Below, one piece after another: positions 1 through 64,000 of a stretch of 64,000 bases of DNA. How positions within the stretch are numbered: position 1 is the first letter of the stretch; each line of letters opens with the position of its first letter. The notes beneath the pieces were generated by a model. It was not told the DNA's origin. It did not search any database and saw nothing but the letters and a program-made list of their open reading frames with translations. The translations under genes were made by a program, and so were the position numbers. This stretch comes from Bilabrum cf. latius (taxonomy: Eukaryota), in assembly GCA_965178125.1 (NCBI GenBank), contig OZ237767.1, forward strand, positions 496,001 through 560,000, in the 5' to 3' direction.

Positions 1-1999
1 GCTCAACGGCTCTAGCATAATCCCGCTGCAGCGTGTGCAGCTCGCTCGACCCCGCCCTGTCCCGCTGCATCGCCTGCTGCTCCAGCTGGCTGCACCTTTC
101 CTGCAGCAGGTGTGCGTCGCGCCTCCACTGCGAGATCTCGGCCTCGAGACGCGCCCGGTTCTGCTGCCCCGTCGCGAGCGAGCGCTTGCTCTGCAACAAC
201 TCTGACGTCACGCGTGCCGCCTCCTGCCTCGCGAGCCTTGCCTGCTCTCGGGCGCTGGCGAGCGCCCGCTCCAGCTCCCGCACGTGTGCCGTGGATGCAG
301 TGGATGACCCGGAGTCGGATCTCCTGACCGCGGGCGCGCTGGTCGCGCTCCTCATCTCCTCCAGCTCCGCTTGCAGCCGGGCCGATTGTTCCCTGACCAA
401 GTCCATCCTGGGTTGGATCTCGTCCAGCTCTCGCTACAGGGTGAGGCTGCCTGCCTCCGAGGTAGACAGCTCCTGCTGGGCCTGCTTGAGCTGCTTGCGG
501 ATCTCTTTGAGCTCCTGCTGGGCCGCCTTTTCCTTGTCCTTGGTCTTGCCAATGGCTTGCTCGACCTTCTTGAGCTTCTTCCTGGTCTTCTTGAGTTCCT
601 CCTTGTCCTGCTCCGCGCTCGACACGAGGTCTCTCATCCGGATGAACTGCGCCTCGGAGCGCCGGAGCTTGGCCTCCGCCTGCTCCGCCCGCTTGGCGGA
701 GTCATCCAGCTTCGCCTGCTTCCTCCGTAGCACGCGCAGCTCCTCCTTCGCCTCTTGCAGAGAATCTTCCGCCTGCCGAGCGCGCCTCACCGCCGCCCGT
801 TTGTCTGCCAGCGCCTTCTCATGCTTCCTCGCGGCCTCCCTAGCCCGCTCGTTGGCTACCTGTCTGGAGTGCTCGGCGTCGTCTAGCACGCTGTTCACCT
901 GCATCTGCATCGCGTACATGTCTCCCGGCATTGCCCCAGACATGTCAGAGTACCCCTGCGGAGACTCATCTTCCTCCGTATCGGACCCGTCGTTTTCCTC
1001 TTCTTCTGCTCCGTCATCTTCCCGAGCCTAGAGCTCATCTTCCAAGAGACCACTGGGTTGCGCTCCTGTCCCTTCGCTCCCCTGGCCCCCTCCCCCTTGC
1101 CCTCCCCGTGCCTCGCCGCCAACAAACACCGCCTCCCTTGCAGATGCCTCGATGGCCGCCTGCAGCTCGTCACCCCACCCCACGTCCTCGTCGCCATCGC
1201 CCTCGCCCCCCGCCCCCCAGTGGGCTTGGCTTGGGCTGCCGTCGCTCTCGCCCCTCCCGTGCAGCATCGGCTGCTGCAGCGAGTACGATTCGTCCTCCTC
1301 TTCGTACTCGTCATCCTCCACGTCATGCAGCTGACCGATGGACGGGGCCTACACCCCCTGGCCCCCCACGTCCGCGATCACGTCGTCCCACAGTGAGTCG
1401 AACCGGCCTGGGCTCGCGGAGGCCAGCCCTGCCTCGCCTGTCCGCGAGCTTGCGCCCGCACCCGCCCCAGTGCCCGCCCCGCTGGCCGGCAGCGGAGGTG
1501 TCACTCCCCTCTCGCTTCCCCCGGCAGTGCTGGGGGTAGCCACTCTGGTCCCACCCTCCGGATCCTCGGCCCCAGGCTGGTGCTGCTCATGGCTCGGGAG
1601 TGGCTGGGGCTAGGGCCCGGCAAGAGGACGCTCGTCGCTGCTGGCCTCCGGGGTGGCGGGTGAACCCGCGGCCTGGGCGGGTTCGCGCGCTCGAGAGTGT
1701 TGCTCAATATGCGAGCTAGATACTGGCCGCTCGGAGTGGCTTGGTGGCTCTTCGTTCTCCGCACCGGCAGCCCCGGCGCACTGGGCAAGTGCTCGCGCCC
1801 CAGATGACTCCAATCGGCCCTGCGCTCCACCACCGTCGCCATCCACCGCATTGCTAGAATTTTCTTGTGCGTCATGCTCTGGATTGGGCTGGAGCCATGC
1901 GGACGGGTCTACCACCCCGTGGTCTTCCAAGTCTGAACCATCGGAACCCGAATCAGCGAACGAGTTGTCTTCATACAAGTCGTCGTCGCTCGCAGACAT
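1..1999 (-). CDS. Coiled-coil protein with acidic low-complexity N-terminus; 3' end runs off the window; 4 in-frame TAGs read as sense
   Basis: ORFs 1610-2014, 1349-1543, 1028-1321 and 434-943 share one frame and are separated only by TAG (1610, 1349, 1028, 434). ATG at 1999. The E/K/R/Q-rich heptad sequence continues past TAG 434 (SLTL*RELDEIQPRMDLVREQSARLQAELEEMR) to the window edge. Confidence 0.85.
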
Positions 2000-2490
2000 T
2001 CTAGAACACTGCACCGAAATTCTCGAGTGATCGCAAAATTTAGGGCAGAAGCCTAGAATTCATTCAAGAATAGCGAGCCCTGGCCCGGGGTGCCACAGAC
2101 GGAACAAGGAGGGCGTGCGCTTGCAACCTAGCTGGCGCAGCCAATACAAGCCCTCTACCGTTATCCGAGTCAAACGATAGCTCAAATGTACTGACCAATA
2201 GCTTGATGCGCTTGTAGTACACCCGATTCAGATTCTGTTGATGGGTGTAATTCAAACTTTTGCGAGCGGATCGACCGGCGAGCCGTGTGCATGACCATGC
2301 ACTGCACACTCGCGTGAGCTCCAGCATGCAGCAGCAAGCCTGCCCAAGGCGTGATTACCGTCGTAGATCCGGATTCCACACTATGCAGATGGCGAGTGCA
2401 ACGCTGCATCTAGACCAGGCTGTCATTTAAACCCACGCGAACCAAACATGCACATCGAAACACACGCACCCCCCAACACCTTCTCATCCA

Positions 2491-4133
2491 TCACGAGTTG
2501 GTGCGGTCCTTGGATCCGGAGCGAGACGAGGCGCCGGCACCCGCCTCTGCCTCGCTCACTGCGTCACTGCCTGTGGCGCTGGCAGGCACAGCCCCGCCCG
2601 ATCCCATGCCCCCTGACGCCATCACGGAGCCGGCGGTCTTCGAGTCGAGACGAGGCGGCTGCTCTGCTGCAGGCTCCTGGCGGGCACTGGGCGCAGCCGA
2701 CCTGCCGGCACCGCCCTTCAATTCCCCCTCCAATTCCCCTGCCGCAGCTGACAGTGTCCCGTCCCGCGAGGCCGCTGCCGGCGTCGCAGCGGTGGCCGGA
2801 TCCAGCTAACCGCCGACTGGCTCCGATGCCGTCCTCGGGCCCGCCCCTTCCCCTTCCCCTGCTCCTGCTCCTGCTCCTGCCCAGCGACCGGCCCTACTCT
2901 CCGCCCTGACCCTCTCCGCCTACTTGAGCACCCTGTCCTCTGCCTTCCTCCTGCCAGCGGCCTCCTTCGCCTCCTAGCCCTCTCTCCTCCTTCGTGCCCC
3001 CGCCTCTCTCCTGTACCGCCCGATGTAGTCGTCCTCGGTTCGAGTCGGCAGCACGTCCTCGGGGTATTCTGCCCTCAGGCGGGCAGTGGGGAGGTAGCCC
3101 GCCCCTGGGATGAAGTGGCTGAACACCTGCTCCACCATGGGGTGCAGTACCGGCATGCTCGCCTCGACCGGCTCCACATTGTCCTCCGCCACGTAGGTGA
3201 TGCTGGATTCCATGGGGCGCTCGTTCAAATCAGCCAGGCAGTGGTAGAACGGTTGGGAGCGGCCGCGGGGGAGATGATCCACACCCATTGCTTTCACCTG
3301 CAGAGATGGAAACTGGTGAAATTGTCAACCACGGGACAAGATCTATGCACAAGCTCCTATGCTGGGTTCAACCGGCGATTGCGTCACGATGCATTTGCAC
3401 AGCACAAACCGTGCCACGCAGCCACTGGTCGATGGGGGGGCAAGCCGAAATGTAAATAATGTGCATTGCTGCACCCGGGCGCCAGATTGGCTCGTATGTT
3501 GCATCATCCTGGCACTATTCACGAGAAAGGCAATAAAACGGCCCCAACGGCAACTGCAGCTCAACGGAGCGGCGTAGGAGTCCCGCGCAACCCCATTGGT
3601 TCCACGATCAAATCATAATACTTAGTTTTATTGCTCCTCTACCTTGACACAAGTCCAGGAAGATCCCAAGAGCACCATTCAATCGGATCAATCAGCAACG
3701 CAAGTACGCATCAGCTCACCCACTCTTCCGGCATCTTGCAAGCTTTGTGCCAGCCAAAAATCACAAACTTGTAATCATATTTCTTATGACGACAAATCTG
3801 TCCTATGTTGAAGGCAGCATCGTTAGCACGGCCCATAAATGACACTGACTGGAGCCTATCAATTCGCTCTCGAGCCAGCCGAGTGGCGTCGAAAGCCTGG
3901 TCTAAAGCTTTTTGCGCGTCTTCCCCCTTGTAGTTTCGAAATGCTTTGAAATGAGATCGCACGGCATCCGTCAACGTTGCGCCTTCAGGCATGCCAAGCG
4001 GTAGGTAGAAGCGGGCCAATTCTTGAGTTAGTGGCTGCTGCCTTTTTAAGGCTACCTGTTCGAGTTGCCTAGCTGCCTTCAGCATTAGCATGTATGATTT
4101 ACGAGCTAATCGTCTGTGTGATGATGCCGCCAT
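2491..4133 (-). CDS. YccV-like (hemimethylated DNA-binding/HspQ/FBXO21-type) domain protein; exons 4133-3720 and 3297-2491
   Basis: A GTGAGC...CTGCAG intron (3719-3298) joins FNIGQICRHKKYDYKFVIFGW...PEEW to VKAMGVDHLPRGRSQPFYHCL...TYVAEDN...YPED, the YccV-domain pattern. The C-terminal tail crosses TAG at 2974, 2920 and 2806 and ends at TGA 2491. Confidence 0.85.
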
Positions 4134-4279
4134 TTTGACGGGATGCTTGTCCTCTAAGTGCTACAGAAAGTTTCGGAATTTAAGAAACCGAATATTGAGT
4201 GGCTGTTACGTGTAGTTTTAAACTAGGTTTCATTGCACTGTAGAGAGCCGCCCATCTCAACTTGCCCACAAACAGATCT
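4134..4279. promoter_or_regulatory. Probable bidirectional promoter between the YccV-domain gene and MED31
   Basis: 146-bp AT-richer spacer between divergent ATGs. Inferred from position only. Confidence 0.5.
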
Positions 4280-4627
4280 ATGGAGTCCCCAGAACGATCC
4301 ACAGCACGGTTTGAAATTGAGTTGGAGTTTGTGCAGGCCCTAGCAGCGCCTGAGTACTTGCATAGTCTCGCAATCAACGCGTATCTAGAGGATCCTAGGT
4401 TCATACGCTATTTGCAGTACTTGCGGGACACATGGTCACTCAGCGAGTCTCATAGTAAATACGTTGTATTCCCTGCTGCGCATATGATGCTTAAGCTCCT
4501 GCAGACTCCAGAGTTTAGAGAAGAATGTAAGGGCCCCGGCTTTATTGCTTACGCAAGGCAGCTGCTGGACTAGGCCTGGTCGACCTCCGAAGACCCAGCC
4601 TACAAGAAGAGAAAGATCGATTCGTGA
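4280..4627 (+). CDS. MED31: Mediator complex subunit 31 (SOH1)
   Basis: RFEIELEFVQALAAPEYLHSLA...YLEDPRFIRYLQYL...W...KYVVFP...LKLLQTPEFR is the MED31 signature. The frame continues through TAG 4571 (LLD*AWST...) to TGA 4625-4627. Confidence 0.92.
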
Positions 4628-5062
4628 TTGTTGTGATATAGGCGGTCCACTATGGATTACACGTCACGCCAGGTAGATGCCAATGGCCAAAGATGGGGAT
4701 TCATAGCTGCAGCTGCGCAAAGTGAACACTAAATACGGCGACTGGCGCCTTGACCGGAATAAACATGTGTTCGTGCTGCTCGTACCATGCACCTAGCCAT
4801 GCGCACCCCGGTGTACCATGCAGTGCAGTGCGTTGGCGACACTTTGTGAAGCGGCTACGGTGCGGCTGTGAGTACCCGTAGCAACGGCAAACGACTGTCG
4901 ATCCAGATAGAGAGTATTGAAGGCTCTGTTTCTTTGTGGACATAGCACATCTCTGGTTTGCGCACCCTGAGGCATTAAACAGGTGGACAGCTCGCGGGGA
5001 CTTGACGGACAAACTTAGACGTACACACGGAACAGCTGGTCGAGGTTCTGTTGACGGTGACT

Positions 5063-5171
5063 TCTGCATTCAAACATCACTCTTGCTCAGTGATCATTCA
5101 AAGACTTTCAATCATTCAAAGATGCGCACGGGTCAATCCTCCCCCCAGCCCGTTCCAAGGTCGCGGGTGTC
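5063..5171. repeat. Diverged ~110-bp direct repeat, copy A (copy B at 5997-6104)
   Basis: Both copies share tctgcattcaaaca...atcattcaaagatg[c/a]gcacgggtc[a/t]atcctcccccc[a/g]gcccgttcca[a/t]ggt[c/g]gcgggtgtc. Confidence 0.85.
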
Positions 5172-5680
5172 ACATCTCCTGCGAGATGCTGGCCATGTGG
5201 TAGCCCCTCCTGGCCAGACCTGCGAGCAGCGGCGGAGTGAACTCGCGCTCCCTGGAACGCAGCAGGTACAGGAGCTTGCAGGAGGGGTCGGGGTCGCCCG
5301 CAAGATCCGCCGCTTTGACCACAGGGAGGTGGTCGAACCCAAGCATCCCTTCCTCCGTGGAGAGGGCTCCGGTCACCGGATCTATTGCGACTGCTTCTGC
5401 TGCTGTGGCTTGGCACGCTGTCCTGGGCCCAGCCCCGCCCACCCCAGCAGACTCAGCGCCACCGCCAGCGCCAGAACCGCTGGCACCGCCCTCCTCGGCA
5501 GCAGCCGGTGCTCCGAGACTTGTCGGCTTGCTGGATGCCAAGGCTCCAGATGCGACGTCTGCTCCGACCGGGAGACCATGTGACGAGTGCGACAGGAGCC
5601 GTCCGATGGTGTCGATCAGAGGCTCAACGCAGGCAACCGGCGCCGCGAGATCACAGACGAGCAGCAAGGGAGCCTTAATT
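5170..5680 (-). CDS. C-terminal half of a putative METTL21/Methyltransf_16-like methyltransferase; 5' part not identified (fragment or pseudogene possible)
   Basis: LLLVCDLAAPVACVEPLIDTIGRLL...LLYLLRSREREF...LARRGYHMASI resembles the post-motif-II half of seven-beta-strand lysine methyltransferases. Ends at TGA 5170. No SAM-binding GxG motif was found upstream. Confidence 0.35.
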
Positions 5681-5996
5681 CGGATTTCGGATTGGTTTTG
5701 GGGCTGATGCACTTGCTGCAGGGGCGGGTGCTGCTGCGGTAGCTGGCGAGGGTGACGAGTGAGGCGCGCTTGACGAGGCAGCTGCTTCAATGGTTGCTGC
5801 TGCTGCTGCTGCGCTGGCCATGTCGTCCGATGGCAGGGTGGGGGGGGGGCTGCGGCAGACTTCCCTTGAAGCTTTGCCCTGCGAGTGGCAATGGAGCGGC
5901 TTGCCCCGGCCACTGCCCTCGCAGAGCGGCGGGAGGCCCTGAAGTGGGCGGGCGAGGAGGAGGCCTAAGCCGGAGCTCCGGCGGAGACTGCTGACG

Positions 5997-6104
5997 TCTG
6001 CATTCAAACACAAGGCTTGGTCATCCAAAGTTTTTTTGCATTTATCATTCAAAGATGAGCACGGGTCTATCCTCCCCCCGGCCCGTTCCATGGTGGCGGG
6101 TGTC
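5997..6104. repeat. Diverged ~110-bp direct repeat, copy B
   Basis: Aligns by eye to 5063-5171 with a ~60-bp core carrying few substitutions. Confidence 0.85.
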
Positions 6105-6176
6105 CCCATTCACACACCCTCGACCCCTTGATGTAGATACCCCCATATGTGGTGCCACCCTTGCGAGAAATCGTAA

Positions 6177-9100
6177 TCACTCGTCATACTCATCCCCTTC
6201 ATCCTCCTCCTCCTCCACGATCGCGTCCAGGAGGTCTTCCCCGGGAGACCCCAGCAGGTCCCGCATCGACCCCGAAGGCTCTAAGGGTGCAGGGGCAGGA
6301 GGGGCCTATGCCCCTCCGGAGCCCTGGCCCTGGCCCAAGGAGCCTTGCTGGTGGCCGCCGCTGCCGCTGCCGTTGCTGCTCGGTGGTGGTGCAGTTGGGG
6401 TCACGGGTTGGATATAAGGCTCCGGGTCATTTGGAGGCGGGCTCCCGAATCCGCTTTGCTCAGCCTGTCCCTGTCTCGCCCCGGCCTAGAGGCTGGCGCC
6501 TGAACCACCATGCGATGCGCCTGCACCTGCACTACTGGCGGCAGCTGCTGGTTGTTTCGGCGGCCCCGGCGGCTCAGCAGACAGCGATCCGATCTTTGGT
6601 CCGGCGCCTGTGCCTCGTTCTGCAACAGCGGTGGGCGGCCTGGGCGGCTGTCTGGCCGGTGGAGATGCGGGTGGAGGGGGCTGCAGTGCAGCTTGAGCAG
6701 CCCTGCTGGCAGCTGCTGCACCCGCTGCCTCCATCGCCCCCGGGCTGCCGGAGCCCTTGGGTCCGGAGCCGAAAAGGTCCGTCCACATGCCCGTTGGCCT
6801 CCTCTGTGTTGCCTTGGTGCCCCTGCCCGAAGGAGTCCTCTTGAGCACACCTGGGGGGCTGGGCCCAGGGGGGCTGTTCCCTGGTGTGCCAGGAGCCGCC
6901 CCCATGGTGGGGTCCAAGCCCTGTGGACTACCCCTGCTGGCCCCCGGGGTTAGGTGGGGAGACCCCGCGCGACCCCCGGGCGGGGCCAGGTCCAGCTGGA
7001 TGTGCGACCGGCTGTTGCTGCGGCGGATTACGCGCATGGCCGACATCCCCGAGAGGCCATCGCTCGCCATGGCAGGCACGGGGGGCTGGGACGAGGGCGA
7101 TGGAGCGGGGGCAGGGGCAGGGGCATTGGTGGGTGCGACGGGTTTGGCTGGCAGCTCCGAGTTGCCGGTGCCTGTGCCGCCCCCGCCCTCGCCCGCGCTA
7201 CGAGCCGCTTTCGCAGCAGCTGGCTGACCCGCGGAGGCAGACTGGTCCTTGAAGATCTCTCTGGCGGCAGGGGGCCTGGGAACTGGCCGCTGCGGCTCAC
7301 TATCGGTCTGTTCCTTCGAATGCTCCATGGGTTGTGGGTCCATGTGCGCTGGGGCTGGCACATGGGGAGGTTCACGAGGTTCCTGCGGCCTGGCTTGGGC
7401 CTGGGTCTGGGTCTCCGTCGGCGGGGCGTTGCCCTGCAGCGGTGACTCCTCCTCTTGCTTCTCCTTCTCTTGCACGGGAAAAGGCCTGGAGACGCCTTCT
7501 CCCATCGACCTGAACTCGTCTGCCGATGTACCCACGTTGCTTGCCCCGCCGAACAGCCGCCCGTCGTTCATTGCCACCATGGAATATCTGCTCTGCTTTT
7601 TACGCAGCGGAGGGCTGCCAGAGGCGACCGGGCTGCTGCTGCTGCCCGCATCGCTGCCTGCCCCTTGCCCTTGCCCTTGCTCCGGCTGCAGCACCTGCAG
7701 CGACTGCGGCCTTCTAGGGGACGGAGCGCCCCCCACGGCTGAGTCAGACCCGGTGACGGGAGGCAGCACAACGAAGGACGGCTGCCTGGTCTTGCGGAAT
7801 CCCTTGCTCCCCCCACTTCGCGCGGCCGCCGCCAGCTCCTCCAGCGAGGCGGAGGGCGTGCCGGGGGGAGATGGGGCCCGCCGAGCATCATCATTCAGCA
7901 TCGTAGGACCGGCGCTGGCCCGCCGTGGGGCAGCCGGTCGCATTGTTCTCCGCGGTGGGGGTGGGGGAGGGCCCCCCGACCTGGGCTTGCGTCCGCCCAG
8001 CTGGCCCCTCTTCTCGTACCTGAACTTGGAGACCGCCATGCTGGCCCTGCGCTGCTGCCGCTGTTCCCTGATGGCCTGCTCCTGTCTGAGCCTCACCAGC
8101 CTCTGCCTCGACTCGGGGTCCTCGGGGTTCTGCTGCTGCTTCCGGTGGAGTGCGTACTCCTCTGCGATGTAGCTCTGCTGGTCCTCCAGCTCTGCGACGG
8201 TGACCCGCCGCTTGCGGGGGATCTTATCGCCGCCGAAGGTTCGCTGGGGCTCGCTCTCGGAGGAGGCACCTGTCCCGCTGCTGTCTCCATGCGCCACCGG
8301 CATGGGCCTCTGCCTCACTTGTTCCCTGATCCTGCTGAGGGCGACCACGCTCCTGCGGCGGGCGCGCTCCTCGACCTCTTTCTGACCTGAGCCGTCCGAC
8401 TAGCGGTAGTGCGGGGTCATTCCGGTGAGGCTTGCCGCGGGCGGGGATGGGGCGGCGGGGCGGGCGCTGGGGATGGCAGTCGATGAGGTGGCCGCGAGAG
8501 GGGCGGGTGCAGGGGCCTAGGACTGGGCTTCGATGGCCCGGCTCGCGGCTTGGAAGGCTCCTGCAGGAGGAGGGGTCCCTGGCTTTCTAATGGAAGCGAC
8601 AGACTCAGACGCGGCCCGATCATCTGCAGCCCCCGCGGGAGGTGGGGTGCCTGGCTTGCCCTCCCCCACTGTTGTCCCGATACTCTGGCCACCCTGTGAT
8701 ACCTGCTTCGCTTGTTCCCTGGGCTGTTCCTCGGGAAAATCCCCCAGATCTCTTCTCCTCCTCTCGATCTCGGCTCTTAGTGCAGGTGGCAGTTCCTCGT
8801 CGTCCTCCACACCACCCGCCCCCTTGCCCATCGATACCCCGGCCGCAGCAGCAGCACCCAGCGCCTACCCGCCCGACCCGCCCCCGTTCTCCCCGGGAGG
8901 GGCACCCCTTCCATCGTACGACTTGAACCGCATGCCGGGCACCGCAGTCAGCCCGGCAGCGTGCGACCCATCCCCCTGCTTGGCGATGCCGTCCCTGGCA
9001 GGCGGTTCCCTGCCCCCGTGCGGCAGCTGTTCCCCGGCAATGACCTGCTTGGAGGTGTCTGCGGCCTTGCTGTCGCCCATCCACTCCCAGTCGACTACGG

Positions 9101-11900
9101 GGCTGAACACGAACCCGGATGGATCCACGATCGCGGCGCGAGCCAGCTGCTGCAGCCTGTATGCGTCGCGCCGGCGCCTCGTCTCGGGGTCCAAATCGGT
9201 GGACACGGCGGGGCCCAACCCACGGCGGGTTCCTTCCGCGGACGACGATGATTGGGGCGACCTCTGACCCAGTCCGGCGGGCCTGTCCAGCGGCGACATG
9301 GGTGTCGGTGAGGAAGAGGAAGAGGAATACAAGGTGTCCCCCGCACCTGTTCGCTTCTGGCTGTGCGCGGCTGCATCCATCCCTGCCCTCAGGCTGAATT
9401 GGGCCGAATCCGCGCCCCCCGCTCTGCCATCTCCCTCTCCCTCACCTTGTTCCCTGGCGTCATCCATCTCGCTCTGGTGCGCGATCACTGCCTGCTCCTG
9501 CGCGATCAGCGTGCGCTCCACCACGGACTACTCCGAGGGCTGCGGGGCCCGCGCTGCACCTACTGCTGCCCCCGCACCTTCCGTCAGCCCGGCAGCGCGA
9601 CCTGGTGCCATTCCGCCCCGTTCGATCATGGCGGGATCTTGCGGCACGGGCTGCAGCAGCTGCGCAAGCTTTCGTCGGATCCCATCCATGCTCACGCCAG
9701 ATCGCGTCCCCCTCCGCCGGTACTTTAGGAGATCCTGAATGATACCCTGCAGCTGCACAAGCCGCTTGGCGAGGAGAGCGTTCCGGCTCCTCGTGGCCTC
9801 CAGCTGGCGCACCTTCTCAGCCGCCTGCTGCCGCTGGTGCTCCGCCTGCTCCTGCGCCAGCCTCCTGGCCAGCTCACCTTTGGCCTCTAGCTGTGCCCTG
9901 GCGGGGGAACTGGGCGCGTTCGGCCCTGCAGATGATGCAAGCCCAGCCACGTCCCCCCCGACCCCGTCCACCCCTGCCTGCAGCTGCTCTCCCGCCACCC
10001 CGTGGGCCTTCTCCCACAGCATCGCTCGCAGCAGGGCGCGGTTGATGCGGCTGCTGGCGGGGCCCTCCGAACGCTTGAAGCGCCACACCATCGTCAAACG
10101 GAACATGGCGCCGCGCAATTTGCGCAGGCCGGAGCGAAGAACCTCCTGCCTGCGGGCAGCCAGCTCGGCTTGCTCCACGGTCGACGGGCGGGCCGGCCCC
10201 TGCCCCGGACCAGCACCAACCAGGCCATGCACATCGCTGACTCGCCGCTGCATCGCGGCGTTCCCACGCATGCGCACCCCCACCGAGTCGCTGTGTTCCA
10301 TCACGCCCGTGGCGTGCAGCATCACGCGCCCGTCTTCCACGCCCTTGACCCGAAGGATGCTCTCATCGCCCTGCCTCGGGTCCGGGCCCGCCACCATCGG
10401 AACACCCAGCTCCGCCTGACGGGCCTCCGCAGCGGCCGCCTCCTCCTCCGCCCGACGCATCGCCCTGACGGCAAGTTCCGCTTCCAGTGCGCGGCGCCTC
10501 TCCGCCTCCCCTGCGTAGTGCAGCTGCTGCCTGGTAGAGTCTAGGATCTGCTCCAGCATCGCGGCAGTTGTCTGCAGATCCGCGCTCCCTCCAGAGTCGC
10601 CGTTGGAGCCAGAAGACTACGATTCGCCACTCCCGGTGCGGTGAGCACCACCTCCCTCTGGCCCTTGCGGGGCAGATGCGCCAGACCCGTTTATCTGCTG
10701 CCCCTATCCAGCGCCAGCAGGGGACTACTCGTCAGACTGTGCACGATGTCCCCCCCTCTGCTTGCCAGCCTGCACCAGCTCCCGGAAGGTGGACGGCAGC
10801 AGCTTCTGAGGCAGGCTGTGCTTGCCACGCAGCAGCGTCATTGTCTAGCCGCGCCCCCTCATCCGGCCTTCAAGTCGCTGCGCCGCCCGCATGCCCGGGC
10901 TTGCCGGATCATCATCCGTCCCTTTCCCTTGTTTCCTAGCCTCCTCCTCTTTATTCTCGTCTGCTTTTTCTTTTGCTCTTTCTCCTTCGTCCTCGTCCTC
11001 GTCCTCGTCGCTGTCAGGGAACAGCTCCACGAAGGCTGCACGGCCGCTTTGCATCACACCGTCGGGATACCCGCCACCACCAGAGCCCACGCCGCCGCTG
11101 CTGCTGCTGCGATGCGCCCCGCCCGTCACACCAAAATCCCCGTTCGACGCTCCCAGTAGATCGCCCATGCCCCCGAAACCCCCCAGGGAAAGCCCCAGGG
11201 GCATCGTCCCCTCCGCGGGGGCGAAGGGCGAGGACAACAGCGCATCAGTAGCTGCTCTCGCATCCCTCTCTCCTGCCCCCGACAGGCTCCCGCCCAGCCC
11301 ATCATGCCCGCCCGTGCCTCCGTCTCCGCCTACACCCCAGTTCCCGCCCGGGTGAACAGTCACGCCGCGCCCGAGGTCGCCCTCCTGCAGTGCCCTGAAA
11401 AGCGGCCCTCCGATCTCCTCCTCTTCTTGGGCCCCCGCCGGGCCCCCGCCCCCGTTGTTCCCTCGATCCCCGGGAGAGGCCAGGCCCCGCGCCCTACGCC
11501 CCTCCGCCTCCAGCCGTGCCTTTGTCCCCTCATCTGCAGCCTTCAGCACGTCGTCGATCGAGGCGGTGCGCAGCGTCTGCAGCATCTGCACCAGTCGAGA
11601 GGCGTCGCCGTGCCCGCTCCGCAGCTTGGCCAGCAGCGACTCGGTCAGCTCGGCCGCCGACATGCTGGCCTGCTGCTGGACGTGCTCTGCCGCGGTTGGG
11701 GGCGGCCTGCGTCCATTCGGGCTGCTGCCAGCAGTAGGCTCGCTGACTCCATCCTTCCCCGCTCTATTCTTGCCCCGCCCTTGCTTGGAGCCTTGTTCCC
11801 CGGGGCCCCTGCCCTTGGCTCTGGGCTCTAGGCCCTGCGATGCAGCGAGAAGGACGCGCCACCCGGTGTTGGTGGAGACGGTGCTGCGGCGAGCCCTCCC

Positions 11901-11931
<31 letters not shown>

Positions 11932-14900
11932 TGCCGCTTCAGAGCCGATGTGCTCTCACCAGGCTGGGCCAGACCAAGGCCGTCCAGAATGCTCCCTGGC
12001 TTGATCGCGTTGCCCACCGATGCGCCACCTCGCCCGTGCCCCCTGCCACGAGGAGGAGGCACCCCTTCCCCTCCAACGGATCCATCCACATCCTCGCCCT
12101 CGCCCTCTACCCCACCGGACTGTGTCGCGCTGGCAGGCAGCTCACCCTCGAACGACATCCCCCGGATGCTCCGCAACAGCCCCGTGGCATCCCGAGCCTC
12201 TCCCCCGCCCACCCCTGTGCCCCCATCCCCGCCCCCGCCCTGGCTGTTCCGCTGCGCCGCCGCAGCCAGCGTGGCCAGGAGGTCCGTGGACCGGAAGGAC
12301 TTCTGCTTGGCGATGCCATTGCCTGCGTGGTGGTACTGAGGCATCTCCCCCGGGGCATCGCCCATCCCCTGCTGCCCGGGGGACGAGGGGCCTGGGCCTG
12401 TCGAGCCGCTTGTCCCGCTCTTGGTCCGGCGCAGCATGGCGGGGTGCGGTGCTCCACCGGCTCCCTCCACCTGCGGCATGGGAGGCAGGGACCCAGCCTG
12501 CTTGTTCTTCAGGTGCCAGAGAACAAAATCTCCCTCCTCCACCGAGGACGTTGTCTTGGACCGACGCACCATGCCAGGCAGGCCGCCGCCTCCCCCACCG
12601 CCACCTTCACCACCACCACCTCCGCTATCGTGGCGGTTCTCGTCGCCGCGCACGGCTCTGGTAGCTGCAGCTCCGATGGCACCGCGCCGCTCCGGCAGCT
12701 CGAACCCGTCACTCGTCATACCCGCGCTCGCCTTGGCCATAGAGAGGGCTAGCAGGGCGTCAGGGGAGGACGGCATCGAGGACCGGCGGACCCCGGGCCT
12801 GCGCGGCGAAGGGCTGCTCGGGCCATTCGATGCCGATGGGCTGGCATCGCTGCCATATCTGTGCGACATGTGCCCCTCTCTTTGGTTCTCTCGCTCGATG
12901 GCAGATCGCAGCGCGTTTGGGTCGATCTGGTCATCGGGCTGCCCAGTCGACAGGTGCCTCGCACTGGCGTACAGGGCCTGGGCAAGCCTGCGGGCATCGC
13001 TAGCCAACGCATCGGACCCTCCCTCCGTGGGCCGCATGCCCAGGGACTGCGCCCCTCTAGACAGCCCTAGACCCACGCCCCCCTCCTGGCTCGTGCCTCC
13101 GTCTTGCACAGTGGCGTGCAGAGCGTCTAGGCCCTGAAGCAGGCGGTCCGTCCCTGGATCCACCGCCCGCCCCCGCCCTTTGTGATCCTGCTCCTGCTGC
13201 CCCATCACCATCACCTGCCCGTCAGCATCCTGAGACCGTTTCTCCCGAAGGACGGCGAACAGCTGCCGCATCTCCCTCACCAGTCTGGCCTGCGAGTCCT
13301 GTTCCCTGGCGGTCGCCCCCGCGAGGGAGAGCTCCAGATCCACCCCTCGGCCGGGAGTGGACGAGGACGAGGACGGAGAGGAGAGAGGGGAGGATGATGC
13401 GGGCGTGCTGAAGCTCCCATCCGCACGCCCAGCACGGTGTTCCAAACCACCACCGCTCCCTCTTTCATCCTCTCCGCCTCTGTCACCACTGCTGCTGGAG
13501 GATGAAGAGGCCCTTGCCTGCTCCGCAGCAGCGGCGGCCTCCGGTAGCCTCGCCTGCACGACGGCGCGCGTGTGTTCGCTCGCCCTCGCCGCCCCCCTGC
13601 GGGCGTGCTAAAGGTCCATGAGCACAAGCTCGGCGGGGTGGACAGAGTCGCCAGCCATTGCAGTGGCCGTTGATCGCGAGACCCCTGGACCGGACTCCCT
13701 GGCACCGTCCATCGATTGGCTGCCTGCATCGAGCCTAGGCCCTGTTCCCTGAGAAAGGACAGACTGATAGGCCGCGTCCTTCAGGCCTCGTCTGCCTGCA
13801 TCCTGACCCTCGCCCTGCCCCTGCTCGTCCTCTTGCTCGCCGCTGCCATGCTCCTGCTCCTGCCCCGCCCCTGTGATCGCGATGCCCACCCCAGCGATGC
13901 CCAGCTCAACATGGATGCGGCGCTACAGTGACTCGAGCATGTCCCGCGCCGCACTCCTGCCGGTGGTCAGTGCCGCCTCCTGACCCTGCTCCTGCTCCTG
14001 CTCCTGCTCCTGCTGCTGCCTCTGGTCACCATCGGCCAGACGGTGCCTGGCACGGCCTGCCTCTCCATCGCCAGCGGCACTGGGTTCGTGCTCGCCCTCC
14101 TCGCCCTCCTTCCTCTCCTGCACTGCACTGCCGCTTTGGCCGTCAGTGCGCTTGTCTCCCCCCGCAGGCGCACCTCCTCCGCGCCTCCTTCCCCGTTGTT
14201 CCCCCAGCTCCACGATCCCCTTGTCCAGGTCACCCGCATCGTCCCTCCCTCCTGCAGAACCAGACTCAGGACCAGGACCAGGACTGTGCCTGCCGCCGCC
14301 TTTGCCTTCCTCCTCCTACCCCGACTTGGCCTGCCAAGCACCCCCGCCTATGGGACCTCTCAGCAGGTCAGACAGCCTGTCCAGCCGCCCTAGGACCCTC
14401 CTGTCCGAGGGATCCCACCCCTCCTCGTCCAGGTCCGCGTCATCCACCGCCACACCCCGGGTGAGAGCGGGGTCTGTCCCCAGCTCGGGGTCGAAGGGGT
14501 CACCCTTAGTTGTTCCCTCGGGCCTGCGAGGAGTGCCGGGCCCATCGGGCAATGTGTCGTTGCCTGCCTCCGCTTGCTGCAACTGCGACTGCGCCTGCGG
14601 CGGTGCCGCCAAGTCGCCCTCACCCATGGTTGCGACCGGATGGGAGGGCAGCGCTTCCGTGGCGGCGACTGGGGGCGGGCCCGTTGAGGTTACAACCGCA
14701 TCTGAGCCTCCGCTGGACGCAGGCACGACATCCCCCCAAGGAGACCCGGGCTAGTTGGACGGTGGTACGGGGAGACCATCCGTGTCCACCTTAGGCTTGG
14801 GCGGGGTCTTCTGACCCTCGCTCGGGGCCATACGGCCGCCTCCTGCCTGCTGCCGCTCGTGTTGCTGTTGCTGCTGCTGGTCTTGTTCCCTGTGCGTTCT

Positions 14901-16067
14901 GTCTTCCTCCTGGGGGTAGACTTGGCCTGCAGTGGGGGGTGATGAGGCGGGTGGGGGGGGCGGGACTGCGGTGCCCGCTGGCTGCACGGACGCTTGCCGA
15001 TCGACCGGACCGTTTGGGCTGCTAGCCGATGTGCCTTCTGCTGCAGCGCTGGCGCCCACACGGCTGTAGGTCCCGGTTGCATTGGCTGCTCGCCCATGGC
15101 TCTGCCCGGGGCCGCGGCTCGCGACCGCACGCGGCCGAGCCTGGGCACCTGCTCGCCTGGTGGATGGAGCGCCCCGCCCATGGGAAGAAGAAGCGCCCCG
15201 TCCATGGGAAGAAGGAGCGCCCCGTCCATGGGAAGAAGGAGCGCCCCGTCCATGGGAAGAAGAAGCGCCCCGTCCATGGGAAGAAGAAGCGCCCCGTCCA
15301 TGGGAGGACCTGGGCGATGGTCCCTGCTGCTCTGGCGTGCCATACGACCCGCGGATTACTCGAGGGCCGGCAGCTGGCCTGCTCCTGCTCGTGCTCATGC
15401 CCGCCGTGCCTGCGGCAGGGGCGGTGCCACGAACTTGAACGGGGGAGGAGCTGCTTGGCGACGCACGGGAGCGACTGGCTGTGGTTCGCTTCTGCCCCCG
15501 AGGCGCTGTTGAACCACTGCCGTGAGGTGTTCCGTGCACGGTCGATGGTCTTGAGCCACTGGCAGGTTGACGTGCTGTGCGCCTGGTTGCACCACTGCCA
15601 CTGGCCTGCCGACCGTCTCGATGCTGGTGTGCAGGCCCACGGCGCGGAGAACCACTTTGTCTGGCCCCGCCGACTGGGCTGTGCGTAGGTTTGTTAGTAT
15701 GTGTAGGGTTTCGAGCAGGCGTCCGCTGCCGGCGCGCGCGCTGAAGGCGCTGCGACGGCGATGCAGCGACTTCGCTTGCGGCAAATACGTCTCGCTGATC
15801 CCTGGGCGACTTTGGCGAATGGGGGGCCGCCTTTCGCGCGCTGCTTGCCTATGTAGCACTCATGAAACGACTTCGTCTCCCACCAGAACTCGCTGTCGAG
15901 TCTCTAGCCACAGAGGCTGGGCGAATTGACCCAACTCCAGGTGGTGCAGCCCCAGCCTCACGCGCATCTCCACCATCTGGCTGCACCAAATGCCCACGAC
16001 GATCAAATCGCCCTTTCAGGCTGTCTCGATAGCGCCTAGCAATCTAAGCGCTGTTCAGCGCCGCCAT
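6177..16067 (-). CDS. ~3300-aa single-exon, low-complexity (G/A/S/P/R/E-rich) protein with short coiled-coil segments; function unknown; 16 in-frame TAGs
   Basis: Nine track ORFs (ending 14751, 14316, 13923, 13608, 10845, 9528, 8865, 8517, 6486) share one frame. I read the gaps between them: the only interruptions are TAG (16044, 15849, 14751, 14316, 13923, 13608, 10845, 10725, 10704, 10617, 9528, 8865, 8517, 8400, 6486, 6306). First ATG after the upstream TGA is 16067 (MAALNSA*IARRYRD). Ends ...EGDEYDE-TGA at 6177. Confidence 0.82.
15166..15305. repeat. 24-bp coding minisatellite, ~5.8 copies, encoding (SSHGRGA[S/P])n on the minus strand
   Basis: Unit g[g/a]agcgccccgtccatgggaagaa repeats at 15166, 15190, 15214, 15238, 15262 and 15286. 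Confidence 0.95.
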
Positions 16068-16172
16068 CAATAGAGTTATGTTGGAGTGGATCCGCTATCG
16101 TCGCACCGCCTGGTCGCAAGACTCGGAGGTTGCAACCGCAAGTAGATTTCAACAGTGGATGCAGCCTGTGCG
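16068..16172. promoter_or_regulatory. Probable bidirectional promoter between the 3300-aa gene and PIG-U
   Basis: 105-bp spacer between divergent ATGs, which are apparent only once TAG is read as sense. Confidence 0.45.
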
Positions 16173-17762
16173 ATGTGGCAGGGTCCGCTTCTCGGAGCGC
16201 TATGGTTTTGCATGGTATTGCTTAGATTGTTTGCAACAGACTGGGGTTCAGCGATGCAGTCTCCGACGGCTTGGGCTGTTGAGCGAAGGCTAGCTTTTGG
16301 GACTTTGCGAGGGCATTGTGCCGAGCAAGCGACAGGCTTGGCGGTTGTAGACAGCTAGTATAGATATCCACTTAAGTTGTTGCCCAGCGTAGTTGCTTGC
16401 TCCTTGGCTAATGCCGAGATCTTGATGCTCGTGGATTCGCTCGCAGCGCTAGCTCTGGCGAGCTCACTGCTTGTATTGGCGCAGTAGTCCAGGCAAAGCT
16501 TGCTGCACAGATGGTCTAGCTTATTAAGGAAGGACAGTTCTGGGTATTCGACCGCAGCTGGTACCCCATCAGAGACGCCCGCAGGGCGTATGCAAGTGGG
16601 CGTGGCAGACGTGTGGGCTGAATACCTTGCAATCACTGCCACACAGCGGCGATACAAAGTCACCCCAGTCGAAATCGAATCTTTACTGCTCGCCGACCAT
16701 GGCATCACGGACATGCTTGCGCCCGTGCTGCTTCTGACAGCCTGGGCCGCAATGCCAGTGCTCGTGCCAAGCGGCGCCTGGCCCTCGCTAGGGATGGCTC
16801 CATGGGCCGCGCTCGCTACAGGGGCGGCATTCATGCACGCAGACCGGCTCGTGCCAGGCCTTGTGCTCGTGTGCGCCGCGTCTGTCTTGTCTAGCGGAAG
16901 GCTGGTCCCGGCTGCCGCCGCGTGCGCCCTGGGGTATGGTCAGTCGCAGGGCGGGTCGAGCTGGGGGAGGGTGGTGGGGGTGGTGGCAGCATGCCTGGCT
17001 TGTCTCGCAGTCAGCATGCATTGGGATGTGCTGATTGAGGCGGTCGGGGCTGAGAACGGTGCATTGCATGAAGGTGCATCCCCAGCAGGCGCGGGCTAGT
17101 CGGGCCTGCTCGGAGCCCTGGGCGCGCTGTGCCTCGAGGCTTTCTCGTCCGTGCTGCGACTGTTTCACAGCCCGCCAGTGGATCCGGATGCGGGCGTGCT
17201 CTGGTATGTTGCTCTGGGCGTGTTCCCCCAGTATCGAGCCTATTTCATTGCCATCGGGGTGGGCGCCGGGTGGGTGCTGGCCGTAGGGGCGGCGGCGGCG
17301 CTGCCCCTGCGGGCCTGCTGGTTGTCTGTGCTGGGTGTGACGAGTGCTGCGTGCGCGCTGCTCTGGGTGCGAGTCGGGCTGGTGGACGTGGCATGCGCGT
17401 GTGCCCTGGCTGCTGTGGACTTGGAGGCTTGGCTAGCGTGGCAGCCGAGCTGGACCGTGTTGGTGGTGGGGCTGGGGGCCTTGTGCGTCGCGCCGGGGAT
17501 GGATTCCCTGTGGCTGGGCACTATGAAAGCGAATGCGTCATACGGATGGTTTCAGTGCGTGGTGGGGGTCGGTTGCCTGGTGTGGCTGTTGGCCCGGAGG
17601 TTCGGTGCGGTGGTCAGGGCGCACTGGGCTTGGGAGGACTCGTGTAGGGTGGAGGAACACGCCAGGAGGTGGAAACAGGCAGGCGGTCTAACGGTGGATG
17701 AGGCCCTCCTGAGGCAGGGACCGGGCGAGAAGGAAACAGGCAGGCGGTCTCACGGTGGATGA
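16173..17762 (+). CDS. PIGU: GPI transamidase subunit PIG-U (CDC91/GAB1)-like, divergent; 3 in-frame TAGs
   Basis: ORFs 16155-16358, 16500-17099 and 17151-17762 are one frame split by TAG at 16356, 16485 and 17097. PIG-U-like motifs occur on both sides of the TAGs: AEILMLVDSLAALAL, PDAGVLWYVALGVFPQYRAYF (cf. PNIGLFWYFFAEMFEHF) and LWLGTMKANASY (cf. LWIYAGSANANF). Multiple hydrophobic segments. Ends TGA. Confidence 0.75.
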
Positions 17763-17796
17763 GGCCCTCCTGAGGCAGGGACCGGGCGAGAAGGAA
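17671..17796 (+). repeat. 61-bp tandem duplication (2 copies) at the PIG-U 3' end
   Basis: ggaaacaggcaggcggtct[a/c]acggtggatgaggccctcctgaggcagggaccgggcgagaa starts at 17671 and again at 17732. Confidence 0.95.
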
Positions 17797-17926
17797 CATG
17801 TCTTGCCGTCGTGACATGCTGAATCAAATGCACCTGGTTTTGAGAACACAATACGTTTGTTGTAGTTGTTGTTGGCTGGCTCAGAGCGAGGCATCCAACT
17901 CCCGTCCATTGCACCGGTTGTGCTAG

Positions 17927-19501
17927 TCACACCTGTTGCTGCGCCACGTACCTCCTGCTCGCACCTGACGCCACTGACGACACTCCGCCATCCACCCGCA
18001 GCAGCACGCCGTGGCCTCCCAGCGCCCCATGGTCCAGCAGCCCCGCCTGCTCCATCTCTCCTGGCTCTGCCGCCACTGCATCCCCTGGCATGGCCCCTCC
18101 CATTCTAGTTCCCACCAGCCCCATGCCCCCTTCCTCCTCCTCCACAAGCTGCGGCTGCTGCTGCTGCTGTGCCCCGCAACACCTGCCCCCCGCCACTGTC
18201 CCCGGACCCAGCCCCAGATGCAGGGCGGGCATCGAGTGCGGGTACGCCCTGACAGGGACGACCCACACAGCCACTGCCACCGCCACCACGCCACCGAGCC
18301 CCGCCCCGCTCCCTACGTCCGACAGCCTGTGCTTGTTGTCTAGCACCCGCGAGGCAGACACGTACAGAGCCAGGCACAGGCACAGGACCTGCCCTGCCCT
18401 CGCTAGCCCCGCGGCGCTGCACAGCCTCAGCGCTGGCATCGTTCCCACTGCGTCCCACCACAGCAACACCTCCCCTGCCGAACCACTCGTCACACCAGGA
18501 GCGCGGATCAGTCTCTGTCCCGCGCCCGCGCCGACGCCCAAACCAGCACCAGTATCCTGATCGCTGGCGGTGCCTTGTACCCCGCTGGGCCCCTCCCCTG
18601 CGGTGCCGGCCCCGGTGCTGCCGCTGTCCCCAGCACCGCTTGCACGTATCCTTCTGTCCCGACCTTCGTGCCCTGTCCCTGCGCCTGACCCTGCATGCAA
18701 TGCGCCTGACCCTGCGATCGTGTCCTGCCGCAGAGCCCTGTCCCCGCCAAAGGCGTCCCCGCACCCATCCCCGGCTCCACCCCCGCCGGTACTACCGTTC
18801 CTACTGCTCCCATGCGTACTGCTGCGTGTCCCTCCAAGCTCCCCGCCGAACAGAGCCCTCCATATCCACGGCTGGCACACGGTGCCTCCATAGGGCCAAG
18901 GCAGGGAGGCTCTGCGCAGAGCCGAACCAAATGCGGGCTGGGACAGCTCCCAGGCCAGCTGGCCCAAGAGGACCGCGAGCCAAGTCATGCCCGCGGTAGA
19001 AATACTGGCGTGCCCGCTCGGCCAGCTCTTCAGGCCTTCCGTGACCACAGCCTTGTCGCCGGCGCAGTCGCTCGGGACAAAACTTAGAGGCCGCCCATGC
19101 TCGTCCACAGGCGGATGCGGGAGCGAATCAAGCCCGGCACCATCTGGAAAACATCTAGACAGAAAGTCTGGCCTCGGCCTGGACGCAGTTCCCTTGCCGA
19201 TTGACGTCAGAGTTTCAGTTATTACGATCGTTGTTGCGAGCGAGAGCGATCTCTGGATAGCAAGCTCTACTCCACCAAACACAAGAGCTCCGAGCCAGAG
19301 GATCCCAAAAGGTCCAATAAACCCTACAACCATTAGCATCGTATTGCTCACTGTGCTAGTTCGCCGCGGATACGCAATATCATTGTCGAAGAAAAAATCG
19401 CGATTTCCAGGGTGGAACAGAACTTGATTGCAAGCTAGAACGGCCAAATATACTGCAATTACAACAATAGCATGCAAACTGTACTGCAGCATGCTGACCA
19501 T
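17927..19501 (-). CDS. PAP2-family lipid phosphate phosphatase (DPP1/LPP-like)
   Basis: All three catalytic motifs are present: KGTASRPRPDFLSRC, SWPSGHAS and SRVLDNKHRLSDVGSG. Has TM helices and a Gly-rich insert between motifs 2 and 3. Ends TGA. Confidence 0.92.
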   Translation of the reverse strand: MVSMLQYSLHAIVVIAVYLAVLACNQVLFHPGNRDFFFDNDIAYPRRTSTVSNTMLMVVGFIGPFGILWLGALVFGGVELAIQRSLSLATTIVITETLTSIGKGTASRPRPDFLSRCFPDGAGLDSLPHPPVDEHGRPLSFVPSDCAGDKAVVTEGLKSWPSGHASISTAGMTWLAVLLGQLAWELSQPAFGSALRRASLPWPYGGTVCQPWIWRALFGGELGGTRSSTHGSSRNGSTGGGGAGDGCGDAFGGDRALRQDTIAGSGALHAGSGAGTGHEGRDRRIRASGAGDSGSTGAGTAGEGPSGVQGTASDQDTGAGLGVGAGAGQRLIRAPGVTSGSAGEVLLWWDAVGTMPALRLCSAAGLARAGQVLCLCLALYVSASRVLDNKHRLSDVGSGAGLGGVVAVAVAVWVVPVRAYPHSMPALHLGLGPGTVAGGRCCGAQQQQQPQLVEEEEGGMGLVGTRMGGAMPGDAVAAEPGEMEQAGLLDHGALGGHGVLLRVDGGVSSVASGASRRYVAQQQV

Positions 19502-20113
19502 GCTTGCACAAGGTGTCTCGAGTACAATATAGTCTAGTAAGCATGCGGTTTAAACTGCACGCTACTCAAGCTTGCAGGAATCAGGACCAGGTCTGTCCAG
19601 GACGGCGAGATCATGGCCAAAGCCGCCTGCCTAGTCTCAGGCACTCCCAAATCCACCACCTGGCTGTGCCCCTACGGGGATCGCAGCCTGCACTGCCTCC
19701 GCTTGTGCTGCAGCTGGCACCACCCCGGGGACCTGGGCCTCCTCCGGCTTGCTATGGGCCACCCCCACCCGCTGGCGGACGCGGGCTGGTTGATGCGGCG
19801 TTGCGCTCACCACGCCCCACGTGTACCATGCGTCCCGTTGGCAGGACTGCGAAGGCTTGGTTGTGGGCCGACCTGTCGCCATTGCCCTCCCCCCCTCTCT
19901 TGCTCCCCGACTGCCCCTCTGCTCCCTAGCAGCTAGGTCTGACTCATGATGTCCGTTTGAATCGATTTCTATCAATCCCTTGCGAGGACGGTGGGCAGAT
20001 GAGCAACGAACTCGGTTCGATGGAACGAACGTTCACTGATAGCGGGAGGTGCACTGCACGAAAGCAAGGGGAACCGCACCAATTGACCGCACTTCACACG
20101 TAAACTGCGCGGC

Positions 20114-21196
20114 ATGGATTCTTTCCAGCCTAGAGAGGTCATTAAATCGATCACTGATATGCTGGTCCACGACAACCAGCTCACCCTTACCGCTTGGATT
20201 CTGGTTGCTGCCGGTGTACTAACTCCCGCGATCTTCGTCGCAAATGCTGTTCTCACGTGGCTCCTTGGGTTGCTCGCAAAGATGATGCAGAAGCCGTTGC
20301 ACAAACAGGGCAAGTGGGCCGTCATTACGGGAGGTAGCCGTGGCATTGGGCTTGCGTACGGAATCGAAATGGCGAAGCGGGGACTAAGCGTGCTGCTCGT
20401 GTCTCGCGGCGAGCAAGGACTGCAGGAGGGCAAGGCTGCGATCGAAAAGAAGGTGTCAGGAGCTACCGTAGAGTACGTAGCGTCAGATTTGGGCGCTATC
20501 GCGGGCAGCAGCGATGAGCGCGAGGCGCTCATCTCTCGGATCCAGGAAATCACTAAGGAAGACGTCGCTGTGCTCGTCAACTGCGCCGGGCTGAGCTACC
20601 CGGGTGCCATGCGGTTCCATGAAATTGGGACGCCGCAGTTTCCCGATTCCTCTCCTGCCCTGGTGAACAACCTCTGCCGGCTGAACGTGGAAGCACTTGC
20701 CCTGCTCACTCACGCCGTGCTCCCCTGGATGGTTGCCAAGCGCGCCGGCACCGTGATCAACATCTCCAGCGGAAACGGGAGGCTGCCCATGGGCGCCCCC
20801 ATGTACGCCCTCTACTCCGGCACGAAGGCCTTCGTGGATTTCTTCAGCCGCAGCCTGCACGCCGAGTACTCGCCTCTGGGCATCCAGGTCGAGTGCCACA
20901 GCCCCAACTTTGTGATCTCGGGCATGTCGGGGTACAAGGACAAGCACGAGTCGTTCACCATCGTGCAGCCCAAGGCATACGCGCAGGCAGCTCTTGCATG
21001 CGTGGGCAAGTACGACAGCGTCACCCCTGTGTTCTCCCACTGGCTGCAGGACGCAGTCGTACAGGCCGTGCCGCTGTGGGTCTCTCGCGGTCTCATCGCC
21101 GGCATGCACGCAGGACTACGCAAGAAGCACCTCCGCAAGATCGAGAGGACGGCGAAGGCGGCGGCAGAGGCGGAGGGGGACAAGAAGGGCAAGTGA
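20114..21196 (+). CDS. Very-long-chain 3-oxoacyl-CoA reductase-like SDR (KCR1/HSD17B12 family)
   Basis: N-terminal TM segment, WAVITGGSRGIGLAYGIEMAKRGLSVLLVSR, LVNCAGLSYP, YSGTKAFVDFFSRSLHAEY. Ends TGA. Confidence 0.92.
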   Translation: MDSFQPREVIKSITDMLVHDNQLTLTAWILVAAGVLTPAIFVANAVLTWLLGLLAKMMQKPLHKQGKWAVITGGSRGIGLAYGIEMAKRGLSVLLVSRGEQGLQEGKAAIEKKVSGATVEYVASDLGAIAGSSDEREALISRIQEITKEDVAVLVNCAGLSYPGAMRFHEIGTPQFPDSSPALVNNLCRLNVEALALLTHAVLPWMVAKRAGTVINISSGNGRLPMGAPMYALYSGTKAFVDFFSRSLHAEYSPLGIQVECHSPNFVISGMSGYKDKHESFTIVQPKAYAQAALACVGKYDSVTPVFSHWLQDAVVQAVPLWVSRGLIAGMHAGLRKKHLRKIERTAKAAAEAEGDKKGK

Positions 21197-21578
21197 ACGA
21201 GCACGAGCACGCGGTATCTTCCGCGCACAGGGAACACACCGTGCCGCAGAAAGCGCTTGCACTGGGTTGCTGCATTGGATCGGCAGGCTAAGGCCCGCAC
21301 GCGCAGAGATGATTCACCCGCAGACTTGATCTATATTCGGCGCACCTGACACACGTACGATCCAGTCAACGCAGAGCAGTGCAATGCACACAAAGCAACC
21401 CGTAGCCCATCCTTTGGAGCGATCCCTCAGAACCGCATCGTGCACACATTCGTCCATGACAGCCACACGCACCGCTCACAGCTCGATCGCTCCCGCCCAG
21501 TCGAATCGGCGGCTGATTCACGAACGCGTGCATACCAACGCAACGAACCGGTGGCTCACGACCATGGGGCCGATCTCC

Positions 21579-24500
21579 TCAGCGGTACATGGCGTCGAAC
21601 TCGTTCTTGAAGCGGTCGTAGACCTTGCGCCGCTGGTACTTGAGCGAAGCCGTCACCAGGTCCGTCTCGGGCCTCCACTCCTCCGTGCCCACCACGGCGA
21701 TGCGAGTGGGGGTCTCGGACCGCGACAGCTTCTTGAGAGCCTTGAGCTGCTTGATGATCTCGGCCGCCGCCTGCTCGTTGCCCACCAGGTCCTCGTCCGC
21801 CAGCCCGCTCAGAGGCTCGGGCAGCTCCGACTTCTGCACCACCGCCACGGCCACCGCATGGTCCTGTTCCGAGTTGGCGAACACCACGAGGTGGATCACC
21901 GCGGGGCACAGCTTGGCCAGCGACTCGATCTTGCCAAGCGCGATGTACTCCCCGTTCTTGAGCTTGGCCAGGTCCTTCTTGCGGTCGATGATCCGGAACA
22001 CGCCGTCCTCGTCCACCTGCCCTATGTCCCCGGTCCGGAACCACACGCGCCCGCCCTCGTAGTCGGGCTTGAACTCCTTGGCCGTCTTCTCGGGCATGAG
22101 GTAGTACCCGTTGGTCACGTTGCCTCCCGCGATGTGGATCTCACCCTGCGGCAGCTGGGACTTGGCGTTGGGACGGACAGAATACCCGCCCTCCTCCCAG
22201 TCCTCCAGACGCATGTAGTTGGACAGGATCGGGGGACCGATGCGGCCGGGCTTGCCATCAGACGGCCACTGCACGGTGCCGCCGCCGCACGTCTCCGTGA
22301 GTCCGTAGCCCTGACCCACAGAGCAGCAAAAGAGCACTCTCGTGAAGATCTGCGTATCCTTGGACAGCGGGCCGCCGCCCGAGATGATCAGCCGCACCCT
22401 TCCACCGAGTGCAGTCTTGCGCAGGCCGTCAAACACCAGGCCGTCCCAGAATGGGGTATCGATCCCGCGCTGCACGCAGTCCGTCTTGACCGCAATACCC
22501 TTGCCCACCAGTGCGGCAGCCACGGCCCCACGGCCCTTCACCCGAGCCAGGATCGCCTTGCGGACCTTGTCGTACACGGCAGGCACGCCAGCCATGACTG
22601 TCGGTGCCAGTAGGGGAGCATCTCCCTTCATCATGCCGCCCACATCCTTCAGGTAGCGGTTCTCCTTATCATGCTTCGGCAGCATCACCATCGGGCTCGA
22701 GTCAGTCAGCGTGAACGGATGCCCGTACCCGATCGAAGCTCCGTGAGCCAGCATCGCCAGCTCTGCCACAAGCTCCAGCACGTGAGCCAGTGGCAGATAC
22801 CCGATGTAGATGTCGTAGAACTCCCGTGAGGCCTCCCCAGCGGACTCGATCGGGTTCAGCAACGTGCCCAGCTTCGGGATGGAACCCCCGATCCCCCCAG
22901 CCCCCGCGCAGAGGTTGCGATGCAGGATGTCCACGCCCTTGGGCAGCCCTGTGGACCCCGACGTGAACATGATCACGGCCGTGTCATCGGGCCGGGGCGG
23001 TGTGATAGACACCGTGACCTGGGCAGTGCCACCACCACTGCCCGCGGCAGATCCTCCCGCGGCAGAGGCTGCTGCCCCGTTGCTCTCCGCATCGCCTTCC
23101 CGCATTCCAGCGCCCCTAGTCCGCATGTCTTCGAAGGTCAGCAGCTCCACGGGCCCTCCCGCCTCCTCCCCGCGCTCGGTCAGCTTGGCCACGTCCTCGG
23201 CAGTGACCCAGTCCTCCAGGCCCTCGCCCACCTTCAGGTTCTCCGCGTCCAGCACCACCACCGCCTTGATGCTCGTCAGGTTGCACACCACATCCGACCC
23301 ATCGTCCGCGCCCTCCTTGATCGTGTGTCCCCCGGCGATCTGGGTCACGGCCTTGAGTGTGCTCTTCTCGCAGAACAGCACGGTCATGCGGGTCATGTCG
23401 CACGCGTAGGCCAGCCCATCCACGCCCAGAGTGGCGTACACCGTGGCCATGGGCACCCCAGCGCGGAAGCACGCCTGCGATGTCAGCTGCCAGAAGTGGC
23501 TCGTGTTGGCGTAGATGCCCGAGTGCTTGGGCGCCTCCTCGCCGTCGCCCTCGATCTCGGGCGCGTACGAGTCCACGAGGTGGCGCACGCAGCGGGACAC
23601 GGGGATGATGATCTCGTCACACTCGCGGAAGGAAAGCCAGTGGAACTTGTTCTCCTTCACCACGCGAGTGAGCACCTTGGTCCTGGTGCTGCCGTCCTTC
23701 TGAGGTAGCTCCTCGGTCTGGCGCACCGTGTGCAGGGTGCGGCGGAAGCCCATGGCCTTGCGAGCGCCGAACTTGGCCACGTTGCGCTCCCACAGCTCCC
23801 TCAGCGTCCTGCGGCCGTCCATGCTGTCCACGAGCTTCGAGACACGAGAATTGATGTACGGCGGAGAGACTGCAGGCTCATCGGGGCGGCGGCCTCCCGT
23901 GGCAGAGCGATCTCCTGTCGATGGTACTGCCATAGACACCTTGGGCTGGGGAACGCCTTCCGCCTCGACATACGAGAGCGCAAAGCACGGAAGGAAGAGA
24001 CCGAGCACGATCGCGATTGCAAACCCGGCATCGGCACCGCCGTTGCCGCCATCGTTATGAGATGCTGCGGTGTATGGTGTAGTACATACAACGAGTCAGA
24101 TATAGCTGCGGACGATTTACGGGATGGGAGCCGTTGCTGCCGGAATAGCTCGGATCGATGCTCTCACCAAACAGGATCCACGCAGCGATCAGGACGCCAA
24201 CCAGTACCAGGCATACAGGTACCCCCACCATGCACACCCAAAACTTCTCGCATATAGTTCTATGATGTAGAGGCTGCGGGGACAGACAAAACCTCTCCGG
24301 AATGCACAAACGATGGGCCATCATGCCACACGTGCCAAAATCTGTGGGAGGCCTGGGGATGCTCCGGCAACCAGGACAAATCTTACCTTTAGGCTGTACT
24401 ACTCGCAATTCTACCAGTCCTTCTTAATTCCTGCTGCCGAGACACCCTGCGATCAAGGAGTTGGGGCGAGAATTAGCATGTACTCTGCCGTGGACCGATC

Positions 24501-24600
24501 AAGCGGGGCAAGCAACTTGAAGCCCAAGCTACGCCCTGACACCTACCTTGCCGTGGCCCGAGGCTTGCTAGCCAGACGATTCCAACAACCGGTCCTGCAT
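21579..24600 (-). CDS. Long-chain acyl-CoA synthetase (ACSL3/4, LACS9-like), copy 1; predicted exons 24600-24547, 24446-24387, 24273-24168, 24064-21579
   Basis: Motifs IMFTSGSTGLPKG, YLPLAHVLE, GQGYGLTETCG, WFRTGDIG and IIDRKKDL. Three GT-AG introns keep phase (2706 nt total). The 106-nt exon 3 matches the paralog. Three TAGs lie in the predicted exons 1-2. Ends TGA. Exon 1 is the least certain part. Confidence 0.9.
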
Positions 24601-24744
24601 GCTATCCAGCGCCGCGGTTCTCTTTCGGAATACGCTGACCCGGGGAGACCAAGTCGCTGGCTCCGCATTTCGTTCGGCTGCGGTCGCGCGGCGCCGCCGC
24701 TGCGTAGGCATACCACGCTAGCCAGACAGTACGATGACGTCAAT

Positions 24745-26334
24745 TCACTTCCTTTTAATGCATTCAGCAAATGCAATCCAGGCGCACACGGCCCTCACTT
24801 GCCTCTCATCGAGGAGCGCTGGGACGTGACCCGCGCCCTCCTCCACGAACAGCCCCCTCGGCCCACGGATCCCATCCGCGACGGAGGACTGGCCGCCAAT
24901 CACCTCGATCCCAGCATCCGTTGCTTCCTTTTTGGCCCCTGCTAGCCTGGGATCGCCCGCTGCCTCGGCCTCCGCGCCTGCCTCACCTCCTGCCTCCGCA
25001 CCGGCCACCATCCGAGCCGCGCACTCTGCCGAAAGGATATCAGACTTAGCTCCGTGCAGGACCAGCAAGGGCCCGCACCTCGCCCTCTCCATCAGTGGCC
25101 AGAGATCGGCGTCCTTTGTGATCGAGGCGGGGTCACCGAACCCAGCCGCGATCCGAGGGTCGTACGCCAGCTCCACCTGCACCTCGCGCCCTTGTTCCCT
25201 GGCAGTCTCTCGGGCCGCCTCGATGGCAGCCTATGCCCTTGCCATGGCACACTCCCCGTCTCCATCGCTCCAGGGTGATAGGCCAGGGAACCGAGTCGGT
25301 GCTGCAGCTTCACTCGACTGTGGTATCCCGTCGCTCGGGATCGGGGCCTGCACCGCCGCACCGACTGGTGACCCAGCCCCACCAGTTGCGGCACCTGATC
25401 TTGAGCCCTTTGATCCACTGCCACTGCCACTGCCACTGCCACTGCCACTGCCACTGCCACTGCCACTGCCACCGTCCTCCAGCACGGCCCTCGCCGCCGC
25501 CTCAGCTGTGCCCCTGATGGCACCTCCACTTGCATCCCCGCTAGCACCCTTCTTCTCGCTATCCTCCGTACCGTCCTCGCCCTTGGCCCGCACGAGCAGC
25601 CTTGCGACCTTGAGCGCCATGCGATCCCGCAGCGAGGGAGGGCAGGGGCCGAACCCAGAGTAGATCCCAGCCACGTACTCCGCTGCCTCCTTGATACCAG
25701 GGAACAGTGGAGGCTTCCCGACGTAGCCCGCAATTCGCTGCAATGCAGTGCACCTGATGTGGGCCCCAATGTCGTTGAGCACCAGGGAGGCGAGCTGAGG
25801 TCGGGGGGAGGCTGGACTGGCAGTGCCACTGCCAGTGGGTGCGGCGGGCGCATCGGGCGAACTGTCGGCCTCTGTCATACCAGAGTTGAGAAGGTCAGTG
25901 TCTTTGGTCTCTCCGTCGGCTGCCCAAGGTCGGGGCTCCGCCATCCAGTGCATCGCGATCAGTCCACCCATCGATGTGCCTACCCAATGGAATTTCTTCC
26001 ACTTCAGATGAGACACGAGAGCATCCATATCGGAAACGTACTGCCTATAATTGTACCCGGTAGGGTCTGCAAGCTTGTCTGACCATCTCCTGCCGGCAAT
26101 GTCAACAGCGACTACCTCGTGTCCACGGACAGCAAGTGCGCGAGCAAGCACATCAAAGTCGGAGCCGTTTCGGGTCAAACCATGCACACAAAGAACGGGC
26201 AGTGCATCCATATCGTGCGTTGAAACATACTTTACGTAAGATATTGTGTGGTGAGATCCGTCCTGCAAAGTAATGCAGTCACATTGCCGTCGATCAATGT
26301 CCACGCCAAGTAAACACTATTTTGTTGCATTCAT
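24745..26334 (-). CDS. Alpha/beta-fold hydrolase with long Gly/Ser/Ala insertions; 2 in-frame TAGs
   Basis: CVHGLTRNGSDFDVLARAL, WVGTSMGGLI (nucleophile) and LVLNDIG lie before TAG 25231. YDPRIA, LHGAKSDIL (acid) and GAGHVPAL (His) lie after it in the same frame. ATG 26334 is reached through TAG 26317. Ends TGA 24745. Confidence 0.88.
25415..25471. repeat. (CCACTG)n hexamer microsatellite, ~9 copies, encoding a (GS)n linker
   Basis: Directly visible perfect repeat inside the hydrolase insert. Confidence 0.95.
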
Positions 26335-26526
26335 GCACAAGTCTCCGAAACTACTCGGCCCGTAGCATGGAATACCACCCAATGAATCCATAATACTTGA
26401 TATTAGCGTACCGCAGTCTTGCAAGGGGCACATTTGATCGGTGGTTTGTATCTGTATTCGGAGCCGTGGCTCGCTCGCTCTCTAGTCTAGGGCATTTGTA
26501 CCAACGACGATGGCCTCTTGAACACC

Positions 26527-28185
26527 ATGAGATTAGTTTTACCGTCTACTTTCATCAGGTATCCTGCAGCCCGTAGGGCGGCAATCGCACTGATACTGCG
26601 ACCATCCCTCCGAGGCCCAACTTGGGATCTAAGCTCGTACGAGACGTTGCTGATCAAAAGACGAGAAGCCCGCGGTGACCCATGGAGTGGTAATCTTGCC
26701 TGCCCCGGTGGTAAGCTAGAGCCAGGCGAAGACATTGTCGATGCGGCTGTTCGAGAAACGTATGAGGAGGTTGGCCTGAATCTGAAATGGCCCGGACCAC
26801 CCCCAACGCTCTAGCACCCCAGCCAAGAGCCTCACATCGGCTCTCGGGAGGCAGATGATACAATGGCATCCGCGAAAGCTCGCCGGGTCTCGCCTTGGGC
26901 AGGGGGGGTGCAACAGAAGACGCACTGGGATGCAGTGGCATCCGAGGCTGCCTCTGGCGGTGCCTCTGACACCTAGTAGCTGCCACCTGGACGCCTTTTT
27001 CAGTTTGCAGGCAGACTTGATGACAGGTATATATACGCTAGAGGGAGGAAAGTCGGATCTTACGTTCTCAGCACGGCTGTGTTTCTGAGCAAGAGGGCTG
27101 AGACCTCTGAGCTGACGCTGAGCGAGCGGGAAATCGACGGCGCGTTTTGGTGTCCTCTGTCCTGGCTCTCTGGCCTGCCCCTGGACAAATAGGGCGTACT
27201 GATCTAGAACAGCATGCTGCCGCCCGCTGTCAGGGCCGTGGACCGCTTCCTGGGTTCTGGTGCTGGTTCTAGTTCTGGTTCTGGCTCTGTGGAAAGCACG
27301 GCTCGCAGCGGTGCTTAGCTGTGCTGCCCGTCGATCGATTTTCCTGTTTGGAAACTGTCAGGGGCAACCAAATCTGTGAGAACAGACCTAGACCCGTCCC
27401 GTGGAGAGGATGGGGTCGCGCAGGCGGGCCTATCCGACAGGCAGGCGTTCCTGCACGAGCGGCTGCGGTCCCGGTTGCATCCAAGCGGGCGCGAGGGGGA
27501 AGCAGACAGGCCGAGGGAATTCAAGGGTCCCCTGTAGGTGCGAGGCTTTGCTTCCCCGAAGCAAACTCAAGGGACTGGGCAGTTGGGAGCGAAAGACAGG
27601 CCCAGGACGGCCCTTCGCGATACCGAGGCAGCGCCTGGGATTGGAAATGCAGCTGACGCGCCTGCTCTGTCTGGAAGCGGTGCGGCCGCACAGTCAAAGT
27701 AGGTAGCAGCTGTCGAGGCGCCGCACAGCTCGGGATTGGAGCCGCCCCACTTTCGCTTTTGGGGCCTGACTCTTGGAGTAATGTCAGACTTCGCCTTCGC
27801 TGCGCGGTTATCTGCTACGCGGGCAGACAGCTCCTCAACTCGCCTGCAGGCCAAGGAACACCCGACCAAGTTGAAGCTACCCGATGAGTGCTCGCAGCTT
27901 GCGTGGCCATCTGCAACGGCTGACTTTCGCACGCAGCCACTCGGCTGGGTTGCGCTGTCTCTTCGGTTTGGCGTGATGGAGATCGAGAGCTACTTGAGCG
28001 GCTAGGGGCGACGCGCACTTTCTGCCAAAAGAGCAGGAGTTGTAGCTGCGGTACTGTTGACTGCATGTGCCTCGCTGTCTGCTGTTGCCATGGCTATGCT
28101 GAGGCAGGTGCAGGGTCAGCACAGAGGTGGTCCCTCCGGACAACTACCAGTCCAGCCGATGCCTCGCCCAGATGCGCGGCTATGA
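26527..28185 (+). CDS. Nudix hydrolase, CoA-diphosphatase-like (NUDT7/PCD1 group), with a C-terminal hydrophobic segment and -ARL terminus; 9 in-frame TAGs
   Basis: LLIKR...[13 protein letters not shown]...[12 protein letters not shown] (Nudix box). Beyond TAGs at 26812, 26974, 26977, 27190, 27205, 27316, 27535, 27700 and 28003 the frame gives [23 protein letters not shown] and [12 protein letters not shown], ending PDARL-TGA. Confidence 0.88.
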
Positions 28186-28435
28186 TCCATGGATTCGGCT
28201 GCTAGCTGTCGTTGTCCTCGTGTAATCCAAGGACCTTCCACGCAGTTTGGAATTGGGGTTTGGCGAAATTTGCATGCATCAGTGTAAGGTCGTCGGATTG
28301 TGCTTAGGTTAATGATTTCGATTCATTTCGGATCCAAGCTAAAAACTGCCTTCAATCCTATCGGAGGGGTACATGCCAATGTACCAATCTTGTTGGTTCG
28401 CAACCAAGGCCCACGCTCACTCTTTACATGGTCCC

Positions 28436-31400
28436 TCATTCTAGGGGTTTCGCAACGATCTTCTGGCTCTGTGATGCGGCCAACTGCGTTACTTCCGCAT
28501 CTCCCGCGCTTGGCATCTCCAGCTTCCACGCCTGGCACAGCTACATATAAGCCTGTAGAGTGGCCAGCTCTTCATCGTTCGGGGGGGCATTGAGCGTGCG
28601 TGTCTCCCGGTCAAGCCGCTCGCTGCGCACCCCAGCTCTGTGACCCGGTCCCAGCTTTGGCCTCCCACCAGACCGTCCGCTGGCAGCCAAGACATCCAGA
28701 TCGAGGACAGCCCTGTCTTCATTTCGCTTGCTCGGCCCCATGGCAAACACCGAGGGGCTTTCTGAAACTGTCTCCCGCGCCCCGATCATTGCACTTGCAA
28801 ACGGCCCAACGCCATGCCTTGCCGGCCTTGCTGTCGTTGTGTTTGGACCCTCACCGCTGCTAGTGGGTCTGGCACCCCCAACATCGCGACACGCAAGGTG
28901 TACTAGCACTGCAAGTGGCCTGGCTAGCACAGAAGGCCACATGTGATGCAGACCCTCTCGTTTGCACTCCCGATCGCGCATTACGTCGGCATGCAGCTAC
29001 CGCAAGAACGGCAGCACCGCCCGACGCCCTCTCCCGGCAAACACAGCACGCTTGGCCAGGCAGCGCCTAAGCAGCCTGACAAGAGCCCTGTCCACCGAGG
29101 TAAGTTCGCTGCGGCCAGCAATGAGTGCCCGCAAGACCTGCTGGAACGCTGCATGGGACTGCAGCTGCTACACGAGCAATCCACGGTCCGCTTCCAGCCG
29201 CATCAGTTTGCTTTGAAGCTGCAGGCTTTGCGATACATCGCCGTCTAATGCAAGAGCCTTGGCGGCTTCAATCTATGGCTTGCCGTGCTGCGACCGCTCC
29301 AGATAGCGGGCCATCTGCAGCGTGAGGCGGTCCTTGGTCGCATCGAAGGCCTCCCTCGCCGCGGCGATCTGCGCCTTCCGCGCCTCGATGTGGGCGTCAC
29401 ACTGAGCGGATACCTGCGCCTGAGACAGAGGGACGGGCTGCCCCCGGTGGTCTCGCCTGGCCTTGCCCACTTCACCAGACAGGAGACGGCGCTGCCCCTG
29501 CGAAAGCTGCCTCGGTCGCCTTACTCGACCAGTTGACGAAGACGAGTGCGCATGTCGTTGTTCTGCCGTTGTCGTGGTCGTGGCTGTGTGTGGGCGTCGT
29601 CGCAATGGCATGGCTTGGGCGCCCTGCCTGGCCTATGGTGGGTGCGCTCGGGCAGCGGCAGTGACAGTCCTGCCACCGTGCATGTAGCCAGACCTGCCTC
29701 TACCACCGCTGGTTCGTGTCGCCAGCGGGCTCAGCATGATGCTCGCGGCTGCCGATCGCGGCCTGGCAGGCGGCTTGGGAGAAACGCCTCCCTTCGGACT
29801 TGATGTAGGCAAGTGCACCCGGGCGATAGCCCACGCTCCAGCTCTACGGCCGGCATTGTCAGAGTGCTCGCTTGGCTGCTGCTGCTGTGGTGGCGGTGGT
29901 GTCGCAATTGCAAATCCAGGCGATTGCGGGGACTCTACGCGGCCGCTTCTCTGCTGCTGCCGTATTCCGCTGTCACTGATGGGGGTCGATCGGGGGGAAT
30001 TAGCCGGCTGCTGGCACCCGCTCGTCTGGTAGGCTGCAGACAGGACTCTGCTCGCTGTGCGAGGGCGAGCAAGACTAGCGCTAGCCTGCTTCACAGACAA
30101 AGTGCTGGACTCTGGCCCGGGGACACCGGCTGCACCTGGTCTCGGGGACCTGTGCACAATCATGGTGGGGTCTCCCGACTACCTAAAGCCTTGCGCCCGG
30201 AGCGAGCGCCTCAGCATGGCGGTAGTCCCGGATGCGGCCGACTGTTGGCGCCCCGAGTTCCGAACCCTCGGACTCTAGTTCCCGCCCGGGTTGGAGAGGA
30301 CCCCATCCAGCGCATCGGCGGCGTCGCCCTCGTCGCTATGGTCCGACTCGGTACCGGTGCTGCTGCCGCTGTTAGTGCTTCTGGCATCGTTGTCGTCCAG
30401 CTCTTGGTCATCTGCCTCGGTCTCGCCGCGGGCGTCCTTCCGCTCGCCGTACTACGACTGTGAACCCTCCTTACGTCTCGCAGTGCTGGCTTTGGATCCC
30501 TTGTTTTTGTCCTTACCCTTACCCTTACCCTTGTTCTTGACCTGTCCGGTCGGCAGGCCGGTCCCATTTCCACCTACCTTGCCCGCAAGCGCTTCAACCA
30601 CAAGCAAACTCGCAGCCGCCATCCCGCCTCCAAGCCGAATTCCAACATCAGCATCCACCACGCCATCGCCGTCCTCGTCCTCCTCTCCTATGGCATCGGT
30701 AGGGTCCCGGAGCCGGCCCCCGACGCGCAACCTCACCCCTCGGGTGTCAGCCGCCTCAGCATCAGCGCCCGATCGCAGCACGCCATCGAACCCTGGCTCC
30801 CGAGGATACACACTCTGCTTTCCACCGCCATGCGACTCTAACAATCCATCCATGGCCTCCGTGGAAGACAGGACCAGGTTGCGGCGCACCCGCCGTCGCC
30901 ACTACCCGGCCGCCGCCTATGATCCGTTCCTGTGCCGCCCTGCCGCAGCCCCGCCCGCCCCACCTCTTTTCTGCTCCGCCAGCGCCCTGGCTTCCTCCCT
31001 CTCCGCCGCAGCGCGGGCCTCTGCCTCTGCTCTCAGCCTCTGCAGGTCCTCCTCCAGGGCCTCCTTGGACCGACCCACCAGCACACCCCTGGGCCGCTGC
31101 CCCCCTCGGATCAGGGACATGAGCACCTCGGCGCGGCGGGAGGAGCGCGCGGCGTACTCTGCTCTCAGCCGCGCTGCCTGTCGCCTGGCCTGCCGCCGGG
31201 CCCTGCGCCTGGACCGCCTCGCCTCCCGTCTGTCCTCCTCGTGGCCGTCCTTAAGGTGGGCAAAGGTGTCCCCGTATTGCCTCGACCGCCTGCTGCCCCC
31301 ACTCGCCCCCGAAACCCGCCCACCTTCACGACCAGCGTCTCCGCGTTCCCCCGCGGCATCCTCATCGATGCCCACGGCGCTGTGGGCCGAATCCATGCGC

Positions 31401-34400
31401 TGCAAGGGGGGACCTTTGAAGCGTCCAAGCGCCCCACCTGCCTTGCCTTCTGACCCTGCCCCAGCAGAGGACTAGCCTTCCACAGTAGATGACTACCTGC
31501 CACTGCTGCTGCTGCTGCGACCTCCACTTCTCTCCTGCCGCCCCGCCTCGCTATCGGAGGAGGAACCCTTCGAGTTGACGCTGCTAGAGGCAGTGCTGTA
31601 CCCACGGGGCCTGCCACTGCCACCTCCCCGGCGGCTGCCATGCGACCCCGCACCCTCACTCGAGCTCGAGTCGCCGTCGCTGTACCCGCTGCTCTCGCTC
31701 TCCACGCTCTGCGCGCTGCCCAGGCTGAGCCCCGTCACCATCATCACACCGCGCTCGTCCACGGGCGCGACCCCCCCTCGTCCCGAAGCCAGCCTTGCCA
31801 TGTTATGCACGCTGCCGAAACCAGACCCGCCGCGGCTCGGCCACATCTCTTCGTCGCTGGACTCGCCGCCGTCTCCCAACCCAGACCCTCCGGATTCTGA
31901 CCCCAGTGCAAGCGCCAGCTGCTCGCGCGGCACACCAAAGAAGCTGTCCATGCCTCCCTCGGGCTCAGGCTCGCGCTTGCCGTCTCCAGATCGACCACCC
32001 CCGGCGCGGCGCCGCGAGCCTCTGCTCTTGCCGTGCACTCCCGATTTGCTCTGCCTCCTCGAGTGCTTGCGATCGCCGCCCGAGCCGTCGTCTCCGCTGC
32101 CAGTCTCCGGATCGCCATGCTATTTGCGCTCCCTCTTCCCCGCGTCCACCCACATGCTGCCGTGCTTGCCGTGCACGCTCCGCAGCTGCCGCATGGTGGC
32201 CCTTCGAAACATGCGGCGCTGCTTCTCCACCAGCTCCCTCTGCCTTGGGTCCTCTTCGTCCCCGTGCGCGCTCCCGTGTGCCACCAGGTGCGAGCCCTGG
32301 CCCCTCGCAGTGGCTGCTAGCATGGCCTCCACCACTGCGTCCCTGCCGCCGCCCAGGGCACTCCCAGGAACCAGCACGAACGATGAATGCCGGCTAGACG
32401 AGGCTGTGCTCGGGCGGCCACCACGGCCCGGAGGCCGACTGGTTGATTGCCAGTGGCTGGACGCAGCAGCCAGGCCCGCTCCCGCTCCCGCTCCCGCTCC
32501 CCGCTGCATCCTGATGGTCATCTTGCGGTGGCGCATGGCCTCCTCCTGCTGCCGCCGGAAGGCCTGATTGGCCTGCCGAATGCTCCGCTTGCGGTGCAGC
32601 GCACTGTTGCGCTGCTGTCCGTAGTCTCTGGCGCCCCCTTCCCCCCCCTCCTCCTTCACGTTTCCCTAAGATGAGAGACCGAGCCATGCGGCTAGGTCTC
32701 GAGCAGCGCCATCGTCGCCGCCCTCGTCCTGATCTGACCCAGCGGAGCGAATCCGATGCAGCCCTGAAGTGCCCCCTAGTCCCCCCTCCCCCTCCCCTTC
32801 TTCGTCTTCTTCCTGTGATCCCATGGTTCCCTGCAGCTGCAGATCCTCTTCTCTATCTCGCCTCTCCCTTTCCTGCCGGGCAGCCACCACTGCGTCCATG
32901 GCCCCGATGGGCAGGCTCGCATCAACCGGTCGCATCCACTCTTCAAGCACAAGGAGCGGGTCCGCTGCGATTGCAAAGGCCTCATCAGCCTCGTCCTGGC
33001 CCTGGCCCCCACCCGCGCCTAGACCAGCAGCCTGCCCATGGCCAGAGGGCCCAGCGTCAGCCTCGTCCGCCCGACGGCTCATGCCGTCCCAGCCTGCATC
33101 CCCTCCCGCTGGCACCACGGCCGCTCCGATGACCAGAGGCACCTCACGAAAGGCAGCATACTTCCGGGCCAGCGCTGAGGCCTGCTTGCCCACCTCGGAT
33201 CGGGTGGCGGAAGCGGTTCCTGCTGCGCTGAGCATGCGCTTGGTGGCCTGCCGCGCCTCCTCGGCTGCTCTGCGACCCACCATCTCCTGCTCCTGTGCCG
33301 ATAAAACAACGTGCCTCTCAATGGCATCATGCCCCTGCTCCAGATCAGCTCTGGGCGCCCCTGCCCGTGCGACTGACAGCACGTGCGCCTGCCTCGCCAG
33401 CTCTCTGGCCTCCCTCATCAAGATTGCCTCCTCCGATGCATCCTCGTCCTGCCGGTGCTCCTGCCTCTGTTCTCCCGACTCGGTACTGCGGCCTCCAGGA
33501 CGGGGCTGGGTGTGGATCTGGCGCGCTGCAGTCGAGGTGAGGGAGCGGGAGCGGGAGCGGGGAGGAGAGGGTGAAGGTGAGGGTGAGGGTGGGGGTTTCC
33601 CGTGGCGGCGGGAAGCACGGGTGGTTGCGGACCCCTGGCCCCTCCCCGCCGAAGGCTCATTCCCGGCGGCGCTCGACTCGGACACATAAGTCGAACCACC
33701 ACCACCACCACCACCAGGCCTAGGCCCAGTCGGTTGGGACTCGGTTGGGCATGGCGAGACTCCGTCACTAAGAGTGGCTCGTTTGCTGCTCATCTTTTCT
33801 GCCTCCTCACGTCCTACCCGCACCGCCATGCGATGCAGCTGCTCGGTGGGTCCAGCCAAGGGCGCAGTGAGGCCTTTGGACTCCATCCACGCCCGCACCC
33901 ACTCGGCGTCTCCCGAGAAACCAACCCGAGTGATAGAGCGCCGTGAGGACATCCGTCGAGACAAGGGGCGAGAAGATAGACCCGGCGACCTTGTAGGCCT
34001 GCCAACAGCTGCAGCTGCAGCCTGTCGGTGGGGCGAGCTCGCGCCTCGCCGGTGTTGCGCGTCGTCTTCACCAGGCCGCATGCTCATCCGCTTGCCTGCC
34101 AGGCGACGTTTGGAGCTCTTGTACCGGAAAGCAAATTGCATGCCTGAAATGGCACCGGATTTGGTCATGACTCGTAGCATATTCCATCGACGCTGGGAGG
34201 CGGTCTTGGATTTGGATTGTCGCTGCAGGCGACGGCTGGCGGCTTTGATTTTGCTCCTGGCCTCTGTCGCACCACCACCGGCCCTGCGACCTGATTCAAG
34301 TGGCATATCCAATAGGCTTCTGAGCTGAATTTGGGAGGCTCTCCGCTTTGTCACCGCCAAATCTTTCGCGCGTCGAGCCCGAATCCGTTGGGAAGCAACG

Positions 34401-34642
34401 CGTCCAGACTTCCCTGCATGATAGTCCCAGGAGTCATTGACCTCCATTTTGGCTGGCACACAGTCAAAATACGAGTCTGGAAGCTCTCCTACATCATGCT
34501 ACCCAGAATGGACCGTGTCAGGTCGGTTCTACTCGAACGTGAGCTGGGATGGCGGTCTTCTGCTAGCCACTGTCTAAGACCGGCACCGCACTCTGACTTT
34601 CCTCCTCTCGGTTTCAGCAACAAGATGACTTACATGAGACAT
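28436..34642 (-). CDS. ~2070-aa single-exon low-complexity, R/S/G/A-rich protein of unknown function; 17 in-frame TAGs; start uncertain (alternative ATG near 34750)
   Basis: Track ORFs ending 34574, 32666, 32120, 31493, 30917, 30452, 29633, 29273 and 28541 share one frame. The gaps contain only TAG (also 34529, 34499, 31472, 30902, 30275, 30179, 29168, 28997). Ends ...KIVAKPLE-TGA at 28436. Confidence 0.8.
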
Positions 34643-34820
34643 GCGGACAATTTGGCGGCTTGAAACTCTCCGGAGGCACGGGATGCACCATTTGTGTCCA
34701 ATGTGATGAGGAGTGTGACGAGTTTCGATCCGATCCAAATTTGCATGCATCGGGTTCGCCAACCGAAACTGCCTCACCGACTCTATTTTTGCGTTTGCCC
34801 GTAGAGAAGCAGCGCTACAG

Positions 34821-37800
34821 ATGTCAAAATCAGATTCGTATGGTGTAGTGCAACCAAGTGTTAGACAGTTTGTGTACGTGCGCGCCTGAATCGCTACGCT
34901 TGGAGAGACTGAGCACAAACGGCGCGTGCGAAGCCAATCTCTGCGACCGCGCCACCATTTGTGTCTATTTGTCTGCATGTGTGCAGGTAAAGGTCAACAA
35001 AGATCAGATCAATGAGGAATGGGCTGAATGCATTGTGCAGAGCAAGAAGGTAAGCGAGTGCCTGGTGCTGTGGCAAGCAAGATTGCACGTGGCGCAGCTT
35101 TCTTTCGGAATGGACGATCACCTACTCTCACGCAGGGACTGCACCACCGTACATTCGGAGAAGGCCTTGGATTATGTCTAACAGGTGTTATTGGAGGCTT
35201 TGTTGTTGCGCTGGTGGTCATGATTTTGTGGGGTGTCTTTGGTAAGATCTGGGTCACTGCTCTCCAAGCATTCGCATTTGGCAATACCGCCAATTAGTAT
35301 CAGTGTGCAAATGTGAAGTTTGGGAATATGGACTGGATTATTATGGTTCGATGGGTCTGGGATCGCACGTGTCGCTGTCGTCCTGATTCGAACCTCCTCT
35401 CATCGCAGCCGAACAGTCAGAAGGTATATCCGGTGGAGAGCACGCAGGATTTGCCATTATCCTGATTTTTGCCCTAATCGTGCCCTGCTGGTACGTGTGC
35501 TTTATCCACGAAGAGGTTGCCATCGAAAACTGCAGCCTGCCGATGGGTATCCCAGTTGAGGAGCAGGGCGACAAGGACAAGAGGCCCGATAACGTCACCC
35601 CGCCGTACATGAACTCGAGGATCTCTGGGCTGGTGCAGGGTGTGGACGACAAGATCACCCTGCGCAGCCTCTGGGAGCGCAACGTGGCCAAGTTCGGCGC
35701 TCGCAAGGCCATGGGCTTCCGCCGCACCCTGCACACGGTGCACCAGACCGAGGAGCTCCCTCAGAAGGACGGCAGCACCAGGACCAAGATGTTCACTCGT
35801 GTGGTGAAGGAGAACAAGTTCCACTGGCTTTCCTTCCGCGAGTGTGACGAGATCATCATCCCCGTGTCCCGCTGCGTGCGCCACCTGGTGGACTCGTACG
35901 CGCCCGAGATCGAGGGCGACGGCGAGGAGGCGCCCAAGCACTCGGGCATCTACGCCAACACGAGCCACTTCTGGCAGCTGACCTCGCAGGCGTGCTTCCG
36001 CGCTGGGGTGCCCATGGCCACGGTGTACGCCACTCTGGGCGTGGATGGGCTGGCCTACGCGTGCGACATGACCCGCATGACCGTGCTGTTCTGCGAGAAG
36101 AGCACGCTCAAGGCGGTGACCCAGATCGCTGGAGGACACACGATCAAGGAGGGCGCGGACGATGGGTCGGATGTGGTGTGCAACCTGACGAGCATCAAGG
36201 CGGTGGTGGTGCTGGACGCGGAGAACCTGAAGGTGGGCGAGGGCCTGGAGGACTGGGTCTCTGCCGAGGACGTGGCCAAGCTGACCGAGCGCGGGGAGGA
36301 GGCGGGAGGGCCCGTGGAGCTGCTGACCTTCCAGGACGTGCGGACCCGGGGCGCCGGCATCACCGAGGCCGACGGCGAGGAGGCGGCCGCAGCAGCCGGC
36401 GGTGCGGCCGCAGCAGAGGGCGAGGCCAAGGAGGCGAGTCCCACGGTGGTGATCACGCCTCCCCAACCCGATGACACGGCCGTGATCATGTTCACGTCTG
36501 GGTCCACGGGGCTGCCCAAGGGCGTGGACATCCTGCACCGCAACCTCTGCGCGGGGGCTGCTGGGATCGGGGGCCAGGTGCCCGACCTAGGCGCGTTCGC
36601 GGTGAAGGACGGGGCCACTGAGAAGGAGAAGGACTACGACATCTACATCGGGTATCTGCCGCTGGCACACGTGCTGGAGCTTGTGGCAGAGCTGGCGATG
36701 CTGGCTCACGGAGCTGCGGTCGGGTACGGGCACCCCTTCACGCTGACCAACTCTAGCCCGATGGTGATGCTGCCAACCCACGACAAGGAGAACCGCTACC
36801 TGAAAGATGTGGGCGGTATGATGAAGGGAGATGCTCCCCTACTGGCACCGACAGTCATGGCTGGCGTGCCTGCCGTGTTTGACAAGGTCCGCAAGGCGAT
36901 CCTGGCTCGGGTGAAGGGCCGTGGGGCCGTGGCCGCCGCACTGGTGGGCCGAGCCATCTCGGTCAAGACGGACTGCGTGCAGCGCGGGATCGATACCCCA
37001 TTCTGGGACCGCCTCGTCTTCGACAAGATCCGCCTGGAGGCACTCGGCGGCAGGGTGCGGCTTGCCGTGTCGGGCGGCGGGCCCATTTCCAAGGATACGC
37101 AGATCTTCACGAGGATGCTCTTCTGCTGCCCCGTGGGTCAGGGCTACGGGCTCACGGAGACGTGCGGTGGCGGCACCATCCAGTGGCCGACTGACACCGC
37201 GCCCGGGCGCATCGGTGCTCCCATCCTGTCCAACTACATGCGTCTGGAGGACTGGGAGGAGGGCGGGTATTCTGTCCGTTCCAACGCCAAGTCCCAGCTG
37301 CCGCAGGGTGAGATCCACATCGCGGGAGGCAACGTGACCAACGGGTACTACCTCATGCCCGAGAAGACGGCCAAGGAGTTCAAGCCCGACTACGAGGGCG
37401 GGCGCGTGTGGTTCCGGACCGGGGACATCGGGCAGGTGGACGAGGACGGCGTGTTCCGGATCATCGACCGCAAGAAGGACCTGGCCAAGCTCAAGAACGG
37501 GGAGTACATCGCGCTTGGCAAGATCGAGTCGCTGGCCAAGCTGTGCCCCGCGGTGATCCACCTCGTGGCATACGCCAACTCTGAGCATGACTACGCCGTG
37601 GCCGTGGCGGTGGTGCAGAAGTCGGAGCTGCCCGAGCCTCTGAGCGGGCTGGCGGACGAGGACCTGGTGGGCAACGAGCAGGCGGCGGCCGAGATCATCA
37701 AGCAGCTCAAGGCTCTCAATAAGCTGTCGCGGTCCGAGACCCCCACTCGCATCGCCGTGGTGGGCACGGAGGAGTGGAGGCCCGAGACGGACCTGGTGAC

Positions 37801-37873
37801 GGCTTCGCTCAAGTACCAGCGGCGCAAGATCTACGACCGCTTCAAGAACGAGTTCGACGCCATGTACCGCTGA
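34821..37873 (+). CDS. Long-chain acyl-CoA synthetase, copy 2; predicted exons 34821-34877, 34987-35049, 35136-35241, 35409-37873
   Basis: Same AMP-binding motifs as copy 1. GT-AG introns keep phase (2691 nt total). Exon 3 (GLHHRTFGE...LWGVF) is 106 nt, as in copy 1. Ends TGA. Exon 1 is tentative. Confidence 0.9.
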
Positions 37874-38335
37874 GGAGATCGACTCCGTTGTCGTGAGTCA
37901 GATGGTTGCGTTTATTTGGTTTTGCATTTGTTCCGACCAGCGCGACAATTTGCGGTCGGGTACACTAGATGTGTCATGCTGCATCGAAACTTCAGCCACA
38001 AGTTTATACTTGCTGTTTGGAATAGCAATCAATTATCTAGAGATCTAGTAGGCCTAGTCAGCCAGGCTGAGCCAGCCCATGGCCAGCGTTGTGTTCAGGA
38101 ATGTTTGTTCGGCTGCAAAATGTTTGTCTCCGAGAGTCTGCCGCCGCGGCCGCCAAGAGCGACGAGTCGAGCCGAGCACGAAGTAGTGGCTACACTAGCA
38201 TTCGTCTGCGTGTCTTCTCGACCGCAGCCCAGTCTTCTTGTATCGTTTGCGCGTAAGAAATATTAATAAACTCATCGTACTGTTTGTACTGGTGGCATCT
38301 ACACAGCTATCTCCAGTTTTCCCATGCATCGCAGC

Positions 38336-41300
38336 ATGTTGGCCTTGGCTCTTCTGCTCGGGTCTATATCTGCCCAAGGAGCTGACGATCCGCTGTCTGA
38401 CAACCTTGGAACTGGAGTGGATTTGCAGATTCATCTCGATTTCAGCCAGTACACGAGCACATCGACCCGCAGGATCACGACGATCAAGAACTCAGATAAG
38501 GCAGAGCTGACTTCAGGTTCATGGACGCAGTTTCGCATCCCCTACTACTCCTACTCATACATGGCGCCATACCAGTACAGGAATTCCTTTGGTTGCTTTG
38601 GTGGGGCAAATAGTGATGCGATTCTGGAGTACATTCCGTCGAGCGCAGAGCAGTCCGAGATCAACAAGCTCGACATGAACAGCGGGTACAATCGCTACAT
38701 CTTTGCCGTAGGATACGGGACCAGGTATCCCTCGTCTAACTACGAATGGGGAGTCATGAGCAAAGGTGAGCAGATTGACCACAGGCTTTGCTTCAGTCCG
38801 GTAATTCAGTGCGCGAGCACACCACGTACGCACCAATTCACCCAACTCACACCCGGGCCGCAGGCCAAATGTTCGGAAGCTCGCAGTACTACTACTACTA
38901 CGGCTACCAGGCAGGCCGTGGTTGGAATTTTGGCTGGTCCGGCACTAGCGTCTACTACTACTACATCTACACGAATGCAATCTTCGGCTTCGCCGGTCGG
39001 ACAGACTACTACGCCAGCTCCACCGAGCAGGCCCAGGCATCCATCCGGGCACCCTTTCCCGCGAGTCGCTACCTCTATGGCGGTTGGACTGCTTCCGACA
39101 TCCAGGTCATGGTGGGATGGACCGAGAAGGTCGGCAGCTAGCACAAGTTCCACGTAGGCCTGAACGGCGACTTTGGGGATGCCACGGGTGACGCTACTCG
39201 CAACCAGCAGACCTTCCAGGGCATTAGCAGCGCTTACTCGAGCCTGAGCGCGTTTGGCAACATGCGATACCATTCAAGTAAGAAGTGCATATTGCGTGCG
39301 ACGGAATAAAAGAAACAGCGTCTGTGCCATTAGTGCCCAAAGGAGAGCTACCCGTCGTATCTGAAATCTCCCATCGCAGCCAACCGTCTTCGCACGGGCA
39401 AGTTCATGGGCAAGTACTACTCGTACTATAGCTACTACGGCATCTACTACGTGAGTTATATCCGCGCTGACCGACTTGATACCATGCACGAGACTGCTGT
39501 CTGCACCGTGCTAATTGTTGGTGAGGCCAGCAAGGTCTCTGAGATGTGTACAACGTGTGATCTCAGTGTCATCCAGTCCCACTCTTCTAAGTGCAGTACA
39601 CGGTGTACTCTTACGGTGGCGGCATGATGCCGGGTCGGATGGGCGAGTACCTCATCTACACGGCCCCCACCTCTAGTCCCATGTCAATGGCCACGATCAA
39701 GCGCATCAGCGGTTACCTCCAGAAGAAGTACCAGCCCGGCAAGGTGCCTGCTCTGTGGGCGCTGGCTCCAGAGAGCTGGCTCGACGGGTATAGCGATGGA
39801 CTCAGCCGGTCTGGTTGCGGCGCGATGAACAGCACCACCAGCAAGTACGACGATCCGATCTCAGGGGGCAGCTGCTACGCATACTGTGGCTCTGGGCTCA
39901 AGATTGTTCGCGGGTACTACTTGACGTATGACTCGGCTTTTGGCTTCTACACGTATGCGAGGGGCGGCGGGTGGTCGAACGGAGTGCCCCAGTGCGGCTC
40001 GCAGTGCAGCTCGCTGGGCATGCCCGAGAACTCCAAGTCGTGCCGACGCCTCCACACCCAGCTCGAATTTGACAGCAGCGAGTCCGAGAGCATGGACGGG
40101 CCCGCGTGGTACCCCTACCTCGTGCCCTTCAAGCCGGACCAGGTCGCGCTGGAGACCGCCTTCAAGTGGTGGAGCATCAACAGCAACGGACGCCTGGAGC
40201 ACAACGAGCCCAGCGATGACGACGACGATTCAGTCCCCTGCCCCTCTGGTGGCTCCGGCTCCACGGCGGTCGCCTGGAACAAGCTTGTGGCTCACGGCAG
40301 CAAGCACACCTACAGGCATGCCACGGACCGCGAGCTGACCGTGGAGGCCAAATTCATCATCCCCGACGGATCCAAGGCAGCCATCTACCTGAGGCGCGAC
40401 ACGGGCGAGTACAACGGGTACTCGGTGGAGCTGGTGGGCGGAGAGAAAAGGGCACACACATTCACCGAGCGGGCCTACGGGTACGTGGACGGCGCATATG
40501 GGTACACCGACGTCTCGCGGGGCAACTTCAAGGCGGACTGCAGCATCCCCACGGACAGCTCCTCCGAGCCGCAGCACATCAAGGTCGTGCAGAGCAAGAC
40601 AGGTATCAAAGTGTATTGCGGCGGCACCGAGGTGTTCAAGTTCACGTCCACATACTACGACACGTACGGCATGCAGGGCATTGGCGCATCTGGGGACGGC
40701 GTGGAGATCGACGACTTCGAGGTGTCGACTAGTTGCCAGTCGGACACTTAGTGCGACCAGATGTACACGGGGGAGAAGTGCGAGTTCCAGTGCGAAACTG
40801 GATACGTGATTGCAGCCAACACGTCGGCCACTCGAACGTGCGATGCCCAGGGCGATTTTGAGTCGAATGCCCTCGAGTGCAGACCAGCGCCCCCGACACT
40901 GCCCCCCCTGACCAGCCCCTTCGAGGTGGAGGAGCGGTCCAAGCCGGGCACCTTCGTGGGAGTTCCCATCCAGGGCACCACGGCGAGCGAGGACCAGGCC
41001 ATCCTGTGGTACATCAAGCCGGACGGGAACAACGACGGGTCAACCAAGGACGCCAACGGCGACTTCCTGCCCGTCTTCCGTATCGGGGTGTGCGACGGGC
41101 AGATCAAGGTGGCCAACGCGCTCATCGACTACGTCAACCAGCAGAGCTTCACCATCACAGTAATTGGCAAGACGGACGGCGATGACCGGGCCGCCGCCGA
41201 GGTGCAGGTGACCATCAACGTGATTGACGTGAACGACCCGCCCGTCATGGACCAGGCCGACCCCATCCAGGTGGGCGTGGACGAGAACTCGGCCGTGGGC

Positions 41301-44300
41301 ACCAACGTGCTGCCCGGGCCATTCACCGCCACGGACCCTGATGCCACGACGGACTTCAAATGGGCCATTCTGGCCGGTAACGACGACGGCTTCTTCACGA
41401 TCGGCGAGACTACGGGCTAGCTGTCGGTGGCCAAGGAGGGCCTCAACTACGAGGACAAGAAGGAGCACCTGCTCTTCGTGACCGTGGCAGACCCCGACGG
41501 AGCCGACGATGGGAGGCAGGTCAACGTGACGCTGCGTGACGTGAACGACCCCCCAGAGGTGCTCGAGCTGAGCTACACGGTGGAGGAGCTCAACGCCACC
41601 ACGGGCTCAGTCATCACGGTGCTCGAGTCGGAGGACGAGGACGGAGACGACATCACCTACCGCATCGTGTCGGTGTCCAGACTCAGCCCCAGCGTGGATG
41701 GCAACTACCTCACGGACAGTTCCACCACACGCACAGCCCTGGCTGCCGATTACGAAATCGTGGAGCTGCGTGATACGGCTGATCCCAACGACGGCAACCG
41801 CAAGCAGATGCAGTTCACGGTGGATCTGACGTACGACGTGGCCCCTCAGGAGGGCGACCCCATGTACCCGTTCGAGTACGACGGGGAGCTGGTGCGCGCG
41901 GTGTACGAGATCGAGCTGGAGGCGCACGACGGGACGGCCCGGCGCCAGGGCAAGCAGACGCTCATCATCATGTCGGACCTAAGCGCCAGGGACCTCGCGC
42001 AGACCCCCGCCCTGACCGGCATCCAGGTGTGCGACGGTGAGTGCGACGACACAGTCCGCGATGAAGTGGACGTCATCGAGGGCATGCTGACCCGCGGCAC
42101 GTCTGGCTCGCACGTGCAGGGAGTCAAGATCCAGGCCCTTAACCTCGTGGCGGGAGCCCCGCTCGAGGTGACGTACGCGCAGGTTGGGGAGCCCATGCTG
42201 AGCTACACCGCCACGTGCGAGATCAAGAAGTCGGGTAGCTTGGACAGCGAGGGCAACGACGAGGACTACCTCGTGTGCACGGTGCCTCCGGGAGCGGGTA
42301 AGAACTTCCGCTGGAAGGTGGTCATGCGCGGGGACCAGGTGGCAGCCAGCGCCATCCTGTCCACCAGCTATGCCGAGCCTAAAGTGACATCCATCGCGGG
42401 GCCCAACCATTTGACCGAGACCCGGCCCATGAGCACTGCGGGCGGCGAGACGATCGTCCTGACCGGCACCAACCTGGGCTTCGAGGACATCGACCTGAAC
42501 CTGGTGCAGGTCAGGTACGGCTTCGAGGCCGATGTGCCCGAGCCCTTCAACGAGGCCGACTTTGATGACCTCCCCTTCGTGGGTACCGTGCAGGCCTCGG
42601 GCGTAGAGTACGACGAGCTGCAGGTCCGGACTGGGGAGGGGTACGGTTAGAAGCTGAGCCTCTTCGTGCGAGTGGCGGGGCAGGTGAGCCAGGTGCCAGC
42701 AGCGGACCAGATCGAATACGGCGCCCCCGACATCCAGTCCGTGGGCGTGCCTGCTGGTGCCTCGCACAGCCTGGACATGCTGGATTCGGCGGGAGGGCAG
42801 ACGATCGTGATCACGGGCAGCAACTTCGGTCCTCTGGTGGACATCAACGGAAGGGCGCTGCTGCCCAAGGTCACGTACGGCACCAGGCCCAGCACCATCC
42901 CCGGCATCGGATCCACTGCCGACCACGAGTACGTGAGCGATGGCGTGGTTTGCACCAAGGACGTGGCCACTGCGCACACGACCTTGACGTGCACCACGGG
43001 CGCGGGAGTGGGCCGGGACCACTAGGTCAAGGCCGTCATGCCGGGCGATGCCACGGAATCGATCACTCTCGAGAGCAGCCCCTCGTCCCAGAAGTTGAGC
43101 TACCTATCGCCCGTCATCACTCGCGTGTTCGGGCCCGGTGCAAAGGACGCCTCCACATCCGGGGGCGATCTGGTGGAGATTGACGGCGCGCACTTCGGAC
43201 CTGTGGCCATGAACGCCATCGAGGTGGTGCAGTTCGGGCTGGAGAGCGATTTCCCGGCGGGCAGCGAACTGTACGAGATGGACCAGGACGAGGCCACGGG
43301 GGCGTGCGAGGTGGTGCGTGACCCGGCCAGGCATGGTGTCAGCCGCGTCAACTGCCGGCTCATCCCGGGCCGCGGTGCGGGCTACTCTTGGGCTCTGCGC
43401 GTGGGCGGGCAGATGACCGAGGCAATCTTCGAGGCAAACTCGAGCTACTCTGCCCCCACCATCGCGGGCTTCGACGATGTGGCCGATACTGACATGATCG
43501 ACGCAGTGCGGCAAGGACGCACGCAGGGCGGTGACGAGATCGAGATCTACGGCGACAACTTTGGCCCGGTGATGGACGCCAAGGTGGCCATCTCGTACAG
43601 GCTGGTCATGGCCCGTTTCGACGAGAGCGGGAATGCCCTGGATCCCGAGATCAGGACGTTTGCCGTGGATGGCAGCAGCTGCAGCATGGTGGTGGATCAC
43701 AAGCGAATCCGGTGCGAGCTGGCCGTGGGTGGTGGTGCCGACCTCAAGTGGACCATGGTGGTGGACGGACTGACTTCCCGAGACCCGGTGACTGCCTATG
43801 CTCTGCCCGTAATCGACTCGATCGAGCGCTTCAACGGAGATGGGCTGTTTGCCGCCACAGTGGCTGGCGATGCCATGTCGGTGGACCCCATGCCCGCCAT
43901 GCCTCAGGATCGGCAGCTAAGCCCCGAGGGCGGAGACTACGTGGAGCTCGTGGGCCGCAACTTCGGGCCGTCAGGAGACGAGCAGCTGCTGCAGGAGGTG
44001 CGCTTCGGCAACGGGGCCCACCAGTACGTGCTGCGCGAGTCCGAGTACCGCATTATGACGGACCACACGAGGATCAGGGTGCGGGTGCCCCCAGGTGTGG
44101 GAGCTGACCTAAGCTTCGTCGTGGTGGTAGCCGACCAGGAGTCAGCCGAGTCACGGGCCACGGTGTCGTACGCCGCCCCCGAGATCATTTCCATCTCACC
44201 CGCCTTCGGGCATGCCGAGCAGGACGAGTAGAGCCCCCAGATGGTCACGGTGACTGGCAAGCATTTCGGATTTGCGGACGGCAGGTCCACGCTGACGGTC

Positions 44301-47300
44301 GACTTTGGCCACACCGCCGATGGCACGCTGACCACTGGCATCGCCACTGTAGATGCCATGTCTGGCACAGGGCCGTATGTCCCAGCGCCAGCGGGCTCCA
44401 CATACTCCTCGGGGTACGACCGCAGCGCCACGCAGAAGATCAAGTTCGCCCTGCCCTCAGGCCTGGGCCGGGACCGCGCCATCGTGCTGGTCAACTCGCC
44501 CGCGGGATTCTCCCAGCTGGCCCTGCGCAGCGCCGTGGACATGTCGGCCTACACCACCATGGTGACGGAGGGTCCCATCAACGCGTCTGTGGTGGTGAAC
44601 AACCCCACGGTGCTCACCTACCAGAACCCCAGCATCGACTTCCTGTCGCTCGACCCCATCGACGACAGCGGGCCGTACGCCAACGACAAGCTCACGCTCT
44701 TCCCAGGCGTGGAAGGCGTGAAGCTGCTGCGCGTGCACGGACGGAACTTCGGCGCATCGCAGGGCGACCTCAACGACCAGGTCCGCCGCAGCGTGCTCAT
44801 CGCGCCCACGGCCACGCCGGCTGACTTCTCGGCTGTGGCAGATAGAGTGCAGGTGGTGTCGTGGACCGACACTGTGGTGGAGGTGATGACGCCCGTGGAT
44901 GCCGGGTTCGCCAAGGTGGCGCTTGTGTCGCTGTCGTACGACGGCGCCGTGGAGAAGAGCCAGGTGTCTCAAGCAGCTCAGTACTACGACGTGTCCCCTC
45001 AGCTGGCCGGCCTGCAGGGCGCCAATGCATTCAACACGGCGGGCGGAGAGATCCTCGAGCTCAAGGTGGCCCGCATTGGGCAGGCCAACCGTCTAGAGGT
45101 GGATGTGGGCGGGCAGGACTGCCCGCTCGTGCTGCCCAGCGACACCACCCAGTCCGTGTCGGATGCCAACTTCGTGTCGCAGATCCTGGACGCGCAGGTG
45201 TCGGCCGACGGCCAGTACTCCACCCGCATCGAGGCGGACGATGGGTACTTCCAGTGGACCATCACGTGCGTCATGCCATCCGGTCCCGTGGGTGACTTTG
45301 TGAACGACGGATCCAACGTGCCTGTGCTCATCAAGCGGTACTCGCCGGGCAACAACGAGGCCATCGTGTCGGACCCGCAGCACATCTCGTACGCGCCCCC
45401 GACCATCACCGAGGTGCGCGTGTGGCACGACACGTCGCTCGCGCAGCTGGGCCAGCCCGACGAGGTCTTCACCCCTACCGATGGCGTGGTGTACACGCCC
45501 ACTCGCGGAGCCATCATGCAGATCGTGGGTGACAACTTCGGGGTGTGCCCTCAGGTGCGTCTGGGCTTCGGCAACACGTTCGAGCTGGGCGAGCAGTGGC
45601 AGGACGAGACATCCGCGTGCCAGCACCGCACTCAGGATGCTGCGCGCCGCAGCCGCTCGCACACCATGCTGGAGCTGCGCGTGCCCCAGGGCGAGGGCGA
45701 CGGCACGGATCCGGCCCTTGGAGGCATGCCGTTTGCTTTCCGCGTGACGGTGGGCGGGCAGGATTCGCAGCCCATGGTGCACTCCCACACGCCCCCCGCC
45801 ATCCAGAGCGTGACCCTCAACGGCCTGCCCAGGGGACCTACCCGCGGCGGCGTGCGCGTGCTGGTGCGCGGCACCAACTTCGGCGAGCCCAGCCCGCTTC
45901 AGGTGGACACTGGGGTGGTAGCTCAGCTGGCCGTGCACATCGGTCGCGACAGCCCTCTCTCCCAGGAGCGCGCCGCCGAGCAGGAGATCACCGACACGAG
46001 CGCGCCCGGCATGCTCAACTGCTCCAACCCCGTGCGCATCCCCGCGCCCGCCAACCGCCCCGCCTACGACGAGATCGAGTGCACCCTGGCTGAGGGCACC
46101 GGCGCTCGCCTGGATGCAGTGATCGACGTGGCCGGGGTGCAGTCGGAGCCGCTGGTGGACGCCTTCGCCTACATGAAGCCCTCCATCACGGGCGCCACGG
46201 TGTTTGCCGCCACTGCCAGCCAGGAGGTGGTGCAGGCCGAGGACGGCAGCACGCAGGTGACGGTGCGCAGGGGCCCCGCGGCGGGCTTCTACGAGGTCGA
46301 GCTGGACGGCGAGAACTTTGGAGCCAGGGACAACGACACTTCGTGCGCCTTTGTGGCGTGGCCCAACAGGGACGCCGAGGAGGGCGCGGCGCCGCTGGGC
46401 ACTCGCCTGCGGAACCTCGTGTGCGACCAGTCCGAGACCGTGTACGGCGAGGGCGAGGTGTGGCACGGGCACGTGCTGAGCTGGACCCACGACAGGGTGC
46501 GTCTGCTGATGCCTCCGGGCGTGGGCATGCGCGACATCACCCTGCGCGTGCGTGGGCAGCAGCCCGAGGGCGCCATGCAAGGGCCGAAGCTCAGGGGTGT
46601 GCAGGCAGGCATCGAGGGTGTGGCGTTCCAGTACAACGACCCCGAGATTGACTCGATCGAGGCGCTGCCCAACAGCGTGTACGACGTCCCCACGGCGGGA
46701 GGGGCGCAGCTCGTGCTCAAGGGCAGGAACTTCGGCCGCGGGCCCATCACCAGCCCGGTGGTGCTGCAGTCCGCATCGCAGACCTTCCAGGCAGGCAGCG
46801 TGCCGCTGCCCCTGCATACCCCCGAGGGCGATGGTGAGCTGGACATGGGCACCAGCAGCCTGCCGCAGGGCGTGCTGCCCACGGCCGGTATGGCGGTGCA
46901 GTTCTACCGTGCCTGCCTCTCCGTGGCGCGAGGCCTGGATGGCACCTCCCAGCTGGGCCCCGACTCGGCTGTGGCGCAGTCGGAGCTGGCAGTGACAGGC
47001 CTCGAGGGGTGCTCGGCGCGGGCCAGCTGGACCCGCGGAGTGCCCACCATCGTGAGGCACCAGGACAACGAGATCGTGTTCGTGACCCCCGAGGGCCTGG
47101 GCACCAACCGGGAGGTGATGGTGTCTCACTTCGAGCAGAACCCGTCTGCCCCAGTAACTGACGGCGACGTGCTGGAGATCCGTAGCAACGTGCTGCTGGT
47201 CAACTACTCGAGGCCGTTCATCACGTCCGTGACTCCGCAGACCGTGGAGATCCGCGAGCTAGAGGGCAGGCACCCCATCACCATCAAGGGCAGGAACTTC

Positions 47301-50108
47301 GGACCCACGGGATCCACCGAGGGCTGGAGCGAGGCGGAGCGCCTGTCCCGCATCCACATCGGAGCGAGGGAGTGCTTCATGCCGGGCGCCCTGCCCGAGG
47401 GAGCCCAGCGGTCCGTGGCCGAGGTGCTGGACGAGTTCACCGGGGACACCACCCAGCGGGCCGTGCTGGAGTGCCATCTGGACGCAGACACCGTCGGATC
47501 CAAGAACATCACTGTGCAGGTGGCCGGCCAGCGCCGCTTCGCAGACATCACCAGGCCCCCGCTGGTGCAGGTGGTGTGTGACCGGGACTACTTCGGTCTG
47601 GAGGGCGAGATGTGCTTGCCCTGTCCTGAGGGCGGCGTATGCGACGGATACGACCAGTTCAACAACACGCACACCATGCCTAGGCCCATGGAGAACTTCT
47701 ACAACCTCAACTCGTCCGACACCGCCAACTTGAACATGCTTGAAGTCTGCCCGCCAGGCCGGCAGGTGGTGGCGCCGAGGCACCCCCTTGACGAAGACGA
47801 GCCCATGATCCACGAGGGTGGGCCCAGGGACGTGTGCATCGTGGCGTGCGAGCCGCAGTGGGCGTGCGTGGGCGACAACTTCTGTGCACGGGGATATGCA
47901 TCCAAGGCACCCATGTACAGGTGCGCCAGCTGCGACACGGGCTTCTACAGGCGCGCGGGCGAGTGCGTCAAGTGCCCCGACAACCCGTGGATCCTCATCG
48001 TGGCGTTCGTGCTGATGGCCATGACGGCCGGGTGCGTGGGCCTGTGGCTAAACCGCAGCAAGATCAACATTGCGCTGATCGCCATCGGCGTTGACTACTT
48101 CCAGGTGCTGGCCATCTTCGCCAACGCCCGCGTGAGCTGGCCCCCCATGCTCAAGGACCTGTTCCACATCCTGTCTGCCTTCAACCTCAACCTTGAGATC
48201 ACGGCCCCCGAGTGCACGGTGCCCGAGCTGGCCTTCCAGACCAAGTGGTACTTCATCGTGCTGCTGCCTCTGGCCGTCATCGCCATGGGCATGGTGGCCT
48301 TCGCTGCCTTCTGGCTGTACGCTCTCTTCACCAACATGCAGAAGGATCCCAAGGGGTAGAGGTACGCTCCTCTGGTGGCTGGCCTGATCGTGCTGCTTTA
48401 CTTCCTGTACCTGCACGAGACCAAGACCATCCTGGACGTGTTCAACTGCGTGCCCACCACACCACCGGACGGACAGAAGTACCTGCAGGCCGTGTTCGAG
48501 CCTTGCGGACAGAAGGGCGGCGTGCAGCTGCAGCTCATGCCCTTCGCCGTAATTGCGCTGATCGTGTACACGTTCGGCTTCCCCGCGTGGGTGGCCTTCA
48601 TGCTGGTGGTCAATAAGGAGACAATCATGCTGGATCAGCTCAGGAGGGCCCAGGGACACGGATACACGTTTGTGTCGTCCGATCCCGAGGCCATCAAGCA
48701 GGCCGCGGCATTCCGCGTCAAGTTCCAGCGTCTGTACTACTACTTCAAGCCTGAGTACTACTGGTGGGTCATGACCATCATCGCGCGCAAGGCCCTCATC
48801 GCCTTCTGCTCGCTCATGTTCAACACCAACGCGTCCTTCCAGATGGCCGCCACGCTGCTGGTCATCTTCCTGTGCTACACGCTGCAGGTCAAGTACAACC
48901 CGTACATGCCCCCCGCCGAGTACCAGGACACGCTCATCGACTGGGCCGGCAAGTCCGTGGACGAGGGTCTCCGCAAGGCCCAGGCGGACCGCAGCTCCTC
49001 AGATGCCATCGACAAGGCCGCCGCCCAGAACTCGGCCAACCGCCGCGACGAGCTGCTGGACACCACCGGCATGGCCAGCACTGGGTCTATGGCGCGAGCC
49101 CAGCAGGGTGGGCTCGCGGGCTGCCTGCAGTCCACGGGCTCTGCCGCCTTCAGCATGTGCGCTCGGTCCCCTGAGCTGTACTACTCGCTGTGGGACACGA
49201 TCCGCTCGCAGGACAAGAGGCAGGAGAAGGCCAACCAGAGGTCGCAGAACAGCCTCAGCAGCACGCGCATCAACGCCGCAGCAGTGGATCCCAAGGACGT
49301 GATGGGCGTGATGGGCAGCAACGTGATGAACTGGAACACCGTGGAGACGGTGCTGCTGTTCTGCGCCATCCTCGTGACGCTGGGCGGCATCATGCTCGAG
49401 TCGGGCCGCTTCGATCAGGAGGGCTACCAGGACCAGCGGGACGCCATCACCATCATCCTCATGCTCATCATCATGTCGTCCATCACGTACTACTTCACGG
49501 TCTTCGGGCTGGAGCTGTACATGCTGGTGACGGCCAAGGACCGCGCTCGTCGGCTGCAGCAGGCCAGCATCAAGAAGGTCAAGGAGGGCAAGACGGCCCG
49601 CAAGACCGAGGTGGACATGTCGAACGCTGAGTACAGCGCCAACCCGCTCATGGACGTCAGCACGGCCGGCAAGGACAGCGGCGCGGACGGCGACTCTGCT
49701 CTCCTGCAGAACATGCGCGGCATGATGGAGCTGGAGAGCCTGGACCGGCACTCGTGGGTGCGCCTCAGGAGCCAGTTCAAGGAGTTCGTGCTGTCGTACG
49801 AGGACATGTCCAAGGAGCACAAGCGGCTTGCCAAGGAAGCCATGCGCTCCGGCGCTTCCGGCGCGTCGCCCATGCTGGGTGCATCCTCGCCGCGCATCGG
49901 GGCCGCCTCTTCACCGAAGTAGGGACTCGGCGCTGCCTTCGCGAACCCGATGGGCATGGCCCGCGGCGGCAAGAAGAAGGAATTCGGCAGGGCTGCCTCC
50001 GGTCGTGGACTTGGAAGCCGCCGGTCCAGCTCCAAGGGCAAGGGCCTGCTACTCAAGTCATCAGCTTCTTTCAGTAAGTCGTCGCTGTCCATGGAGGACG
50101 AGGCTTGA
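38336..50108 (+). CDS. ~3800-aa cell-surface protein, copy A: signal peptide, Tyr-rich region, lectin/LamG-like and sushi-like segments, cadherin repeats, many IPT/TIG repeats, Cys-rich region, multi-pass TM C-terminus; exons 38336-38765, 38864-39277, 39380-39450, 39597-50108
   Basis: Cadherin motifs (VIDVNDPP, VDENSAVGT, ATDPD, LNYEDK), repeated T.GG..I.I.G.NFG IPT units, CLPCPEGGVCDG/CASCDTGFYR and about 9 hydrophobic helices. Pieces are joined across TAG at 39139, 40749, 41418, 42648, 43023, 44229, 48357 and 49920. Ends SMEDEA-TGA. A further upstream exon (donor near 38253) is possible. Confidence 0.88.
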
Positions 50109-50856
50109 GCCTACCACGGCGCCTTCTAGCCGTGAGATTCCATGTGACCAGTTGCGCGAATGCACGTCATCCAGAGTTTGAACTGCAACGCCGTTGGCAA
50201 GTTAAGCTTGCAATGCTAGCTGCACAAAAGCGGCCGCATCTAGCAAGATTTCGCTTCCCACCGCGGCATGCAGATCTGGACGGAGCTCAACCAACAGTGT
50301 TCAAGGGCTACTTAGGGCTATATATTTTGCGTTATCTTGAAGATTAAGTTATGCATATTTTGAACAGTTGATTGCATCTGTGCTGCCTGTCTGCGGACTG
50401 GTCCACCCGGAGTAGCCATCCAGAACAAGTGGTCCCATACAGGCCATTCAATTGGTGCACCCCACCCATTCAGGCCATTAAAAGCATCCTTAATTTTCTT
50501 TCCGCATGACTGACTTTGGCTGGCTATGGTATACGCTGCCAGTGGGGTAGACTAGATAGACACGAAAACGCATCGAGACAAAATTGACAACGCGATATGA
50601 TTCATCTACAAGCAAACATACGATTCTCTCTGAGCCAGTATGGTAATTGACTGGTAATGGCCCGTTAATGCGATGCACTGACATACCAGACCTGCATGCC
50701 GCGGTGGGAAGCGAAGTCTTGCTAGATGCGGCCGCTTTTGAGCGGTTAGCATTGCAAGCTTAACTTGCCAACGGCGTTGCAGTTCAAACTCTGGATGACG
50801 TGCATTCGCACAACTGGTCACATGGAATCTCACGGCTAGAAGGCGCCGTGGTAGGC

Positions 50857-53800
50857 TCAAGCCTCGTCCTCCATGGACAGCGACGACTTACTGAAAGAAG
50901 CTGATGACTTCAGTAGCAGGCCCTTGCCCTTGGAGCTGGACCGGCGGCTTCCAAGTCCACGACCGGAGGCAGCCCTGCCGAATTCCTTCTTCTTGCCGCC
51001 GCGGGCCATGCCCATCGGGTTCGCGAAGGCAGCGCCGAGTCCCTACTTCGGTGAAGAGGCGGCCCCGATGCGCGGCGAGGATGCACCCAGCATGGGCGAC
51101 GCGCCGGAAGCGCCGGAGCGCATGGCTTCCTTGGCAAGCCGCTTGTGCTCCTTGGACATGTCCTCGTACGACAGCACGAACTCCTTGAACTGGCTCCTGA
51201 GGCGCACCCACGAGTGCCGGTCCAGGCTCTCCAGCTCCATCATGCCGCGCATGTTCTGCAGGAGAGCAGAGTCGCCGTCCGCGCCGCTGTCCTTGCCGGC
51301 CGTGCTGACGTCCATGAGCGGGTTGGCGCTGTACTCAGCGTTCGACATGTCCACCTCGGTCTTGCGGGCCGTCTTGCCCTCCTTGACCTTCTTGATGCTG
51401 GCCTGCTGCAGCCGACGAGCGCGGTCCTTGGCCGTCACCAGCATGTACAGCTCCAGCCCGAAGACCGTGAAGTAGTACGTGATGGACGACATGATGATGA
51501 GCATGAGGATGATGGTGATGGCGTCCCGCTGGTCCTGGTAGCCCTCCTGATCGAAGCGGCCCGACTCGAGCATGATGCCGCCCAGCGTCACGAGGATGGC
51601 GCAGAACAGCAGCACCGTCTCCACGGTGTTCCAGTTCATCACGTTGCTGCCCATCACGCCCATCACGTCCTTGGGATCCACTGCTGCGGCGTTGATGCGC
51701 GTGCTGCTGAGGCTGTTCTGCGACCTCTGGTTGGCCTTCTCCTGCCTCTTGTCCTGCGAGCGGATCGTGTCCCACAGCGAGTAGTACAGCTCAGGGGACC
51801 GAGCGCACATGCTGAAGGCGGCAGAGCCCGTGGACTGCAGGCAGCCCGCGAGCCCACCCTGCTGGGCTCGCGCCATAGACCCAGTGCTGGCCATGCCGGT
51901 GGTGTCCAGCAGCTCGTCGCGGCGGTTGGCCGAGTTCTGGGCGGCGGCCTTGTCGATGGCATCTGAGGAGCTGCGGTCCGCCTGGGCCTTGCGGAGACCC
52001 TCGTCCACGGACTTGCCGGCCCAGTCGATGAGCGTGTCCTGGTACTCGGCGGGGGGCATGTACGGGTTGTACTTGACCTGCAGCGTGTAGCACAGGAAGA
52101 TGACCAGCAGCGTGGCGGCCATCTGGAAGGACGCGTTGGTGTTGAACATGAGCGAGCAGAAGGCGATGAGGGCCTTGCGCGCGATGATGGTCATGACCCA
52201 CCAGTAATACTCGGGCTTGAAGTAGTAGTACAGACGCTGGAACTTGACGCGGAATGCTGCGGCCTGCTTGATGGCCTCGGGATCGGACGACACAAACGTG
52301 TATCCGTGTCCCTGGGCCCTCCTGAGCTGATCCAGCATGATGGTCTCCTTATTGACCACCAGCATGAAGGCCACCCACGCGGGGAAGCCGAACGTGTACA
52401 CGATCAGCGCAATTACGGCGAAGGGCATGAGCTGCAGCTGCACGCCGCCCTTCTGTCCGCAAGGCTCGAACACGGCCTGCAGGTACTTCTGTCCGTCCGG
52501 TGGTGTGGTGGGCACGCAGTTGAACACGTCCAGGATGGTCTTGGTCTCGTGCAGGTACAGGAAGTAAAGCAGCACGATCAGGCCAGCCACCAGAGGAGCG
52601 TACCTCTACCCCTTGGGATCCTTCTGCATGTTGGTGAAGAGAGCGTACAGCCAGAAGGCAGCGAAGGCCACCATGCCCATGGCGATGACGGCCAGAGGCA
52701 GCAGCACGATGAAGTACCACTTGGTCTGGAAGGCCAGCTCGGGCACAGTGCACTCGGGGGCCGTGATCTCAAGGTTGAGGTTGAAGGCGGACAGGATGTG
52801 GAACAGGTCCTTGAGCATGGGGGGCCAGCTCACGCGGGCGTTGGCGAAGATGGCCAGCACCTGGAAGTAGTCAACGCCGATGGCGATCAGCGCAATGTTG
52901 ATCTTGCTGCGGTTTAGCCACAGGCCCACGCACCCGGCCGTCATGGCCATCAGCACGAACGCCACGATGAGGATCCATGGGTTGTCGGGGCACTTGACGC
53001 ACTCGCCCGCGCGCCTGTAGAAGCCCGTGTCGCAGCTGGCGCACCTGTACATGGGTGCCTTGGATGCATATCCCCGTGCACAGAAGTTGTCGCCCACGCA
53101 CGCCCACTGCGGCTCGCACGCCACGATGCACACGTCCCTGGGCCCACCCTCGTGGATCATGGGCTCGTCTTCGTCAAGGGGGTGCCTCGGCGCCACCACC
53201 TGCCGGCCTGGCGGGCAGACTTCAAGCATGTTCAAGTTGGCGGTGTCGGACGAGTTGAGGTTGTAGAAGTTCTCCATGGGCCTAGGCATGGTGTGCGTGT
53301 TGTTGAACTGGTCGTATCCGTCGCATACGCCGCCCTCAGGACAGGGCAAGCACATCTCGCCCTCCAGACCGAAGTAGTCCCGGTCACACACCACCTGCAC
53401 CAGCGGGGGCCTGGTGATGTCTGCGAAGCGGCGCTGGCCGGCCACCTGCACAGTGATGTTCTTGGCTCCGACGGTGTCTGCGTCCAGATGGCACTCCAGC
53501 ACGGCCCGCTGGGTGGTGTCCCCGGTGAACTCGTCCAGCACCTCGGCCACGGACCGCTGGGCTCCCTCGGGCAGGGCGCCCGGCATGAAGCACTCCCTCG
53601 CTCCGATGTGGATGCGGGACAGGCGCTCCGCCTCGCTCCAGCCCTCGGTGGATCCCGTGGGTCCGAAATTCCTGCCCTTGATGGTGATGGGGTGCCTGCC
53701 CTCTAGCTCGCGGATCTCCACGGTCTGCGGAGTCACGGACGTGATGAATGGCCTCGAGTAGTTGACCAGTATCACGTTGCTGCGGATCTCCAGCACGTCG

Positions 53801-56800
53801 CCGTCAGTTACTGGGGCAGACGGGTTCTGCTCGAAGTGAGACACCATCACCTCCCGGTTGGTGCCCAGGCCCTCGGGGGTCACGAAGACGATCTCGTTGT
53901 CCTGGTGCCTCACGATGGTGGGCACTCCGCGGGTCCAGCTGGCTCGCGCCGAGCACCCCTCGAGGCCTGTCACTGCCAGCTCCGACTGCGCCACAGCCGA
54001 GTCGGGGCCCAGCTGGGAGGTGCCATCCAGGCCTCGCGCCACGGAGAGGCAGGCACGGTAGAACTGCACCGCCATGCCGGCCGTGGGCAGCACGCCCTGC
54101 GGCAGGCTGCTGGTGCCCATGTCCAGCTCACCATCACCCTCGGGGGTATGCAGGGGCAGCGGCACGCTGCCTGCCTGGAAGGTCTGCGATGCGGACTGCA
54201 GCACCACCGGGCTGGTGATGGGCCCGCGGCCGAAGTTCCTGCCCTTGAGCACAAGCTGCGCCCCTCCCGCCGTGGGGACGTCGTACACGCTGTTGGGCAG
54301 CGCCTCGATCGAGTCAATCTCGGGGTCGTTGTACTGGAACGCCACACCCTCGATGCCTGCCTGCACACCCCTGAGCTTGGGCCCTTGCATGGCACCCTCG
54401 GGCTGCTGTCCGCGCACGCGCAGGGTGATGTCGCGCATGCCCACGCCCGGAGGCATCAGCAGACGCACCCTGTCGTGGGTCCAGCTCAGCACGTGCCCAT
54501 GCCACACCTCGCCCTCGCCGTACACGGTCTCGGACTGGTCGCACACGAGGTTCCGCAGGCGGGTGCCCAGCGGCGCCGCGCCCTCCTCGGCGTCCCTGTT
54601 GGGCCACGCCACAAAGGCGCACGAGGTGTCGTTGTCCCTGGCTCCAAAGTTCTCGCCGTCCAGCTCGACCTCGTAGAAGCCCGCCGCGGGACCCCTGCGC
54701 ACCGTCACCTGCGTGCTGCCGTCCTCGGCCTGCACCACCTCCTGGCTGGCAGTGGCGGCGTACACCGTGGCGCCGGAGATGGAGGGCTTCATGTAGGCGA
54801 AGGCGTCCACCAGCGGCTCCGACTGCACCCCGGCCACGTCGATCACTGCATCCAGGCGAGCGCCGGTGCCTTCAGCCAAGGTGCACTCGATCTCGTCGTA
54901 GGCGGGGCGGTTGGCGGGCGCGGGGATGCGCACGGGGTTGGAGCAGTTGAGCATGCCGGGCGCGCTCGTGTCGGTGATCTCCTGCTCGGTGGCGCGCTCC
55001 TGGGAGAGAGGGCTGTCGCGGCCGATGTGTACGGCCAGCTGAGCTACCACCCCAGTGTCCACCTGAAGCGGGCTGGGCTCGCCGAAGTTGGTGCCGCGCA
55101 CCAGCACGCGCACGCCGCCGCGGGTAGGTCCCCTGGGCAGGCCGTTGAGGGTCACGCTCTGGATGGCGGGGGGCGTGTGGGAGTGCACCATGGGCTGCGA
55201 ATCCTGCCCGCCCACCGTCACGCGGAAAGCAAACGGCATGCCTCCAAGGGCCGGATCCGTGCCGTCGCCCTCGCCCTGGGGCACGCGCAGCTCCAGCATG
55301 GTGTGCGAGCGGCTGCGGCGGGCAGCATCCTGAGTGCGGTGCTGGCACGCGGATGTTTCGTCCTGCCACTGCTCGCCCAGCTCGAACGTGTTGCCGAAGC
55401 CCAGACGCACCTGAGGGCACACCCCGAAGTTGTCACCCACGATCTGCATGATGGCTCCGCGAGTGGGCGTGTACACCACGCCATCGGTAGGGGTGAAGAC
55501 CTCGTCGGGCTGGCCCAGCTGCGCGAGCGACGTGTCGTGCCACACGCGCACCTCGGTGATGGTCGGGGGCGCGTACGAGATGTGCTGCGGGTCCGACACG
55601 ATGGCCTCGTTGTTGCCCGGCGAGTACCGCTTGATGAGCACAGGCACGTTGGATCCGTCGTTCACAAAGTCACCCACGGGACCGGATGGCATGACGCACG
55701 TGATGGTCCACTGGAAGTACCCATCGTCCGCCTCGATGCGGGTGGAGTACTGGCCGTCGGCCGACACCTGCGCGTCCAGGATCTGCGACACGAAGTTGGC
55801 ATCCGACACGGACTGGGTGGTGTCGCTGGGCAGCACGAGCGGGCAGTCCTGCCCGCCCACATCCACCTCTAGACGGTTGGCCTGCCCAATGCGGGCCACC
55901 TTGAGCTCGAGGATCTCTCCGCCCGCCGTGTTGAATGCATTGGCGCCCTGCAGGCCGGCCAGCTGAGGGGACACGTCGTAGTACTGAGCTGCTTGAGACA
56001 CCTGGCTCTTCTCCACGGCGCCGTCGTACGACAGCGACACAAGCGCCACCTTGGCGAACCCGGCATCCACGGGCGTCATCACCTCCACCACAGTATCGGT
56101 CCACGACACCACCTGCACTCTATCTGCCACAGCCGAGAAGTCAGCCGGCGTGGCCGTGGGCGCGATGAGCACGCTGCGGCGGACCTGGTCGTTGAGGTCG
56201 CCCTGCGATGCGCCGAAGTTCCGCCCGTGCACGCGCAGCAGCTTCACGCCTTCCACGCCGGGGAAGAGCGTGAGCTTGTCGTTGGCGTACGGCCCGCTGT
56301 CGTCGATGGGGTCGAGCGACAGGAAGTCGATGCTGGGGTTCTGGTAGGTGAGCACCGTGGGGTTGTTCACCACCACAGACGCGTTGATGGGACCCTCGGT
56401 CACCATGGTGGTGTAGGCCGACATGTCCACGGCGCTGCGCAGGGCCAGCTGGGAGAATCCCGCGGGGGAGTTGACCAGCACGATGGCGCGGTCCCGGCCC
56501 AGGCCTGAGGGCAGGGCGAACTTGATCTTCTGCGTGGCGCTGCGGTCGTACCCCGGGGAGTATGTGGAGCCCGCTGGTGCTGGGACGTACGGCCCCGTGC
56601 CAGACATGGCATCTACAGTGGCGATGCCAGTGGTCAGCGTGCCATCGGCGGTGTGGCCAAAGTCGACCGTCAGCGTGGACCTGCCGTCCGCAAATCCGAA
56701 ATGCTTGCCAGTCACCGTCACCATCTGGGGGCTCTACTCGTCCTGCTCGGCATGCCCGAAGGCGGGTGAGATGGAAATGATCTCGGGGGCGGCGTACGAC

Positions 56801-59800
56801 ACCGTGGCCCGTGACTCGGCTGACTCCTGGTCGGCTACCACCACGACGAAGCTTAGGTCAGCGCCCACACCTGGGGGCACCCGCACCCTGATCCTCGTAT
56901 GGTCCGTCATGATGCGGTACTCGGACTCGCGCAGCACGTACTGGTGGGCCCCGTTGCCGAAGCGCACCTCCTGCAGCAGCTGCTCGTCTCCCGACGGCCC
57001 GAAGTTGCGGCCCACGAGCTCCACGTAGTCTCCGCCCTCGGGGCTTAGCTGCCGATCCTGAGGCATGGCGGGCATGGGGTCCACCGACATGGCATCGCCA
57101 GCCACTGTGGCGGCAAACAGCCCATCTCCATTGAAGCGCTCGATCGAGTCGATTACGGGCAGAGCATAGGCAGTCACCGGGTCTCGGGAAGTCAGCCCGT
57201 CCACCACCACGGTCCACTTGAGGTCGGCACCACCACCCACGGCCAGCTCGCATCGGATGCGCTTGTGATCCACCACCATGCTGCAGCTGCTGCCATCCAC
57301 GGCAAACGTCCTGATCTCGGGATCCAGGGCATTCCCGCTCTCGTCGAAACGGGCCATGACCAGCCTGTACGAGATGGCCACCTTGGCGTCCATCACCGGG
57401 CCAAAGTTGTCGCCGTAGATCTCGATCTCGTCACCGCCCTGCGTGCGTCCTTGCCGCACCGCGTCGATCATATCGGTATCGGCCACATCGTCGAAGCCCG
57501 CGATGGTGGGGGCAGAGTAGCTCGAGTTTGCCTCGAAGATTGCCTCGGTCATCTGCCCGCCCACGCGCAGAGCCCAAGAGTAGCCCGCACCGCGGCCCGG
57601 GATGAGCCGGCAGTTGACGCGGCTGACACCATGCCTGGCCGGGTCACGCACCACCTCGCACGCCCCCGTGGCCTCGTCCTGGTCCATCTCGTACAGGTCG
57701 CTGCCCGCCGGGAAATCGCTCTCCAGCCCGAACTGCACCACCTCGATGGCGTTCATGGCCACAGGTCCGAAGTGCGCGCCGTCAATCTCCACCAGATCGC
57801 CCCCGGATGTGGAGGCGTCCTTTGCACCAGGCCCGAACACGCGAGTGATGACGGGCGATAGGTAGCTCAACTTCTGGGACGAGGGGCTGCTCTCGAGAGT
57901 GATCGATTCCGTGGCATCGCCTGGCATGACGGCCTTGACCTAGTGGTCCCGGCCCACTCCCGCGCCCGTGGTGCACGTCAAGGTCGTGTGCGCAGTGGCC
58001 ACGTCCTTGGTGCAAACCACGCCATCGCTCACGTACTCGTGGTCGGCAGTGGATCCGATGCCGGGGATGGTGCTGGGCCTGGTGCCGTACGTGACCTTGG
58101 GCAGCAGCGCCCTTCCGTTGATGTCCACCAGAGGACCGAAGTTGCTGCCCGTGATCACGATCGTTTGCCCTCCCGCCGAATCCAGCATGTCCAGGCTGTG
58201 CGAGGCACCAGCAGGCACGCCCACGGACTGGATGTCGGGGGCGCCGTATTCGATCTGGTCCGCTGCTGGCACCTGGCTCACCTGCCCCGCCACTCGCACG
58301 AAGAGGCTCAGCTTCTAACCGTACCCCTCCCCAGTCCGGACCTGCAGCTCGTCGTACTCTACGCCCGAGGCCTGCACGGTACCCACGAAGGGGAGGTCAT
58401 CAAAGTCAGCCTCGTTGAAGGGCTCCGGCACATCGGCCTCGAAGCCGTACCTGACCTGCACCAGGTTCAGGTCGATGTCCTCGAAGCCCAGGTTGGTGCC
58501 GGTCAGGACGATCGTCTCGCCGCCCGCAGTGCTCATGGGCCGGGTCTCGGTCAAATGGTTGGGCCCCGCGATGGATGTCACTTTAGGCTCGGCATAGCTG
58601 GTGGACAGGATGGCGCTGGCTGCCACCTGGTCCCCGCGCATGACCACCTTCCAGCGGAAGTTCTTACCCGCCCCCGGAGGCACAGTGCACACGAGGTAGT
58701 CCTCGTCGTTGCCCTCGCTGTCCAAGCTGCCCGACTTCTTGATCTCGCACGTGGCGGTGTAGCTCAGCATGGGCTCCTCGACCTGCGCGTACGTCACCTC
58801 GAGCGGGGCTCCCGCCACGAGGTTAAGGGCCTGGATCTTGACTCCCTGCACATGCGAACCAGACGTGCCGCGGGTCAGCATGCCCTCGATGACGTCCACT
58901 TCATCACGGACTGTGTCGTCGCACGCCCCGTCGCACACCTGGATGCCGGTCAGGGCGGGGGTCTGCGCGAGGTCCCTGGCGCTTAGGTCCGACATGATGA
59001 TGAGCGTCTGCTTGCCCTGGCGCCGGGCCGTCCCGTCGTCCGCCTCCAGCTCGATCTCGTACACTGCGCGCACCAGCTCCCCGTCGTACTCGAACGGGTA
59101 CATGGGGTCGCCCTCCTGAGGGGCCACGTCGTACGTCAGATCCACCGTGAACTGCATCTGCTTGCGGTTGCCATCGTTGGGATCAGCCGTATCACGAAGC
59201 TCCACGATTTCGTAATCGGCAGCCAGGGCTGTGCGTGTGGTGGAACTGTCCGTGAGGTAGTTGCCATCCACGCTGGGGCTGAGTCTGGACACCGACACGA
59301 TGCGGTAGGTGATGTCGTCTCCGTCCTCGTCCTCCGATTGGAGTATCGTGATAACTGAGCCCGTGGTGGCGTTGAGCTCCTCCACCGTGTAGCTCAGCTC
59401 GAGCACCTCTGGGGGGTCGTTCACGTCACGCAGCGTCACGTTGACCTGCCTCCCATCGTCGGCTCCGTCGGGGTCTGCCACGGTCACGAAGAGCAGGTGC
59501 TCCTTCTTGTCCTCGTAGTTGAGGCCCTCTTTAGCCACCGACAGCTGGCCCGTAGTCTCGCCGATCGTGAAGAAGCCGTCGTCGTTGCCGGCCAGAATGG
59601 CCCATTCGAAGTCCGTCGTGGCATCAGGGTCCGTGGCGGTGAATGGCCCGGGCAGCACGTTGGTGCCCACGGCCGAGTTCTCATCCACGCTCACCTGGAT
59701 GGGGTCGGCCTGGTCCATGACGGGCGGGTCGTTCACGTCAATAACATTGATGGTCACCTGCACCTCAGAAGCAGCCCGGTCATCGCCATCCGTCTTGCCA

Positions 59801-62574
59801 ATCACTGTGATGGTGAAGCTCTGCTGGTTGACGTAGTCGATGAGCGCGTTGGCTACCTTGATCTGCCCGTCGCACACCCCGATGCGGAAGACGGGCAGGA
59901 AGTCGCCGTTGGCGTCCTTGGTTGACCCGTCGTTGTTCCCGTCCGGCTTGATGTACCACAGGATGGCCTGATCCTCGCTTGCCGTGGTGCCCTGGATGGG
60001 AACTCCCACGAAGGTGCCCGGCTTGGACCGCTCCTCCACCTCGAAGGGGCTGGTCAGGGGGGGCAGTGTCGGGGGCGCTGGTCTGCACTCGAGGGCGTTC
60101 GACTCAAAATCGCCCTGGGCATCGCAAGTTCGAGTGGCCGACGTGTTGGCTGCAATCACGTATCCAGTTTCGCATTGGAACTCGCACTTCTCCCCCGTGT
60201 ACATCTGGTCGCACTAAGTGTCCGACTGGCAACTAGTCGACACCTCGAAGTCGTCAATCTCCACGCCGTCCCCAGATGCGCCAATGCCCTGCATGCCGTA
60301 CGTGTCGTAGTATGTGGACGTGAACTTGAACACCTCGGTGCCGCCGCAATACACTTTGATGCCGGTCGTGCTCTGCACGACCTTGATGTGCTGCGGCTCG
60401 GAGGAGCTGTCCGTGGGGATGCTGCAGTCCGCCTTGAAGTTGCCCCGCGAGACGTCGGTGTACCCATATGCGCCGTCCACGTACCCGTAGGCCCGCTCGG
60501 TGAATGTGTGTGCCCTTTTCTCTCCGCCCACCAGCTCCACAGAGTACCCGTTGTACTCGCCCGTGTCACGCCTCAGGTAGATGGCTGCCTTGGATCCGTC
60601 GGGGATGATGAATTTGGCCTCCACGGTCAGCTCGCGGTCCGTGGCATGCCTGTAGGTGTGCTTGCTGCCGTGAGCCACAAGCTTGTTCCAGGCGACCGCC
60701 GTGGAGCCGGAGCCACCAGAGGGGCAGGGGACTGAATCGTCGTCGTCATCGCTGGGCTCGTTGTGCTCCAGGCGTCCGTTGCTGTTGATGCTCCACCACT
60801 TGAAGGCGGTCTCCAGCGCGACCTGGTCCGGCTTGAAGGGCACGAGGTAGGGGTACCACGCGGGCCCGTCCATGCTCTCGGACTCGCTGCTGTCAAATTC
60901 GAGCTGGGTGTGGAGGCGGCGGCACGACTTGGAGTTCTCGGGCATGCCCAGCGAGCTGCACTGCGAGCCGCACTGGGGCACTCCGTTCGACCACCCGCCG
61001 CCCCTCGCATACGTGTAGAAGCCAAAAGCCGAGTCATACGTCAAGTAGTACCCGCGAACAATCTTGAGCCCAGAGCCACAGTATGCGTAGCAGCTGCCCC
61101 CTGAGATCGGATCGTCATACTTGCTGGTGGTGCTGTTCATCGCGCCGCAACCAGACCGGCTGAGTCCATCAATGTACCCGTCGAGCCAGCTCTCTGGGGC
61201 CAGCGCCCGCAAGGCAGGCACCTTGCTGGGGAGGTATTTCTTCTGGAGGTAACCGCTGATGCGCTTGATCGTGGCCATTGACATGGGGCTAGAGGTGGGG
61301 GCCGTGTAGATGAGGTACTCGCCCATCCGACCCGGCATCATGCCGCCACCGTAAGAGTACACCGTGTACTGCACTTAAAAGAGTAGGACTGGATGGCCCG
61401 ATTAGCACGGTGCAGACAGGAGTCTCGTGCATGGTATCAAGTCGGTCAGCGCGGATATAACTCACGTAGTAAATGCCGTAGTAATTGTAGTACTAGTAGT
61501 ACTTGCCCATGAACTTGCCCGTGCGAAGACGGTTGGCTGCGATGGGAGATTTCAGATACGACGGGTAGCTCTCCTTTGGGCACTAATGGCACAGACGCTG
61601 TTTCTTTTATTCCGTCGCACGCAATATGCACTTCTTACTTGAGTGGTATCGCATGCTGCCAAACGCGCTCAGGCTCGAGTAAGCGCTGCTAATGCCCTGG
61701 AAGGTCTGCTGGTTGCGAGTAGCGTCACCCGTGGCATCCCCAAAGTCGCCGTTCAGGCCTACGTGGAACTTGTGCTAGCTGCCGATCTTCTCGGTCCATC
61801 CCACCATGACCTGGATATCGGAAGCAGTCCAACCGCCGTAAAGGTAGCGACTCGCCGGAAAGGGTGCCCGGATGGATGCCTGGGCCTGCTCGGTGGAGCT
61901 GGCATAGTAGTCCGTCCGACCGGCGAAGCCGAATATTGCGTTCGTGTAGATGTAGTAGTAGTATTCACTGGTGCCGGACCAGCCAAAATTCCAACCACGG
62001 CCAGCCTGGTAGCCGTAGTAGTAGTAGTACTGCGAGCTTCCGAACATTTGGCCTGCGTTGTGAAGTGGGTGATATGGTGCGTACGTGGTGTGCTGGCGCA
62101 CTGAATGTTTGGACTGAAGCAAAGCCTGTGGTCGATTTGCTCACCTTTGCTCAAGACTCCCCATTCGTAGTTAGACGAGGGGTACCTGGTCCCGTATCCC
62201 ACAGCAAAGATGTAGCGATTGTACCCGCTGTTCATGTCGAGCTTGTTGATCTCGGACTGCTCTGCGCTCGACGGAATGTACTCCAGAATCGCATCACTAT
62301 TTGCCCCACCAAAGCAACCAAAGGAATTCCTGTACTGGTATGGTGCCATGTATGTGTACGTGTAGTAGGGGATGCGATACTGCGTCCATGAACCTGAAGT
62401 CAGCTCGGCCTTGTCTGAGTTCTTGATCGTCGTGATCCTGCGGCTCGATGTGCTCGTGTACTGGCTGAAATCGAGATGAATCTGCAAATCCACTCCAGTT
62501 CCAAGGTTGTCAGACAGCGGATCATCAGCTGCTTGGGCAGATATAGACCCGAGCAGTAGAGCCAAGGCCAACAT
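50857..62574 (-). CDS. ~3800-aa cadherin/IPT multi-pass membrane protein, copy B (inverted duplicate of copy A)
   Basis: Near-identical translation. Over the long exon, coordinates mirror copy A with a sum of 100965. TAG at 61775, 61493, 60214, 58315, 57940, 56734, 52606 and 51043. Ends TGA 50857. Confidence 0.88.
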
Positions 62575-63074
62575 GCTGCGACGCGCAACACTTGGGGAAA
62601 ACTGGAGATAGCTGTGTGGATGCCATCGGTTCATACATTACGAGGAGTATATAAATATTCCTTACACACAAACGATAGTAGAAGGCTGGGCTGCGGCCGA
62701 CAAGACGCGCAGACTGATACTCGTTCGAGACAGCGCTCGACTCGTCGCTCCTGCCAAAGTGGCACCGACTCGGAGTCCGTGACAAACATTGCCGACATCA
62801 TGAACACGCTGGCCGTGGTCTGGCTCTCAGCCAGGCTGATCTCTCTAGCTTGTTGTTTATTGCTCCAGAAAGGACGCATATACTTGTGGCTGACGCTTTG
62901 ATGCAAGCGCAAATTGTCGCGCTGAGAAGCACTGGAGCGACAATGCGAGAAACATTTCGGGTGGCTCCTGTTTCTATGCATCACTGTGACTGGGCAGATT
63001 TGCAGTTTACATACTTTCCGTGAAAAGCTCCATGTTGTGTTCCAAACCGGTCAGCAGAACGCCGAATGACCATT

Positions 63075-64000
63075 TCAGTGTCGCTTGGCCGCCCTCTGCG
63101 CGGCAGTGCTACTCTTCAACGTCACAACCCGGTTGAAAACCGGCTTCTCCGGCTTGCTGTCGCGATCCTGCACAAAAAATCCAAGCCGCTCGAACTGATA
63201 CCTGGCGTATTCTCCCGGCTGCGCGGCAGATGGCTCCACCAGGCCCTGGCAGACCTCTTCGGAGCCCTCGTCAAGGTCGTCCAGCCAATTGCCCGTCTGC
63301 TTGCCGGGCTCGAACACGTCAAACAGAGGCCGGTACAAACGGATCTCCGCCCACATGGGCCGGGACCTCACAGGCCCAGCCGATGCACCCCCCGTCGCGG
63401 CCCCCGCGGCCCCCAGCGCGGCGGCCCCCACTTCCACCTCCGCCTTGTCGTTGTCCGGGTCCCCCACCCAGTGCAGGTTCCCCTTGGGCTTCACGTCCCT
63501 GTCGCCCAGGTAGGTGCACCTGATCTCCTCCACGTCCTCCACGCTGGAGGAGGGCACGCCCCCCTTGAAGACAACGTCCTCGCAGGTCACCAGCCCGCCG
63601 TACCGCAGGCCCACCTTCTTGCCGCCGGGCACGAGACCGAAGAAGCTCTTGTGGTCCTCGAGCCGGAAATCGGCCCGCTCGATGTACATGACCCGGGTCA
63701 GGGGGATGGTCCTGCTGCCTGCCTCCGGGGCGGCAGGGAACAGCGGTGCCTTGAGCAGGATGGGCGCCTCTTGCGGTACGTTGGACAGCACCACGCGGAG
63801 CGGCTTGGTCACTGCGAAGGCCCGGGGGGCGGCCTCGTTGAGCTCTGCCCTCGCCTGTGCCTCCAAACGGTCCAACCGAATTAGGTTCTGCTGGCGGGTG
63901 ACTCCGACCCCCTTGCAGAAGTCGTTGATGATCGTGGGGGTGTAGCCCCTCCTCCTGAGCCCGTTGATGGTGAACAGCCTAGGGTCGTCCCACCCCCTCA
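63075..64000 (-). CDS. QARS: Glutaminyl-tRNA synthetase, 3' part (end of catalytic domain plus anticodon-binding domains)
   Basis: GWDDPRLFTINGLRRRGYTP, PRAFAV, YIERADFR, VGLRYG, KPKGNLHWV, AEIRLYRPLF, YQFERLGFF, VFNRVVTLK. Ends TGA. Confidence 0.95.
   Translation of the reverse strand, partial: RGWDDPRLFTINGLRRRGYTPTIINDFCKGVGVTRQQNLIRLDRLEAQARAELNEAAPRAFAVTKPLRVVLSNVPQEAPILLKAPLFPAAPEAGSRTIPLTRVMYIERADFRLEDHKSFFGLVPGGKKVGLRYGGLVTCEDVVFKGGVPSSSVEDVEEIRCTYLGDRDVKPKGNLHWVGDPDNDKAEVEVGAAALGAAGAATGGASAGPVRSRPMWAEIRLYRPLFDVFEPGKQTGNWLDDLDEGSEEVCQGLVEPSAAQPGEYARYQFERLGFFVQDRDSKPEKPVFNRVVTLKSSTAAQRAAKRH

Follow-up and report, generated by a model that had tools for sequence, protein, structure and literature searches.

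Probable reassignment of nuclear UAG alone to glutamine in an apparently bicosoecid-related lineage

The window, meaning the whole 64-kb stretch of DNA that was analysed, had a GC content of approximately 63% and contained genes on both strands, with and without in-frame TAG codons. Spliceosomal GT-AG introns of approximately 100 nt, the presence of MED31 and PIG-U and the GC content together identified it as eukaryotic nuclear DNA. The end of a gene was defined as its first TGA or TAA, and the features of the window were as follows.

2..2059, minus strand: coiled-coil protein gene, a 686-codon frame without TGA or TAA that runs off the left window end; four TAGs (first bases 1612, 1351, 1030 and 436)
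2491..4205, minus strand: YccV-like gene (hemimethylated-DNA-binding domain), exons 3714-4205 and 2494-3324, TGA at 2491-2493; TAGs at 2976, 2922 and 2808 in exon 2 and another preceding the first ATG in exon 1
4280..4627, plus strand: MED31; one in-frame TAG near the C-terminus, TGA end
6177..16148, minus strand: low-complexity protein, 3324-codon frame; 17 TAGs overall, of which 16 follow the first ATG (16067), TGA end
15930..17762, plus strand: PIG-U, GPI transamidase subunit (PF06728, E 4e-06); five TAGs in the frame, three after the ATG at 16173 (16356, 16485 and 17097), TGA end
17927-19549, minus strand: PAP2 phosphatase; no TAG, TGA end
20087-21196, plus strand: short-chain dehydrogenase; no TAG, TGA end
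21579..24711, minus strand: long-chain acyl-CoA synthetase (ACSL) copy 1 (PF00501, E 8.6e-54), main exon to 24064 and 5' exons 24168-24273, 24387-24446 and 24547 to the ATG at 24711; three TAGs, all in 5' exons (24570, 24413 and 24401) and none in the main exon, TGA end
24745..26532, minus strand: alpha/beta hydrolase (PF00561, E 4.1e-16); three TAGs in the frame, two after the first ATG (26319 and 25233), TGA end
26401..28185, plus strand: Nudix hydrolase (PF00293, E 4.7e-13); 11 TAGs in the frame, nine after the first ATG at 26527, TGA end
28436..34993, minus strand: low-complexity protein, 2186-codon frame; 17 TAGs, of which 14 follow the ATG at 34447 (start of the protein of a relative), TGA end
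35387..37873, plus strand: ACSL copy 2; no TAG in the exon, TGA end
39591..50108, plus strand: cadherin/IPT-TIG membrane protein copy A, 3505 codons (PF01833, PF00028); seven TAGs (codons 387, 610, 1020, 1145, 1547, 2923 and 3444), TGA end
50857..61374, minus strand: cadherin/IPT-TIG copy B, an inverted duplication; six TAGs, at the codons of copy A minus 610, TGA end

Pfam matches of the first gene to coiled-coil families were weak and below the cut-offs, and no Pfam family was found for the low-complexity proteins of 3324 and 2186 codons. The latter gene is conserved, as shown by four protein fragments of a relative (identity about 81-93% in our alignment, 73-91% as listed). Positions 2-34 of PF08755 ended the first frame of the YccV-like gene and positions 34-97 started the second, which places an intron between them, while the three introns of ACSL copy 1 (103, 113 and 100 nt) were all GT-AG. 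MED31 was identified by matches to eight PDB MED31 sequences (best E 2.9e-16) and its TAG lies outside the aligned part. No tRNA gene was present in the window or in ten related loci, and the window contained neither rRNA nor the eRF1 gene. The anticodon-binding half of the glutaminyl-tRNA synthetase of the lineage is encoded within the window.

With TAG counted as a stop the longest stop-to-stop frame of the window was 1376 codons, and with TAG read as sense frames of 3506, 3506, 3324 and 2186 codons appeared. The maximum stayed at 1376 codons when TGA was read as sense under the standard stops, and no single stop other than TAG opened such long frames when it was read as sense. The chance of 3324 codons without TGA or TAA at the off-frame rate was P ~3e-26. 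Thirteen coding sequences with a total of 14,051 codons contained 59 in-frame TAGs and not one TAA or TGA. In a comparison with the two other frames of the genes, in-frame TAG was equally frequent (68 vs 143, or ~71 per frame), whereas TGA was found 0 vs 436 times and TAA 0 vs 77 times. Pfam domains were found on both sides of in-frame TAGs. All 14 gene ends inside the window were TGA and none of the genes requires TAG as its end.

An earlier note on this DNA had reported 74 in-frame TAGs and 15 gene ends, all of them TGA. The sense reading and the uniform use of TGA were reproduced, although the totals were not, as a recount gave about 70-73 TAGs and 14 ends. Its statement that no TAG was accompanied by an internal TGA or TAA or by a frameshift was upheld for about 70 TAGs. 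For individual genes its numbers agreed with ours for the coiled-coil (4), YccV (3), MED31 (1), "3300-aa" (16), PIG-U (3), ACSL copy 1 (3), hydrolase (2) and Nudix (9) genes. The 17 TAGs given for a "2070-aa" gene apply to the whole frame, with 14 remaining from the ATG that is supported by a relative. Of the eight TAGs assigned to each cadherin/IPT copy, copy A has its eight as seven plus one in an upstream frame, possibly its first exon, and copy B was credited with one too many, having six plus one and CAG at codon 610.

The two cadherin copies were 99% identical and differed at 127 bases, 104 of which were third codon positions. The codon differences comprised 98 synonymous and 21 nonsynonymous changes (dN/dS 0.07), and synonymous changes exceeded nonsynonymous ones in each of the eight segments between the seven TAGs, the final three segments holding few differences (1, 4 and 1). 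Each TAG of these copies is flanked on either side by sequence under purifying selection. At codon 610 one C/T change in the first codon position separates the TAG of copy A (41418-41420, plus strand) from the CAG of copy B (59545-59547, minus strand), and a 73%-identical relative had Q at this site.

Contigs from sequencing runs were compared with the window. DNA contigs of run X1 over 15930-35000 were identical to the window, with no other letter among the pieces listed. Runs X5 to X7 each contained the three spliced joints of ACSL copy 1 (24064>24168, 24273>24387 and 24445>24546), which were absent from X1, and had very uneven depth. Their RNA label was a guess of the program. X5 was flagged as probably DNA, and its even background depth of ~10 may stem from DNA. 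Among the listed contigs, 24 TAG codons were covered without a differing letter in X5 and six in X6 and X7. The PIG-U TAGs at 16356 and 16485 were covered in this way by X5 and X7 contigs, and one X5 contig (26517-28330) spanned all nine Nudix TAGs without a differing letter, four of which were also covered by X6 and X7 contigs. Spliced contigs, known from their joints alone, bridged the 60-nt ACSL exon that holds two TAGs.

Relatives of 65-98% identity covered six of the seven TAG sites of cadherin copy A. The nearest relative had Q at codons 387, 610, 1020, 2923 and 3444 and E at 1547 (Q in 5 of 6). At codon 1547 a 90% relative had E and a 75% relative L, and at codon 2923 Q was present at 90% identity and A in a 77% relative. 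A 98%-identical relative had Q at codon 3444 of 3505 followed by the same TGA end. The converse arrangement was also observed, in that predicted proteins of relatives ended where the cadherin gene of the window has CAG (codon 1070, codon 2057 in two relatives, codon 3172 and codon 3276), and the frame of an 80%-identical relative stopped opposite codon 683 (CAG) of ACSL copy 2, just past the TGDIG motif. These are five of 11 distinct frame ends, counting those opposite a window codon and excluding the shared true TGA end. The other six, some of which are perhaps contig ends, faced codons for S, T, E, K and H and a TAG of the window, this TAG being codon 2151 of the 2186-codon gene, exactly opposite which the frame of the relative ended.

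Relatives were also encoded at 80 metagenome loci, and the two nearest (53% identity) had several in-frame TAGs and no other stop. Locus L001 contained a 1517-codon frame with seven TAGs and a TGA end, L002 contained 970 codons with four TAGs, and L016 had one in-frame TAG, while 69 of the 77 remaining loci showed no stop of whatever kind within the alignments. The second gene of L001 encodes TrmO (Pfam E 3.8e-32) and carries a TAG in the conserved PRQ motif, where four PDB homologs have Q (three) or H (one). Opposite its two further TAGs these homologs have P, P, P, F at one and E, E, T, R at the other. The relatives carried their own TAGs at positions other than those of the window. The code would be shared by this set of environmental relatives and hence be a property of the lineage rather than of a single strain.

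Whether UAA has changed its meaning together with UAG, as in translation table 6 where both encode glutamine, is a question on which a GC-rich window of 64 kb offers few data. TAA was scarce in all frames (128 and 140 occurrences per strand) and terminated none of the 14 genes, and the parts of PMC5304391 and PMC11687900 drawn on here describe the two codons as changing together nearly always. On the other hand, the 14,051 codons included 89 CAA and 544 CAG to 59 TAG, so that TAG made up ~8.5% of the glutamine-type codons, and if TAA were used in the same 59:544 proportion approximately ten should have been present in frame where none was, although TAA did occur in the other two reading frames of these genes. 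Reading TAA as sense in addition extended the two longest frames by just 29 and 10 codons and joined no frames, and the TrmO gene of the TAG-using L001 ends in TAA. A table 6 code is quite improbable, and the restriction to UAG proposed by the earlier note is consistent with these few data. TAA appears to be still a stop, judging from its absence in 14,051 codons and from the end of one gene in a relative.

TAG as sense could also stand for another amino acid such as Glu, Ser, Leu or Lys, or for a mixture that results from near-cognate decoding. PMC11687900 lists lineages in which UAG means Glu, Leu or Ser. The E and L opposite codon 1547 of the cadherin gene, the A at 2923, the frame ends of relatives opposite GAG and AAG and the P or E opposite two of the TrmO TAGs would fit such a reading, as would the S, S and H found in a 91%-identical relative at three TAG sites of the 2186-codon gene, a fast-evolving protein in which the first S is unreliable since it sits at the very start of the frame of the relative. 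Columns at the TAG sites of the window were variable in distant homologs, with Q just modestly represented. Against this, Gln codons account for only ~5% of all codons, yet Q was the counterpart in 11 of the 20 paired observations, and BLOSUM62 sums over the 20 pairs favoured Q (59) over E (32) and K (15). The sole difference between the paralogs at a TAG site was TAG/CAG, the sole TAG in a strongly conserved motif stood opposite Q, and the counterparts other than Q were mostly one base from TAG or CAG and in weakly constrained sequence. We regard a different amino acid as very unlikely. Glutamine is most likely the meaning of TAG and the one best supported by these sequence comparisons, which form a small sample with few strongly conserved sites, and the proposal of the earlier note to this effect is borne out by the paralogs, by BLOSUM62 and by the PRQ motif.

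A further reading is that UAG encodes glutamine inside genes and, depending on context, ends some of them, as in Condylostoma and Blastocrithidia. Since gene ends were taken as the first TGA or TAA, a terminating TAG further upstream would escape notice. Several genes also carried a TAG within the last tenth of their length, and the base following TAG was somewhat different from that following CAG (chi-square P 0.02). Yet the only C-terminus that is fixed by a relative has its TAG at 3444 of 3505 opposite Q and the same TGA end, no gene of the window needs TAG to end it, and, in contrast to known ambiguous codes, neither TGA nor TAA was ever found in frame. Such context-dependent use of UAG is a very improbable account of the window. 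It is barely credible that the TAGs are untranslated (pseudogenes, missed introns, U-to-C RNA editing, sequencing or assembly errors), since, although introns do occur in the genome and some of the evidence from RNA is indirect, the TAGs come without other stops or frameshifts, dN/dS is low across all those of the cadherins, the X1 DNA agrees with the window, unspliced contigs of X5 to X7 pass 24 TAGs unchanged where true introns show as joints, and the relatives have TAGs of their own elsewhere.

TAG is translated through. Selection acts on the sequence to either side, and relatives mostly have glutamine or CAG at the corresponding positions. The claim of the earlier note that TAG is a sense codon was confirmed by the frame lengths, by the purifying selection around every TAG and by the identical DNA contigs. 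Taken jointly, the reading of nuclear UAG as a rare glutamine codon with UGA as a stop and UAA most likely a stop throughout the lineage is given a probability of roughly 0.88. Under this reading UAG would be an ordinary, fairly rare glutamine codon instead of a stop. UGA terminates every gene seen, and UAA, which is kept out of the interiors of genes, most likely would still be a stop. By analogy with other lineages where UAG is glutamine, as treated in PMC5304391, decoding would rely on a CUA-anticodon tRNA-Gln that arose from tRNA-Gln(CUG), on a glutaminyl-tRNA synthetase accepting this anticodon and on an eRF1 whose hold on UAG has been lost. PMC5304391 names the way in which the synthetase comes to accept the anticodon as an unknown.

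Codes of this kind have been described in a few other lineages. The passages of PMC5304391 on the fornicate Iotanema spirale report UAG as glutamine with UAA and UGA as stops, discuss a putative UAG-decoding tRNA-Gln(CUA) and note that the GTS motif of eRF1 carries a T32G change. The window resembles what these passages describe in that UAG alone appears to have become glutamine, UAA and UGA are absent inside the genes and UAG seems dispensable as a terminator. It differs from Iotanema, which belongs to an unrelated supergroup and has genes ending mostly in UAA, in being GC-rich with 14 of 14 genes ending in UGA. The ciliate Protocruzia tuzeti and two phyllopharyngean lineages, as presented in the sections of PMC11687900 used here, have the codon table that is proposed here, UAA being uncoupled from UAG. 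In contrast to the ciliates, a group of frequent code changes, the window groups with a bicosoecid stramenopile in the ACSL tree. UAG alone has also been reassigned in non-ciliate nuclear genomes, to Leu in the rhizarian exLh and to Ser in Scotinosphaera (both as cited in that portion of PMC11687900), while the counterparts in the window are mainly glutamine or CAG.

Table 6 itself is found in many ciliates, hexamitin diplomonads, some ulvophytes, Streblomastix and Amoeboaphelidium. The window shares with it the change from stop to glutamine, presumably via mutated tRNA-Gln genes, and UGA as a stop, and differs from it in having no in-frame TAA among the 14,051 codons and in the TAG-using relative that ends a gene in TAA. 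These codons thus gave no sign of the ciliate-type sense UAA of table 6 or of a code without a dedicated stop of the Condylostoma or Blastocrithidia type, whose sense UGA and UAA had no counterpart among the in-frame codons.

The best named match of ACSL was to the bicosoecid Cafeteria roenbergensis (42% identity). In a tree of this single gene with 44 sequences, in which Cafeteria was the sole named protist, the clade of the window and that of Cafeteria were sister groups (SH-like support 0.995). Judged by ACSL, this bicosoecid stramenopile is the nearest relative with a name, and the description of the organism as bicosoecid-like in the earlier note fits this tree. Full-text literature searches found no nuclear TAG reassignment or other nuclear code change in stramenopiles, which agrees with the novelty suggested by the earlier note, absence being no proof. 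We rate the code variant itself as known and rare, and the lineage as new for it. The proposed clade consists of the organism of the window, its relatives sharing 65-98% protein identity and no fewer than two to three more distant metagenomic lineages. It is somewhat more probable than not that this bicosoecid-related clade, with UAG alone changed to glutamine independently of Iotanema and the ciliates, represents the first nuclear code change in stramenopiles. If true, UAG and UAA would have been uncoupled once more, in a GC-rich genome with UGA gene ends, and the half of the glutaminyl-tRNA synthetase in the window may provide a route to how the enzyme accepts the CUA anticodon.

The window, with a GC content of 59-68%, carried eukaryotic nuclear genes, among them MED31 and PIG-U. 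One gene each was found for a PAP2 phosphatase, a short-chain dehydrogenase, an alpha/beta hydrolase and a Nudix hydrolase, and the domain of a YccV-like protein was split over two frames, which indicates an intron there. The larger genes were as follows.

6177-16148 (-): very long low-complexity protein without a Pfam family, 3324 codons
21579-24711 (-): long-chain acyl-CoA synthetase (ACSL), copy 1
28436-34993 (-): very long low-complexity protein without a Pfam family, 2186 codons
35387-37873 (+): ACSL, copy 2
39591-50108 (+): cadherin/IPT-TIG membrane protein, 3505 residues, copy A
50857-61374 (-): cadherin/IPT-TIG membrane protein, copy B
63075-63998 (-): glutaminyl-tRNA synthetase (GlnRS), C-terminal anticodon-binding half, at the window's right edge and cut by it

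Introns were present and short: the 5' part of ACSL copy 1 contained three, all GT-AG, with lengths of 103, 113 and 100 nt. The joints of these introns occurred in contigs of the public sequencing runs X5, X6 and X7 and were absent from those of a further run, X1.

The longest frame under standard stops was 1376 codons, and reading TAG as sense gave frames of 3506, 3506, 3324 and 2186 codons, while nothing comparable resulted when TAA or TGA was read as sense. In the genes' frames, counted with copy B left out, TAG occurred 68 times in-frame versus 143 times in the two other frames (approximately 71 per frame), TGA 0 versus 436 times and TAA 0 versus 77 times. At the off-frame rate of TGA and TAA combined, a 3324-codon stretch lacking both has a probability of about 3e-26. 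From the first ATG onward, the 13 coding sequences contained 59 TAG in 14,051 codons, or 8.5% of the TAG, CAG and CAA total. The two largest non-cadherin frames (3324 and 2186 codons) carried 17 TAG each, with 16 and 14 respectively downstream of the likely start. An earlier note had counted in-frame TAGs gene by gene, and the recount agreed except that cadherin copy B holds one fewer; the three TAGs it gave for ACSL copy 1 are correct in number and are sited in the 5' exons. Its observation that all gene ends were TGA also held, for 14 of 14 ends in the window rather than 15, and TGA was a working stop by its behaviour.

Between the two cadherin copies there were 127 base differences, of which 104 fell at third codon positions; 98 codon differences were synonymous and 21 nonsynonymous, for a dN/dS of 0.07. 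Synonymous differences outnumbered nonsynonymous ones in all eight segments bounded by the seven TAGs, the last three segments having only 1, 4 and 1 differences, and this excess in every segment indicates that the protein is under selection past each TAG as well. The 2186-codon frame matched protein fragments of a relative at about 81-93% identity by alignment (73-91% in the search listing). Judged from sequence, both low-complexity giants are predicted to be real genes, conservation being shown for the 2186-codon one. Frame lengths, the absence of in-frame TGA and TAA and selection across the TAGs together bear out the earlier claim that TAG is a sense codon, which we regard as virtually certain.

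The cadherin copies lie tail to tail as an inverted duplication with arms at 39570-50279 and 50686-61395 that were 99% complementary and separated by 406 nt. Beyond these arms, the complementarity continues at 95-97% in 38326-39515 and 61401-62584, so that the whole spans 38326-62584. With substitutions concentrated at third codon positions, the arrangement has the appearance of a genuine duplication under selection rather than an artefact of fold-back assembly. The long cadherin/IPT frames start at GTG, and mirrored frames at 38270-39163 (+) and 61753-62637 (-), each with a signal-peptide-like start and one TAG, had no Pfam match and may be a putative first exon of these genes. The ACSL genes also form an inverted pair (21552-23870 and 35594-37900) with approximately 93% DNA identity.

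The DNA sequence was also recovered in the public runs. Contigs of X1 over 15930-35000 showed 0 differing letters among the pieces listed, and the identity argues that the window DNA contains no assembly slip. Runs X5, X6 and X7 were RNA-like, with spliced joints and depths of 0 to 653 across bins, although the RNA label is a guess and none of the listed runs is on record as RNA. Among the contigs listed, unspliced contigs with 0 differing letters passed through 24 TAGs in X5 and six in X6 and X7. A 60-nt exon (24387-24446) with two TAGs was bridged by spliced contigs, as judged from their joints. X5 was flagged as probably DNA and had an even background depth near 10. Despite that flag it contained spliced contigs and a depth range of approximately 100-fold, and it may represent RNA on top of DNA present at about 10-fold depth. 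Coverage in the RNA-like runs was by far the deepest for ACSL, reaching 653, and transcript-like contigs of ACSL copy 2 mapped to copy 1 with 121 differing letters, which account for nearly all of the mismatches between run contigs and window.

The amino acid was addressed through paralogs and relatives. At cadherin codon 610, copy A reads TAG and copy B reads CAG. At the cadherin TAG sites, compared with the proteins of the closest relatives, the nearest relative had Q at codons 387 (66% identity), 610 (73%), 1020 (65%), 2923 (90%; A in a further relative at 77%) and 3444 (98%) and E at codon 1547 (90%; L in a further relative at 75%), with codon 1145 outside the relatives' coverage. In the 2186-codon gene, a 91% relative had S at sites 1174 and 1359 and H at site 1364, site 1174 being at the extreme start of that relative's frame. 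The relatives' frames, as cut by a standard-code gene caller, were then aligned to the window. In the cadherin gene, frame ends faced a window CAG at codons 1070, 2057 (two relatives), 3172 and 3276; in ACSL copy 2 this was so at codon 683, directly after the TGDIG motif. Of the further ends, those facing TCG and ACC may be contig ends, others faced GAG, AAG and CAC, one exactly faced a window TAG (codon 2151), and one was a true TGA common with the window. BLOSUM62 sums over 20 observations were 59 for Q, 32 for E and 15 for K.

A related metagenome locus, L001, carries as its second gene TrmO with one TAG inside the PRQ motif, where Q was found in three of four PDB homologs and H in one; two other N-terminal TAGs of this gene faced P, P, P, F and E, E, T, R. 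The MED31 TAG lay outside the region aligned to PDB and therefore had no bearing on the residue. A search of 1.84 billion proteins returned as top matches mostly repetitive cadherin-domain proteins that were not orthologs, and the useful matches were three short fragments (P0143, P0214 and P0243). Distant homologs from 80 metagenome loci named no residue, because their columns at the TAG sites were too variable. The paralog pair, the relatives' Q, the CAG-facing ends, the substitution scores and the PRQ motif favour glutamine, as had been proposed from the sequence. Support for glutamine is good, though it comes from tens of sites of which few are strongly conserved, and we place the probability that TAG encodes it at roughly 0.9.

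If TAA were used like TAG, approximately ten would be expected given 89 CAA and a TAG to CAG ratio of 59:544, and none was seen; reading through TAA joined no frames. L001 has TGA at the end of its cadherin gene and TAA at that of TrmO. The code thus looks like one in which UAG means glutamine while UAA and UGA are stops, the UAA end being seen in the relative L001 only, and a reassignment confined to TAG is quite likely. Some UAG codons may, with low probability, also act as terminators, a role that is excluded at the cadherin C-terminus.

The mechanism would be modelled on other lineages with UAG as glutamine, as described in the available part of PMC5304391. By that analogy a tRNA-Gln(CUA) derived from tRNA-Gln(CUG) would read UAG, a glutaminyl-tRNA synthetase would accept it, and eRF1 would be weakened for UAG. 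A tRNA scan found none in the window and none in ten related loci. The base following TAG had a somewhat different distribution from that following CAG (P 0.02), and this comparison gave no strong read-through context. The frame at 63075-63998 matched NCBIfam glnS (E 1.1e-58), with human GlnRS as the best PDB matches (E 8e-48), relative to which a low-complexity insertion of approximately 30 residues separates its two anticodon-binding domains. GlnRS is the enzyme that would need to charge a CUA-anticodon tRNA-Gln. A reading of this frame as a third ACSL copy was ruled out, there being no BLASTP likeness.

The code extends to relatives. In public records, relatives with 65-98% protein identity had frames interrupted at positions that are CAG in the window. 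The conserved C-terminal membrane region was encoded by 80 metagenome loci. The two nearest of these, at 53% identity, had one frame of 1517 codons with seven TAG and one of 970 codons with four, neither containing another stop, and a third, L016, had one TAG in a 672-codon frame. Sixty-nine of the remaining 77 were without any stop inside the alignments and the rest had isolated stops, mostly within gapped intron-like parts. The TAG-carrying relatives and stop-free other loci indicate a trait of a clade with standard-code homologs around it, percent identity being no taxonomic measure in this multi-copy family. In L001, TrmO (tRNA methyltransferase O; 5018-6394) adjoins the cadherin/IPT gene and contains six in-frame TAG.

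Rfam at gathering thresholds gave no match in the window and so no rRNA for placement. The best named ACSL match was Cafeteria roenbergensis at 42% identity, with animals at approximately 36%. In a FastTree phylogeny of 44 sequences the two ACSLs of the window and four unnamed sequences formed one clade, sister to a clade with both Cafeteria paralogs (SH-like support 0.995), in a single-gene tree where Cafeteria was the sole named protist. The earlier suggestion of a bicosoecid-like organism agrees with this tree, and a lineage related to bicosoecids is likely. The Cafeteria genome has approximately 70% GC and 1.7-1.9 introns per gene, a style similar to that of the window, but the available part of its description (PMC6972860) mentions a non-standard code for the mitochondrion only and gives no sign of a nuclear code change.

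The code variant itself is already known. According to the available part of PMC11687900, UAG alone is glutamine in Iotanema spirale, Protocruzia tuzeti and two phyllopharyngean lineages, while UAG is leucine in a rhizarian and serine in Scotinosphaera, a green alga. In the full-text literature, with most subscription journals outside its scope, no nuclear reassignment in stramenopiles was found, in line with the earlier note, and the papers that name both Bicosoecida and the genetic code included none on a nuclear code, the term meaning the mitochondrial code in those checked. Since the runs date from 2025 and most subscription journals were outside scope, a description may already have appeared or be under way; on balance the case is probably unreported.

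The relatives' proteins in public collections are visibly chopped, standard-code gene callers cutting at every TAG, and annotation and metagenome binning of the clade therefore need the right table. Public runs seem to include RNA-like data as well as DNA from the organism, which makes decisive tests feasible. Nuclear code changes are rare and the separation of UAG from UAA is rarer still. An independent case in a new supergroup would be a replicate for how eRF1 drops UAG while keeping UAA and for the adaptation of tRNA-Gln and its synthetase, and it bears on the question of base composition in a GC-rich genome with UGA as a working stop.

Follow-up and report, generated by a model that had tools for sequence, protein, structure and literature searches.

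A predicted nuclear code with UAG as glutamine and UAA and UGA as stops in a likely bicosoecid stramenopile

The window, the whole stretch of 64,000 nucleotides analysed here, corresponds to positions 496001-560000 of contig C33 in a eukaryotic assembly (G000) of 48.6 Mb and 111 contigs. It has a GC content of 63% and carries long genes with few introns, which are open only when TAG is read through. The following features, in window coordinates, were identified:

6177..16067, minus strand: low-complexity ORF of 3296 aa; 16 TAG, 0 TAA, 41 CAA, ends in TGA
15990..17762, plus strand: PIG-U-like ORF; 5 TAG, ends in TGA
17927..19501, minus strand: PAP2 phosphatase ORF; 0 TAG, ends in TGA
20114..21196, plus strand: short-chain dehydrogenase; 0 TAG, ends in TGA
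21579..23933, minus strand: AMP-binding (acyl-CoA synthetase-like) gene; GC3 0.86, 0 TAG, ends in TGA
24745..26433, minus strand: alpha/beta hydrolase; 2 TAG, ends in TGA
26527..28185, plus strand: Nudix hydrolase; 9 TAG, 5 CAA, 13 CAG, 0 TAA, ends in TGA
28436..34978, minus strand: low-complexity ORF of 2180 aa; 17 TAG, 0 TAA, ends in TGA
39624..50108, plus strand: TIG/cadherin protein of 3494 aa; 7 TAG
50857..61341, minus strand: inverted TIG/cadherin paralogue; 6 TAG, ends in TGA
63075..63998, minus strand: 3' part of a glutaminyl-tRNA synthetase (GlnRS) gene

No Pfam family was matched by the 3296-aa ORF. In the segment 39624-61341 a gene for a TIG/cadherin-repeat membrane protein is duplicated tail to tail in inverted orientation, the copies being 98.8% identical; one TAG faces CAG between the two paralogues, and upstream of each 3494-aa ORF there seem to be further exons split by introns (38324-39600 and 61400-62634). 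Two acyl-CoA synthetase-like genes on opposite strands (21579-23933 and 35543-37873) are also close paralogues; their GC3 is 0.86-0.89 and they contain no TAG, a codon that becomes rarer with rising GC3.

The 15 ORFs of the window (18,127 codons) contain 70 in-frame TAG codons, 49 of them within 6177-34978, together with 104 CAA, 707 CAG and no TAA. The initial annotation had proposed that UAG and UAA are uncoupled, listing 74 TAGs without an in-frame TAA and 15 genes that all end in TGA. The absence of TAA stands with a TAG count of 70, and all ends are indeed TGA, in 14 complete ORFs rather than 15; most of these are ORF ends without a homology anchor. If UAA and UAG both encoded glutamine (Gln), as in NCBI table 6, the window would be expected to hold 16-20 TAA, obtained by scaling TAG per gene by CAA/CAG or NAA/NAG, and their absence is therefore not due to chance (P ~2e-9).

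The meaning of TAG was read from dynein heavy chains. A search of the genome for the dynein AAA1 domain gave 28 matches with 20 TAG and neither TAA nor TGA. From 10 kb fetched for each of 19 dynein heavy chain genes, 59,104 codons were obtained, among which there are 265 TAG, 370 CAA and 2121 CAG, with no TAA and no TGA, and the proposed uncoupling thus holds outside the window. Compared with 120 homologues, columns conserved at 90% or more have Gln at 21 of 37 TAG sites, 299 of 472 CAG sites and 32 of 49 CAA sites; at 70% conservation the corresponding fractions are 28/62, 360/757 and 41/91. A likelihood calculated over 152 TAG sites places Gln first, 165 log units above the next residue, Glu. 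The mean frequencies of Gln (0.22) and Glu (0.11) at TAG columns lie within the gene-matched ranges for CAR codons (0.19-0.30 and 0.08-0.14, respectively) and outside the range for GAR codons. Before gene matching, Glu is found somewhat more often where the codon is TAG (6/37) than where it is CAG (28/472), which counts against Gln. Tyr is the consensus at one of 84 TAG columns at 50% conservation and at none above that level. In Ras proteins, the switch-II Gln of the DTAGQ motif is encoded by TAG at 7 of 30 loci, these being the matches read out of 65; two TGA codons occur inside Ras matches, and the one examined stands right at the start of its match. An ab initio analysis of 188 loci (590 kb in all, some of it shared with the other sets), in which the signal was judged after 100 coding codons, found that the coding signal continues after TAG in 46% of cases (n=46) and after CAA in 43% (n=79; P=0.79). 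Judged from these alignments, TAG is a third Gln codon, placed at Gln columns as CAA and CAG are.

The ends of genes tell TAA apart from TAG. Outside the window, 43 gene ends could be anchored by homology or by a motif, and of these 34 are TGA, nine are TAA and none is TAG. The 13 complete dynein genes contribute ten TGA and three TAA, while six of the 19 extended beyond the fetched stretch and had no end scored; one dynein on the window's own contig ends in TAA exactly at the commonest C-terminal hexapeptide of its homologues. Ras genes with a prenylation motif (n=20, after ten matches lacking the terminal Cys motif had been dropped) end in TGA 16 times and in TAA four times, alpha- and beta-tubulins end in TGA four times and once, in an alpha-tubulin, in TAA, and the eRF1 gene ends in TAA. 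An xDEL pattern for ER proteins gave 45 matches, of which 30 were read and four were credible ER-protein ends, all TGA; eight xDEL matches with TAG were considered as candidate TAG ends and rejected, since they read as internal, antisense or non-coding. Excluded from the 43 were a gamma-tubulin-like gene (L350, on contig C2) and a fragment (L351), both with TGA; the former has a long low-complexity tail and the latter is an inverted partial copy nearby. The claim that TAA is missing from gene ends therefore fails for the genome at large, and of the two readings offered for it, a rare stop or a nearly unused codon, only the former, at about one fifth of ends, survives. The 3' flanking sequences of the first 38 anchored ends contain TAA and TGA in a ratio of 37:108, and the share of TAA among ends matches this composition; the all-TGA window is thus a small-sample effect, and the minority share of TAA among stops reflects the high GC content of the genome rather than a codon being given up. 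Fourteen TGA in a row have a probability of 0.037 at the measured TAA rate of 8/38, and Fisher's test of the window against the rest gives P=0.09, so the window is only mildly unusual. An enrichment of tandem stops 3' of genes, which had been suggested as a check, was not seen in this small sample: the six codons past 38 ends hold one TAA, four TAG and seven TGA against 1.5, 2.5 and 4.4 expected, a comparison with little power. The eRF1 gene of a relative that is 92% identical (L233) ends in TGA where the one here ends in TAA, and it has an in-frame TAG where this genome has CAG; the code thus reaches at least this lineage. In a metagenome scan, one of 80 loci belonged to a near relative, its eRF1 lacking the N-domain.

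The initial annotation required a tRNA with anticodon CUA, and one was found. In a partial survey, 63 of 780 tRNA candidates were scored and all 48 Rfam matches were read; one of these carries CUA (C23:907607-907679, minus strand, 69.8 bits), was found as a single copy and is followed by a T run. No tRNA(UUA), the tRNA that table 6 would call for, was present among the 48 Rfam matches or among 50 of 74 matches read for an intronless-gene pattern, the remaining 24 being two Lys genes and otherwise duplicates or variants of sequences read before. A UUA pattern specific to tRNAs with a long variable arm gave 90 matches, of which 30 were read and none was a tRNA. No second tRNA(CUA) gene was seen in 30 of 31 intronless-gene pattern matches read, and the tRNAs among 16 matches to a D-arm pattern were three Glu(CUC) genes and the CUA gene. 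As the survey is partial, and turned up no nuclear tRNA gene for Leu, Asp, His or Trp, a tRNA(UUA) or a further tRNA(CUA) could have escaped it if the gene has an intron or an odd T-loop. A 22-base part of the tRNA(CUA) plus a short motif had no exact counterpart in viral contigs, and there is no sign of a viral origin at that strictness. According to the available text of PMC5304391, C34 is unable to wobble to UAA, which explains the uncoupling of UAG from UAA on the tRNA side.

One eRF1 gene was found (contig C35, L004 2551-4424, plus strand); two other search matches were assigned, by reading of their sequence, to a pelota-like gene. The gene has two in-frame TAG codons (L004 2901-2903 and 3068-3070), and the stop-recognition domain itself therefore needs UAG read-through twice, once at position 69. 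Compared with up to 95 homologues, and in human numbering, the protein retains GTS (Thr32), E55, NIKS, S70 and YxCxxxF (Y125/C127/F131), residues that would serve recognition of UAA and UGA, and differs by G29A, N30D, S60V, L69Q, F117P, N129S and K130H. A T32G change in the GTS loop is absent; the motif is intact, and contigs show the splice joint that runs through it. The available parts of PMC4381064 report that L69A raises read-through most at UAG, that N129 is tied to the third-position G and that N30A is without effect in yeast, and those of PMC12440015 that a screen for amber read-through enriched yeast N126S, the counterpart of N129S. We hypothesize that eRF1 has lost its grip on the third-position G through changes in the N-domain, for which N129S/K130H, L69Q, S60V and F117P would be the best candidates. 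Among the 95 homologues, Q69 occurs in six and S129 in four that are not known to use a variant code; these residues are therefore candidates only and none is diagnostic. A sister environmental eRF1 clade (P0007, P0009, P0010) shares Q69 and S129, and in another environmental eRF1 (L275/P0022) the NIKS region is strongly altered. GlnRS, compared with 119 homologues, has eight changes at columns conserved at 90% or more after residue 260, none of which is readable as an altered anticodon specificity.

Taken from sequence, the nuclear code is almost certainly one in which UAG encodes Gln while UAA and UGA are stops (NCBI table 15): the tRNA(CUA) would be charged by GlnRS, the enzyme expected to charge it, C34 would restrict pairing to UAG, and eRF1 would continue to terminate at the other two codons. 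That table 6 applies and TAA is merely rare from GC bias deserves next to no credence, even though table 6 is the commonest eukaryotic variant in the accessible sections of PMC11687900 and no trinucleotide is rarer in the window than TAA (128 copies in 64 kb). Under table 6 the dyneins would contain from 46 TAA by a pooled estimate to 92 by a per-gene one, or 85 by NAA/NAG, against none observed, which refutes it; the AT-richest dynein alone, with 43 TAG, 51 CAA and 72 CAG, predicts 30. The sole TAA inside the 65 Ras matches lies in an intron. Of the two signs by which table 6 might have been recognized, neither an in-frame TAA in the dyneins nor a tRNA(UUA) among the matches read was found, and TAA sits after exact homologous C-termini and prenylation motifs. 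It is very improbable that TAA is close to disuse or on its way out, leaving UGA as the only real stop. The 14 TGA ends of the window, the absence of TAA from all 45 matches to an xDEL pattern followed by TRR and the ab initio ends (6 TAA against 60 TGA, or 6/66) speak for it; the nine anchored TAA ends, which include eRF1, alpha-tubulin and the dynein on C33, and the 37:108 background of the 3' flanks speak against it. In the ab initio set the coding signal continues past none of six TAA and none of 60 TGA, in agreement with both being stops. The coding score downstream of TAA is slightly above that of TGA (P=0.039, n=6), which goes against reading TAA as a stop.

A slim chance is given to an ambiguous UAG, decoded as Gln inside genes and used as a stop at some ends while eRF1 still competes. 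T32, E55 and Y125, which are tied to the third-position G, are all kept, just one tRNA(CUA) gene was found, and TAG is rare in high-GC3 genes, with none in either acyl-CoA synthetase. Set against this, no anchored end is TAG (95% upper bound 7.6%, from the first 38), TAG is not depleted within 200 codons of stops (7/131, compared with 11/188 for CAA), and it behaves like CAA in the ab initio analysis. Editing of TAG to CAG in the mRNA under the standard code found no support and is vanishingly improbable, given the tRNA(CUA) gene and spliced contigs that show no other letters across the eRF1 TAG sites. These contigs come from three runs of two studies, guessed to be RNA with no run on record as such, and join the predicted eRF1 introns at GT..AG, all three introns in X2 and X3 and two in X1, while X18 is unspliced throughout; the comparison spans the two eRF1 TAGs and part of a neighbour. 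The X2 and X3 contigs also cover the eRF1 TAA and end ~45-55 bases past it.

The origin of the tRNA(CUA) is more evenly contested. Its identity is 50/75 to Tyr(GUA), 49/75 to Gln(UUG) and 44/75 to Gln(CUG), the last of which rules out a duplicate of Gln(CUG). Six of seven acceptor-stem pairs, including C1-G72, and four of five anticodon-stem pairs are as in Tyr(GUA), and those that differ do so by compensatory changes; 10 of 12 3'-strand positions match Tyr, against 7 of 12 for the next among 33 distinct genes, and the variable loop has five bases as in Tyr, compared with four in both nuclear Gln tRNAs. The D stem is identical to that of tRNA-Gln(UUG), and both have G73. With Tyr-like stems and a Gln-like D arm, descent from tRNA-Tyr(GUA) has about an even chance. 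The available text of PMC9976931 lists A73, C1-G72, G34 and U35 as eukaryal Tyr determinants and G73, G2-C71, G10, U35 and A37 among the bacterial Gln determinants; no eukaryotic Gln set is tabulated there. The tRNA(CUA) carries U35, G73, G2-C71, G10 and A37 and lacks G34 and A73, and this loss of Tyr determinants alongside five Gln determinants of bacterial type suggests a switch of identity from Tyr to Gln. The C2-G71 pair of the genome's own Gln tRNAs counts against such a switch. An old, diverged tRNA-Gln that resembles Tyr by chance or convergence has not quite an even prospect; the shared D stem and G73, the near-equal overall identities and the several tRNA families of this genome that were not seen favour it, and the matching acceptor and anticodon stems, 3' strand and variable loop oppose it. 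We tentatively propose, as an attractive scenario that may well prove wrong, the first nuclear code change of a stramenopile by a new route in which a duplicate of tRNA-Tyr(GUA) would have become an amber suppressor (G34C), shed G34 and A73, gained G73, G2-C71 and a Gln-type D stem and been captured by GlnRS, with eRF1 separating UAG from UAA while Thr32 is untouched. If true, this would be a natural identity switch that mirrors the genetics of E. coli suppressors. The E. coli Tyr suppressor is similarly mischarged with Gln. Other laboratory mutants of E. coli, amber suppressors derived from tRNA-fMet, -Trp, -Ser, -Asn and -Lys with G73, are mischarged with Gln as well, GlnRS being drawn by the CUA anticodon (U35) and G73, both of which the tRNA here has (PMC9976931, available text). 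The mechanism is directly testable, since the code, tRNA, eRF1 and GlnRS lie in one 48.6-Mb assembly and an eRF1 with standard motifs is at hand from Cafeteria; eRF1 discrimination of UAG from UAA and the origin of a Gln amber tRNA are thus both within reach.

To our knowledge, UAA and UAG are nearly always reassigned together. The table-15 code itself is already known. In the fornicate Iotanema spirale UAG encodes Gln and UAA is a stop (PMC5304391; PMC9161772), the same codon table as here; as far as the accessible portions of these papers go, UAA is its dominant stop, whereas UGA is the main stop here, its eRF1 has T32G, whereas T32 is intact here, and its tRNA was predicted to be a mutated copy of Gln(CUG) (PMC5304391), in contrast to the tRNA described here. 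The phyllopharyngean ciliates Hartmannula sinica and Trochilia petrani also use table 15 (PMC11687900), and resemble this genome in that UAG encodes Gln, has no dual meaning and is not depleted near stops. In the excerpts of that paper, the stop is UAA in 91.9% of H. sinica genes, and UGA accounts for 8-13% in these two ciliates, compared with UGA at 34 of 43 ends here, and the suppressor tRNA was detected in neither, in contrast to the gene identified here. UAG is also sense, with UAA as a stop, in the rhizarian exLh and TARA phyllopharyngean MAGs (UAG=Leu, table 16) and in Scotinosphaera (UAG=Ser, as cited in PMC11687900), which differ in the amino acid; the available descriptions give a change at eRF1 position 69 (L69A) for exLh as well and derive the UAG tRNA of the TARA MAGs from tRNA-Leu. 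Table 6 (UAR=Gln; Tetrahymena and others) shares UAG=Gln and a tRNA(CUA) with this genome, and differs from it by a sense UAA and a tRNA(UUA). A literature search, with most subscription journals outside its coverage, returned no nuclear reassignment in a stramenopile and no table-15 case there. Earlier UAG-only nuclear codes are few and come from transcriptomes or partial assemblies, and the available parts of the sources report no decoding tRNA for the three earlier UAG=Gln cases. Because the present genome is GC-rich and UGA-dominant, the change needs no AT-rich, UAA-dominated background. Amber-suppression engineering seeks an eRF1 that ignores only UAG, for which N129S, the yeast N126S, is of interest, and annotation of this lineage under table 1 truncates its proteins.

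The host is apparently a single-celled flagellate related to Cafeteria. Cafeteria roenbergensis is the best named match of eRF1 (69%) and Cantina marsupialis that of dynein (62%), and in an eRF1 tree of 30 rows, comprising named rows and those top environmental ones that reach 395 aa, with the remainder of 120 matches left out, this genome groups on a long branch with C. roenbergensis (98/94), while Bicosoecida sp. CB-2014 is placed elsewhere. On this one-gene tree, the host is likely a bicosoecid stramenopile. A second 18S rRNA gene (L313, C95:6099-7900) shares only 77-83% identity with the tandem array of C12 and may mark a second eukaryote among the small contigs. The mitochondrial genome is contig C111 (38,401 bases; L052-L055), with a tRNA(UCA) and in-frame TGA in a table-4-like code and an ORF of 1063 aa whose start resembles ribosomal protein S4 when read by eye. 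An AT-rich repeat that is not a tRNA is dispersed over most large contigs (L112, L113, L116 and ~25 further places). The usual anticodon of eukaryotic tRNA-Ile is AAU; both nuclear tRNA-Ile genes found here (L013, C32:91173, and L046, C4:952092) have GAU. Six similar tRNA-Met(CAU)-like genes lie on several contigs (L027, L037, L041 and L049-L051), three with an altered anticodon loop, and one gene of that family adjoins a similar tRNA-Pro(UGG) gene.

Follow-up and report, generated by a model that had tools for sequence, protein, structure and literature searches.

Results

The TAG/CAG pair and the duplicated cadherin gene

An in-frame TAG in one copy of a duplicated gene faces CAG, a glutamine codon, in the other copy, which raises the question of whether UAG is a sense codon in this organism and, if so, whether it stands for Gln. 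The window, i.e. the whole 64-kb stretch of DNA that was analyzed, carries a gapless inverted repeat with arms of 10710 nt at positions 39570-50279 (arm A) and 50686-61395, separated by a spacer of 406 nt and continued by weaker extensions of the arms out to 38194 and 62724. The main ORF of copy A (39591-50108, forward strand) and that of copy B (50857-61374, reverse strand) each have 3505 codons and end in TGA. The original prediction had read ACT ACG GGC TAG CTG TCG GTG in copy A and ACT ACG GGC CAG CTG TCG GTG in copy B, and both readings are exact. The TAG is codon 610 of copy A, within a cadherin repeat, at 41418-41420 on the forward strand, and its CAG mirror codon occupies 59545-59547 on the reverse strand (read from 59547 to 59545); the underlying T/C difference (41418/59547) is one of 135 between the arms. 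Record 2 of run X1, a contig spanning 41379-42521, has the arm-A version through 41418 with no other letters, although it gives the site no independent support because run X1 may be the window's own source.

The copy A protein carries repeats of the cadherin and IPT/TIG types as well as a region rich in Cys, its C-terminus is of the multi-pass membrane type, and its ORF has a GC3 of ~0.88. With TAG taken as Q, the peptide around 41418 reads FTIGETTGQLSV. The site is spanned by a Pfam Cadherin match (PF00028; residues 561-641, E 1.3e-13; 51.6 bits versus a gathering cutoff of 28.8), and a TIG match in the same protein reaches 101.3 bits. Copy A contains seven in-frame TAGs (at 40749, 41418, 42648, 43023, 44229, 48357, and 49920) and not a single in-frame TAA or TGA in its 3505 codons, and copy B has six TAGs, namely the set of copy A minus codon 610, again with no in-frame TAA or TGA. 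This pattern is not due to chance. Codon differences between the two copies number 119 (98 synonymous and 21 nonsynonymous), and the resulting dN/dS of 0.069 shows that they are under strong purifying selection. The differences between the arms are thus mostly synonymous, as had been claimed, and copy A is not the pseudogene that it might have been. The cadherin motif that had been invoked at the site is weak as evidence for Gln because homologs differ in the residue that follows T-G (V, A, H, Q, E, R, C, and L, among others). Homologs that are 23-37% identical (P0004-P0007 and P0010) are uninformative at the seven TAG sites of the cadherin gene, the columns being variable.

TAG, TAA, and TGA across the window

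The window holds 70 in-frame TAGs in 14 ORFs totaling 17,753 codons. Two low-complexity ORFs on the reverse strand have 17 each, one of 3323 codons with TGA on both sides (6177-16148) and one of 2185 codons that is also bounded by TGA (28436-34993). Two other TAG contexts cited in the original prediction, GP#PQP at 1610-1612 and AG#GQQ at 10704-10706 (both on the reverse strand, # denoting TAG), are present as described. The acyl-CoA synthetase gene (ACSL, AMP-binding; 35387-37873, forward strand) has no TAG. Only three TAGs lie inside Pfam matches (cadherin-gene codons 610, 1020, and 1145), too few for a test based on profile columns.

UGA terminates genes: all 14 ORFs end in TGA, and this codon closes the conserved C-termini of both ACSL copies as well as the cadherin-gene C-terminus matched by P0025. 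In-frame TAA, on the other hand, is absent from the 17,753 codons, whereas 10.4 occurrences would be expected if TAA encoded Gln (P ~3e-5), an expectation derived from the 70 TAGs and a CAA:CAG ratio of 100:675. This zero is not an artefact of how the ORFs were cut because a TGA flanks each long ORF at either end; therefore, the code change looks like one of UAG only. None of the 14 ORFs ends in TAA, a small sample for a GC-rich genome, and one TAA is found 4 codons past the TGA of the 28436-34993 ORF.

The amino acid encoded by TAG

By itself, the 41418/59547 pair gives Gln an advantage of only ~14 to 1 over any one alternative amino acid, because dN/dS between the copies is 0.069. The relatives extend the comparison; they comprise three or more sequence types, with identities to the window ranging from 43% to 98%, and occur in several public runs and metagenomes. 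In sequences 88-99% identical to the window, Gln is aligned with TAG at five of six sites and Glu at the sixth, in a set of relatives that amounts to a few contigs only and in which some comparisons share ancestry. Codon 610 of the cadherin gene faces Gln in copy B (99% identical), codon 2923 in P0021 (90%), and codon 3444 in P0025 (98%), and Gln of P0027 (88%) is aligned with codons 2207 and 2428 of the 6177-16148 ORF (9528-9530 and 8865-8867, reverse strand). The Glu is found in P0021 (90%) at cadherin-gene codon 1547, for which P0022 (75%) has Leu, and P0023 (77%) has Ala at codon 2923. In the alignments made, TAG is not matched mainly with Tyr, Leu, Glu, or Trp.

Codon 2923 (48357-48359, forward strand), whose TAG is common to both copies, is CAG in other runs, with T>C at 48357 in all four runs compared, i.e. 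in contigs, probably of DNA, from X1 (at part of the depth), X5, X6, and X7. The run comparison covers the best-supported 40 out of 1623 differences in letters; among the 34 best-supported codon differences in the cadherin ORF, 28 are synonymous when TAG is read as Gln.

The predicted proteins of the relatives also bear on this codon. Their ORFs end in frame on CAG codons of the window in all six interpretable cases, which are Q2057, Q3172, and Q3276 of the cadherin gene, Q1406 of the 6177-16148 ORF (11931-11933, reverse strand; P0029), and Q197 and Q683 of ACSL (35975-35977, P0105, and 37433-37435, P0030 followed by P0177; forward strand). Past Q3172, Q1406, and Q683, the protein continues downstream in a following fragment. 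Computed from Gln frequencies, the chance of six breaks out of six falling on CAG is about 3.5e-9; the comparison is at the protein level, and the stop codon at these ends is taken to be TAG. One more ORF end of a relative coincides with a TAG of the window (codon 2544). Two ends were set aside as uninterpretable, that of P0028, where a 4-residue tail remains unaligned in an acidic low-complexity stretch and ungapped extension leads to Lys, and that of P0024, with an unaligned tail of 68 residues that perhaps reflects a frameshift.

A scan of metagenomes gave 39 pattern matches and, from these, one related locus (L001), which is open over 970 codons with four TAGs and no TAA or TGA. One of these TAGs falls in an invariant Gln column (the window and four homologs, down to 29% identity) and another where the window and P0021 both have Gln, and for the other two the window has Met in variable, mostly hydrophobic columns. 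Judged from these sequences, the relatives share the TAG trait. The proposed reading of TAG as a sense codon specifying Gln is thus supported by the relatives, the runs, the ORF breaks, and L001.

Source of the DNA and the glutaminyl-tRNA synthetase fragment

A GT-AG intron of 422 nt in phase 0 interrupts a YccV-like gene on the reverse strand (3298-3719), and the DNA is therefore eukaryotic nuclear, from a GC-rich (~63%), intron-poor protist. Among named organisms, Cafeteria supplies the nearest protein relatives for two genes: Cafeteria roenbergensis provides the best named match for the cadherin protein and also for ACSL, the latter at 44% identity. From these best named matches, the lineage is apparently a stramenopile one. 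Within the 64-kb window, ARAGORN found no tRNA genes, Rfam gave nothing at gathering scores, and there is no eRF1 gene.

The window does hold the 3' part of a glutaminyl-tRNA synthetase (GlnRS) gene, with the anticodon-binding domain, which runs off its end (63075-63998, reverse strand). The fragment matches PF03950, PF20974, and PF00749 in Pfam, and among PDB entries it matches GlnRS (human GlnRS) with E 8e-48 versus 1.9e-10 for GluRS. As in the E. coli and human enzymes, equivalents of the residues reading U35 (E. coli R341, Q517, and R520) and C34 (R412) are kept, unlike that of Arg402, with which Gly121 of the fragment (GGT, 63636-63638, reverse strand) is aligned; in a comparison with 11 reference sequences, none of them from a protist, this position holds Arg in the E. 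coli and human enzymes and in all nine bacterial sequences fetched. In E. coli GlnRS, Arg402 is described as hydrogen-bonding to anticodon base G36 (PMC2978374). The replacement of a G36-reading Arg by Gly may be one lead to a synthetase that tolerates A36. It is of note that an anticodon reading UAG requires A in place of G36.

Discussion

Taken as evidence on the code of this organism, the sequences point, very probably, to UAG as an ordinary minor Gln codon alongside UGA as the working terminator, with UAA not used as sense and the 41418/59547 codons forming a synonymous pair. The TAG of copy A and the CAG of copy B would then differ by a synonymous C/T transition between recent, still selected duplicates of a giant gene for a cadherin/TIG membrane protein. 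Such a code would be expected to involve a tRNA-Gln(CUA) that arose from tRNA-Gln(CUG), an eRF1 release factor no longer recognizing UAG, and a GlnRS tolerant of A at anticodon position 36.

Other accounts of the in-frame TAGs differ in what they make of UAA and of gene ends. UAG and UAA may both encode Gln, the arrangement known from ciliates and Hexamita (NCBI table 6), TAA being missing only through high GC; this UAR=Gln assignment is described as the commonest eukaryotic variant (PMC5304391), and TAA ends none of the 14 window genes. It is nonetheless unlikely, given zero in-frame TAAs against the 10.4 expected over 17,753 codons, a zero that does not come from ORF cutting since TGA stands on both sides of the long ORFs, and given the TAA located 4 codons beyond the TGA of the 28436-34993 ORF. 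A context-dependent UAG of the Condylostoma type, read as Gln inside genes and as a stop at their ends, would be compatible with the in-frame TAGs that lie 7-27 codons beyond some TGA stops and is judged here on a sample of only 14 genes, but TAG ends not one of these ORFs, and the conserved C-termini (of both ACSL copies and of the cadherin gene, with its P0025 match) end in TGA, so we regard it as very unlikely.

The meaning of UAG inside genes can also be questioned. TAG might be sense but specify another amino acid (Leu, Glu, a Met-like residue, Tyr, or Lys), the TAG/CAG pairs being ordinary replacements. UAG=Leu and UAG=Glu codes are known from other protists according to PMC5304391 and PMC11687900, cadherin-gene codon 1547 is aligned with Glu and Leu, and TAGs of L001 face Met or Leu at two columns. 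Against this, Gln is found at five of the six sites compared at 88% identity or more, at six of six ORF breaks, and in one invariant column, no non-Gln residue recurs in close relatives, and both changes seen at the DNA level are from TAG to CAG, making such an assignment highly improbable. A further view keeps TAG as a stop and takes the frames for pseudogenes or misassemblies, or else for genes in which U-to-C RNA editing or a low level of readthrough restores the product; it draws on the fact that the case is made here from DNA and predicted proteins. It is extremely improbable with a dN/dS of 0.069 between the copies, with interruptions over 17,753 codons that are only ever TAG and never TAA or TGA, with an identical pattern in relatives from other samples, and with 17 TAGs in a single ORF, which would leave readthrough products vanishingly rare.

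With UAG as a Gln codon as the preferred reading, a close parallel is the fornicate Iotanema spirale, in which UAG alone is described as reassigned to Gln, with UAA kept as a stop (PMC5304391). The two cases are alike in that TAG is sense for Gln and TAA is not sense, and a tRNA-Gln(CUA) together with an altered eRF1 is the expected mechanism; they differ in that the best named relatives here belong to Cafeteria (a stramenopile), the GC content is ~63%, the data are genomic DNA rather than a transcriptome, and TGA ends every gene seen, whereas UAA is the primary terminator reported for Iotanema (PMC5304391). Phyllopharyngean ciliates and Protocruzia tuzeti are likewise reported to read UAG, but not UAA, as Gln (PMC11687900), i.e. 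the same codon with the same meaning, reached through several independent origins. Nothing in the window points to a ciliate source: its genes are long, rich in GC, and poor in introns, its contig measures 64 kb or more, and its best matches are to Cafeteria. UAR codes with Gln are listed for many ciliates, Hexamita, Streblomastix, ulvophyte algae, and Amoeboaphelidium (NCBI table 6; PMC11687900); they share UAG=Gln, probably by way of a mutated tRNA-Gln, whereas the frames of the window are without TAA. In crAss-like and other phages, genetic code 15 makes the same TAG=Gln assignment (PMC9523058), but these phages carry phage-encoded suppressor tRNAs, and the DNA studied here is nuclear, from a eukaryote, and contains a spliceosomal intron. 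Open-access papers and bioRxiv yielded no account of this code from stramenopiles, bicosoecids, or Cafeteria, and one may exist elsewhere.

We tentatively extend this to a broader proposal, plausible rather than probable, that a hitherto undescribed Cafeteria-related (stramenopile) group of flagellates has UAG=Gln with UGA as terminator, an independent origin of a UAG-only change in a GC-rich genome, and a GlnRS without the G36-reading Arg. The step by which the synthetase adapts is called unknown in section 9 of PMC5304391; if the proposal is true, the adaptation of a synthetase to charging tRNA-Gln(CUA) would have its first concrete candidate in the loss of this Arg, and the Arg-to-Gly change offers a directly testable idea for how the enzyme could accept an A36 anticodon. 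A practical consequence is that standard gene callers cut genes at each TAG and thus mis-annotate the proteomes of the lineage, as the relatives' proteins, fragmented in the databases, show. Nuclear genetic code changes are rare, and those that separate UAG from UAA in meaning even more so, being described for Iotanema, one rhizarian, Scotinosphaera, and a few ciliates. A further independent case, set in a GC-rich and apparently stramenopile lineage that recurs in several culture and environmental data sets, would therefore be a new data point on the origin of split UAG/UAA codes.

TAG as a sense codon

TAG is a sense codon throughout the window. In a set of 14 ORFs that are very long or bear a Pfam domain (17,753 codons in total), we counted 70 TAG and zero TAA triplets in frame. 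All 14 ORFs terminate in TGA; none ends in TAA (0/14), and none ends in TAG, so that these ORFs lend no support to TAG as an occasional terminator. The Pfam-domain products include YccV-like, PIG-U, PAP2, and short-chain dehydrogenase proteins and two AMP-binding acyl-CoA synthetases; an alpha/beta hydrolase, a NUDIX protein, both copies of a cadherin/TIG gene (cad), and a glutaminyl-tRNA synthetase (GlnRS) fragment also belong to the set, as do two low-complexity ORFs of 3323 and 2185 codons, which hold 17 TAG each and have TGA on both sides. Because TGA closes every ORF and also precedes the long ones, the lack of in-frame TAA is not an artefact of how the ORFs were cut. If TAA coded for Gln at the CAA:CAG ratio of 100:675, one would expect ~10.4 TAA in frame alongside the 70 TAG, and none was observed (P ~3e-5); the reassignment therefore looks UAG-only. 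The YccV-like gene carries a canonical GT-AG intron (3719-3298, minus strand; 422 nt, phase 0, borders GTGAGC...CAG), which identifies the window as eukaryotic nuclear DNA; this intron contains all three standard stop triplets. The acyl-CoA synthetase paralogs (21579-24095, minus strand, and 35387-37873, plus strand) form a second inverted pair, ~93% alike in DNA and without TAG in either gene, that encloses ~11-14 kb including the 2185-codon ORF.

The cadherin gene pair

The main frames of cad copy A (39591-50108, plus strand) and copy B (50857-61374, minus strand) each span 3505 codons and are uninterrupted only when TAG does not count as a stop. In copy A, seven TAG codons lie in frame (40749, 41418, 42648, 43023, 44229, 48357, and 49920); copy B shares all of these but 41418, and neither contains in-frame TAA or TGA before its TGA terminator. 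A Pfam Cadherin match at residues 561-641 spans the TAG site that differs, IPT/TIG repeats are also present, and beyond the repeats the protein continues with a Cys-rich region and a C terminus with multiple membrane passes; GC at the third position is ~0.88 over the full length of the frame. The genes lie within the arms (39570-50279 and 50686-61395) of an inverted repeat that aligns without gaps (10710 nt, 135 differences, 406-nt spacer), in which TAG at 41418-41420 on the plus strand (context ACT ACG GGC TAG CTG TCG GTG) and CAG at 59547-59545 on the minus strand occupy equivalent positions with identical flanking sequence. Reading both strands directly, we found the coordinates, sequence, and peptide FTIGETTGQLSV of the original prediction, which had proposed Gln for TAG on the strength of this one site, to be right throughout.

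That prediction would have lost its footing had copy A been a decaying pseudogene. It is not: 119 codons differ between the copies, 98 of them synonymously, in line with the claim that nearby arm differences are mostly synonymous, and 21 nonsynonymously (dS 0.042, dN 0.0028), and the resulting dN/dS of 0.069 indicates that selection has kept both copies since they diverged. A contig of sequencing run X1 (record 2) also matches the arm-A version through 41418 without mismatch; because X1 and the window may come from one sample, this speaks only against an assembly slip.

The whole inverted duplication extends over 38194-62724, with the cad genes tail to tail and core arms 99% alike. The outer arm pieces (38194-39515 and 61401-62724) are only 83-97% alike, and a 54-nt versus 5-nt indel separates them from the core at 39516-39569 and 61396-61400, the 5-letter version being present in an X1 contig. 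ORFs 5' of the two copies (38270-39163, plus strand, and 61753-62637, minus strand) start with the signal-peptide-like MLALALLLGSISAQ and probably represent 5' exons of cad, set off from the main ORF by an intron. Within the cad ORF (44348-44937 and 42457-43070), high-depth contigs of run X5 show diverged equal-length blocks and small indels that compensate each other, which suggests additional, more diverged paralogs or strains of the cad family in that run.

Identity of the amino acid

The TAG/CAG site alone weighs ~14 to 1 for Gln against any other given residue, roughly the inverse of dN/dS. When database proteins and gene copies 88-99% identical to the window genes were aligned, Gln stood opposite window TAG at five of six sites: cad 610 (copy B, 99% identity), cad 2923 (P0021, 90%), cad 3444 (P0025, 98%), and residues 2207 and 2428 of the 3323-codon ORF (6177-16148, minus strand; both P0027, 88%). 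The sixth, cad 1547, faces Glu in P0021 (90%), and more distant fragments have Leu at cad 1547 (P0022, 75%) and Ala at cad 2923 (P0023, 77%). At 48357, the T of the window is C in all four runs examined, turning TAG into CAG, in part of the depth in X1 and in all of it in X5, X6, and X7. With TAG as Gln, 28 of 34 codon differences in the cad ORF are synonymous, 48357 included; these 34 come from the best-supported 40 of 1623 letter differences.

The reverse comparison exploits the fact that the relatives' database proteins end at each in-frame stop because they were predicted with the standard code. When the position just past the last residue of each protein was mapped onto the window, all six interpretable ends (those of P0028 and P0024 being uninterpretable and excluded) fell on CAG: cad Q2057 (P0022), Q3172 (P0021, with P0024, on a contig of equal length, picking up 17 residues later), and Q3276 (P0023); Q1406 of the 3323-codon ORF (P0029, with P0028 picking up 8 residues later); and acyl-CoA synthetase Q197 (P0105) and Q683 (P0030), the latter in the conserved FRTGDIG-Q-VDEDG, with P0177 starting at the next residue. 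Given Gln frequencies of 4.3%, 6.1%, and 2.7% in these proteins, the chance of such an outcome is ~3.5e-9. From CAG being one transition away, we infer that the stop at these ends is TAG. The end of P0027 lies opposite a window TAG, and those of P0025 and P0177 coincide with the window's true TGA.

A 2912-nt metagenome contig, L001, whose best tblastn segment is 43% identical to the cad protein, is open across 970 codons (1-2910) with four TAG, no TAA, and no TGA. In a MAFFT alignment, one of its TAGs stands in a column where the window, P0021, P0004, P0005 (from Cafeteria), and P0006 all have Gln, and another where the window and P0021 have it; the columns of the other two are variable and mostly hydrophobic, with Met in the window.

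Across all TAG comparisons, drawn from few relatives of partly common ancestry, Gln is the sole recurring residue. The added comparisons (five of six aligned sites, CAG at 48357, six of six ORF ends, and L001) agree with the single-site prediction, and TAG very probably encodes Gln. The TAG share of Gln codons climbs with falling codon bias, from ~4% in the high-GC3 cad genes to 8% in one low-complexity ORF, 14% in the other, and 11/30 in the NUDIX ORF, where some TAGs possibly lie upstream of the start, as expected of a minor codon with a rare tRNA.

A possible mechanism

By analogy with the cases treated in PMC5304391, reading UAG without UAA would need two components: a CUA-anticodon tRNA, for which a mutated tRNA-Gln(CUG) copy is the simplest source, and an eRF1 with weakened recognition of UAG. 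No rRNA or tRNA was found within the 64-kb window. PMC5304391 also describes the anticodon as an identity element for GlnRS and reports that a mammalian GlnRS rejected Tetrahymena tRNA-Gln(CUA); it calls the changes required of GlnRS unknown. By coincidence, the window includes the part of a GlnRS gene that encodes the anticodon-binding region (63075-63998, minus strand). In E. coli GlnRS, C34 is read via Arg410 and Arg412, U35 via Arg341, Gln517, and the Arg520 main chain, and G36, the base that must become A for a CUA anticodon, via the Arg402 side chain, the Gln399 carbonyl, and Lys401 (PMC2978374). In phmmer alignments to the E. coli and human enzymes, gapless between the RADF anchor and a conserved Leu, the window GlnRS retains equivalents of the C34 and U35 readers Arg341, Arg412, Gln517, and Arg520. 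The Arg402 equivalent is Gly (GGT, 63636-63638, minus strand), where E. coli, human, and all nine bacterial GlnRS compared have Arg. The Lys401 equivalent is Phe; because Phe also occurs there in seven of the nine bacterial enzymes, Arg-to-Gly is the sole change that stands out. Judged against 11 comparison sequences, none from a protist, Gly at this position would fit a relaxed reading of position 36, and it is possible that the substitution is an adaptation for charging tRNA-Gln(CUA).

Relatives and known codes

The best named database match of the cad protein is from Cafeteria roenbergensis (E 2.7e-196), as is that of the acyl-CoA synthetase (44% identity, E 1e-160), well above Creolimax and Euglena; these best hits point, as a first lead, to a bicosoecid-related stramenopile as the source. 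Reports already exist of UAG as Gln without reassignment of UAA: in Iotanema spirale, in Protocruzia tuzeti, and in two lineages of phyllopharyngean ciliates (PMC5304391; PMC11687900). Code 15 of some phages makes the same codon assignment (PMC9523058). Within the open-access literature and bioRxiv, we found no report of UAG as Gln in stramenopiles, bicosoecids, or Cafeteria. The codon assignment as such is already known, and the GlnRS change is possibly a new mechanistic detail. All four runs tried, from four studies, yielded contigs with 85-99% identity to the window, and protein fragments 75-98% identical came from ENA, Logan, and JGI assemblies. Because similar sequences recur in several runs and assemblies, the trait is a property of a group of related organisms, beyond one assembly, and because L001, at best 43% identical, has in-frame TAG only, the recoding predates the window's species.
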